Program-made: the position numbers and the translations under genes
Origin: a virus
Lineage: Duplodnaviria; Heunggongvirae; Uroviricota; Caudoviricetes
DNA length: 42,432 nt
Virus record (IMG/VR): IMGVR_UViG_3300025319_000008
Span: 1-42,432 of that record
Strand: one strand, 5' to 3'
Part shown: positions 1-42,432 of the stretch, one piece after another
Layout of the letters: each line of letters starts with the position of its first letter
How positions within the stretch are numbered: position 1 is the stretch's first letter
Notes under the pieces: model-generated
The model's input: the letters and a program-made list of their open reading frames with translations, nothing else
Databases searched by the model: none
What the model was told of the DNA's origin: nothing

Positions 1-1222
1 ATGGGTAATTGAATTTTAGTTTACCTGCGATAAAATATATCATGTTCATGAAATTAGTCATATTCCGGTAGCCTCTTGCTCTTCTTTTTGCAAGTTGTAT
101 TTTGTTATTTATACCTTCCATTATACCTGAGTTGATTCTTGATTCAATAAAATTTACTATTCCAGACCAGTGAGATTTGATAGTTTTTACAAATTTTTTA
201 AATGGAATAATGCGGATTCTTTTTCTTTAATATCCAAAAATTCCATAAACATTTCTTTTAACCTATAGGCTTGTCCCAGCCGAGGATACGCCATCAACAG
301 GTAATCCAACTCGTCTTGCTTTGTTGTGCTTAGGTTCGTATAGTTGGTAAGTACAGTATATTTATGTCCTTTGAGCTGATCGTTATCTTTACGTTCTAAT
401 TTCCTCAAATCGTCCATGGACTTGCTTAACAAGGCTGTTACATGGAATTTGTCAAAAGTTATTTTGGCTTGTGGTAGATGTTCGGTAACACCCGCAATAT
501 AGGCTGGCGACATATCTATGCTTACATTTTTAATAGATGCTACGCTACCTTGTTTTTCCTCAATTGCTACTGCCAAATCTTTTATCACATCCGATTCCCT
601 TCCTTCACACACAAATATTACCCGCCTTGCTTCTAAGTTTGCACATACAGTAACATAATTATGTCCTTTTTTTGATGAAGTTTCATCTATCCCCACTTGA
701 GTAACGGTTGCAAGGCTGTCATTAACTACGGCATCATTTACCCAATAATTAAACATTCGCCACAATCTGTTTGCTACAACGTGCAATGTGGAAGCTACCT
801 TATTTACTGGCATTTCGTATTCTATTAATAACATTGCAAATGCCTCAAAGAGTAGCGTAAAACCACTGCCTGCACGTGCCCAAGGAACAACTACTGTTAC
901 TACTTCACCTGTGCTGCTTTTTATTCTTGGCACCCGCCCATGAAATAAAGCAGGTGTGTTCAAAAAAATTAAGGTGTTGCCAACTACGCTCTTCTGTATC
1001 ATATGCGCTACATAATACTCCTGCATGGTCTAAAAATTGACCTCCCTTCTCAAAATCAATGTAAATGTCCAACTGTCCTCTATTAAGCATTTCAGGCCTG
1101 GTTAGAGTTACTGATTACTGTCCTCTATTAAGCATTTCAGGCCTAGTTAGAGTTTCTGATTTAATATACCATGGTTTACAAATTTGTAATGCCATCTCAA
1201 ATATTTGAGTGCTGTTTTTCAT
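1..1222 (-). pseudogene. ISL3 transposase broken into pieces
   Basis: ATG at 1222 (MKNSTQIFEMALQICKPWYIK). In-frame TAA at the junction of a 45-bp duplication, a +1 frameshift near 943-945, and a second frameshift near 205-215. The C-terminus (PFKKFVKTIKSHWSG...GKLKFNYP) continues in another frame to position 1. Confidence 0.88.
1072..1161. repeat. 45-bp tandem duplication (2 copies, 2 mismatches)
   Basis: actgtcctctattaagcatttcaggcctggttagagttactgatt at 1072-1116 versus actgtcctctattaagcatttcaggcctagttagagtttctgatt at 1117-1161. Confidence 0.97.
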
Positions 1223-1288
1223 TCAGCAAAATTATTCTAATATCTTTACCCATACAAAACATCATAGAACCAATTTAATTGTATATTT

Positions 1289-1322
1289 CTGACATACTCC
1301 AACGAATAAATTCGTTTGGTTC
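1289..1322 (-). other. IS right end (GR=GAAC, hairpin, CR=TCAG); predicted 3' end of the omega/reRNA scaffold
   Basis: Minus strand reads GAAC CAAACGAATTTATTCGTTGG AGTATG TCAG, the same spacing and AGTATG linker as the IS608 right end. Confidence 0.8.
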
Positions 1323-1333
1323 TCGTGTTGACT

Positions 1334-2536
1334 TTAGGCCGCAACATAACTTTTGAAATAAATTTCGTTATGAAATTTCATTCCAATTGGCTCTGTCAGA
1401 GAGCGAATACGTCCAGGACTTATAATTTGCCCAAACGATACATTTTCATTATAAATATTTATAGCACCGACTCCATCTCTGTCAAAAATAAATCCACATT
1501 TTTTGCACTTATACGTGCGACCTTTTGGACTTGATTTCTTTATGTTCTTGCAATGTGGGCATTTGCGGCTGGTATATGGCTCCGGTACAATGTCTACTCG
1601 ACCGGATATACTCTCAAACTTGTACTTAATATAATTCTTTAATTTTTGTTCTGGATTTTGACTTATCTTCTGATTTGTCTTTCCTCTCATGTTCGGAGAA
1701 TCATGTGTCGAAGAATTATCTCCGATTATAATATTCCCAATATCGTTTCTTATTGCATAATTCACAATAAATGATGAATATTTATGCAACATTTCTTTTT
1801 GTATGTTTAATAATCGGTCTGTTGTTTTTCTTTTGGCTCGTTGTATCTTTTTATAATTATTGCTTCCTTTTTTCTTGTGTGATAATCTTGATTGAGTCTT
1901 GCCATTGAGCTTGTTTCTATAATGCATTAAACCCATGAATTTTTTTCCAGATAAAGTAATGGTATTTTCCCCATCGAATATGGTGGCAACGCGTTTAACA
2001 CCCAAATCGATGGACAAATATTTATTTTCGCTTAGATTTTTTTGCTCAACTTCTGTTTCCAAACACAAATTTATTTTCCAGCCGCGAGTTTTGGAATAAG
2101 TAACGCTTCCGTATATTGGCAATGGAATATTAATGTCCCATTTTAAGTAAAGAAATTCTTTTTCTGTTCCTAAAGTTAAACGAAGGAATCCATTTTTATA
2201 TTTAATTTGGCTTTTCTTAAAAAGAATTGCTTGCAGAAATTTTGGTTTTCTGGGAGGGCACGCATCAGGAACAACTTTTTTCGCTTGTTTCCAAGACGCA
2301 AGATTTGCGTGGACTTGTTGCATGGCACCAAGGAATGAATCGGAATGTAATAATTTACGTTCTAACTTATTTCTCATATGTTTTTGTAAATCAAATTTTG
2401 AGAGCCATACGCCGGTTTCGTCATATATTTTCCAAAATTCTTCCAAAGAACGAGAATACACTTCGCCGGCTTCTTTCGAGAGTTCGAAGAAGCGTTGGTC
2501 ATAAAAGCAGAAGTTATATGTTTTTTGTGTTGTCAT
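1334..2536 (-). CDS. tnpB: TnpB RNA-guided nuclease with rearranged RuvC-II (400 aa from the ATG at 2536; ORF track starts at 2551)
   Basis: RuvC-I SIDLG, G at the canonical RuvC-II position (IIIGDN), alternative E in VPEPYTS, zinc finger CPHC...CKKC, RuvC-III DRDGVGAINI. The ATG at 2536 overlaps the RHH stop as ATGA. Confidence 0.93.
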   Translation of the reverse strand: MTTQKTYNFCFYDQRFFELSKEAGEVYSRSLEEFWKIYDETGVWLSKFDLQKHMRNKLERKLLHSDSFLGAMQQVHANLASWKQAKKVVPDACPPRKPKFLQAILFKKSQIKYKNGFLRLTLGTEKEFLYLKWDINIPLPIYGSVTYSKTRGWKINLCLETEVEQKNLSENKYLSIDLGVKRVATIFDGENTITLSGKKFMGLMHYRNKLNGKTQSRLSHKKKGSNNYKKIQRAKRKTTDRLLNIQKEMLHKYSSFIVNYAIRNDIGNIIIGDNSSTHDSPNMRGKTNQKISQNPEQKLKNYIKYKFESISGRVDIVPEPYTSRKCPHCKNIKKSSPKGRTYKCKKCGFIFDRDGVGAINIYNENVSFGQIISPGRIRSLTEPIGMKFHNEIYFKSYVAA

Positions 2537-2694
2537 TGTTTTTCTTGACATTTATTTTCTACAAACAATCTTAGCTCTTTAGAAGGGATTGTTTTATTTT
2601 TTTTACAAAGAGCAAAGAACTTTTTTCCGAGTTTGGGCTCAACTCTAAATTTTATATAAACACTTTTTGTTATTTCCTTTTTATGTCTTCCCAT
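2533..2694 (-). CDS. Ribbon-helix-helix (CopG/Arc-like) protein, 53 aa, not in ORF track
   Basis: Own translation: MGRHKKEITKSVYIKFRVEPKLGKKFFALCKKNKTIPSKELRLFVENKCQEKQ. Beta-strand IKFRV followed by two helices; 23 identities with the ORF at 37743-37910. Confidence 0.8.
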   Translation of the reverse strand: MGRHKKEITKSVYIKFRVEPKLGKKFFALCKKNKTIPSKELRLFVENKCQEKQ

Positions 2695-2721
2695 TGAGAT
2701 TATAATTATTTCTGTGTCCTT

Positions 2722-2743
2722 AAATATAAATATACAATAAAAA
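2722..2743 (-). promoter_or_regulatory. Putative late-type promoter containing TATTTAT, upstream of the RHH-tnpB unit
   Basis: 20/22 identical to 5522-5543, which lies upstream of another RHH cassette. Confidence 0.45.
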
Positions 2744-2771
2744 TTTAAAAATCACAATATTAAAAAATATT

Positions 2772-2802
2772 TTTGTTATATTAAAAATTTTTCATATTTT
2801 TG
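2772..2802 (+). promoter_or_regulatory. Outward-facing Bacteroidota-type promoter inside the IS left end
   Basis: TTTG (2772-2775), 19-nt spacer, TATTTTTG (2795-2802); matches the TTTG-N19-21-TAnnTTTG consensus. Confidence 0.55.
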
Positions 2803-2821
2803 TCATATTAAAGCAATTCCT

Positions 2822-2864
2822 CCAACGAATGAATTCGTTGGCTTCCTTGCTTAAAAAATTGTGA
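2822..2864 (-). other. IS left end hairpin, GL=GAAG, and flanking target tetranucleotide TCAC (2861-2864)
   Basis: 9-bp stem ccaacgaat/attcgttgg. Guide-to-target pairing follows the IS608 rule (g1:c2, g2:c1, g4:c4). Confidence 0.8.
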
Positions 2865-2876
2865 AAAACATATTAG

Positions 2877-3194
2877 ATGAATGATTTCGAAAAACACTAT
2901 ATGAATTTTCCATATTGTTGCTATCCTAAAGAATTATATTATAGAACTGTTTTAATCGAAAAGTTCAAAAAAGATAGGAATAATACAATAATGAGCTGTT
3001 GTGTCATTAATGGAGTGTCTGTTTTTAAAGACCCTACACAAAAAGAAAATGAATTTAGAATTGGAACGAATGGTATGGCAAATAATTATCTTGTTTCTGG
3101 TAATGATACAATATCAATAAAAACAGATAGCTCATTAATCCAGAAGTTAACAAATGCTATAGAAACTTATAAAAATCCAGAAATAGTAAAATGA
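2877..3194 (+). CDS. Hypothetical protein (RTVLIEK motif)
   Basis: 105-aa ORF; stop overlaps the next start as ATGA. Confidence 0.75.
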   Translation: MNDFEKHYMNFPYCCYPKELYYRTVLIEKFKKDRNNTIMSCCVINGVSVFKDPTQKENEFRIGTNGMANNYLVSGNDTISIKTDSSLIQKLTNAIETYKNPEIVK

Positions 3195-3583
3195 ATGAGT
3201 TTAAAATTATAAAATTTCCAATAACAAGAATAGTTTTAGTTGAAAAAAGAATTAAAACTGTAAATCAAATGAAACAATTTTTAAAACAAGAATTTAGTGA
3301 GTGTTCTTTTTATAGATATTGCAAAGATGAACAAATTATTTTTTATACAAAAAATAATTTCACATTATTAGAAATTAAAATTGATGGTGTTTGTGCTTTT
3401 TTAAATGCTGATTACACAAAAAATTATGAAATAATTAAACATGATTTAATTATGAGACAAGAAATTAGGGATTTTATTTTTAAAGATTTGTTTAGATTCG
3501 AAAATTACTCAGAGTGTTTTATTGACTTTTATGGATGTTCTGGATATGCATTTGTGGTTAGTAATAGTCTTGAAATTTCATGA
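3191..3583 (+). CDS. Hypothetical protein (RIVLVEK motif)
   Basis: 130-aa ORF with ATGA overlaps on both sides. Confidence 0.75.
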   Translation: MNEFKIIKFPITRIVLVEKRIKTVNQMKQFLKQEFSECSFYRYCKDEQIIFYTKNNFTLLEIKIDGVCAFLNADYTKNYEIIKHDLIMRQEIRDFIFKDLFRFENYSECFIDFYGCSGYAFVVSNSLEIS

Positions 3584-3885
3584 AAAAACTAAAAAGATTA
3601 TATATTCCTCAATGTGACAATGATTTAAATGTTAGAGTCTTGTTGTTTGAAAAATATAAACCAAAATTATATGGACTAAATTTTTGTTGTTGGATAAATG
3701 ATGTTCCTGTTTATACAGATAGTACATCTGGAAAATTAGGTGTTTTTTCTGGAAGTCAAGGCGATTTGTCTGGGGATAGAATTAGAAAAAGTATAACATT
3801 TCTTATAGTTGGATTTGAACCGGAGGAAATATTAACAGATAGTACCATAATGCAAACTGTTTCTAAGTTGATAGTAGATGTGTAA
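3580..3885 (+). CDS. Hypothetical protein (RVLLFEK motif)
   Basis: 101-aa ORF in the overlapping gene chain. Confidence 0.75.
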   Translation: MKKLKRLYIPQCDNDLNVRVLLFEKYKPKLYGLNFCCWINDVPVYTDSTSGKLGVFSGSQGDLSGDRIRKSITFLIVGFEPEEILTDSTIMQTVSKLIVDV

Positions 3886-3891
3886 ATAACA

Positions 3892-5359
3892 TTAGTTTTC
3901 TGCGTATTTCCAAATGAAACCTCCGGCTGTTTTATATTTCGGTTTTCCTGAACAAACTTTTGGAATTGCAGTACGACTAGCTTTCGTGTTTTTTGAAGCT
4001 TCTGAAATTGAGTTCCAAATGTTTAATATTATACCATCTTTTGTTAGTTGAATTACTTTTTTACTTTTCTGTTTTGCTTTATTTTTTGCATATTCTACTG
4101 TTTCTAAATCTAAATTTTTTATTTCTTCTCCTGATTTGTAATATTTCCAAATAAATCCTCCGGCTGTTTTACTTACTTTTTTACCACATGTTCTATTTGC
4201 ACAAACATCACTTATTTGATTTGAGCCTATATTTAATGTATTAACTATTTCCACTATTGAATTCCATGTTTTAATAAATATTCCTTCAATTGAAAATTGA
4301 TTAATTTTTTTCCAAGTAGATGGGTCGGATGATTTTTCTAAATTAACAGAAATATCTCCATCTGTAAAGTATTTCCAAATAAAACCGCCAGCTATTTTTG
4401 CATTTCTGTAATTAGAACAAACAGAAACAATAGAACTAGTTGCTATTCCTAATGAAATAGAAGCTTCTGTTAATGAATTCCATGTTTTAATAACCTCTCC
4501 ATTTTTTGAAATTTGGTTTACTTTTCTTTTTACTGGTGACTTATTTGTTTTGTTTTTTGTAAATTCTACATTTTTGTATTTCCACATGAATCCACCAGCA
4601 GTTTTATGATTGATTTCATCAGAGCAAACTCTACTTATTGAACTTCTGTCTATTTTTATTGTTTTAGATGCTTCCTCTATTGATTCCCACTCTTTAATAA
4701 AATTCCCTTCTTTAGAAAGTTGAATAACCGCACACACATAGCGAAGGTTTTCTGTTAATTTTAATATTAATTCATCATCTAATTTATTTGGAATTATACC
4801 ATTTTCAAATTCTTCTTTGTAAAACCAAAAACATCCGTTTGATGTTTTTGTAAATTTAGTTAAACATTCATATATTCCTCTTTTATCAAAAAAAGCTTCA
4901 GCGTAACAAACATCACTCCACTCTTTAGAGAAACTTCCGTCAATATCAAATTGCACAATTTCCTTATGTCTGTTTTTATTTTTAGAAATTGCTCCCCTTT
5001 CTAAATTTATTAGTTAATGGGCCTGTTTTGTTGTTTATTTTACCTATAGCATCAATATATTTTGTTTCTGTTTTTAAGGCATTTTTTTCTGATAAATTAG
5101 AATTTAAAATTGAAATTAATGGTTTTGTGTTTTCTTTTTTCATCTCTTGTATGATTGCGTACTTTTCTTTGTTCTCATCACAACAATCGCACATGTGTTC
5201 AGAAACTCTTCTCCCACAACCTTTTCCGACATAAAATGGTTCATAATCAAATGAATATTCTCTATAGATATATTTTCCTGGCTTTCTTGGGTCAAGATAT
5301 ATATAAACATAAAATATATTTTCTTCTTTATATTTTTCTATTAAAACCTTATTTTCCAT
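3892..5359 (-). pseudogene. GIY-YIG homing endonuclease with 4-5 NUMOD1 DNA-binding repeats, split by one frameshift near 5003-5010
   Basis: 4982-5359 has FYVYIYLDPR...FYVGKG (GIY-YIG/LEM-3-like). 3892-4956 has four V/IxQxxxxGxxIxxWxSxxE...C...AGGFxWKY repeats plus a degenerate N-terminal one. Removing one base joins them as GPLTNKLERGAISKNKNRHKEIVQFDIDG. Confidence 0.8.
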
Positions 5360-5492
5360 TTTCTAATACCTCCCTTAAAACTTCTGATATTTTAACTATT
5401 CTTTTTTCTTTTTGACCTCTTTTGAGAGCTTTCTCTACATATGTTTGGTATGTATCACTTGTTAATCTTAACGTTATGTGTTTATCTTTCAT
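5349..5492 (-). CDS. Ribbon-helix-helix protein, 47 aa (ORF track extends it to 5594)
   Basis: MKDKHITLRLTSDTYQTYVEKALKRGQKEKRIVKISEVLREVLENGK: ITLRL strand and ISEVLREVL helix; overlaps the endonuclease start by 11 nt. Confidence 0.72.
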   Translation of the reverse strand: MKDKHITLRLTSDTYQTYVEKALKRGQKEKRIVKISEVLREVLENGK

Positions 5493-5521
5493 TTTTATGT
5501 GTTTAAGTGTTTGTGTGTTAC

Positions 5522-5543
5522 AAATATAAATAGTCAATAAAAA
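5522..5543 (-). promoter_or_regulatory. Putative late-type promoter containing TATTTAT, upstream of the RHH-GIY-YIG cassette
   Basis: 20/22 identical to 2722-2743. Confidence 0.45.
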
Positions 5544-5567
5544 ATGTAAATCGTTAAAATTAAATCG

Positions 5568-5575
5568 TATATTTG
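5568..5575 (+). promoter_or_regulatory. Bacteroidota-type -7 promoter box TATATTTG
   Basis: TAnnTTTG in the intergenic gap 58 nt before the Mre11-Rad50 start. Confidence 0.6.
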
Positions 5576-5633
5576 TCGAGTAACAAATAATCATAAAATT
5601 CGTTTAAGTAAATAAAATAAATAAAAAATACAT

Positions 5634-8600
5634 ATGTCAAAAAATCATCTGGCGCATTTATCAGATTTTCATGTGCGCTACAACAGCCGTCAAGAAGAAT
5701 ATAAAATTGTTTTAAATAGAACAATTGATGATTTAAAATCAATTAAACCAAGAAGAATTGTTCTGGCTGGTGATTTATTTCATACAAAAATAAATATGTC
5801 TCCAACTTCAGTGTCAATTGTTGGAGATTTTTTAAGTAGACTTAGTGAAATTTCTCCGACTGATATTTTAATAGGTAATCACGATTGTTCCCTAACTTCA
5901 TTATCACAAGGAGATAGTATAACGCCAATTATTGAACTTTTGCCCAATGGTTATATTATAACAAAAGAAAATCCAGAATTACCAATTCCAAAAAACCACG
6001 CTCATGGAATTTATTACTTTAAGGAATCTGGATTTTATAATGTTGATGATGAGATTATCTATGGCGTGTATTCTATGTTAGACAATGAAATTTTATCATT
6101 AACCAAAAAAGAAAAAGGTAAAAAATATATAGCTTTATATCATGGTCCAGTTTTTGGTGCCCAGATGGATAATGGGTATGAAGCTGCTGGTGACTCATTA
6201 ATTAAACCATCAGTTTTTAATGGGTTTTCGGCTGCGCTACTTGGCGATTTTCATACTTTTCAGGTCATTCAAGAATATGATGAAGAGAAGCAAAAACCAG
6301 CTATAATTTTTCCAGGCAGCTTAATTCAACAGAATTTTGGAGAATCCATAGACAAAGGTTATGTGTTGTGGGATTTGGATAATTTTTCACACGAACGTCG
6401 CTTCATATTAAACGATTACGGTTACTGCAGGCTTAATATATATAAAGGTGAAATTTGGGAAGACAGGATTCAAGATTTAAAATTCTCTTTAAACAAAAAG
6501 AAAACAAAAATTGAAATTATCATTCATGATGATAAAGAAAACTACTCAGTAGAAAAACTTAGCCAGATTGAAAAGTACATAAAAGATCGTCACGGTTGTG
6601 AATCCGTTAGCGCAGACTTTCAATCAATAGATAGAGAAATTGGAGACAGCACAGAATTAAACGAAGAAGAAATTGATGTTAACAACACAGAAAGTGCTGA
6701 AAAGCTATTAACAGAATACTTAACACAGAACAATTATGATAACACAGAAGATGTTATTGAACTAAGTCGTGAGATTGATAATAAATTAAGCATAAAGCAA
6801 AATCCTACTCATGGAATGCGAATAGATTTTAACAGCATGGAAGTGAGTAATTTATTATCTTTCCCTGTAGCCCCGGTATTTTTTGATTTTGATAGACTGA
6901 GTGGGCTCACGGGGGTGCTCGGTCCTAATTATAATGGGAAATCCAATGTAATGAAAGTTTTTTGTTTTATTTTGTATGGAAAAATGCCGGGGGATTTTGA
7001 AAATTCAAAACTGATTAATTTATACACCAACGTAACAAAAGGATGGGGTAAAATCCACTTTACAATCGCAGGAGTTAAATATTATGCTCATAGAGGAGTT
7101 ACTGTTAAGAGGAAAAAAGATGGAACTCCAGATGTAAGCTATCAAATTGAATATAAAAAACAAATACACTTTATAAATGAACTTACGAATGAAAGTGAAT
7201 TAAAGTGGGTTGATGTAGAATCAGAAAAAGCTGCAACTGAAAAAGGGGAAAAGAAAAAACTTATTACTGATTACATAGGAACATATGAAGACTTTATGGT
7301 TTGTGCTATGCAAACAAACGATCAAAATTATTTAAGTTTGGCTCAACAACCGAAGAATGACCTTATTAATAAATTTTTAGGATTAGAAGTGTATCGCGAT
7401 AAATATGATCTTGGAAATGATATTTTTAAAACTATTAAAGCTCGCCAAAAAGTATTGGGAGACCCAGCTGAACTCGAAACTCAAATAAATGATTTTAAGA
7501 CAAAATTATTATTGGAAAAAGATTCATTAGAAAAACATCAGAAAGAGAAGGGTGAAAACAATAAGAAAATTGATGAATTTAATGATGATATTAATAAATT
7601 AACTGAGAAACTTCATAAAATTGAAGTTCCTGCAGAAACAAATGTTGAAAACATAGAAGTGAGTATTGCTTCATTAAAGACTGATATTGGAAATGGAATT
7701 ATAATATCTAAAGAAAAAGAATCATGGTTAAAAGATAATTTTAAAAAGGATTTGAGTGAAGAATTAAAATCCTTGGACATAAGTTCCATAAAAGAAACAA
7801 ATGTCGAAGTATTAAAATCTAATATCGAAAAGGCTAAAGTTACTATTGAAGAATATGGAATTAAGATAAAAGAAAAAGAAGAATGGTTAGGATTAAACTT
7901 TAAAAAAGATTTAAGTGACGAATTAAAAGATTTGGATATAAGCTCTATAAAAGAGAAAAATGTTGATGTGTTGAAATCTAACATTGAAAAAGTCAAAATT
8001 TCTATTGAAATTGCGAAATCCAAATCCAAAACCATAGAAGAGTGGTTAGAAAAAAACTTTAAAAAAGAGATTAGCGAAAATTTAAAAAATCTTGATAAAG
8101 TCAAAGTGGAAAAGGAATTAAATCTGGAAAAATCCACCTTTGATTCTGAAAAGAAAGAATATGTAGCAATTGAAAACTGGCTTAAAGAAAATGAAGTTAG
8201 AGTAGTTGTAAAACAGGAACCTGTTGAAGATAAGATTGCTAACTGTAAATTTGCTCTTTCTGGTTTGTCAGAAAAGTTAAAAATAGCTAAGGGAGAAAAA
8301 TGTCCGACGTGTAACCACGTTAGTCATGAGGCAAATCCGGAAGCAGAAAAGAAATGCATTAATGATATTGAAAGAGGAAATAAAACTTTAAAAGAACTGC
8401 AGGATGAGCTTGCTAAAATTAAAACTGATAATGAACACAATGCGAAGCATGAGAAAGAAACAAATAAGCTTAGTTCATTAAAGATAAGTCTTCAGGCAAG
8501 GCAAAAAAACATGCTTTCTTTAAAAAGTGACCTTGAACTTTCTTCTCAAAAAGATGAATTTGTAATTCATAATAAAAAAATTGATGATGAAGCAACTGCA

Positions 8601-9695
8601 GTTAAGGAAATCAAAACCTTGATTCTTTTAAAAGAAGAAGAAATTGCTAAATTGAGTGGTTATATTGATTCTATTGAAAAGCATGCTAAAAAAGAGGATA
8701 TACTTAAACACAATAAAGGTATTGATGATGAGATTTCTTCTGTTAAGGAATTTAAAAATTCAATAACATCAAAAGAGGAAGAAATTGTTCAATTGACTAA
8801 TAATATTGATTCTATTGAGAAGTATTCAAAAAAGAAAGAGATTGTTTTGCATAACCAAAAAGTTGATGATGAAACTTTATCTTTAACTAATGCTAAAAAT
8901 TCAATAACGGAAAAAGAGAAAGAAATTGTTATATTGGAAGAGCAAATTAAGACTCTTGAAAAAAATAAAACTCTTGTTCTTGAAAATACAGCAACAAATG
9001 AATTAATTAAAAACAAAAAGGAAGAAATCAATGTTTACAAAGTTATGAACTTACAAGTTGATACAAAAATAAAAGAAAGTTCTGGAAACATAGGTGCTGG
9101 AGATAATAATATTGAAAATTTAAGTGAAAAACTTGAGTCTATTAGAGATACAGACAGAGTTTATAAAAAATATTCTGTTTACCTTCAAGCTGTTGGTCGC
9201 GATGGAATACCGGCAATGATTATCAAAAAGAAATTGCCGATAATAAACCATAAAATAAACTCTCTTCTTAAAAGTATGGTTGCATTTAAAGTAGAAATGA
9301 CTATAAATATAAAAGGGGATGTTAAGGAAATTTTTTATTTCAGCGACAATAAAATGGATTCATTACCAATTGGAAGTGGTTCTGGTTCTATTAAGTTTAT
9401 AACAAGTACGGCAATAAGCGATTCATTACATTTTGTAAGCTCTCTTATAAAGCCAAGTTTGAAGGTGATAGATGAGGGTTTTGATACATTATCTTCTAAG
9501 AAACTCGAAGAATTGGGAGGAATGTTTAATTATTTGAGAACAAAATATAAAAACATATTCATTGTAACTCACAAGAGTGAAGTAAGGGATTATGTTGACA
9601 ACATCATAGAAGTAGAAAAAACCAAAGATGGAATTACTGACCCGGAAGTTTTAGCAAATCCGGAAGCTGGTATATCAAAATTCGTTTATTCTTAA
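5634..9695 (+). CDS. Mre11/SbcD-Rad50/SbcC fusion (gp47/gp46-like), 1353 aa
   Basis: Phosphoesterase motifs HLSDFH, AGDLFH, GNHD, YHG, LGDFH. Walker A GPNYNGKS, coiled coil with CPTC zinc hook, Walker B VIDEGFD, H-loop VTHK. Confidence 0.93.
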   Translation: MSKNHLAHLSDFHVRYNSRQEEYKIVLNRTIDDLKSIKPRRIVLAGDLFHTKINMSPTSVSIVGDFLSRLSEISPTDILIGNHDCSLTSLSQGDSITPIIELLPNGYIITKENPELPIPKNHAHGIYYFKESGFYNVDDEIIYGVYSMLDNEILSLTKKEKGKKYIALYHGPVFGAQMDNGYEAAGDSLIKPSVFNGFSAALLGDFHTFQVIQEYDEEKQKPAIIFPGSLIQQNFGESIDKGYVLWDLDNFSHERRFILNDYGYCRLNIYKGEIWEDRIQDLKFSLNKKKTKIEIIIHDDKENYSVEKLSQIEKYIKDRHGCESVSADFQSIDREIGDSTELNEEEIDVNNTESAEKLLTEYLTQNNYDNTEDVIELSREIDNKLSIKQNPTHGMRIDFNSMEVSNLLSFPVAPVFFDFDRLSGLTGVLGPNYNGKSNVMKVFCFILYGKMPGDFENSKLINLYTNVTKGWGKIHFTIAGVKYYAHRGVTVKRKKDGTPDVSYQIEYKKQIHFINELTNESELKWVDVESEKAATEKGEKKKLITDYIGTYEDFMVCAMQTNDQNYLSLAQQPKNDLINKFLGLEVYRDKYDLGNDIFKTIKARQKVLGDPAELETQINDFKTKLLLEKDSLEKHQKEKGENNKKIDEFNDDINKLTEKLHKIEVPAETNVENIEVSIASLKTDIGNGIIISKEKESWLKDNFKKDLSEELKSLDISSIKETNVEVLKSNIEKAKVTIEEYGIKIKEKEEWLGLNFKKDLSDELKDLDISSIKEKNVDVLKSNIEKVKISIEIAKSKSKTIEEWLEKNFKKEISENLKNLDKVKVEKELNLEKSTFDSEKKEYVAIENWLKENEVRVVVKQEPVEDKIANCKFALSGLSEKLKIAKGEKCPTCNHVSHEANPEAEKKCINDIERGNKTLKELQDELAKIKTDNEHNAKHEKETNKLSSLKISLQARQKNMLSLKSDLELSSQKDEFVIHNKKIDDEATAVKEIKTLILLKEEEIAKLSGYIDSIEKHAKKEDILKHNKGIDDEISSVKEFKNSITSKEEEIVQLTNNIDSIEKYSKKKEIVLHNQKVDDETLSLTNAKNSITEKEKEIVILEEQIKTLEKNKTLVLENTATNELIKNKKEEINVYKVMNLQVDTKIKESSGNIGAGDNNIENLSEKLESIRDTDRVYKKYSVYLQAVGRDGIPAMIIKKKLPIINHKINSLLKSMVAFKVEMTINIKGDVKEIFYFSDNKMDSLPIGSGSGSIKFITSTAISDSLHFVSSLIKPSLKVIDEGFDTLSSKKLEELGGMFNYLRTKYKNIFIVTHKSEVRDYVDNIIEVEKTKDGITDPEVLANPEAGISKFVYS
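7725..8180 (+). repeat. Repeat units in the N-arm of the Rad50 coiled coil (WLxxN at 53, 53, 45 aa spacing)
   Basis: Trp codons at 7725, 7884, 8043 and 8178; near-identical units NFKKDLS(E/D)ELK(S/D)LDISSIKE(T/K)NV(E/D)VLKSNIEK. Confidence 0.95.
8568..8990 (+). repeat. 47-aa repeat units in the C-arm of the Rad50 coiled coil
   Basis: HNxx(I/V)DDE motifs start at 8568, 8709 and 8850 (141-nt period), each followed by KE(E/K)EI. Confidence 0.95.
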
Positions 9696-9705
9696 TTTCT
9701 TCATT

Positions 9706-10080
9706 ATGGATAAAGATATTTTAATAGAAATTTTTAAAAATAAAGCATGTAGTAATGTAGATTCTATTCCTAAAGATTATTGCCGTGGATATGGATTCGA
9801 TTTTTGGTATAATTCTGATTTAGTTGATATACGTATTTTTCAAGAAGAAAATAAGTATCATATCCAATACGAGAGTATATCATTTAAAATTACAAAATCT
9901 GAATATGTTGAACTTTTTTTATTATATGACATAAAAAAGAAATGTGTGGATAAAATAATTGAAGAAGAAAAAAGACAAACTCATATTAAAAACAGCAATT
10001 CTTTAACGGAAATATATCAACAAATTATTTGCCAAAAAAGAAAAGTATTAATTGAAAAAAATATAACAAATGAAAATTAA
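9706..10080 (+). CDS. Hypothetical protein (C-terminal RKVLIEK)
   Basis: 124-aa ORF overlapping the next gene. Confidence 0.75.
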   Translation: MDKDILIEIFKNKACSNVDSIPKDYCRGYGFDFWYNSDLVDIRIFQEENKYHIQYESISFKITKSEYVELFLLYDIKKKCVDKIIEEEKRQTHIKNSNSLTEIYQQIICQKRKVLIEKNITNEN

Positions 10081-10881
10081 AGATTTAGCAGAAAAATTGG
10101 ATTATTGGATTATTCCAAAGAAACATCAAGAAAGTTATGATAATTGCGGTTTAATAGTCGGCTCTGGAGAAAAAACAATAACAGGAATATTAACGACTTT
10201 AGATGTCACAGAAGAAGTTGTTTTGGAAGCTGAAAAATTGGGCTGTAATTTAATTATTTCGCATCATCCAATTATTTTTTTCGCAATAAAAAGCATGGTT
10301 GATAATAACTCTAATCAAAAAACGATTATGTTGGCAATTTCTAAAGGTATTTCAATTTATGCTGCTCACACGTCATTGGATAATAGATTTACCGGAGGTA
10401 TAAATGAAACGCTTGCACAAAAAATTGGATTACAAAACATAACTCCATTTAAAAAATTAAAAACAGAACTTCCTGGTTGGTCTGATGATATAATTATGGG
10501 AAGTGGCGCCATAGGTTATTTATCAGAACCAAAACCTGTCATAGATTTTCTTTATGATTTAAGAAAGACAATAGATATAAGTTGCCCTATAAAATATAGT
10601 TTCATTAAAAAAAATATCCAAATATCAAAATTGCTTTGTGTTCAGGCGCTGGATTATTTATGGCAGAAGAAGCTAAGAAGTTGGGTGCCGAATTGTTTAT
10701 TACTTCTGACATTACGTATCATGGTTTCTTTGATGAAAAAGATATAATTTTAGCAGACATTGGACATTATGATTCTGAAAAGCATGCACCGGAAGTTATT
10801 TCTAATATCCTTCAAAATTTAGATATTAAGAATGTCTATATATCGAAAGTTAATATGAATCCAGTATCTAGTATTGGTTAA
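10070..10881 (+). pseudogene. Nif3-like dinuclear metal-centre protein, frameshifted at an A8 tract (10607-10614)
   Basis: YDNCGLIVG, TTLDVT, IISHHPIIF, IYAAHTSLDN in the first frame; ALCSGAG, ITSDITYH, DIGHYDSE in the -1 frame. Confidence 0.88.
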
Positions 10882-11228
10882 TGAAAGTTGAATTATTCAT
10901 AACAAGAAAAGTTCTGTTTGAAAAACACTCAATTAAAAATGATGTGGAGGGTTTTATAATATCTTATCTTGAGGATTGTGAAGTTGAATTTATTAAATTA
11001 AAAAAAATTATTTTATATAAAAGAAATAGCTTAATTTTGTTTAGGCACGATATTGAAATTGGATATTTTTATATTAACTATTATTTAATATGGTCTCACA
11101 TTTTGTTTTTATTAAATACAAAAGGAATACAGAATGTCGATTTCATTGATGAAATAATTAAAATGAATCTAATGATAACATTTTTTGAAGTTAGGGGATT
11201 GATAGGAATTGACGTTGGAATTTGTTAA
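10881..11228 (+). CDS. Hypothetical protein (RKVLFEK motif)
   Basis: 115-aa ORF starting at the Nif3 stop. Confidence 0.7.
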   Translation: MKVELFITRKVLFEKHSIKNDVEGFIISYLEDCEVEFIKLKKIILYKRNSLILFRHDIEIGYFYINYYLIWSHILFLLNTKGIQNVDFIDEIIKMNLMITFFEVRGLIGIDVGIC

Positions 11229-11235
11229 ATTAATT

Positions 11236-12672
11236 ATGGAAGAAGAGTTGTCTATAAAAGAAGTAGAAAGAACCGGTGAACAATTAGCGTTCATACAATC
11301 TCCAATTAAAGGTGTTGAAGCTAAATCGATAATACTCTCCGCAGTTGCGGGATCAGGAAAAACCAGTTGCGCCGTTGCTCGTTTGAAGTTTTTGCTTGAA
11401 AATGGCGTTGACCCTTCTAAAATAATTTTCTTTTCATTTACCGTTGCTGCTGTGGAAGAATTGAAAAGCAGAGTCCAAAACGAAAAAATAAAAATAACTA
11501 CTATTCACGCATTTTGTGTTCATTTATTGTCAAGAATGAAGAAAATGAAAACCATTTCTACATTTTATGATTTTATAGATTGGTTCAAAGAATATCATAA
11601 ACCAAAAGAAAATTCACAACAAAGTGATATTGAAATTTTTTATGCTGATGTTGAGAAACTCTATGATACTGCAGAGTATTTAAGTTCTCAAATTTCTGCA
11701 TTTAAACTTCAAATTGCTGACAATATAAAATGTAAGGAACCAGATTATTTAACCGCTTATCAAGATTATCAAAAACAGACAAAATCGATGGATTTTTCTG
11801 ATATGCTTATTTTGGTTAGAGAGTCGTTAAAAGAGGATAAGTGGTTAAGAATGTTTAGGAATCAGTATGACTTTATAATGATTGATGAGTATCAAGATAA
11901 TAGCTCTATAATGATGTCTATTTTATTGAGTTTAAATGCTAAGTATTATTATTTAATGGGCGATAGATCACAAGCTATTTTCGGCTATTCTAATGCTAAT
12001 TGTGACGCTGTGGAAGCTATGCTAAGGAGAAGAAGGCAAACTGTAGATATGCATTTGTCTATAAATTTTAGAAGTGCAACATCAATTGTCGAAAATTCAA
12101 ACAAACATTCTAATTTACAGGCAATACCATTTCATAAGGAAAAAGGAAATGTCCACAGAAAACTTATAACATTTGAACATCTGGTTGAAATATTAAAAGA
12201 AAATCCATATGTAGCTGTGTTGGTTAGAACGAATGCCGTTATTCGGGAAATTGAAAAAAGATTATTGATATTAAAAATTCCTATTCGTTATGAGAATTAT
12301 CTAAAATCAGCCGAATTAGAAGATATTACAAAAGGAGAAGAAAGAGTGAGTACTAAAAACAAAATGAGAGAACTTTTACCACATTTTGGAACTATAGATG
12401 CTGTGATAGAATTTATAAATTCAAATAAAAATAAACAGTCTCACCTCCGAAGTGTGCATCGCAGTAAAGGTCTAGAATACCCATCTTGCGTAGTTGTAAA
12501 TTCGATCTCTCCAGATATTCTTAAAGAAAACAATATTACACTATCAAAAGAACGTGTGGCTCTTATTTCTTATGACCCAGAAGAATGTGAGGATTTGGAG
12601 CCAAAAAACGTTCATTATGTGGCAGTGACAAGATCAAAAAATTCTCTTTTTTTCATGTTAATTGATAATTAA
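11236..12672 (+). CDS. UvrD/Rep-like SF1 helicase, compact (ORF track starts at TTG 11209)
   Basis: SAVAGSGKT, IDEYQD, GDRSQAIFGY, LSINFRS, SVHRSKGLEY, YVAVTRSK. Confidence 0.92.
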   Translation: MEEELSIKEVERTGEQLAFIQSPIKGVEAKSIILSAVAGSGKTSCAVARLKFLLENGVDPSKIIFFSFTVAAVEELKSRVQNEKIKITTIHAFCVHLLSRMKKMKTISTFYDFIDWFKEYHKPKENSQQSDIEIFYADVEKLYDTAEYLSSQISAFKLQIADNIKCKEPDYLTAYQDYQKQTKSMDFSDMLILVRESLKEDKWLRMFRNQYDFIMIDEYQDNSSIMMSILLSLNAKYYYLMGDRSQAIFGYSNANCDAVEAMLRRRRQTVDMHLSINFRSATSIVENSNKHSNLQAIPFHKEKGNVHRKLITFEHLVEILKENPYVAVLVRTNAVIREIEKRLLILKIPIRYENYLKSAELEDITKGEERVSTKNKMRELLPHFGTIDAVIEFINSNKNKQSHLRSVHRSKGLEYPSCVVVNSISPDILKENNITLSKERVALISYDPEECEDLEPKNVHYVAVTRSKNSLFFMLIDN

Positions 12673-12677
12673 TAAAA

Positions 12678-13088
12678 ATGGCAGGAGAACACAAAATAAG
12701 CTGGCATTATAAAATATATTTTTTTATAATTTCCTTTTTGATTCAATTATATTGTTTGCTGTTATATTTTTTTATAAACCATAGAATTTTTTCTGTTAAA
12801 ATTAGAATAAAAATTACTGAATTTATTGCTCAAAAAATCGATAATCAAATTGATTTTGTGCAAAGAAGAAAATTTTGGAACGGTGCACAAAAAGTTCATT
12901 ATACTTTTTTTATTGATTATATTTTGGAAAAAAATAAACTTTCACTCAATATTAGTTATGAAGATAGTGATGCTGTAAAGTTGGAGCGATACTTAAAACA
13001 CGTTTTGCTCGCATATAAAAATTATCTATTGATTGATAAACACGAATTTACATCAAGCGTTTTAATTGAAAAAATAAGCAACAAATAA
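12678..13088 (+). CDS. Hypothetical protein with N-terminal hydrophobic helix (C-terminal SSVLIEK)
   Basis: 136-aa ORF; hydrophobic stretch IYFFIISFLIQLYCLLLYFFI. Confidence 0.7.
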   Translation: MAGEHKISWHYKIYFFIISFLIQLYCLLLYFFINHRIFSVKIRIKITEFIAQKIDNQIDFVQRRKFWNGAQKVHYTFFIDYILEKNKLSLNISYEDSDAVKLERYLKHVLLAYKNYLLIDKHEFTSSVLIEKISNK

Positions 13089-13094
13089 TACAAA

Positions 13095-13107
13095 AATCCG
13101 TTTAATA
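13095..13107 (+). promoter_or_regulatory. Candidate phage-specific promoter motif AATCCGTTTAATA
   Basis: Exact 13-bp match to 29110-29122; both copies are intergenic and lie 16-22 nt before an ATG. Confidence 0.5.
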
Positions 13108-13123
13108 AAGAAAAATACATATT

Positions 13124-13750
13124 ATGGAAATTAAACTTAGTTACGAAGAAGTGAAAACCAATCATTCAGATTTGATTGGTGTTCTTGTTGGAAAAATGCA
13201 AACATCAAAATTAAAGGATAAGAGTAAATCAGAAAGAGAATATGATTTTTATTATTCTTATGGAGTTGCAGTAAGGGGTATGAATTTTGGTGAAATGGTT
13301 AATCAAATACATAACAGAGATTTTAAAACAGAACAGGAAAAAAGTTCTTCTGAAATTATAAATGAAAAACTTAATTCAGTTATAGGGTTGAGCTTAACAA
13401 TTTCTTCCGGACGAACAAAACGTTACATTGCTTTAAGTGAAAAACCAAGGCTCTTTGTTGATAAATTCTCTGAAATTTATATAGAAAGCATTAAGGAAAT
13501 TAAAAAAGAAGAGGAACGTTTATCAAAACTTACTCCAGACGAAAAAGATAGAGAAATACAGGAAAGCATTAATGAGCTTTCGGAAATGGGTGGTTTTCTT
13601 GCTCTTAATGTAGGAAATAATGGTGTAAAACAAATACTTCCGCAGGAAATAGACTATGACGTAGATGACATTTTGGATAAGATAGGAAGAGTCGGAGTTG
13701 ATGGTCTTACTGAAGGAGAAAGAAAATTCCTTAAACAACATTCAAAATAA
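13124..13750 (+). CDS. Hypothetical protein with C-terminal DUF6576-like helical hairpin
   Basis: C-terminus VDDILDKIGRVGVDGLTEGERKFL resembles the tail of Bacteroidota rhomboid proteases (recalled, not searched). Confidence 0.6.
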   Translation: MEIKLSYEEVKTNHSDLIGVLVGKMQTSKLKDKSKSEREYDFYYSYGVAVRGMNFGEMVNQIHNRDFKTEQEKSSSEIINEKLNSVIGLSLTISSGRTKRYIALSEKPRLFVDKFSEIYIESIKEIKKEEERLSKLTPDEKDREIQESINELSEMGGFLALNVGNNGVKQILPQEIDYDVDDILDKIGRVGVDGLTEGERKFLKQHSK

Positions 13751-13761
13751 AAACGTAAAAA

Positions 13762-14955
13762 ATGGCAATCAAATCACTTTTAGAATTAGATTATTACAAA
13801 AAAACAATGCAACAATTTGCTTGGAAGAAATTTCCAAATGAACATGTTAAATATGCTTTTAAAAATCGTACAAAAAACGTAACTCTCGGTCATTTAAAAT
13901 ACCAGTTAATTCAAGAAATTGATAGAATTAAAAAAATAGAGCTGTCTGATATTGAAATTTTATTTTTGAAAATACAAACTATATTTTCTGATGATTACTT
14001 GCAATTCTTAAAAAGAGTAAAGTTGCCGGACGTGAATATAGACGTAGATAAAAATAATGAGCTCATTATTGAAACAGAAGGATTGTGGTCAGAAGCTATT
14101 GATTGGGAAACCATTATACTTAGTACAGTAAATGAATTATATTATAAAACTGATAAGGATTCTGAAAAAAATGCCTGGAAAATAGGAGAAGAAAGATTAC
14201 TAAACAAAATACAATTACTTAAACAACATCCCGATTTACGTTTTGTTGACTTTGGTACCAGAAGGGCGTATTCTACAGAGTGGCATAAGCGTGTTGTTGA
14301 AATATTGTTAAATGAAATTCCAACTCAGTTATACGGCACATCAAATGTTTATTTAGCAAACTTGTTTGGAGTAAAAAACATAGGTACAAGCGCACATGAG
14401 TGCCCGATGATACTTTCAAGACTCTTTGGAAATACTGATGACAACATAAGAGACTCTCAAAATAAATTTTATGATATGTGGTATGAAATGTATGGAGAAA
14501 ATTTATCAATATGTCTTCCTGACACATTTGGAAGCGATTATACATTTTCTACATTTGGAAAAGAAAGATTTGAGAAATGGAAAGGTTTTAGACAAGACTC
14601 TGGAGATCCAACAGAATCTGCATTGAAACAATTGAAAAAATACGAAGACTTTAACATTGATGCGACAAATAAATTATTCATGCCGAGCGATGGATTGACT
14701 GTTGAAAAAATGATTGATTTGCATACTAAATTTAAATCAAAAATTCTGGTATTGCCTGCTATTGGTACTTCTCTTACAAATGATGTTGGAGCGTCTCCTA
14801 TAAGCATTGTAATGAAGGCTGTTGAGGTAAATCATATGGGATTAGTAAAAATGAGCGATAATACAGGTAAGTTTACCGGTAAAACAGAAGACATTGAGAG
14901 ATTTAAGAAAATATTCAATTATGAGAATACGAGTTCTCAAGAAATAATATTTTAA
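13762..14955 (+). CDS. pncB: Nicotinate phosphoribosyltransferase
   Basis: DYYKKTMQQ, DFGTRRAYS, GTSNVYLA, GTSAHE (phospho-His motif), LPDTFG, RQDSGDP, SDGL, IGTSLTND, VKMSDNTGK. Confidence 0.93.
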   Translation: MAIKSLLELDYYKKTMQQFAWKKFPNEHVKYAFKNRTKNVTLGHLKYQLIQEIDRIKKIELSDIEILFLKIQTIFSDDYLQFLKRVKLPDVNIDVDKNNELIIETEGLWSEAIDWETIILSTVNELYYKTDKDSEKNAWKIGEERLLNKIQLLKQHPDLRFVDFGTRRAYSTEWHKRVVEILLNEIPTQLYGTSNVYLANLFGVKNIGTSAHECPMILSRLFGNTDDNIRDSQNKFYDMWYEMYGENLSICLPDTFGSDYTFSTFGKERFEKWKGFRQDSGDPTESALKQLKKYEDFNIDATNKLFMPSDGLTVEKMIDLHTKFKSKILVLPAIGTSLTNDVGASPISIVMKAVEVNHMGLVKMSDNTGKFTGKTEDIERFKKIFNYENTSSQEIIF

Positions 14956-15273
14956 ATGACGCCTCCAATTATAAATCTTGATGAGCTAAAAGCGAAAATG
15001 TGCCAAGTTAACCCTGCTGATTTTATGTCTGGTACATTAATATCAGAAATTTTTAAAACATCTACTGATTTTAAAATAAAATTACTAAATACAAAAGATA
15101 GTATAAATGGCAGAGAAACAGCAGGTGATAAAATTATAAAGTTAACATTTATATGGAATGGGCATCCTTATGAACGAATTGATGGAAGTCAAATTTGGTT
15201 TATGGATGTTGAAGAATATTTTAGAATGAATACCAGATTTGTCATAGTTGAGAAAAAACAAAAATTAGAATGA
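14956..15273 (+). CDS. Hypothetical protein (C-terminal RFVIVEK)
   Basis: 105-aa ORF directly after pncB. Confidence 0.7.
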   Translation: MTPPIINLDELKAKMCQVNPADFMSGTLISEIFKTSTDFKIKLLNTKDSINGRETAGDKIIKLTFIWNGHPYERIDGSQIWFMDVEEYFRMNTRFVIVEKKQKLE

Positions 15274-15623
15274 AAAAAGAAGTTATTGAAACGATGAAAC
15301 AATATAGTTTTATCAAGGATTAATTATATAAAGAATTTTATATAACCAGTGAGGAAGATTGTGGTACATTTGGTGTCCAAACAGATACTGAAAATGAAGG
15401 ATTTGAAAGAGCTGTTTTTAATAAATTTAAATCTATTGGTGTTATGGGAGAAAACGGACCAATGAATCACATAGGAGAACGAGCATCTTTTAGAATATAT
15501 TATCATAATAATGGTCTCGTAGAACTGTTGTTCGAAAATAACGGTTACGTTGATGAAGTTAAAGATTTCAAACATTTGATGTATTTGCTTGACCCTAAAA
15601 ATTTAGATTTACAAACAAAATGA
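15270..15623 (+). pseudogene. Hypothetical gene (about 117 aa) with an in-frame TAA at 15321-15323
   Basis: The frame has ATGA overlaps with both neighbours: MKKEVIETMKQYSFIKD*LYKEFYITSEEDCG...DLQTK. Confidence 0.7.
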
Positions 15624-16993
15624 AAATGATAACAGGAAACGATTTAATACAAATGGGATTTGAACGTGGAAAATGGTTTGGAATAGCCATTGAACACATT
15701 AATACAAATGATTTGTCCGGAGATGCTATGATGTCGTATATTGATACCGTAAAGCCTCCACCACCACTTCCGGTTATTTCTTTACATGCTGAACCTGTTA
15801 AGTATTTTTTAAATATAACAGCAGAAACAGAATTGGAAAAAGAGAACGTGAAAAAGGTTTGCGAAAGTATGGATATATTAATGAGAACTCCTGTTGTTGT
15901 GGGCGGTTGTGTTATGCCAGATGCTTGCCCGACAGGTGTTGGACATATTCCGGTAGGAGGAATTGCAATTGTTAAAAACGCAGTAGTTCCTAATTTCCAC
16001 TCTGCAGACATTTGTTGTTCTCTTATGCTTACGAACATTGGTAAAGTTGATCCGAAATTAGTTTTGGATACTGCCATGAAATTTGCACATTTTGGAGCCG
16101 GAGGACGTCCTCGCGAAACTCAATTTAGATTACCACAAGAAATTTTGACAGAGATTGAATTAAATCCATTTTTGAACTCAGAACATAGTATCAGTATAGC
16201 AAGAAGCCATCTGGGAACGAGCGGGGACGGGAATCACTTCATTTTTTGTGGCGTTTCTAAGAAAACGGGTGATACAATTATAGTTTCACATTATGGTTCC
16301 AGGGGTTTTGGCGCAGCTTTGTATAAAACAGGAATGAAAGTGGCTGAAAATTTCAGAAAGAAATTATCCCCAGAAACGCCATCTATGAATGCCTGGATTC
16401 CATTTGATACAACAGAAGGCGAGAATTATTGGAATGCATTACAAACCGTTCGTAAGTGGACAAAACAAAATCATATTTGTATTCATAACAAAATAGCTGA
16501 AGGTTTAAATACTGAAATCAAAGACAGATTTTGGAATGAACATAATTTCGTATTTAAAGATGGCGATTTGTTTTATCATGCTAAAGGTGCAACACCTATG
16601 AATTCTAAATTTATGCCTGATATTACCGGACCAAGAATTATTCCTTTGAATATGAGTCAACCAATTTTAATTGTTGAAGGCGGTAATAATGAACATGGTT
16701 TAGGTTTCGCTCCACACGGAGCCGGAAGAAATCTAAGTAGGACCCAACACAAAAAAGAAAAAGGTGATAAATCTATACAAGATATTTTCACAGAAGAAAC
16801 TCAAGGGATTGATGCAAGATTTTTCTCTGGCAAAATTGATATTTCTGAATTGCCAAGTGCGTATAAAAATGCTGAAGAAGTGAAGAAACAAATTATAGAA
16901 TTTGATCTTGCTACAATTATTGATGAAATAACTCCAGTAGGATGTATTATGGCTGGCCACATAGAAAATAATTGGAGAAAAAAGAAAAAATAA
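15620..16993 (+). CDS. rtcB: RtcB-family RNA ligase
   Basis: MPDACP, HSADICCS, GTSGDGNHF, SHYGSRG, NEHNF, HAKGATP, APHGAGR (guanylylated His), SELPSAYK. Confidence 0.93.
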   Translation: MKMITGNDLIQMGFERGKWFGIAIEHINTNDLSGDAMMSYIDTVKPPPPLPVISLHAEPVKYFLNITAETELEKENVKKVCESMDILMRTPVVVGGCVMPDACPTGVGHIPVGGIAIVKNAVVPNFHSADICCSLMLTNIGKVDPKLVLDTAMKFAHFGAGGRPRETQFRLPQEILTEIELNPFLNSEHSISIARSHLGTSGDGNHFIFCGVSKKTGDTIIVSHYGSRGFGAALYKTGMKVAENFRKKLSPETPSMNAWIPFDTTEGENYWNALQTVRKWTKQNHICIHNKIAEGLNTEIKDRFWNEHNFVFKDGDLFYHAKGATPMNSKFMPDITGPRIIPLNMSQPILIVEGGNNEHGLGFAPHGAGRNLSRTQHKKEKGDKSIQDIFTEETQGIDARFFSGKIDISELPSAYKNAEEVKKQIIEFDLATIIDEITPVGCIMAGHIENNWRKKKK

Positions 16994-16994
16994 T

Positions 16995-17393
16995 ATGCTA
17001 TTCCTTAAAAACAAAAGAGACAGACATGTTCTTTTCGAAAAGAAAGGATGGCACTCAGTTGAAATGAAATTAATTTATTTAGGAAAGTATATTAATACTT
17101 GCAAGGAACAGAATATTGAAAGTGAAGACGAATTTGGATTTGATGTGACAATAATATACAAAGAAACAAGCTGGATAAGCAGAGCATCTAAAATTAAAAT
17201 ATATAATGAAAAACTTTTCAATTGCACTCAAGTACATTATGGGTATACGGAAATTGGAACAGTTGATTTAATAACTAAAATAGCATTTGAAAGCGATATA
17301 CATAGCACTGGATTTAATAGAGAAATAAGTGATATTGAAAGTGTTAAAATAACATTATCAAATGAAATGCATGCTGATTACCATAGAATATGA
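16995..17393 (+). CDS. Hypothetical protein (RHVLFEK motif)
   Basis: 132-aa ORF in the overlapping chain. Confidence 0.72.
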   Translation: MLFLKNKRDRHVLFEKKGWHSVEMKLIYLGKYINTCKEQNIESEDEFGFDVTIIYKETSWISRASKIKIYNEKLFNCTQVHYGYTEIGTVDLITKIAFESDIHSTGFNREISDIESVKITLSNEMHADYHRI

Positions 17394-17737
17394 ATCTTAT
17401 TAAAACAAATACTGCAACCAGATTAGTTTTGTTTGAAAAAACTCAACCTGATGAAAGGATGAAATTTTATAATTCAATAATAGAATCACAAGAAGATGGT
17501 CTATTAAATAATTATGCTATTGAAAGTTTGATTAAAATGACTATTAGTGAGGTTTGTAAAAAAAGAAATCTTATTGGCGGTTTTATAAATAAAGATACTT
17601 TTGGTAATTTAATTCATTCTGCTCTCGAATTTTCAATGAAACATTTCAATAAATATAGGGATGACAAAAACCCAGAAAAATGTTATAAATATTTTTTAAC
17701 CTTAATTAATCATAATATAAATGCTAACCTTCAGTAA
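17390..17737 (+). CDS. Hypothetical protein (RLVLFEK motif); weak resemblance to sigma region 2 / gp55-like proteins
   Basis: 115-aa ORF; the sigma resemblance is by eye only. Confidence 0.6.
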   Translation: MNLIKTNTATRLVLFEKTQPDERMKFYNSIIESQEDGLLNNYAIESLIKMTISEVCKKRNLIGGFINKDTFGNLIHSALEFSMKHFNKYRDDKNPEKCYKYFLTLINHNINANLQ

Positions 17738-18425
17738 TAAACCAATATTAGGAATGGTTCACCTTGCCGGTGATAATCCACACGAAAGAGCTTTAGAAGA
17801 AGCTGAAATGATGTTAAGCGAAGGAGTGGATGGTATCATCGTTGAAAACTATCATGGAAGTGTCGAGGATGTAAGACGTACATTGCTTCACCTGAAAGAT
17901 TGTGGTGGAATATTAGGATTAAATATATTACCAAATGAATTTGAATTAGCTTTCGAATTAGCACAAGAATTTAATGCCAGTTTCATTCAATTAGATTATG
18001 TTGCCGGTAAATATAACCGAGCGTCAACATTTGATATAGAAAGGTTTCTTAAAATAAAAGCAAGTCATTCTTCTGATATTAAAGTTCTTGGAGGGATTCA
18101 TCCTAAATATTACGAGCCAGTAAAAGGTTCTATTTTAAAAGATGATATTGAGGAAGGTATGACATTGGCAAGTGCAATAGTCGTTACCGGCTCCGGTACC
18201 GGTTCAGAAACTCCAATGCAGAAAATAAAGGAATTTAGAAACATTATGGGTGAATATCCGTTAATAATAGGAGCTGGTTTAAATCCTTCAAATGTAGTTG
18301 AACAATTATCAATTGCAGATGGTGGTATCGTAGGCAGTTGTTTTAAGCCCTATGGCAGAACACAAGAAAAAATTGAAAGAAGTCTTGTTAAAGAATTTAT
18401 GGATGAAGTTAAAAAAATAAGATAA
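17721..18425 (+). CDS. btpA: BtpA/SgcQ-family TIM-barrel protein
   Basis: GMVHL, GVDGIIVEN, GLNILPN, VVTGSGTG, IIGAGLN, DGGIVGS. Confidence 0.85.
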   Translation: MLTFSNKPILGMVHLAGDNPHERALEEAEMMLSEGVDGIIVENYHGSVEDVRRTLLHLKDCGGILGLNILPNEFELAFELAQEFNASFIQLDYVAGKYNRASTFDIERFLKIKASHSSDIKVLGGIHPKYYEPVKGSILKDDIEEGMTLASAIVVTGSGTGSETPMQKIKEFRNIMGEYPLIIGAGLNPSNVVEQLSIADGGIVGSCFKPYGRTQEKIERSLVKEFMDEVKKIR

Positions 18426-18427
18426 AT

Positions 18428-18811
18428 ATGACACGTATTAATTGTGGGATTTTGCCTATTGAACTAACAAATAAGCATTTAATTGCTGAACATAGAGAAA
18501 TTAAAAGAATTCCTAATTGTGTTTCAAAAGGTAGATTTAATTTGAAAAATCAACCTGAAAAATTCACATTAGGCACTGGACATGTAAAGTTTTTTTATGA
18601 TAAACTTGGTTATTTAAAAAAACGTTATGAGGAGCTTTATGTTGAATGCTTAAAACGTAATATTAATGTGCAATATTATGGTAATTCTTGGAATGATGTT
18701 CCTAAAGAAATGATGAATGATTATTGTCCAACAGATTCTGATAGAAAATTGATTAGACAACGAATTTTAGAAAAATTAACTAATAAAAAATTAGATAATG
18801 GCACTTTTTGA
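18428..18811 (+). CDS. denV: Pyrimidine-dimer DNA glycosylase (T4 endonuclease V-like)
   Basis: MTRIN (Thr2), HLIAEHREI, FTLGTGHVKFFYDKLGYLKKRY. Confidence 0.93.
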   Translation: MTRINCGILPIELTNKHLIAEHREIKRIPNCVSKGRFNLKNQPEKFTLGTGHVKFFYDKLGYLKKRYEELYVECLKRNINVQYYGNSWNDVPKEMMNDYCPTDSDRKLIRQRILEKLTNKKLDNGTF

Positions 18812-19055
18812 TATACGACCTGATACGCAATATGATGCTACGATGAAACGATGGAAAGACGCAGAGGATAATTTATCAATAGGAGATACGGTATTATATA
18901 ATACTATCTGGAGTTATAGACTTTATGGTAACAAAGGAATAATAACTGGAACAATAAAATCATTTTTAAATTGGCATACTGTAGAGGTTGTTACAGAAGA
19001 TGGTCATAAATGGGGTGTCAATGTTGACCTTGTTGATAAAATAGAAAAAAAATAA
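18798..19055 (+). CDS. Hypothetical protein, possible small SH3-like barrel
   Basis: 85-aa ORF; IGDTVLY...KGIITG...VEV pattern. Confidence 0.65.
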   Translation: MALFDIRPDTQYDATMKRWKDAEDNLSIGDTVLYNTIWSYRLYGNKGIITGTIKSFLNWHTVEVVTEDGHKWGVNVDLVDKIEKK

Positions 19056-19059
19056 TATT

Positions 19060-19379
19060 ATGAGCTGGTTTCAATTAGGTAACATAAACACGAAAGAGCG
19101 TAAAAAGATTAAAGGAATCTGGCTAAGAAAACGACCAGGATGTAATCTTGATGTTGAAGAAGCTATTAAAAAAGCAAAAATCTGAGGTTCACTGAGGTTG
19201 TGTGGAAAATTGAAATAGTTGAACTTAGAAAAAATAATCAGGTTTTATTGGAGGTTTGGGCTCAAAGTGCTTTTGATTCTATAGCTGGAAAGGAAAGACA
19301 TAATGTTTTTCATATACTGATTAATCAAAACCCAGAATGGATTTGTGAAGGTGATTTAGGAAAAGGATATAAAATGTAA
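19060..19379 (+). pseudogene. Hypothetical gene frameshifted at A5 (19176-19180)
   Basis: MSWFQLG...AIKKAK continues as NLRFTEVVWKIEIV...GKGYKM if one A is added; fills the gap exactly. Confidence 0.65.
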
Positions 19380-19382
19380 AAA

Positions 19383-19901
19383 ATGACAGAACCCGATGAT
19401 GAAAATAAGAGTTTAAATGAAGCTAATAAGATTTTTAAGAGCATGCCTAGTGTGTCTAATAAAACAAACAACGTATACTGTAGAAAAGTTTTAATTGAAA
19501 AATGTCGTAGAGGAAGAGAAATGTCTGAAAAGTTTTTAAGAAGAACGGACGTTTTTTATCCAGACATTCACAATACGCTTGATAGAAAAGAAACTCAAAT
19601 TGAACATGAATTAGTTTCAATATTTGAGAAATTACAAATACAAGCTTCAACAAAAACAGATAAACGCTCACTACCATATAACAATGTTATAGTTTCTCGT
19701 TTAATGCTTGAGACAGATGTTTCTGCTATGTTTGATTCAAAAAGAATATACAGAAAAATAATATCAGAATTACTTACTAAAGACATATACAGAATAAGAT
19801 TTTATATTCACATAGAAACTTACGAAGACAATTCAAATATGATGGCAAAAATACTTGGAATGTGTGGTTTAAAGTATTGTTTTAGATATTATGTTCCTTA
19901 A
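19383..19901 (+). CDS. Hypothetical protein (RKVLIEK motif)
   Basis: 172-aa ORF. Confidence 0.75.
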   Translation: MTEPDDENKSLNEANKIFKSMPSVSNKTNNVYCRKVLIEKCRRGREMSEKFLRRTDVFYPDIHNTLDRKETQIEHELVSIFEKLQIQASTKTDKRSLPYNNVIVSRLMLETDVSAMFDSKRIYRKIISELLTKDIYRIRFYIHIETYEDNSNMMAKILGMCGLKYCFRYYVP

Positions 19902-19912
19902 AAAAATAACAA

Positions 19913-20086
19913 ATGAAAAATAAAATTAGAATACCTCGCAAATTAAAGAAACAATTTCATTTTGAATTTAAATGCAAAGTATCATGTTTTTTAAATGACA
20001 TTCGTGAGCCAATTAGTAAGCATGGTAAATACGTATTTTTTGTTGGCTCATGCGAAATTCCTAAACCTAAACAAAATTATGCATAA
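19913..20086 (+). CDS. Small basic hypothetical protein, 57 aa, not in ORF track
   Basis: MKNKIRIPRKLKKQFHFEFKC...QNYA fills the intergenic gap. Confidence 0.55.
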   Translation: MKNKIRIPRKLKKQFHFEFKCKVSCFLNDIREPISKHGKYVFFVGSCEIPKPKQNYA

Positions 20087-20101
20087 ATGATAAATTTTTT
20101 C

Positions 20102-20109
20102 TATCTTTG
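20102..20109 (+). promoter_or_regulatory. Bacteroidota-type -7 box TATCTTTG
   Basis: TATCTTTGCA, 7 nt before the ATG at 20117. Confidence 0.65.
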
Positions 20110-20116
20110 CAAAACA

Positions 20117-20332
20117 ATGGACGAAATTTTCGAATTTAATTCTGATTCAACTCATGGCAATATTAAATTTAAAAAAATTACAACTACATCTCCAGAAACA
20201 TGGCAAATGTATAATCCGGATTTTAAAAAATGGGTCAAAGTTGAATACAGTACTGCTTTAAGTTATTTTAATCTTTTGATACAAAAAAGACAAGTTTTAA
20301 TTGAAAAAAAAGGAAATGGCACCAAAAAATAA
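20117..20332 (+). CDS. Hypothetical protein (C-terminal RQVLIEK); ORF track starts at 20087
   Basis: Start moved to the ATG downstream of the promoter box. Confidence 0.7.
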   Translation: MDEIFEFNSDSTHGNIKFKKITTTSPETWQMYNPDFKKWVKVEYSTALSYFNLLIQKRQVLIEKKGNGTKK

Positions 20333-20813
20333 AGTTAATCTCGAAATAGAAAGAAGATTTTTATTAAAAAACGTTCCAACTTTTGGAAAGAAAAGAAATT
20401 TTGAAATTTTTGACATATTTCAATTTTATTTTGATGTTAAAGGCAAACGTACCAGATTTAGAAGACTAACAGATATAAAAAATAAGGATACTTATTTTTC
20501 TACAAAGAAGAAATTCATTTCTAAAGGCACATATGAAGAAATAGAAATTGAAATCCCAGAAAAAACATTTTGGAAAAGATTCAGAGAAACAAAAAACAGA
20601 AAAGGAATAAATAAAACAAGATTTGTTTATAAATATAAGGGTCTTAAATTTGAAATAGACAGATTTAAGAATATGCATCTTGTAGTTATGGAAATTGAGC
20701 TTAAAAATATAAATCAAAAAATAAACTTCCCAGATTTCATTAAAGAAGAAATAATCTTAGAAGTCACTGAGCTTAGAGAATTGGGTAATTATAGTTTGTC
20801 TGGGAAGTGTTAG
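20301..20813 (+). CDS. CYTH / triphosphate tunnel metalloenzyme (likely start ATG 20316)
   Basis: LEIERRFLL, KTRF, FEIDRF, VMEIEL, EVT...NYSL. Confidence 0.88.
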   Translation: MKKKEMAPKNKVNLEIERRFLLKNVPTFGKKRNFEIFDIFQFYFDVKGKRTRFRRLTDIKNKDTYFSTKKKFISKGTYEEIEIEIPEKTFWKRFRETKNRKGINKTRFVYKYKGLKFEIDRFKNMHLVVMEIELKNINQKINFPDFIKEEIILEVTELRELGNYSLSGKC

Positions 20814-20842
20814 TTTGTTAGAAAAATCAGAAAAAATAAAAA

Positions 20843-22192
20843 TTGAAAATGCTTAATAAAAATCCAAAATGGTTTTTTGTAGATTTGTTCGCAGGAGCAG
20901 GAGGTACCACGTCCGGCATTCACATGACTGATGATATTGCAGAAGTGGTTTATTGTATAAATCATGATAAAAATGCGATAGCTTCTCATTATGCTAATTA
21001 TCCAGATTGCGTTCATACAACAGAAGATATTAGAACTGCAGCTTTACAACCTATTGTTGATTTAGTAAAAAAACTAAGAAAAGAAAACCTTGGATGTAAA
21101 ATTTGTTTATGGGCATCGTTGGAGTGCACTAATTTTACAAAAGCCAAAGGATGGTTAAGTAAAAACGCTGATAGCAGAACTTTGGCTGAGCATTTATTCA
21201 GATATTTTGCAATAGATTTTGATATGATTTGGATTGAAAATGTAAGAGAATTTTTGCATTGGGGACCGGTTCGTATTAAATCTAAAGAACATAAAGACTA
21301 TAGCGAATTATTATTGAAACCAAAAACAAAAAAGAATCCAGAAGATGCTTATTGGTTTGTTCCGGATAAAAGATTTTTAAGTGTTGATTACAATAATTGG
21401 GTAAATAACATTAAGTCATATGGCTATGATTATGATTATAAAATTTTAAATGCTGCAGATTATGGATGTGAAACTTTTAGAAAAAGACTTTTTATTCAAT
21501 TCGTGAAATCCGGCACAAAAATTTCATGGCCGTCTCCAACGCATGATAAATTACAAAAAAGTGGTTTAAAAAAATGGGAATCAGTAAGACCTTTATTAAA
21601 TTTAAGTGAATTTGGTGGAAGTATTTTTGAAAGAAAAAAAGAACTATCTTTAAAATCTATCGAAAGAATTTATAAAGGAATTGTTAAATTTGGAACCAAA
21701 AAAGATTCACAGTTTATGTTGTCGGAATATTCCAGTAGTCATAGTAATTCATTAAAATCTCCAAGTCCAGCTTTAACAGCTAATCCAAAACAAAAAATCG
21801 TAACTGTTAAATTTGATAATGAACATTTTATAATGAATACTAATTTTAATAATGTTGGAAGTTCTATAGATGATGTAGCACCTACAATGCTGGCTTGTCG
21901 TAAAAGACATTATTTAATAACATCTGAAAAAAATATCACAAATCATTCTTTAATCAAAGACGATGATAATGAAATTGTTAAAAAGTTAAAGTTACACATG
22001 CAACAAAATAATATTTCTGACATTAAAATGAGAGGACTTTATATAGAAGAAATGTTGAAAATAATGGGGTTTCCGGATAATTACATTTTAATAGGAACAA
22101 AAACAGAACAGAAAAAATATATAGGCAATGCAGTTCCATGTAAACAGGTTAAAAAATTAATTGAGCATAGCTATTATGCTAATGTTGCATAA
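20843..22192 (+). CDS. C5-cytosine DNA methyltransferase
   Basis: VDLFAGAGG, ASLECTNF (catalytic Cys), IENV, LNAADYG...RKRLF, IGNAVP. Confidence 0.92.
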   Translation: MKMLNKNPKWFFVDLFAGAGGTTSGIHMTDDIAEVVYCINHDKNAIASHYANYPDCVHTTEDIRTAALQPIVDLVKKLRKENLGCKICLWASLECTNFTKAKGWLSKNADSRTLAEHLFRYFAIDFDMIWIENVREFLHWGPVRIKSKEHKDYSELLLKPKTKKNPEDAYWFVPDKRFLSVDYNNWVNNIKSYGYDYDYKILNAADYGCETFRKRLFIQFVKSGTKISWPSPTHDKLQKSGLKKWESVRPLLNLSEFGGSIFERKKELSLKSIERIYKGIVKFGTKKDSQFMLSEYSSSHSNSLKSPSPALTANPKQKIVTVKFDNEHFIMNTNFNNVGSSIDDVAPTMLACRKRHYLITSEKNITNHSLIKDDDNEIVKKLKLHMQQNNISDIKMRGLYIEEMLKIMGFPDNYILIGTKTEQKKYIGNAVPCKQVKKLIEHSYYANVA

Positions 22193-22196
22193 TAAT

Positions 22197-22538
22197 ATGG
22201 GAAAAGAAGAAAAAATTCACAAATCGAAATTTAGAAAACAACTTAATGAGTTTCTTGAAAATTCGGCTAAAGAAATAATTGAAACAAAAGAAGCTGGTTC
22301 CATTATCATAAAGCATGTGAAGGGTAATAAATTAACTCCAGAAGAAAAAATACTGATAAGAATTCAAACTTATGATGTTCTTAAATCAATAGGCATAATT
22401 GTTCCTTTTGTTTTTATTCCAGGAGCTTCAATTTTAATTGCCGCCATAGTAACTGTTGCTAACAAAAAAGGTATTAATATTTTACCAAGTTCATTTTCTA
22501 CAATAAAAGAGAAACAAAATGATGAAACAATCGTTTAA
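22197..22538 (+). CDS. Small membrane protein, LETM1-like C-terminal pattern
   Basis: DVLKSIGIIVPFVFIPGASILI...ILPSSF hydrophobic hairpin; start moved to 22197, after the MTase stop. Confidence 0.55.
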   Translation: MGKEEKIHKSKFRKQLNEFLENSAKEIIETKEAGSIIIKHVKGNKLTPEEKILIRIQTYDVLKSIGIIVPFVFIPGASILIAAIVTVANKKGINILPSSFSTIKEKQNDETIV

Positions 22539-22576
22539 ACAAATAAATCGACTAAAAATCAATTAAAAACAACATC

Positions 22577-25060
22577 ATGAAATTACTTGAAAAACCGCTA
22601 AAAGTCACACCGAGAGGTATGCATGGAGAATATAATGCAATCATTAAATCTTATGAGGCTTATCCAGCTATAAATTTACCAAACGGACTTTTTAAAGAAT
22701 CAATACAAAACTCAACTGGAGCTTCAAAGCATAAAAATGGTTTAACAACTATGGTTTTCCAGAATGTTATTAAGGGTGGTAAAAAATGCTTATCAATAAC
22801 AGATACTAATACAGTTGGATTAACTGGTAAAGTAACCAATTTAGATGAGATAGAAAAACTTGTTGAAAAATACGGAGACAAGGTAAATGAAAAAATTGAA
22901 AAGACTGAAAACTATGCGAGATTTCTTGCAGACAATTTAACACATATTGGAGATGCAAAATTTGGAGCAGGGGCCAATGGTAAAGGTAAAATGTTATATC
23001 AAGCTTGTTCTGTGAATAGAACTATTTATGTTTTTACGATAATAGAAGTGAATGGAAAATTAGAATGCAGAGCATTTGAAAAAAATTTAGGAAAACAATC
23101 TGTTGAACCATATGAAGGAAAAGAAGCAGAAGAGTTTTTTAAAAAGAAAACCGGTAATAGGGTTTCTTTAATAAATACTACTGGTACAATGATTTTTATA
23201 GAAAATGTCAATGAAGAAGTTTGGAATTCTATAGAAAATTCTTTTTCTATTTTATCTGAACAAACAATAAAAAATTCTGCAAATTGTATTATTCAATTTG
23301 ATTGGCACCTAAAATTAGGCTCTGGAACTTTATTTATAGATTTAATAAACTCTAAAGAAGAAATTAAAAGAGTGAAATTAGAAGGTGTATTTGAGGAAAT
23401 TGAAAATGCTTTAAGTGGCAGAAGTGGCAAAAATGAAGGTGTGGAAAAAGAAACATACACTGGTGAAATTAATCACTACAACAAGAAAGGAATTGTGAAC
23501 GTAACTTTTATTAAACTTTCACAAACAATAAACAATGGAGATATTATGGATGTTTTTGCATATAGAAAAGGTATGCGAATTGGCAAATTCGGTTCAGGGA
23601 GGTTTTTAAATTTCCCAGAAGAATTAAGGGGCAAAATTCTTGCAATTGTAACCTTTGATGAAGAAGCTGATAAAATGGTTATAGGTGCAGAAAACTCCAA
23701 TCACTATGGTTTTAGTACAGAAAAAATAGTTATATCAAAATCCATGAGTCATGTTGAAAATTTTGAACAAAAATTTTTAAAATTAATTGGATTTGAAAGG
23801 AAATCAGAAAATATAATAAGTACAGATATCAAAAATATGATTATGGATATGATATCTGAAAGATTAAATGGTAGAGATAAAGTTTCGGGTAAAGAAGAAA
23901 ATATATTATCTCCATATTCTTTAACATTACCATCTTTAAAAACTACAAGTGGGAATGACAGAGTTGATAGAGGTGATAACATTGACTTGAAAACCATTAT
24001 TACAAATGACAGTAATGCAGATAAAGATGTTTTCATTAGGTTAAAAGCAGAATGGAAAACAGATGCCGGAGACATTGATTTTTCCACTCTTTATACTAGT
24101 AAAAAATTAACAGTCAAATCAAAAAGTAGTTTACCTTGGGATTTTGATATTTGTTTTATTGTTGAAATGCCAGCCGGTAAATTTCAACTCAAAGCAGAGT
24201 TGATTGATGACTCTAATAAACAGCCTCTTAATGCTGTTGGTTACAGAACATTATTTTATAATATGGATGTTCCTAAAACATATAAGAGGCCACCACATTT
24301 AGTTGAAATTGCAGGAGAGATAAAATTTCCAAACAAATCAACATTAAGAGTTGAAAAAGGTCAAGAAATTAAAAACGTAAAATTTAAATTAAAAAATAAA
24401 ACTCACAATAAATTGGAATTAAAAATAACGTTTTCATTATTAGATTGTGATGACGTTGAAATTTTTATGTCTAAACAAAAAAATATTATTTTAAATTCTT
24501 TAGGAGAGGATAGTTGGAGTGTTGGTTCAATAAAAATAGATGAAAAATTTGATTACATTTTTATAAAAGACTTCAAAAGAGAAGATAGAACTTGTAAAAT
24601 AGTTGTCAATGTAGAGACTGCTAAGCCTTGTTTAAAGTTACAGATAGACGAATCTGAAAATTTAAATTGTTTTAGAAAATCTTTTTATTGTGGAATTGAT
24701 TCTGATTCTAAAAATAAGTTTTCAGATTTCCTACCATCAGATTTCAAAACACTTGGAACAAGGAAGTCAGGAGTATTGGAAAATCCTGACGGTAGTTATA
24801 CGCTTCTGTATAACAATTCACATTCATCTACTAAAATAATACAATCAAAAAGTAAACAATATAAAGATGGTTCTATATTTGCTTTTTATATTGCTGAGTT
24901 AGCATTTGAAGAGGTTGCCATTATGTCAAAAGTGGCTAATGATTTCATAGGAGAATATCATGGCTACGGCGCTAGGTTTGAAAATGCCGGAAATGACCCA
25001 AATGAAATAGTCAAAACAATGAAGGACTATAGAGATGAATTAAGTTTTGGTTCTAAATAA
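22577..25060 (+). CDS. GHKL (MORC/Hsp90-like) ATPase with C-terminal beta-sandwich domains, 827 aa
   Basis: KESIQNSTGA (N-box), ITDTNTVGLTG (G1), GAGANGKGK (G2). Two Ig-like segments begin RVDRGDNI and RVEKGQEI. Confidence 0.6.
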   Translation: MKLLEKPLKVTPRGMHGEYNAIIKSYEAYPAINLPNGLFKESIQNSTGASKHKNGLTTMVFQNVIKGGKKCLSITDTNTVGLTGKVTNLDEIEKLVEKYGDKVNEKIEKTENYARFLADNLTHIGDAKFGAGANGKGKMLYQACSVNRTIYVFTIIEVNGKLECRAFEKNLGKQSVEPYEGKEAEEFFKKKTGNRVSLINTTGTMIFIENVNEEVWNSIENSFSILSEQTIKNSANCIIQFDWHLKLGSGTLFIDLINSKEEIKRVKLEGVFEEIENALSGRSGKNEGVEKETYTGEINHYNKKGIVNVTFIKLSQTINNGDIMDVFAYRKGMRIGKFGSGRFLNFPEELRGKILAIVTFDEEADKMVIGAENSNHYGFSTEKIVISKSMSHVENFEQKFLKLIGFERKSENIISTDIKNMIMDMISERLNGRDKVSGKEENILSPYSLTLPSLKTTSGNDRVDRGDNIDLKTIITNDSNADKDVFIRLKAEWKTDAGDIDFSTLYTSKKLTVKSKSSLPWDFDICFIVEMPAGKFQLKAELIDDSNKQPLNAVGYRTLFYNMDVPKTYKRPPHLVEIAGEIKFPNKSTLRVEKGQEIKNVKFKLKNKTHNKLELKITFSLLDCDDVEIFMSKQKNIILNSLGEDSWSVGSIKIDEKFDYIFIKDFKREDRTCKIVVNVETAKPCLKLQIDESENLNCFRKSFYCGIDSDSKNKFSDFLPSDFKTLGTRKSGVLENPDGSYTLLYNNSHSSTKIIQSKSKQYKDGSIFAFYIAELAFEEVAIMSKVANDFIGEYHGYGARFENAGNDPNEIVKTMKDYRDELSFGSK

Positions 25061-25068
25061 ATAATTAT

Positions 25069-25839
25069 ATGACAATTGTAGAATCTAAAATACAAGGCAT
25101 TAAAATTTATAAGTCTACAAATGGACTTATGATTACAGAAAACGATATGGCTTATGCTGACCAGATAGATTTATTTGTGAAAGAAAGTGTTGATAAATTT
25201 AAGGAAAAGTATCCGACCAAACCAAAACAGAATATGGTGTTTTATAAGGATATGGGTAATATGATTATCAACACAATAAAAAAATTCTCAATTCCTGATA
25301 TAGCGGTTGTTTGGTTAATTGCAAATTTTAGAACTCATATAGGAGACCTTGTTTCAACTAACTTAAAAAGGAGAGATAATGTTTCATATTCTTACAGAAT
25401 AGCAAGCATGCCTGGATTTGATACTAATTATTCAAATATTACAGTAATGTTTGAGGCGGCTAATTATATGAATTCAGATGAAAGATTTTTAAGTTGGTTT
25501 GAACAAAAAATAAAAACCTCAAAGTCAAAAAACAGGAATTATTTACGTATTTTTTTTAAAGTCTGCCAACAACTGTTGGGAAATAAAAATATTGAGTCTA
25601 TTCCGGATTATAATTTTACTTTTATATTAGATATGTGTTATGAAATATCTGGTGTTATGATAGATAAAAAAATAGATGTCTCTAGAGAAAATTTTAAATT
25701 GGTTTTCTCTAAATATAAAAAGGAATATATTTTAATACAAAACAATATTAATCGCAAAGATGAGTTTGTTAATTTGATTATTGGTGAAATGATTAATTAT
25801 AATAAAAACTATGGAAATCAAAATGAAAGCAACAACTAA
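25069..25839 (+). CDS. Hypothetical protein, 256 aa
   Basis: Long ORF 8 nt after the GHKL gene; no motif recognised. Confidence 0.75.
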   Translation: MTIVESKIQGIKIYKSTNGLMITENDMAYADQIDLFVKESVDKFKEKYPTKPKQNMVFYKDMGNMIINTIKKFSIPDIAVVWLIANFRTHIGDLVSTNLKRRDNVSYSYRIASMPGFDTNYSNITVMFEAANYMNSDERFLSWFEQKIKTSKSKNRNYLRIFFKVCQQLLGNKNIESIPDYNFTFILDMCYEISGVMIDKKIDVSRENFKLVFSKYKKEYILIQNNINRKDEFVNLIIGEMINYNKNYGNQNESNN

Positions 25840-26227
25840 AATAGCACTTGAAGATGAAATTTCAAGAGCAATAATGGCAGAAAATGGATGTACTGCACAT
25901 TTTGAATATAAAAGCGAAATGGATATTGATGAACTTCCTCGAATTATTAATGTAATGACTTACAATCCGAAAACAAGAGAAACTTTTTTGTTAAAAGAAG
26001 TCACTTCAAACAGTGATGAAGAAGGTTTGATGAAAATTTCTGAATATGTAAAAAATCATAAGTTGATTACGATTCTTATACTATTGTCTGGACAAAAAAG
26101 TGAAGTAAGTCAATCTTGTTCTCATTTTTATTACCAAGATGCTTTGGAGGTATTGGAAAAGTTTTTCTTTAACAAACAACGTGAAGATTATGTAATTTAT
26201 AGTTTATCAATGAATCCTAAAGCTTAA
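25823..26227 (+). CDS. Hypothetical protein (ORF track starts at 25811)
   Basis: ORF overlapping the upstream stop. Confidence 0.7.
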   Translation: MKATTKIALEDEISRAIMAENGCTAHFEYKSEMDIDELPRIINVMTYNPKTRETFLLKEVTSNSDEEGLMKISEYVKNHKLITILILLSGQKSEVSQSCSHFYYQDALEVLEKFFFNKQREDYVIYSLSMNPKA

Positions 26228-26231
26228 TATT

Positions 26232-26756
26232 ATGGAACCAACAAAAGAAATATCAAGAGAACGAATAAGTTCAGGGTTTTTAAAACTCGATAGTGTAAAT
26301 TACAAACGTGGTGATAAAGAATTCAAACGTGAAATCATAAATCGAGGAGATGCTGTTGCTGCTTCTTTATACAATACCAGTACAAAAAAATTTATCTTCG
26401 TAAAACAATTTAGACCCGGTGTTGGAGAAGATTTAATTGAAATAATTGCCGGCACAATGGATGTTGAAGGAGAAACACCTCAAAAGTGCTTAGAGAGGGA
26501 AATTTTAGAGGAAACCGGATATATAATGTCTTCATGTAAATTAATATGTTCTGCTTATTCTTCACCCGGCGGTTCAACAGAAAAGATTCATATTTTTAAC
26601 GCGATTACAGATGGCTCAAGAAAAGGCAAAGGTGGAGGCGTGGGTGATGAAGGAATAGAAATTATTGAATATTCTCTTCAAGAGCTAAATCAAAATATAG
26701 AAATGTTATCAAGCGATTTAAAAACAGCAATGGCTTTCGCTTCTATGATAGTTTAA
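26232..26756 (+). CDS. Nudix hydrolase, ADP-ribose pyrophosphatase (NudF)-like
   Basis: Nudix box AGTMDVEGETPQKCLEREILEETG; VKQFRP and SPGGSTEKIHIF are typical of the ADPRase subfamily. Confidence 0.85.
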   Translation: MEPTKEISRERISSGFLKLDSVNYKRGDKEFKREIINRGDAVAASLYNTSTKKFIFVKQFRPGVGEDLIEIIAGTMDVEGETPQKCLEREILEETGYIMSSCKLICSAYSSPGGSTEKIHIFNAITDGSRKGKGGGVGDEGIEIIEYSLQELNQNIEMLSSDLKTAMAFASMIV

Positions 26757-26776
26757 ATCTAAAAAAACAAACAAAA

Positions 26777-26938
26777 ATGGCATACATCGTAAGAACACAA
26801 GATTTAGAGTTGATGAAAAAACAGTTATTAATCAATAACAGAATTTTATCAAAACAGAAGTCAACTCCAGTAATTACAAAAACAATTAAAGGCAATATTA
26901 AATTAATCAAGTTCTTAGAACTTAATTACTATATCTAA
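26777..26938 (+). CDS. Small hypothetical protein, 53 aa, not in ORF track
   Basis: MAYIVRTQDLELMKKQ...LNYYI fills the gap and ends 1 nt before the next ATG. Confidence 0.55.
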   Translation: MAYIVRTQDLELMKKQLLINNRILSKQKSTPVITKTIKGNIKLIKFLELNYYI

Positions 26939-26939
26939 A

Positions 26940-27281
26940 ATGGAAAAACCAGAAATAACGCTTGACGACTTAGGGCTCATTGAGGAAAAGTTAGAAATAC
27001 GCATTGGGCAGATAATGGCTGCTGAAATTATTCCAAAGAGTTTTGGATTAAAGCTCACAGTTATATTTGGAGAAAATGAAAGCGATGAAAAAACATCATT
27101 CACTAATCTTGGAAAATTTTTTAAACCAGAAGATTTTATTGGATTGTTATGTCCATTTATAACAAACTTAGCTCCGGCAGAAATTAAGGGTGTTAAAAGC
27201 GAAGTTATGATTATGGTAGCTAAGGATAAAAATGGTAAAATTGATTTAAGTAATTATTCCATTGGCTCTAACTTGATGTGA
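26940..27281 (+). CDS. Stand-alone tRNA-binding OB-fold protein (Trbp111/CsaA/MetRS C-terminal-like)
   Basis: LEIRIGQI, LKLTVIFG, ITNLAPAEIKGVKSEVMI. Confidence 0.85.
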   Translation: MEKPEITLDDLGLIEEKLEIRIGQIMAAEIIPKSFGLKLTVIFGENESDEKTSFTNLGKFFKPEDFIGLLCPFITNLAPAEIKGVKSEVMIMVAKDKNGKIDLSNYSIGSNLM

Positions 27282-27730
27282 TTATGGAAGACTTGAAATT
27301 GAATATTGAGTTTGATGTCATTGACAAATCTAACGAAGCTCATAAAAATGATATTGTTATTAAAGAAGGAAAAATCTGGAAAGACGATAAGATAATAGAA
27401 CTTGAATTTGGTAATCTCGAACAAATAAGAGTGTTACGTAAGTACTCAAAAAAAATTGAGGAATTTATTATTGGAGTTCGTCCAGATTATCATTACGAAG
27501 TTACTGGAACAGCGTCATTTAATTGTATATGTGGAAGGAAGGTTGAAATTTCAAGAATTGATGCAGAGAATGAAGATGATATAGAATGCTTTGAAGACCA
27601 AACAAAACGTTGTTATTCATGTAAGCGTAATTATGAATTTATTATAAGAAGAGAATATAGGAAGCACGGAGAAAGAAATTTTGTTCATCATATGCATTTA
27701 CTCGTTGTGTTAACAGACAAAAAAGATTAA
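27278..27730 (+). CDS. Hypothetical protein with CxC...CxxC zinc-ribbon motif
   Basis: CICG...CYSC. Confidence 0.7.
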   Translation: MIMEDLKLNIEFDVIDKSNEAHKNDIVIKEGKIWKDDKIIELEFGNLEQIRVLRKYSKKIEEFIIGVRPDYHYEVTGTASFNCICGRKVEISRIDAENEDDIECFEDQTKRCYSCKRNYEFIIRREYRKHGERNFVHHMHLLVVLTDKKD

Positions 27731-27732
27731 AC

Positions 27733-28050
27733 ATGAGATTTGAATTTGAAACTGATTTAGAAGATTTAGACGAAAGAAGCGAATTTGCTAATGCGGTTTG
27801 CAAATTAATAGTTGACAAAAACAATGGTAATTTAATTAACTCTCTGAATGAAGTTGGAGATATTTATGATATGTTTTTCATAAGCGTAAGAAATATATAC
27901 GAATTGGTTGATTCTGAAATTCCTTTATTTGCTTTGTATGAGTTGCATAAATTTGGTGCAGATAATTTAGGATTAACACCAGAAGAATTTAAACAAGCTA
28001 AACAAAGTTCTATGCTGGCATGTTCTGAATATTACTTAGAAACAAAATAA
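27733..28050 (+). CDS. Hypothetical protein
   Basis: 105-aa ORF in the gene chain. Confidence 0.7.
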   Translation: MRFEFETDLEDLDERSEFANAVCKLIVDKNNGNLINSLNEVGDIYDMFFISVRNIYELVDSEIPLFALYELHKFGADNLGLTPEEFKQAKQSSMLACSEYYLETK

Positions 28051-28055
28051 TAAAC

Positions 28056-28262
28056 ATGCCTTTTAAATTAGCAAAAATATATTATAAACTAAAAGAATAC
28101 TATCAACTGTTTTTAGGAACCCTTTTATTGATTGATGTAATTTTAATTATAGTTATGATACCAATGGGTGACCCATTTTATGCAATTGTATTTTATTCTA
28201 CTCTTTTTTTGTTTGCAAATTTAATAGTTGGTATGGTTTTTAAAGAATTAAAAAATAAATGA
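28056..28262 (+). CDS. Small membrane protein with two hydrophobic helices
   Basis: 68-aa ORF with two TM-like stretches. Confidence 0.65.
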   Translation: MPFKLAKIYYKLKEYYQLFLGTLLLIDVILIIVMIPMGDPFYAIVFYSTLFLFANLIVGMVFKELKNK

Positions 28263-28263
28263 C

Positions 28264-28791
28264 ATGTCGTATTGCGTAGTAGATTGTGAGGCCGATGGCG
28301 AAATTCCGTATAAATATTCAATGGTGTGTTTCGGAGCTGTAATTGTTGATGAGAAACTCGACAAAACTTTTTATGGTAAAACAAAACCAATATCCCAAAT
28401 TTGGATACCAGATGCATTAGCAGTATCCGGATTTTCTCGTGAAGAACATGAAAAATTTGATGAACCGGTAAAAGTAATGCAGGAATTTGCAGATTGGCTC
28501 AAATTAAACTCAAATGGTAAACCAACTTTTATTTCTGATAACCCGGCTTTTGATTTTTCTTGGATAAATTATTATTTTCATATGTATTATGGCAGTAATC
28601 CTTTTGGGTTCTCAGCTCGGAGAATAGGAGATTTATATTGTGGATTGATGAAGGATGCTGGAAAAAACAGTGAGTGGAAAAGAAAATATCGCATGACTAA
28701 GCACACGCACGCTCCGGTTGATGACGCAAAAGGAAATGCTGAAGCTCTTTTAGCATTTAGAGATAAATTAGGTCTTAAAATTCATTTTTAA
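28264..28791 (+). CDS. DEDDh 3'-5' exo(ribo)nuclease, Rv2179c/RNase AS-like
   Basis: VDCEADG, SDNPAFDF, HTHAPVDDA. Confidence 0.85.
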   Translation: MSYCVVDCEADGEIPYKYSMVCFGAVIVDEKLDKTFYGKTKPISQIWIPDALAVSGFSREEHEKFDEPVKVMQEFADWLKLNSNGKPTFISDNPAFDFSWINYYFHMYYGSNPFGFSARRIGDLYCGLMKDAGKNSEWKRKYRMTKHTHAPVDDAKGNAEALLAFRDKLGLKIHF

Positions 28792-28815
28792 GATTTAAAG
28801 TGTTATGTTTGCACC

Positions 28816-29094
28816 ATGACATATACAGAATTTTTAAAAAACCCATGGTACGCTTCTGTTATTGTGTTTATTACTCAGATAATTTTCATTTATATGAGAA
28901 CAATAAATGTTATTTACACAACAGAAAGACGTATCTGGCCTACAATAATTTCAAATTTAGGAATATCAATAACTTGGTTACTTTCTGTTGGAATAACTAC
29001 AAAATCAGTTCTCGACGGTTCTTGGCAACCAATTTTGGCTTACTTGATTGGTGGCACCGTTGGTACTTATTTTGGAATTAAAAAAGATATTTAA
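28816..29094 (+). CDS. Small membrane protein, DUF5698/DUF2179-like
   Basis: IYMRTINV...AYLIGGTVGTYFG; three hydrophobic segments. Confidence 0.65.
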   Translation: MTYTEFLKNPWYASVIVFITQIIFIYMRTINVIYTTERRIWPTIISNLGISITWLLSVGITTKSVLDGSWQPILAYLIGGTVGTYFGIKKDI

Positions 29095-29109
29095 AACATT
29101 TTACAAAAC

Positions 29110-29122
29110 AATCCGTTTAATA
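29110..29122 (+). promoter_or_regulatory. Candidate phage-specific promoter motif AATCCGTTTAATA
   Basis: Exact match to 13095-13107. Confidence 0.5.
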
Positions 29123-29144
29123 TATAAACTTAATTAAAAACATC

Positions 29145-29393
29145 ATGGGCGTAATGTCTTGTTCGAGAAGAAATTGCGAAAGCATAATGTGTGACTGTTA
29201 TGTTCCTGATATTGGATATATTTGTAATGAATGTCAAAATGAATTTAAGGAAATCTCAACTATAGGGAATCTAACTCATACTGAATTGGAAATTCGTGTG
29301 GAATTAGAAGAATTCATGAAAACTCCTAAAAATGATTATGATAACGAAAAAGATATAACTGCAGATGAATTTTTTAGAAACCACTCAAAATAA
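29145..29393 (+). CDS. Cys-rich hypothetical protein
   Basis: CSRRNC..IMCDC...YICNEC. Confidence 0.7.
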   Translation: MGVMSCSRRNCESIMCDCYVPDIGYICNECQNEFKEISTIGNLTHTELEIRVELEEFMKTPKNDYDNEKDITADEFFRNHSK

Positions 29394-29399
29394 AACAAC

Positions 29400-29561
29400 A
29401 TGAATATTTTATCATTTAATGAAATAATAAAATTTAAAACGGTTAAGATGAACCGGAATAATTATTGGTTATTGGAATTGATATATGGAGATTGTGCATA
29501 TGATAAAACTGCAAAATTTCAATTACCTCATAATATTGTGTTAAACAAACTAAAAAGATAA
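29400..29561 (+). CDS. Small hypothetical protein, 53 aa
   Basis: Own translation MNILSFNEIIKF...KLKR; fills the gap. Confidence 0.5.
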   Translation: MNILSFNEIIKFKTVKMNRNNYWLLELIYGDCAYDKTAKFQLPHNIVLNKLKR

Positions 29562-29563
29562 TT

Positions 29564-29758
29564 ATGTACGTAATCGAAATAAGGCAAGTGGCAGAATCTA
29601 TAACTGGATTGGTTTCAAAAGGTGGAAAAGTCCTAAAGTTTGATGACGAATCTAAAGCAAGGATATTTGGCAAAGAAAATATTGAAAAATCAAGATACAT
29701 TGCTTGTTGGGAAGCCATTACTGAAAACACTGCAAAAATAAGAGGACACGAAATTTAA
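29564..29758 (+). CDS. Hypothetical protein
   Basis: 64-aa ORF. Confidence 0.6.
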   Translation: MYVIEIRQVAESITGLVSKGGKVLKFDDESKARIFGKENIEKSRYIACWEAITENTAKIRGHEI

Positions 29759-29763
29759 TAGCA

Positions 29764-29895
29764 ATGGACAGAGATAAAACAAAAGAATATATTAATGAAT
29801 ATGAAAAATTCTCCATTGTAACATTTTGGCAAGAAGAAATACCAAAAGTTGCACAAGCCGGCTGGTGCCATAAAGTAATTGATAAAAAACAATAA
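29764..29895 (+). CDS. Small hypothetical protein, 43 aa
   Basis: Own translation MDRDKTKEYINE...DKKQ; ends 1 nt before the YqeY ATG. Confidence 0.5.
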   Translation: MDRDKTKEYINEYEKFSIVTFWQEEIPKVAQAGWCHKVIDKKQ

Positions 29896-29896
29896 C

Positions 29897-30358
29897 ATGA
29901 CAAACATAAAACAAGACATCCTTAAAGACATGAAGGATGCTATGAAAGAAAAAAACACATCCAAGTTAGAAGCTTTAAGAGCTATGAAAGGAGCTATCGA
30001 TAAATTTGAAAAAGAAAATACAATTCCGGAAGTTGAATTATCGTCTGCAAATTATGTAACAGCGTTTAGACCACTCGTTAAACAGAGATTGGATAGTATT
30101 GAGCAATTCAAAGTTGCAGGAAATGAAGAGCTTGCAGGTAAAGAGCAATCTGAGCTTGATGTTATTAATTCTTATCTTATAAATATTCAACCCAAACAAA
30201 TGGATAGCTCTGAAATAAAAAGCATTGTTAAAAAATTTGTATCTGAAAATTCTTTAATAAAATCAGATATGGGCAAGGTTATGTCTTTTTTTAAATCAAA
30301 CTATGAAGGACAATACGACGGAAAAGAATTGAGTATTTTAGTTAAAAAAGTTTTATAA
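29897..30358 (+). CDS. yqeY: GatB/YqeY domain protein
   Basis: DMKDAMKEK, ALRAMKGAI, KQRLDSIEQF, ELAGKEQSEL, DMGKVM, DGKELS. Confidence 0.9.
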   Translation: MTNIKQDILKDMKDAMKEKNTSKLEALRAMKGAIDKFEKENTIPEVELSSANYVTAFRPLVKQRLDSIEQFKVAGNEELAGKEQSELDVINSYLINIQPKQMDSSEIKSIVKKFVSENSLIKSDMGKVMSFFKSNYEGQYDGKELSILVKKVL

Positions 30359-30365
30359 TAAACAC

Positions 30366-31010
30366 ATGACAACATCACAATTTATAAAAATGTTACAAGA
30401 TGCAGATCCAAGTGGAATAGCACATATAAGAATGTCTGGTGGAGTACCAAAATACGCAGAATTAAAACCGGGATATTGGGACGGTCCATATCAATATATT
30501 GATGATGACGGAAATTGGGTATATTCATCTATGAACAATAAAGTAGATATCTGGACAGAAGAAATAGAGGATTATATTGGAGAAATGCTTGATACTTACA
30601 ATACTCCACCATGGGATGAGATAAAGAAAAAATTTAAATTTGAACTAACTTCATCGCCTGAACTAAATAAGGAAAGAGAAGACAAAATTTTAAAAGAAGC
30701 AAAATCTGCTTATGATGATTTAGTAGAAATATACAAACGTTTCAGAGAAGAAGGAGAAGCTCGAGCAATTAAAAATGCAAATGATGGTTGGACATGGTTT
30801 CAAAACAAACTCGTTGATGACAATACAATCGAATCTAATCAACACCATTATTATACATGGAAGATTTATGATAAACCAACATTAATGGGATTGATAAAAA
30901 AAGAACAAAGTTCTAATTCGCACAATGTAGAAGCTGTTTATAAATCAGGCTTATTTGAAAGAGTCGATAACAACAAGATGCCCGGATACTATGAATGGAT
31001 AAAAAAATAA
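30366..31010 (+). CDS. Hypothetical protein, 214 aa
   Basis: Long ORF; no motif recognised. Confidence 0.78.
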   Translation: MTTSQFIKMLQDADPSGIAHIRMSGGVPKYAELKPGYWDGPYQYIDDDGNWVYSSMNNKVDIWTEEIEDYIGEMLDTYNTPPWDEIKKKFKFELTSSPELNKEREDKILKEAKSAYDDLVEIYKRFREEGEARAIKNANDGWTWFQNKLVDDNTIESNQHHYYTWKIYDKPTLMGLIKKEQSSNSHNVEAVYKSGLFERVDNNKMPGYYEWIKK

Positions 31011-31013
31011 ATA

Positions 31014-31304
31014 ATGAAAAATTATAAATTAGAAAAATTACAAAACGGTGAAACATTCACCACGAGCGAAAGAGGAAATTCAATGGTTCCTTTAATAAAG
31101 TCTGGACAAGAACATAGACTTGAACCGGCAACGGTTGAAAGCGTTGAAGTTGGAGACATTGTCTATGCAAAAGTAAAGGGGAATTTTTATACGCATTTAG
31201 TAAAAGCAAAAGAGCCACAAAGAGGTTGTCTTATCGGAAATAATAAAGGCGGAATAAATGGCTGGACGAAAGCAGTTTATGGAAAAGTTATTGAGGTGCT
31301 TTAA
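31014..31304 (+). CDS. S24/S26 peptidase-like small protein
   Basis: GNSMVPLI, VGDIV, YTHLV. Confidence 0.65.
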   Translation: MKNYKLEKLQNGETFTTSERGNSMVPLIKSGQEHRLEPATVESVEVGDIVYAKVKGNFYTHLVKAKEPQRGCLIGNNKGGINGWTKAVYGKVIEVL

Positions 31305-31328
31305 ATTAAAACAATAATAAAAAATATC

Positions 31329-33236
31329 ATGAACAAAATAGAACAACTTAAAAAAGAAATAGCAGAAGCTAATTTGGCTTACCGTACCGGCGAATCTATA
31401 ATTTTAGACTCTGAGTATGATGACCTAATAGAAGAATTGGAACAACTCGCTCCACATGATGAGCTTTTAAAAAAAATAGGTCATACACCAATTGATGAAT
31501 CCAGAAAAAGGAAGTTGCCAATAACTATGGCTTCTATGAATAAAATAAAAACATTAGAAGAATATAAAGACTGGCTTAGATTGAAAAAAATTCCGGAAGA
31601 TACAATTATGATTTGTACTCCTAAGTTTGATGGACTGTCCTTATGTACACTTGAATCAAATGGAGATGCTTGGACAAGAGGTGATGGCGTAGAAGGCCAA
31701 TTATCTACTGAACATTTAAGAATAATAAATCCAAAACAATCAAAGCAAGATTTTTATTCAGTCGGGGAAGTTATAATGAGTAAAAAAAATTGGGAAAGAG
31801 TTAAGAATATTATAAACCCAAGAACAGGAAAACCATATAAAAATCCAAGAAATATGGCTGCCGGTAAAATGAATGATAAACATCCATCACCAACTTTAAA
31901 AGATTTTAGTTATGTGAGATACGGATTAATCGGAGGAGTCTATCAAACATCAAATAAAGAGGAACAAATCATAGTTTTAAATGAATTGAATGACCATCAA
32001 GTAAAATATAAAAAAATAGAAGCCGGTAAAATAACAACAGAAATGCTTGTTGATTTATATAAAGAATGGTTGGTAGAGTTTGAGATTGATGGAATTATTA
32101 TTGAAATTAATGATTCTAAATTAAGAGAAAAATTAGGTCGTGAAACAAGTACTGAAAATCCTTGTTATGCAAGAGCTTTCAAAAGTGGAAGTTTTGAAAT
32201 GACTAAAGAATCTAAAATATTAGGATTGATTCGTCAGGTTTCAAAACTTGGTTATCTTAAACCTGTAGCTCAAATCGAACCAACTGAATTGGATGGAGCT
32301 ACTGTCCGTAGAGTTACTTGTATTAATGAAAAATTTGTTGTTGGATATAAAATACATGTTGGTTCTAAAATAAAGGTGAAACGAAGTGGAATGGTTATAC
32401 CACTAATTACAGAGGTTGATGGTGTTAAAGTTGAAAAAGATAAAAAAGGAGATTTTATTTTTCCATACGATGATAATAAGTTGACTATTCACAAATGTCC
32501 AATTTGTAATGGGGAAGTTACATGGAATGAAAATAAAGTAGAAGCAATTTGTACAAATCCTAAATGCGTTGGTATTAACTTGGGTAAAATTATTTCCTTT
32601 TTTGAAATATTAGAAGTGGATGGAGTTGGAGAGGGTGTGTGTGAAATTTTATTCAATTCAGGATACGATACAATTGAAAAGATTTTGAAAATGTCTGAAA
32701 AAGATATGTTTTCTTTGGAAGGGTTTGCAGAACGTAAATCAGAGAAAACTTTTGAAAATATTCATTCTAAATTAAGAGACATATCATTATCGAAATTACA
32801 ACACGCTTCCGGATGCTTTCCTGGACTTGGCAGTAAGAAACTTTTATTACTTGAGCATTTTGAAAATTTACCTTCTGCTGAAGAAATAATAAAAATAGGT
32901 GGTTTTTCAGATATAAGTGCAAAAGCGTATTTGGACGGAATTAATAACTTTAATAATTTTATAAAAAATCTACCAATAACAATTAAAAAAACAGAAAAGA
33001 TTATGGCTAAAACAAATTCATTAGAAGGACAGGTTTATGTCTTTACTGGAGTCAGGAGAAAAGACTTAGAAGCAATAATTCAAGAGAAGGGGGGAAAAAT
33101 AGGAAGTGGAATTTCTAAAACCAGCACATGTCTTGTAATGGCCGAAAAAGGAAGCGGATCAGCAAAAGAAATTAAAGCAGAACAACTTGGACAAAGAATA
33201 ATTACTGTTCAAGAATTGGAGAATGAATTGAAATAG
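31329..33236 (+). CDS. ligA: NAD+-dependent DNA ligase
   Basis: N-terminal Ia-like AY...DSEYD, KFDG, TRGDG, NPRNMAAG, EIDGII, C4 zinc finger, HhH repeats, C-terminal BRCT (YVFTG...KGGK). Confidence 0.95.
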   Translation: MNKIEQLKKEIAEANLAYRTGESIILDSEYDDLIEELEQLAPHDELLKKIGHTPIDESRKRKLPITMASMNKIKTLEEYKDWLRLKKIPEDTIMICTPKFDGLSLCTLESNGDAWTRGDGVEGQLSTEHLRIINPKQSKQDFYSVGEVIMSKKNWERVKNIINPRTGKPYKNPRNMAAGKMNDKHPSPTLKDFSYVRYGLIGGVYQTSNKEEQIIVLNELNDHQVKYKKIEAGKITTEMLVDLYKEWLVEFEIDGIIIEINDSKLREKLGRETSTENPCYARAFKSGSFEMTKESKILGLIRQVSKLGYLKPVAQIEPTELDGATVRRVTCINEKFVVGYKIHVGSKIKVKRSGMVIPLITEVDGVKVEKDKKGDFIFPYDDNKLTIHKCPICNGEVTWNENKVEAICTNPKCVGINLGKIISFFEILEVDGVGEGVCEILFNSGYDTIEKILKMSEKDMFSLEGFAERKSEKTFENIHSKLRDISLSKLQHASGCFPGLGSKKLLLLEHFENLPSAEEIIKIGGFSDISAKAYLDGINNFNNFIKNLPITIKKTEKIMAKTNSLEGQVYVFTGVRRKDLEAIIQEKGGKIGSGISKTSTCLVMAEKGSGSAKEIKAEQLGQRIITVQELENELK

Positions 33237-33278
33237 ATAAATCTTCAACGTTTTTATAAAACTTAAAAAAATAAAGTT

Positions 33279-35135
33279 ATGAAAGTAAAAATATCAATGG
33301 CTCAGATAAGATGCATAACTGGGGATTTGCAAGGTAACACTGAACGAATCGTAGAAGGTATTCAAAAAGCAATTGATGATAATGCTGATATTGTTTTGTT
33401 CCAAGAAACAGCAATTTCGGGGTATTGTTGTGGTTCACTATTTAATCAAGCTCATTTCATTGATTATAATATTAAATTTCTCGAAAAAAACGTAGTCCCT
33501 ATGGTTCCAGATAATCTGGTTGTTGTAGTTGGATTTGTTGATAAAAACGGAACCAACAGAGATGGATATCCGGAATTGTTCAATTCTGTTGCAGTTATTC
33601 AAAATAAAAAAATTGTAGGAACTTATAATAAAATGTTGCTTGCTAATGGTTCTCATCATGAAGATAGAAAGTATTTTACTCCAGGTGCTTTTTCGAAGGT
33701 TTTTGAAGTTAATATACGTGGAGAGAAAATCAAAATTGGGTGTCCAATATGTGAAGATGTATGGTTTCACGAACATAATGAAGATATTGTTCAACGCATG
33801 AAATCAGATGGGGCAAAAATAATTTTATGTCCAAATCAAAGTTATTTTTATTATGGAAAACAAGAAGTTCGCAGAAAACTTTTTAGTGAACAAGCTTATA
33901 AAAATGAAATTCCATTTGTTGCCGTAAATTCTGTCGGTTTGGGTGATCTAACTAAGAATATAATTATTTTCGACGGTGGGTCAATGGCTTTTGACCAATA
34001 CGGAAATATGGTTGCTAAAGCAAAAAGTTTTTCAGAAGATTTTGTTAATGTTGAATTTGATTTAGAGTTTGATAAAAATAAAAAAACAACATCTAATCCG
34101 GATGCAATTTCAGATGCAATGAGAAATGTGTGGTTTGATAAATGTGAAGAAATTTTTAACGCTTTAGTTTATGAGCAAAAAGAATTATTTTCTTTGCTCG
34201 GATTTAAGAAGGCTCAAATACATATGAGTGGCGGACTGGATAGTAGCGTGGTTTTTCCAATTTTAGTTGAAGCTATGGGAAAAGAAAATGTTATTGCTAT
34301 TTCAAATCCAACGAAATGCAATGGTGATATTACAAAATCAAATGCGCAGTTTATTTGTGATGCTCTCGGTGTAAAATTATATTGGAACTCCATGGAAGAA
34401 CCATATAATGCATTAGTAAGTAGTTTCGAAAAAGCTTTTAATGAGGAGCCAAGTTCTGGCGCAAAAGCATCAATGCAAGCAGTAGGAAGAACTGTACAAG
34501 GACTTTCAGCATCACATTTATTTGGTAGTGGAATTGTAGCCACTGGAAACCACTCAGAAATCGTATTGTCCTGGTCGTCATTCCATGATATAGGCTCAAT
34601 TGGCGTTCATTCCATTATTGGAGACCTTACAAAAATGGAAGTTTTTGAAATGGCAAAATATATAAATAAAAGATTTAAAAAAGAAATTATACCAATAAAT
34701 TTATTGGATTTTTCTATGCCACCAGCTGCTGAACTTCCAGATGCTAAGTATGACCCATTTGATTATTGGTTGGTTTCCGGAATATGTGCCGAAATTATAC
34801 GTGAGAGAAAAGATATTCAAGATTTGATTTTCGAGTATCAAAATAAAAAACTTAATACAGAATATTTTCCTTTATATCCAGACGGACGTTCAATTTATGA
34901 AACAATTAATGAAGAACAATTTATTGATGCTGTTGATATGTGTTTTAAAAAATCACAGTCTTCTGTTTTTAAAGCAGCTCAAAGTGCACCAATAGTAATG
35001 ATTTCTCCTAGAAGTCGCGGATTTTCGAGTCGAGAAACCATTATAAATTTTTATGCCGGTGCTTATGAATTTGTAGAAACAAAAATGATTGAATTAAATG
35101 TGAAGAAATTACGCTCACATATTGCTGTTGAATAA
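33279..35135 (+). CDS. nadE: Glutamine-dependent NAD+ synthetase
   Basis: Nitrilase domain with E-K-C triad (FQETAISGY, YNKMLL, ICEDVW) fused to a synthetase domain (SGGLDSSV, ATGNHSE). Confidence 0.93.
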   Translation: MKVKISMAQIRCITGDLQGNTERIVEGIQKAIDDNADIVLFQETAISGYCCGSLFNQAHFIDYNIKFLEKNVVPMVPDNLVVVVGFVDKNGTNRDGYPELFNSVAVIQNKKIVGTYNKMLLANGSHHEDRKYFTPGAFSKVFEVNIRGEKIKIGCPICEDVWFHEHNEDIVQRMKSDGAKIILCPNQSYFYYGKQEVRRKLFSEQAYKNEIPFVAVNSVGLGDLTKNIIIFDGGSMAFDQYGNMVAKAKSFSEDFVNVEFDLEFDKNKKTTSNPDAISDAMRNVWFDKCEEIFNALVYEQKELFSLLGFKKAQIHMSGGLDSSVVFPILVEAMGKENVIAISNPTKCNGDITKSNAQFICDALGVKLYWNSMEEPYNALVSSFEKAFNEEPSSGAKASMQAVGRTVQGLSASHLFGSGIVATGNHSEIVLSWSSFHDIGSIGVHSIIGDLTKMEVFEMAKYINKRFKKEIIPINLLDFSMPPAAELPDAKYDPFDYWLVSGICAEIIRERKDIQDLIFEYQNKKLNTEYFPLYPDGRSIYETINEEQFIDAVDMCFKKSQSSVFKAAQSAPIVMISPRSRGFSSRETIINFYAGAYEFVETKMIELNVKKLRSHIAVE

Positions 35136-35144
35136 AAAATATAT

Positions 35145-35152
35145 TACATTTG
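35145..35152 (+). promoter_or_regulatory. Bacteroidota-type -7 box TACATTTG
   Basis: TAnnTTTG(CA) in the gap before the IMPDH/GMPR gene. Confidence 0.6.
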
Positions 35153-35175
35153 CATTATAAAACTAATGATAATAT

Positions 35176-36204
35176 ATGAAATACGATTTCAACGACATTC
35201 TAATCCAGCCTGCAGTACAAACAGATATTAATTCAAGAAGGCACGTATATCCGTTTGATAAAAATGGAATGTTGCCAATTTTTACAGCACCAATGGATAC
35301 TGTTGTTGATGAAAAAAACTTTCTTGAATTTAAAAAAAGAAAAATTAATGTTTGTTTTCCGAGAGAAAAAGAATATCACCCATCAGCAATGAATCCTACA
35401 GAATTTTCTTCTATATCATTGGATGAATTTATAAAAATATATATTGAAAGAGATAAAAACATACAATGTTCCCCAGAATATGTACTAATTGACATGGCTA
35501 ACGGTCACCTCCTGAAAATGACTAATGCCATTATTGAGTCTAAGAAAAAATATGGAGATAAGATATTTCTAATGGTTGGAAATATTGCTAATCCGGAAAC
35601 ATATAAAGTGTTGTCAGATGCTGGAGCTGACGCAATCAGATGCGGAATCGGAAATGGAAATTCTTGTAGTACAACACAACAATTAGGTGTTGGTTTTCCT
35701 ATGGCTTCTTTAATTAAAGAGTGTTATGACATTTCTTTGACACTATCTAATCCAGCGCTTATTATTGCTGATGGTGGCATGAAAGGGTATTCAGATGTTA
35801 TCAAGGCATTAGCTTTGGGTTCAAATTTTGTCATGATTGGTTCTATTTTTAATAAGTGTCTTGAATCTTGTGGAAAAACCAGATTTTTGAAATACATAAA
35901 AATAAATCCAAATTCTAAATTTGCTAAGTGGGCTCACAAAAAAGGTTTTAAGCTCACAAAAAGATTTAGAGGAATGTCAACCAAGGAAGTACAAAAGAAT
36001 TGGGGAAATGAAACGATTAAGACGTCAGAAGGTGTGGTTAGAGTCAGACCTGTTGAATATACAATAGCTCAATGGACTGAAAATTTTGAAGATTATCTTC
36101 GTTCTGCAATGAGTTATACAAATTCCAGAACCTTATCAGATTTTATAGGAAAAGTTAAAACAAATCTTATTTCTGAACAATCTTATAAAAGATTCAATAA
36201 ATAA
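35176..36204 (+). CDS. IMP dehydrogenase / GMP reductase family protein without CBS domains
   Basis: APMDTV, DMANGH, GIGNGNSCST, IADGG, FVMIGS, FRGMST (closer to GMPR GMSS than to IMPDH GMGS), LRSAMSY. Confidence 0.85.
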   Translation: MKYDFNDILIQPAVQTDINSRRHVYPFDKNGMLPIFTAPMDTVVDEKNFLEFKKRKINVCFPREKEYHPSAMNPTEFSSISLDEFIKIYIERDKNIQCSPEYVLIDMANGHLLKMTNAIIESKKKYGDKIFLMVGNIANPETYKVLSDAGADAIRCGIGNGNSCSTTQQLGVGFPMASLIKECYDISLTLSNPALIIADGGMKGYSDVIKALALGSNFVMIGSIFNKCLESCGKTRFLKYIKINPNSKFAKWAHKKGFKLTKRFRGMSTKEVQKNWGNETIKTSEGVVRVRPVEYTIAQWTENFEDYLRSAMSYTNSRTLSDFIGKVKTNLISEQSYKRFNK

Positions 36205-36212
36205 TATACATT

Positions 36213-36782
36213 ATGATAATCGTTAAATCCATTTTAGCTCCTTCTTTAAAAATTGCGGATAACGAAAATATAAAAGTTAAACCGGCAAAATTCAATTCAC
36301 AAAAAGCTGAAGAAAAAAGGATTTTAGAAACAACAACTTATTCAACAATTATAATTGTTGATGGTAAATATATTTCCTTGTCTATCACAAAGTATTTTGG
36401 CTATCAAAAACCTTATGCACTTGTTCATTCTATTTTACCTCCAAAAGGAATTGATTTATTTGAAGAGGTTTTTTATTGGCCGGTGCAAGCATATACCAAA
36501 CCGGAGCTTAATCATCTTGTGTATAAAATGATTAAAGAAACAGAATTCCATTATAAATCTAAGTTATTGTATGAGTTAAATTGGGAAGTTATTGACGTTA
36601 AAATCAAAAATGGAACATTAACACTATCAAACAAAGAAAGAAGTCATATTGTGGCAATTCCTCCTAATAACTCAAATGAACCACGGTATGATTATATAAC
36701 CGATGACGGTCATTATAAATTTGATTGCAAATCTGGAGAATATAGAGGAAAAGCGATAGAAATAATTGTGGACAAGAAATAA
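36213..36782 (+). CDS. Hypothetical protein, 189 aa
   Basis: ORF co-oriented with the cluster. Confidence 0.72.
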   Translation: MIIVKSILAPSLKIADNENIKVKPAKFNSQKAEEKRILETTTYSTIIIVDGKYISLSITKYFGYQKPYALVHSILPPKGIDLFEEVFYWPVQAYTKPELNHLVYKMIKETEFHYKSKLLYELNWEVIDVKIKNGTLTLSNKERSHIVAIPPNNSNEPRYDYITDDGHYKFDCKSGEYRGKAIEIIVDKK

Positions 36783-36787
36783 ATTGA

Positions 36788-37750
36788 TTAAAGTACTGAC
36801 TCTAATGAGTTTAAAAGTTTTTCTTCAACATTATCTGTATATTTTATTCTGATGAGTTTTATATTATTTTCTTCACAATAATTATTTTTGATATTATCAT
36901 TTTTTTGAGCTTCTTCTAATGCTACAATTCCACCAAAATATTCTATTGCTTCAAAATGTTGTATTCCATCGTATTCAATACAAATATTGTGTTCTGGCAA
37001 ATAAAAATCAAAAGGTAAAGTGTTTTTAAATCTACATTCGTCAAATCTTTTTTGTTTAATAAAGTTTATTGTATTGTCTGTTAAAAAACATCTAACTAAT
37101 TTTTCTCCTTTAGATTCATGATTAGAGCATATTGGACAGCCTTGCTTATTTACTAAGTGGTCGACTGCTACTTTTAAAAATACATAATTACAAGAATTGC
37201 ATTTAATTGGAAGCTTTGTTTTGTTATTATTATACTCAGTTATTAAAGAATAATCATAATTATTTTCGTACATTTTTTTAAATAATATTACTATTTCATT
37301 TATAGAGCTTCTCTGTTTGTTAGCTCTTTCTTCCACTGCACACTTTGGACATCCACTTCCTGATAGATGGTGGTCTGGTGTTTGTGAAAAATCACCATGA
37401 CCTTCTTTTGTACAAGTTATTATTACTTTTTCTTTTACATTAACAAAAATAGTTTTATCATAATTGCATTTTTTATGTTTAGGTAAAATACTAACTTTAT
37501 TAATAAATTCTTCTGTGGTATAAGTGTTGGATATTTGTCGTTTCTTTTTTCCACAATCAGGGCATCCTCTTTTGTTGTGAATGTGATTTGTTGGATTTTG
37601 TTCAAAAATTATATTACATGTATTGCATTTTATTTTAATTTTTTCAAACATTCCATCATATAAAATAATAGAATAATCATATTTATTACCATGAATTTCT
37701 TTAGCCTTTTTTATAAATTCTTCTGTTGTAAATTTTATTTTTTTACTCAT
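36788..37750 (-). CDS. Putative homing endonuclease: three zinc-ribbon repeats plus Vsr/DUF559-like PD-(D/E)XK domain
   Basis: Three units ending GCPxC; C-terminal SKGE, LPFDFYLP, IEYDGIQHF, NDNIKNNYC, LIRIKY. Confidence 0.85.
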   Translation of the reverse strand: MSKKIKFTTEEFIKKAKEIHGNKYDYSIILYDGMFEKIKIKCNTCNIIFEQNPTNHIHNKRGCPDCGKKKRQISNTYTTEEFINKVSILPKHKKCNYDKTIFVNVKEKVIITCTKEGHGDFSQTPDHHLSGSGCPKCAVEERANKQRSSINEIVILFKKMYENNYDYSLITEYNNNKTKLPIKCNSCNYVFLKVAVDHLVNKQGCPICSNHESKGEKLVRCFLTDNTINFIKQKRFDECRFKNTLPFDFYLPEHNICIEYDGIQHFEAIEYFGGIVALEEAQKNDNIKNNYCEENNIKLIRIKYTDNVEEKLLNSLESVL

Positions 37751-37910
37751 TTTCCATTGTTTTCAAATCATTTAAAATAAAATCTCTTATTCGTTTAGAA
37801 AAAATTATTTTATTTTTCTTACAAGCTGAAACATATCTACTTTTCAACTCTTTTTCTATTCGAAACTGTATTTTAGTTTCTTTTGTTATTTCTTGTTTTG
37901 GTCTGGCCAT
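37743..37910 (-). CDS. Ribbon-helix-helix protein, 55 aa, not in ORF track
   Basis: MARPKQEITKETKIQFRIEKELKSRYVSACKKNKIIFSKRIRDFILNDLKTMENE; overlaps the endonuclease start by 8 nt; homologous to 2533-2694. Confidence 0.82.
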   Translation of the reverse strand: MARPKQEITKETKIQFRIEKELKSRYVSACKKNKIIFSKRIRDFILNDLKTMENE

Positions 37911-37997
37911 TTTGTGCTGACATTAATAAATATGATTAAAAATATAATATTATAAATTAAATGTAAATAATAGTCAAATTTTAGCTAAAAAATATCC

Positions 37998-38004
37998 TAT
38001 TTAT
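37998..38004 (+). promoter_or_regulatory. TATTTAT motif, putative late promoter
   Basis: 7 nt upstream of the ATG at 38012. The same heptamer sits on the minus strand at 37926-37932, before the RHH gene. Confidence 0.4.
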
Positions 38005-38011
38005 CAGGGAT

Positions 38012-40984
38012 ATGATATTGAGTGAAAATTTTAAGAAAAGACTTATGGAGTTAGCCGGTGTTCCTGCCGGTCAAAATATTATTTCCGAGGCTGATAAGCG
38101 TAGTGTTATAACGAATACATTACACATCCCACGCGAAGTTGCGGACTTTGCGCATAATTTATCAGATAAATATGCTATTTGGATTGCTGATTCCGCAAGA
38201 AAATTACATTTAAAAAATGCTGAAAGTTGGATTTCTGGTGAATCAGACGAAAATGGCAAAAAAGCTTTTGAAGAATTAAAAAAAGTATGGAGTTTTAAAA
38301 GTTTATCAGACGCAAAAGACCAATTTGATGTGGCATTAGTTAAAAAAATTAATGGATTTCTACAAACAATTACGGGTGATTATACCCACATTCTCGATTG
38401 GCTTAAGGGGCGAACGACTTTAGCTCCTGAAAATGACCAAATTAACTTCAAAACACTTACTTTTGATGAGGCTAAGAAAAGAAGTGATGAATGGCATAAA
38501 AAGTTAGGAGATATCAGAGGAGGAAAAATTGAAGATGAAGAAGGTGAAGTAATAATGACTTTCCCTGACGGATTTTATTGGCTCAATTTAGGTAAAGATT
38601 ATTGCGAAAAAGAAAGTAAAGCCATGGGACATTGCGGAAGGGCTTCTGGAGCAGTGTTATATTCTTTAAGAAAAGAACAATATCCTTATGTAACGGCAGC
38701 TGTTAAAGGTGATGGCACCATAACTCAAATGAAAGGAAGAGCTAATACGAAACCAAAATCTGATTTTCATAAATATATAATTCCTTTTATTCTTGGAAAT
38801 AATCCAGATATTCAAAATTTTCAATCAACCTATCAATCAAATACTGATTTTAATATAAATGATTTAACTGATGTTGAATTAAAACAAGTTGTGGATAAAA
38901 AACCATCTTTACTTTTGTATAATGGAGCAATTGCATTAAAAAGATTATCAGAAGAGAAAATACAAAGCTTATTAGTATCGCAACCTTTAATTTTCCGTGG
39001 ATGGGATGAAATTGTAGTATTGTCTGATATTTTAAGAAATGACAATATGATAGATTGGGCAATTGTTAATGCTCCGGAACTATTTCATAAATACAAATTT
39101 GGAACACTCAAATTTAATAAGGAACAACTTTATAAAGCATTGAGTATTGATTCAATATCAGCTAATTTAAAATTAGATGAAATGGGTCTGGATGATACTG
39201 CTGTAAATTGGATAGTCTATAATAAACCTCAAATGTTTGAGGAAAGTGTGGTGACCATTACCAAATTAAGTGATGAGCAAAAAGATTATCTTGTTAAAAA
39301 TCACCCGATGGCTTTTATGTCTTTTATATCAACTTCAGATAGTGGTTCAGGACATCAAAAACAAATAATAACAGTTATTGGTATAGGTAGGTTACAATTA
39401 TTATTTGTTAGTAATCCAATATTATTTTCTAAAGGACATATACCACGTATTTTATTTGTAGGATTTTTATTACCAGAAATGTTAGAAAAATATGTTAAAA
39501 CCCATAACAAACAAAACGACCCATTAGACATATTTAATAACTTAAAAAGATTAAATGATATAAGTGATTTTATGAATGTGAACACTTTTTATTATTTTCT
39601 TAAACATTATTCTGAACTATTCTGGCAAACGTCAATGATTTCTTCATCAAATAAAGAAGGTGGTAAAATTATAGGAAGATACATAGTTGACCATCATTTT
39701 GAGTGGATTGAAAAATTTATAAGTGAAAGTTATAATTCTAAATTAAAGATACAAGATTGGGATTTATCTCCAGCACAAAAACAAAAGATTGTAAATTCAG
39801 ACGCAGAAGGAAAAACTACTATTTTAGTTAATTATGACGAAAATGAAATAAGAAAATTAAATCTTTCTCCAAAACAAGTGCAACAATTATTATCTTCGCC
39901 AGAGTTTTCTGAAAATTTGACCTTAGATTTAGTTAAAGGATTTAATTTAGCTCCGGATAGAGAACAAACAAAAACAGCTTTATTAGATGTTTTAAAAAAT
40001 AGCAATAATGAAGATAAGGAAATAACAATAGTAAATGAAATGGAAGAAATGTTTGGAGAAGAATATGTTCATTCTTTATATAATACAAATCCAAATATTT
40101 TTCTTGCTTTGGATTTTCCAGTTAAATACCGAGATATAGAACGTCTTAAAAAATATAATAATAGTGGAGTTTCTTATGAAAAAGAAGGAATTAAAATAAG
40201 ATTTGATGATTGGAGTGATGATGAACTGGTGGAAATGTTTAAAAACGACTCTTTCGCCAAACAAATAGCAAACTTTGAATTAGATTTTAATTCATATGAT
40301 TATTCATTTGAAAACATTGATAATAATTTTGATGATTTAGACCAAATGAATATAGCAAGAGTTAGGTTTCTTATTGGTAAAGCATTTCCTGCTAAGTTTA
40401 AAACAACAATAAAAACCATGAAAATATCTGAATTGGTTAGCGTTTTAAATGACCCAGATTCTATAAGTGAGGATAGTGTTGATTTTGATGATAGTATAAT
40501 AGATGGAATAAAAGATACTTTTGTTCGTGCCACAGAAGATGCACAGAGAAATGCTGATGAAGATGAATATTGGAAATTATATATAAACCCAATAAAAGAA
40601 TTATTTGGAGAACCAAAAAATGTAAGCATAAAAAAGAGAGTAAAAGGTAAAGAAGAAATACAAACAGTAGAAATGCTTGAATTTCAAGTGTCTTATGGAG
40701 CTTTTGAAGATTATATAAAAGGCGCAACCGAAAGTGGAGATTACGGAGATTTAATTAAAACTTCTGATTATGTAACAAGTGTCGTTGGTATAATAAAAAC
40801 AGCTCTTAAAGAACGTGGTGAAGAATTAGAAGTAAATGAACCTTATAATGGAGTTTATGGTGATATTGATAAAGGAGATTTAAATGAAAGGTTTAATGAT
40901 GTATTATACGAAGATACAACCATCTCTGACCTTTTAAATAAAACAAAAATTGTAGTAAAAAAGAAAAAGAATGAAACTAAGTGA
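38012..40984 (+). CDS. Large protein with N-terminal leader, PcfJ-like domain and helical repeats, 990 aa
   Basis: Leader MILSENFKKRLMELAG; PcfJ-like WH...GFYW...ESKAMGHCG...LYSLR...QMKGRANTKP; repeated L(S/T)xxQ/E...NP.LF helices. Confidence 0.7.
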   Translation: MILSENFKKRLMELAGVPAGQNIISEADKRSVITNTLHIPREVADFAHNLSDKYAIWIADSARKLHLKNAESWISGESDENGKKAFEELKKVWSFKSLSDAKDQFDVALVKKINGFLQTITGDYTHILDWLKGRTTLAPENDQINFKTLTFDEAKKRSDEWHKKLGDIRGGKIEDEEGEVIMTFPDGFYWLNLGKDYCEKESKAMGHCGRASGAVLYSLRKEQYPYVTAAVKGDGTITQMKGRANTKPKSDFHKYIIPFILGNNPDIQNFQSTYQSNTDFNINDLTDVELKQVVDKKPSLLLYNGAIALKRLSEEKIQSLLVSQPLIFRGWDEIVVLSDILRNDNMIDWAIVNAPELFHKYKFGTLKFNKEQLYKALSIDSISANLKLDEMGLDDTAVNWIVYNKPQMFEESVVTITKLSDEQKDYLVKNHPMAFMSFISTSDSGSGHQKQIITVIGIGRLQLLFVSNPILFSKGHIPRILFVGFLLPEMLEKYVKTHNKQNDPLDIFNNLKRLNDISDFMNVNTFYYFLKHYSELFWQTSMISSSNKEGGKIIGRYIVDHHFEWIEKFISESYNSKLKIQDWDLSPAQKQKIVNSDAEGKTTILVNYDENEIRKLNLSPKQVQQLLSSPEFSENLTLDLVKGFNLAPDREQTKTALLDVLKNSNNEDKEITIVNEMEEMFGEEYVHSLYNTNPNIFLALDFPVKYRDIERLKKYNNSGVSYEKEGIKIRFDDWSDDELVEMFKNDSFAKQIANFELDFNSYDYSFENIDNNFDDLDQMNIARVRFLIGKAFPAKFKTTIKTMKISELVSVLNDPDSISEDSVDFDDSIIDGIKDTFVRATEDAQRNADEDEYWKLYINPIKELFGEPKNVSIKKRVKGKEEIQTVEMLEFQVSYGAFEDYIKGATESGDYGDLIKTSDYVTSVVGIIKTALKERGEELEVNEPYNGVYGDIDKGDLNERFNDVLYEDTTISDLLNKTKIVVKKKKNETK

Positions 40985-41018
40985 AAATTTTTTAAAAAAG
41001 AATAATTTTGTAGATTGA
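40971..41018 (+). pseudogene. Stub of a third leader-bearing gene (MKLSENFLKKNNFVD*)
   Basis: atgaaactaagtgaaaatttt resembles the starts at 38012 and 41252 but stops after 15 codons. Confidence 0.5.
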
Positions 41019-41040
41019 CATAACTTTATAATTATTGGCT

Positions 41041-41229
41041 ATGGATAAAGAAATTAAAATATCTTATACTTTAAAAACCAAGCCAGTAGCTAATGGGAAA
41101 AATATGTGTGATGGTTGTGCATTAAGAATTGGTGGTTCAATGTGTATGAATCTAAGTTTGTGTCCATATACAGAAAAAACTCCTGTAAATTGGCAAATAA
41201 TAAGTAAAGCAAAAGAAATAGAAGACTGA
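41041..41229 (+). CDS. Small Cys-rich hypothetical protein
   Basis: CDGC...MC...LC; ATG at 41041 (track starts at 41035). Confidence 0.6.
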   Translation: MDKEIKISYTLKTKPVANGKNMCDGCALRIGGSMCMNLSLCPYTEKTPVNWQIISKAKEIED

Positions 41230-41251
41230 CTGTTAAAAAACTAAACATCAT

Positions 41252-42432
41252 ATGAATTTAAGTGAATCATACAAAAAAAGATTAAGTGAATTGGCAGGAA
41301 CGAAACTTCTTACCGAATCTTCTGTTGTTAAAGACAGGCTTAATGCATTGACATTTAAAAATGACGTTGAAAGCATAGGAGGTAAGCTATATGCAGTTGG
41401 AGGAATAAATCGTGATGAAATATTAGGGAAACCCTCAAAAGACTTAGATATTTTAATAACCGGTGTTCCATTAGATAGATTGGAACATATTTTAGTAAAG
41501 CACGGAAAAGTAAAAGAAGTCGGAAAGAGCTTTGGTATAATAAAATTTGTTCCATTTGGAGAAACAGAAGATATTGATATCGCTATTCCGCGAACGGAAA
41601 AATCAATAGGTACAGGCCATCAAGGTTTTGAAGTTACATCAGACCATACACTTCCAATTGAAGATGATTTGGCCCGTAGGGATTTTAGCTTAAATTCTCT
41701 CGCTCAAGATTCAGAAGGTAATATAATTGACCCTTTTGGTGGATTGGAAGATATAAAAAATAAAATCATAAGAGTAACAAATGAGAAATCATTTGGAGAT
41801 GATGCACTTAGGATGTTGCGTGCCGTTTCTTTTTCTGCCAGATTTGGTTTTACAATAGAGCCAAATACTATGACATTAATAAAAATGAATGCTCACAAAA
41901 TAAAAGAAATTTCCCCGGAGAGGTATCTTATCGAGTTTGATAAGATAATAAAAAAGGGTGATATTCAATATGGAATGGATGTTTTGATTGGCTCTGGATT
42001 GTTCAAAGAAATGTTTGGATTTGATTATGTCGGTGATAAAAACTTCAGCAAAGTTAAAATAATGGCTGATTTAATGTATAAACTTCTTGAAAATAGTGGT
42101 AATTTAGCTTCTTCTTTTTATAAAAACAAATGGAAAGGTGAAACTAATGTAGAAAATCAAATAAAAGCTTTGGAGTTGCAAGAAAAATTAACCGGTGACA
42201 AATTAGAAGACAGAAAAATCGTTCAAAAGATTTTGAATATTTCTCCGAACATTGAAGACTGTGGTTTATTAAAAGACAACACTAAAACTATTATAAAAAT
42301 ATTTGTAGACAATTCTTATCCTTTAAACATAAAAAATTTAGATATAAATGGAAATGATTTAATGGCTATGGGATTTAAAAAAGAAGAAATAGGAAAAAAT
42401 AACATTTTGATAATGCAGGCCGTTCTTTCTGA
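41252..42432 (+). CDS. cca: Class II tRNA nucleotidyltransferase (CCA-adding enzyme), runs off the window end; missed by ORF track
   Basis: Own translation: leader MNLSESYKKRLSELAG, then VGGINRD...KDLDI, VGKSFG, PRTE, DDLARRDFSLN, DPFGG, DDALRMLRA, SPER, INGNDL; open to 42432. Confidence 0.92.
   Translation, partial: MNLSESYKKRLSELAGTKLLTESSVVKDRLNALTFKNDVESIGGKLYAVGGINRDEILGKPSKDLDILITGVPLDRLEHILVKHGKVKEVGKSFGIIKFVPFGETEDIDIAIPRTEKSIGTGHQGFEVTSDHTLPIEDDLARRDFSLNSLAQDSEGNIIDPFGGLEDIKNKIIRVTNEKSFGDDALRMLRAVSFSARFGFTIEPNTMTLIKMNAHKIKEISPERYLIEFDKIIKKGDIQYGMDVLIGSGLFKEMFGFDYVGDKNFSKVKIMADLMYKLLENSGNLASSFYKNKWKGETNVENQIKALELQEKLTGDKLEDRKIVQKILNISPNIEDCGLLKDNTKTIIKIFVDNSYPLNIKNLDINGNDLMAMGFKKEEIGKNNILIMQAVLS

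What the first reader, a model, noticed from the sequence alone, without database searches (positions are those of the whole stretch)
2943..20308. A shared heptapeptide R-x-[VL]-[LI]-[IFV]-E-K near the termini of about a dozen unrelated small proteins
Seen: RTVLIEK (2943-2963), RIVLVEK (3227-3247), RVLLFEK (3634-3654), RKVLIEK (10039-10059), RKVLFEK (10905-10925), RFVIVEK (15235-15255), RHVLFEK (17022-17042), RLVLFEK (17420-17440), RKVLIEK (19482-19502) and RQVLIEK (20288-20308). Two more carry the core without R: SSVLIEK (13053-13073) and NKVLIEK (5333-5353, minus strand, GIY-YIG N-terminus). The proteins otherwise share no visible similarity. Each motif lies within the first ~40 or last ~15 residues, and I saw none in the large enzymes. 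Leu codons vary (tta, ttg, ctg, ctt), which points to protein-level selection. A rough composition guess is well under one chance hit in this window (not computed). Inference: a short linear docking, targeting or decoy motif that lets many orphan accessory proteins engage one common partner (a phage hub, host adaptor/protease, or import/packaging machinery). I know of no description of this motif.
Basis: partly seen in the sequence, partly recalled or inferred. Interest (0 to 1): 0.88.

Follow-up and report, generated by a model that had tools for sequence, protein, structure and literature searches.

The report
Shared peptide tag on huge-phage proteins
About one in five genes of this roughly 500-kb uncultured phage, nearly all small and mutually unrelated, encode the same seven-to-eight-residue peptide (T-R-x-V-L-I/F-E-K) near one end; it is conserved as protein rather than DNA and looks like an undescribed address label read by one common, still unidentified partner.

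Summary
All 12 stated sites are in the window. The strict pattern occurs 10 times in called proteins against 0.017 expected from shuffled proteomes.

The motif is selected as protein, not DNA. Third codon positions vary freely and codon use matches the genome. A relative encodes it with very different DNA (CGC CGG GTT CTC GTA GAG AAA).

It is not a paralogous domain. With the tag masked, 162 tagged proteins from three related genomes fall into 122 BLAST clusters. The tag sits 1-39 residues from the N-terminus, 0-29 from the C-terminus, or at fusion junctions. Two AlphaFold models place it in low-confidence, unpacked segments.

It is confined to a narrow clade of about 500-kb phages with T4-type heads, probably infecting Bacteroidota. 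Eighteen other phage records with a related head protease lack it.

The reader of the tag was not identified. My best guess (about 0.33) is a T4-like capsid-targeting or prohead-protease signal, because L-x-E|K fits the known I/L-x-E specificity of that protease family. Rivals are another docking partner, or a degron for the phage's own ClpC-ClpP.

This scan found the same tag earlier at the other end of this genome.

The parts
2943..2963 (+). Tag RTVLIEK, residues 23-29 of the 105-aa ORF 2877-3194 (N-terminal class)
3227..3247 (+). Tag (T)RIVLVEK, residues 13-19 of the 130-aa ORF 3191-3583. Homologues in relative G001 carry RRVLTEK / RKVFLEK at the same place.
3634..3654 (+). Tag RVLLFEK, residues 19-25 of the 101-aa ORF 3580-3885
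5333..5353 (-). Degenerate tag NKVLIEK at residues 3-9 of the 125-aa GIY-YIG nuclease ORF 4982-5359. It lies in a short N-terminal extension that the G001 homologue lacks (that one starts MNKNKNIFYVY).
10039..10059 (+). Tag RKVLIEK, six residues before the stop of the 124-aa ORF 9706-10080 (C-terminal class)
10905..10925 (+). Tag (T)RKVLFEK, residues 9-15 of the 115-aa ORF 10881-11228. In a 7-member alignment at 34-39% identity to this protein, T, R, K, V, E and K of the tag are invariant. The AlphaFold model puts the tag in a low-confidence N-terminal segment outside the core.
13053..13073 (+). Degenerate tag SSVLIEK (no Arg), four residues before the stop of the 136-aa ORF 12678-13088
15235..15255 (+). 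Tag (T)RFVIVEK, five residues before the stop of the 105-aa ORF 14956-15273
17022..17042 (+). Tag RHVLFEK, residues 10-16 of the 132-aa ORF 16995-17393. The G001 orthologue encodes RDVIIEK in frame upstream of its first ATG.
17420..17440 (+). Tag (T)RLVLFEK, residues 11-17 of the 115-aa ORF 17390-17737
19482..19502 (+). Tag RKVLIEK, residues 34-40 of the 172-aa ORF 19383-19901
20288..20308 (+). Tag RQVLIEK, seven residues before the stop of the 81-aa ORF 20087-20332
29150..29170 (+). RNVLFEK in a frame with no start codon, overlapping the start of ORF 29145-29393 in another frame. Probably a chance hit or a decayed remnant, and not counted as a tag.

Best explanation
SHOWN: the heptapeptide is the core of a portable protein tag, consensus [T]-R-x-V-L-[I/F/T/V/L]-E-K. 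Many unrelated small accessory proteins of one clade of about 500-kb phages carry it, at the N-terminus, at the C-terminus or at gene-fusion junctions.

INFERRED: it acts as an exposed linear peptide read by one common partner.

MY GUESS AT THE PARTNER (inferred, not shown): the T4-type head-assembly machinery. On this reading the tag is a capsid-targeting and processing signal analogous to the T4 capsid targeting sequence. It docks the small proteins into the prohead core. It offers the gp21-type prohead protease an I/L-x-E site, V-L-x-E|K with Leu at P3 and Glu at P1. The proteins would then be packaged and delivered with the DNA at the next infection. The carriers include at least one anti-defence homologue and selfish nucleases.
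For: PROTEIN-LEVEL TAG
- Information content along the DNA is three-periodic, and all four Val codons are used.
- Codon choice inside the tag equals genome-wide usage in this genome (p = 0.45).
- Relative G002 encodes the same peptide with CGN, GTC/GTG and CTN codons.
- A back-translated DNA pattern gives 58 hits in G001 and 39 in G002, against 0 for the reversed control.
- Glu and Lys are about 99% invariant given the rest of the motif.

PORTABLE, NOT A DOMAIN
- 162 tagged proteins fall into 122 BLAST clusters when the tag is masked.
- Pfam finds no shared family.
- The tag lies 1-39 residues from the N-terminus or 0-29 from the C-terminus.
- Orthologues at 30-50% identity keep it.
- A protein with a mid-chain tag equals two separate genes in G001.
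- Two AlphaFold models place the tag in low-pLDDT, unpacked segments.

HEAD-MACHINERY READING
- The complete relative G001, syntenic with this record, encodes a T4-type major capsid protein and a Peptidase_S77 (gp21-type) protease.
- T4 gp21 cuts after Glu in I/L-x-E motifs, and the T4 capsid targeting sequence is a short terminal peptide (PMC12991175, read, which cites Mullaney and Black 1996).
- Within the tag, Leu/Ile at P3 and Glu at P1 are conserved, while P2 is the most variable core position.
- Larger proteins of these genomes carry N-terminal leaders that end in I/L-x-E. One leader type ends R-K-[I/C/F]-L-x-E and closely resembles the tag.
- Some tagged proteins are fragments of the capsid protein, including its N-terminal propeptide-like region.
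- One tagged protein is a Tad3 (Thoeris inhibitor) homologue. T4 similarly packages an anti-restriction internal protein (from my own knowledge).
- Tags conserved at internal junctions fit a cleavage or docking site better than a signal that needs a free end.
Against: - The invariant Arg, Val and P1' Lys go beyond what I/L-x-E specificity needs. The presumed capsid-protein site (HMLNE|V) and the leader sites have small or polar P1' residues.
- Some tags sit at the very end of the protein (MRIVLIEK......RKVLIEK-stop), where cleavage would remove nothing useful.
- Most tags are C-terminal, unlike the T4 capsid targeting sequence.
- Phages whose gp21-type protease is 65-66% identical have no tags, so the protease family alone does not explain the tag.
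- No tagged gene (0 of 203) has directly upstream the CTATTTAT motif that precedes the scaffold, protease, terminase-like and sheath-like genes. Only 10% lie downstream of it within an array.
- Tagging 10-19% of all genes would imply an unusually diverse packaged cargo.
- No cleavage, packaging or binding was shown.
Confidence: 0.33

Rival explanations
1. The tag is a docking or address peptide for some other single reader, phage or host: for example an adaptor, a chaperone such as the phage J-domain protein, a membrane or export factor, or a phage-made compartment. It has nothing to do with the capsid.
For: All the evidence for a portable, exposed, protein-level tag applies equally. Strict invariance of Arg, Glu and Lys suggests a dedicated binding pocket. 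The tag is clade-specific, whereas the head protease and ClpC are widespread. Tagged genes are not linked to the late-like promoter motif.
Against: No candidate reader was found. No untagged gene family co-localises with the tagged arrays. This reading does not explain the resemblance to I/L-x-E sites and to the R-K-x-L-x-E leaders.
Confidence: 0.3
2. The tag is a degron. It marks small, possibly toxic, accessory proteins for timed unfolding and degradation by the phage's own ClpC-like unfoldase and ClpP, or by a host AAA+ protease.
For: The record encodes a ClpC-like double-AAA+ unfoldase without an N-domain (48397-50427) and a ClpP (51535-52224), next to a J-domain protein. The unfoldase is 78% identical in G001. 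Bacterial degrons are short terminal peptides on unrelated proteins (my own knowledge). The tags sit near termini in flexible segments.
Against: The ClpC-like gene is present in 13 of 14 tag-less related phage records searched, and in a tag-less 642-kb phage. Tags are usually 4-11 residues in from the end and are conserved at internal junctions. Strong purifying selection on a degron in more than 160 different accessory proteins is harder to explain than selection on a signal each protein needs in order to work (inference).
Confidence: 0.12
3. The tag is a self- or cross-association element. R-x-V-L-x-E is charge-complementary to itself in antiparallel register, so tagged proteins could pair or co-assemble with each other.
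For: The sequence pattern itself. N- and C-tagged genes lie in the same arrays. This is inference only.
Against: Nothing supports it directly. Neither AlphaFold model predicts a confident strand at the tag. Seven residues is very short for a stable interface.
Confidence: 0.07
4. It is a DNA or RNA element (promoter, recombination boundary or regulatory site) that merely happens to be translated.
For: The commonest DNA form, GTTTTAATTGAAAAA, has stop codons in the other two frames, so being in frame is not proof by itself. Many copies lie near gene boundaries.
Against: Third codon positions carry almost no information, and the flanks carry none. Codon use matches the genome. Relatives encode the peptide with up to about half of the 21 bases changed. 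There are no intergenic copies and one chance-level out-of-frame copy. Distances to the neighbouring start or stop codons are variable.
Confidence: 0.02
5. The carriers are divergent paralogues of one small domain that contains the motif.
For: Some local paralogue families exist and keep the tag in all members: 10 of 10, 7 of 7 and 4 of 4.
Against: There are 122 clusters among 162 proteins once the tag is masked. The tag can be N-terminal, C-terminal or internal. It is attached to recognisable unrelated domains: GIY-YIG, Tad3, LAGLIDADG, a zinc ribbon and capsid-protein fragments.
Confidence: 0.02

Closest known systems
Capsid targeting sequence of T4 internal proteins (IPI-III, Alt), with the gp21 prohead-protease site I/L-x-E
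   Same: A short terminal peptide shared by otherwise unrelated proteins of a phage with a T4-type head. It contains Leu/Ile-x-Glu. A gp21-type protease is encoded by the relative G001. The cargo includes an anti-defence homologue.
   Different: Here most copies are C-terminal or internal. The motif has extra invariant Arg, Val and Lys. It marks 10-19% of all genes. Phages with a moderately diverged gp21-type protease lack it. Neither cleavage nor packaging has been shown.
Encapsulin cargo-loading peptides and bacterial-microcompartment encapsulation peptides
   Same: Same logic: a roughly 7-20-residue peptide at either terminus of unrelated cargo proteins, joined by a flexible linker, and read by the inner face of a protein shell. 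In encapsulins that shell has the HK97 fold, like a phage capsid (my own knowledge).
   Different: There is no sequence similarity. No shell binding has been shown. The scale and the strict E-K invariance are unlike those systems.
Terminal degrons of AAA+ proteases (ssrA tag, ClpX N- and C-motifs)
   Same: Short peptides near the termini of unrelated substrates. The phage encodes its own ClpC-like unfoldase and ClpP.
   Different: Known degrons act at the extreme end and vary from substrate to substrate. This tag is uniform, usually set in from the end, conserved internally, and absent from relatives that have the same Clp genes.

Membership tests
T4-type capsid targeting / gp21 processing signal | The phage encodes a gp21-type (Peptidase_S77) prohead protease and a gp23-type capsid protein | tested here: met
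   Both found in the syntenic complete relative G001. The window's own 106-kb record is a fragment and does not include the head genes.
T4-type capsid targeting / gp21 processing signal | The peptide contains the I/L-x-E cleavage consensus | tested here: met
   In the tag, P3 is Leu 70% / Ile 21%, P1 is Glu about 99%, and P2 is variable. The specificity is taken from PMC12991175.
T4-type capsid targeting / gp21 processing signal | N-terminal position, as a leader of about 10 residues that is removed on maturation | tested here: not met
   Only about 35% of tags are N-terminal. About 52% are C-terminal and about 13% internal. Some sit at the extreme end, where nothing would be removed.
T4-type capsid targeting / gp21 processing signal | Carriers are cleaved by the protease and are present in virions | not testable with these tools
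   No isolate and no proteome are available.
T4-type capsid targeting / gp21 processing signal | Expression together with the head genes | tested here: inconclusive
   The CTATTTAT motif upstream of the scaffold, protease, terminase-like and sheath-like genes lies directly upstream of 0 of 203 tagged genes, and is the nearest upstream motif for 10% of them. The promoter classes themselves are only inferred.
AAA+ protease degron | A cognate unfoldase and peptidase are available | tested here: met
   A ClpC-like gene and ClpP are in this record. They are also present in tag-less relatives, so they are not specific to the tag.
AAA+ protease degron | The signal works from a free terminus | tested here: not met
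   The modal position is 8-11 residues in from the N-terminus and 4-6 in from the C-terminus. Internal copies are conserved.
DNA-level repeat (promoter or recombination site) | Conservation independent of codon position and reading frame, with copies between genes | tested here: not met
Single paralogous domain family | Similarity extends beyond the motif, at a fixed position in the protein | tested here: not met
   122 clusters among 162 proteins with the tag masked. No shared Pfam family. Position is variable.

The most novel reading that the evidence does not exclude
A clade of about 500-kb phages has evolved a general, signal-peptide-like sorting code for its own proteome. One 7-8-residue tag, usable at either end of a protein, routes more than a hundred different small accessory proteins to a single destination through a dedicated reader. 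The carriers include anti-defence and selfish-nuclease proteins. The destination could be pre-loading into the giant capsid for co-injection, or some other phage-built compartment. New genes would gain that routing simply by acquiring the tag.
Probability: 0.45. Interest if true: 0.88.

Novelty: new variant of a known kind. Interest (0 to 1): 0.77.

Why it matters
Most genes of huge phages are small orphans with no assignable function. A tag shared by 10-19% of them gives a single experimental handle on over a hundred unknown proteins at once.

If the destination is the capsid, this would be the largest known set of phage-injected proteins, and a ready-made tag for loading foreign cargo into large capsids. 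If the tag is a degron or marks another compartment, it would reveal proteome-wide sorting or timing control in a bacterial virus.

The tag is also a simple sequence marker for recognising this phage clade and its accessory genes in metagenomes.

Tried and rejected
- DNA element: rejected.
- Paralogous domain: rejected.
- Chance: rejected.
- BLAST of the window's DNA and of a lineage-specific 827-aa protein against the phage collection: no match.
- A 642-kb huge phage sharing the ClpC-like gene: tag pattern at control level.
- Word-indexed homologue search for the ORF 10881 protein: returned only the protein itself, on a 503-kb contig.
- Literature searches for the peptide strings and for shared motifs in jumbo phages: nothing relevant.
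- Complex prediction of the G001 gp21-type protease with the first 40 residues of an N-tagged G001 protein: no verdict, score 0.00. This is evidence neither for nor against binding.
- Search for an untagged gene family that co-localises with tagged arrays, as a candidate reader: none found.
- Whole-record pattern scan of the metagenome contigs behind L114-L116: those records are not held.
- Nascent-peptide or translational-coupling role: rejected, because the distances to start and stop codons vary widely (0-29 and 1-39 residues).
- Sliding-clamp, DnaK-type and PDZ-type motifs: no match to their consensus sequences (my own knowledge, not tested).


Full report
OBSERVATION
A six-frame scan finds all ten R-x-[VL]-[LI]-[IFV]-E-K sites and both degenerate sites at the stated coordinates. 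There is one extra strict hit at 29150-29170. Twelve of the thirteen are in frame with a long ORF. They lie within the first 36 or the last 11 residues of proteins of 81-172 aa.

Shuffling each protein gives 0.017 strict hits against 10 observed, and 0.5 core hits against 12 observed. Markov-1 random windows give 0.067 strict hits over six frames against 11 observed. The out-of-frame hit at 29150 has no start codon and is compatible with chance.

SCALE AND GENOME CONTEXT
The window is the first 42 kb of a 106-kb virus record with 29% G+C. A protein look-up shows the same gene on a 503-kb contig. Across the whole 106-kb record, 31 of 165 called genes carry the tag. They cluster at 1-20 kb and 87-106 kb.

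Scanning IMG/VR for one DNA spelling of the tag found relatives.
- G001 is a complete 518,809-bp genome with terminal repeats. It has 91 tagged genes of 821.
- G002 is a 212-kb fragment with 40 tagged genes of 400.
- A 12.7-kb contig carries ten tags yet shares no detectable protein with this record.

A back-translated DNA pattern gives 58 and 39 hits in G001 and G002, against 0 for the reversed control. This record is syntenic with G001 positions 115-223 kb at 30-85% protein identity. G002 is syntenic with other parts of G001.

Shine-Dalgarno-like sequences precede only 2-5% of genes. A TAnnTTTG motif is common between genes. The nearest cultured capsid protein is from a Flavobacterium phage, at 35% identity. 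Together these point to a Bacteroidota host; this is inference.

PROTEIN, NOT DNA
Information content along the 21 bases is three-periodic. Third codon positions are nearly uninformative (Val: A9 C4 G3 T15) and the flanks carry no signal. Codon choice within the tag matches genome-wide usage in this genome (total chi-square p = 0.45). G002 spells the tag with CGC/CGG, GTC/GTG and CTC/CTG codons.

The commonest DNA form has stop codons in the other two frames, so frame alone proves nothing. The codon evidence does.

Given the rest of the motif, Glu and Lys are about 99% invariant. Arg is 79% (Lys 11%), Val 78%, and Leu 70% (Ile 21%). The position before Glu is the most variable (I, F, T, V, L). 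Thr precedes Arg in 45% of cases, and Phe or Tyr often follows Lys.

PORTABLE TAG, NOT A DOMAIN
With the tag masked, 162 tagged proteins form 122 BLASTP clusters, the largest with 7 members. Pfam finds no common family. The domains it does recognise are unrelated to each other: GIY-YIG, a Tad3 Thoeris-inhibitor homologue, LAGLIDADG, and capsid-protein fragments.

N-terminal tags start 1-39 residues in, most often 8-11. C-terminal tags end 0-29 residues before the stop, most often 4-6. Some proteins begin MRIVLIEK or end RKVLIEK.

Families keep the tag in all members (10 of 10, 7 of 7, 4 of 4). Orthologues at 30-50% identity keep it almost unchanged. Two orthologues that seemed to lack it encode it in frame upstream of their first ATG. 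A 254-aa protein with a mid-chain tag corresponds to two adjacent G001 genes, the first of which carries a C-terminal tag.

AlphaFold models were made of two families from shallow alignments, with overall pLDDT of 59 and 66. Both put the tag in low-confidence segments outside the packed core: an N-terminal tail in one, and a coil linker with a pLDDT dip in the other. All this fits an exposed short linear motif.

PHYLOGENETIC LIMITS
G001 has a T4-type capsid protein, a scaffold-like gene and a Peptidase_S77 (gp21-type) protease. In 20-kb stretches around the protease gene of relatives:
- protease 82% identical: 3 tags;
- protease 71% identical: 6 tags;
- protease 66% identical: none.

Eighteen IMG/VR records with proteases 32-70% identical show the pattern at control level. 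Seven of them are complete genomes of 350-412 kb. So the tag is an innovation of a narrow clade.

WHAT READS IT?
This was not determined.

In favour of the head machinery:
- T4 gp21 cuts after Glu in I/L-x-E (PMC12991175). The tag has exactly that pattern of conservation: P3 Leu/Ile, P2 variable, P1 Glu.
- Larger proteins in these genomes carry two N-terminal leader types, both ending in I/L-x-E. One is M-x-LSE-x-YK-x-RL-x-x-LAG-I.... The other is M-x-x-IRK-x-IRK-x-L-x-E, whose end (R-K-x-L-x-E) resembles the tag.
- Several tagged proteins are fragments of the capsid protein. One includes a copy of its propeptide-like N-terminus.
- Internally conserved tags suit a cleavage or docking site.

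Against the head machinery:
- The invariant Arg, Val and P1' Lys are not required by that specificity.
- Some tags sit at the very ends of proteins.
- C-terminal tags are the majority.
- The tag is absent from phages with related proteases.
- No tagged gene (0 of 203) is directly preceded by the CTATTTAT motif that precedes the scaffold, protease, terminase-like and sheath-like genes.

The degron alternative rests on a phage ClpC-like unfoldase, ClpP and a J-domain protein in this record. Those genes are also present in tag-less relatives, and internal tags argue against a signal that depends on a free end.

I therefore rate the capsid and protease reading at about one third. Another dedicated reader is about equally likely, a degron about one in eight, and the DNA and paralogy explanations are negligible.

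KNOWN COMPARISONS AND NOVELTY
The logic matches three known systems: the T4 capsid targeting sequence, encapsulin cargo-loading peptides and microcompartment encapsulation peptides, and terminal degrons. The sequence matches none of them.

Several features are new relative to those systems:
- use of the tag at either end of a protein;
- the strict E-K core;
- the share of the proteome tagged (10-19%);
- the restriction to one clade.

I found no description of it in the searchable literature.

An earlier agent of this scan reported the same tag from the 87-106 kb end of this same genome and reached a similar 'address label' reading. I re-derived the observation independently here. My additions are the codon-usage test, the phylogenetic limit, the link to the I/L-x-E leaders and capsid-protein fragments, the promoter-motif contrast, and the structural context.

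Noticed in passing
window 38012-38100 and 41252-41330; also G000 64221, and about 16 proteins in G001/G002: A second shared N-terminal leader, M-x-LSE-x-[YF]-K-x-RL-x-x-LAG-[IV], followed by an [IL]-x-E site, sits on large unrelated proteins: a 990-aa protein, a CCA-adding enzyme and others. It looks like a T4-style propeptide with a prohead-protease site.
   Followed up: partly
G000 43009-43060, 44013-44060 and 62082 (just beyond the window); about 11 proteins across the three genomes: A third leader type, M-x-x-[IL]-R-K-x-I-R-K-x-L-x-E-[S/E/A], whose last residues (R-K-x-L-x-E) closely resemble the tag.
   Followed up: partly
G001 432124-432528, 469916-470308, 308534-308767; G002 171024-171836: Small tagged ORFs consist of fragments of the T4-type major capsid protein (Pfam Gp23 pieces). 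One of them carries a copy of the capsid propeptide-like N-terminus and two tags.
   Followed up: partly
intergenic regions of G000, G001 and G002: A strongly enriched motif of about 17 bp, T(C/T)GTATAGTACATTATA, occurs about 80 times. It lies upstream of small untagged genes (22% of them by nearest upstream motif) but rarely upstream of tagged ones (3%). This suggests two regulatory classes of small accessory genes. A CTATTTAT motif precedes the head and tail genes.
   Followed up: partly
G000 48397-54443 (just beyond the window): The phage has a proteostasis cluster: a ClpC-like unfoldase without an N-domain, ClpP and a J-domain protein. A GIY-YIG gene and an HNH homing-endonuclease gene are inserted between them.
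   Followed up: partly
window 2964-2990, 3248-3271, 17043-17066, 17441-17461, 19503-19523: In five of the eight N-tagged genes in the window, an in-frame Met lies 6-9 residues after the tag. Over the three genomes the count is 23 of 68 against 10.5 expected, but this is confounded by paralogues. The orthologue of ORF 16995 has its first ATG exactly at that Met. This may reflect tag gain by N-terminal extension, or dual initiation.
   Followed up: partly
window 29150-29170: RNVLFEK is encoded in a frame without a start codon, overlapping the start of ORF 29145-29393. It lies inside a segment (about 29.1-29.9 kb) that is absent between the orthologous flanking genes of G001. It is either chance or the remnant of a frameshifted tagged gene.
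   Followed up: partly
C-terminal tails after the tag, e.g. G000 87830-88369 and G001 511275-512749: Many tails that follow C-terminal tags are strongly basic (KKIKIVKKSKTKK, RRKRKETI, KRKRPK). Arg is enriched 2.5-2.7-fold four to six residues after the tag.
   Followed up: no
window 13762-14955, 31329-35135, 15620-16993: The window also carries NAD-salvage and repair genes (nicotinate phosphoribosyltransferase, NAD synthetase, NAD-dependent ligase, RtcB), along with NIF3, BtpA, a UvrD-type helicase and a 1353-aa SbcC-like ATPase. None of them is tagged.
   Followed up: no
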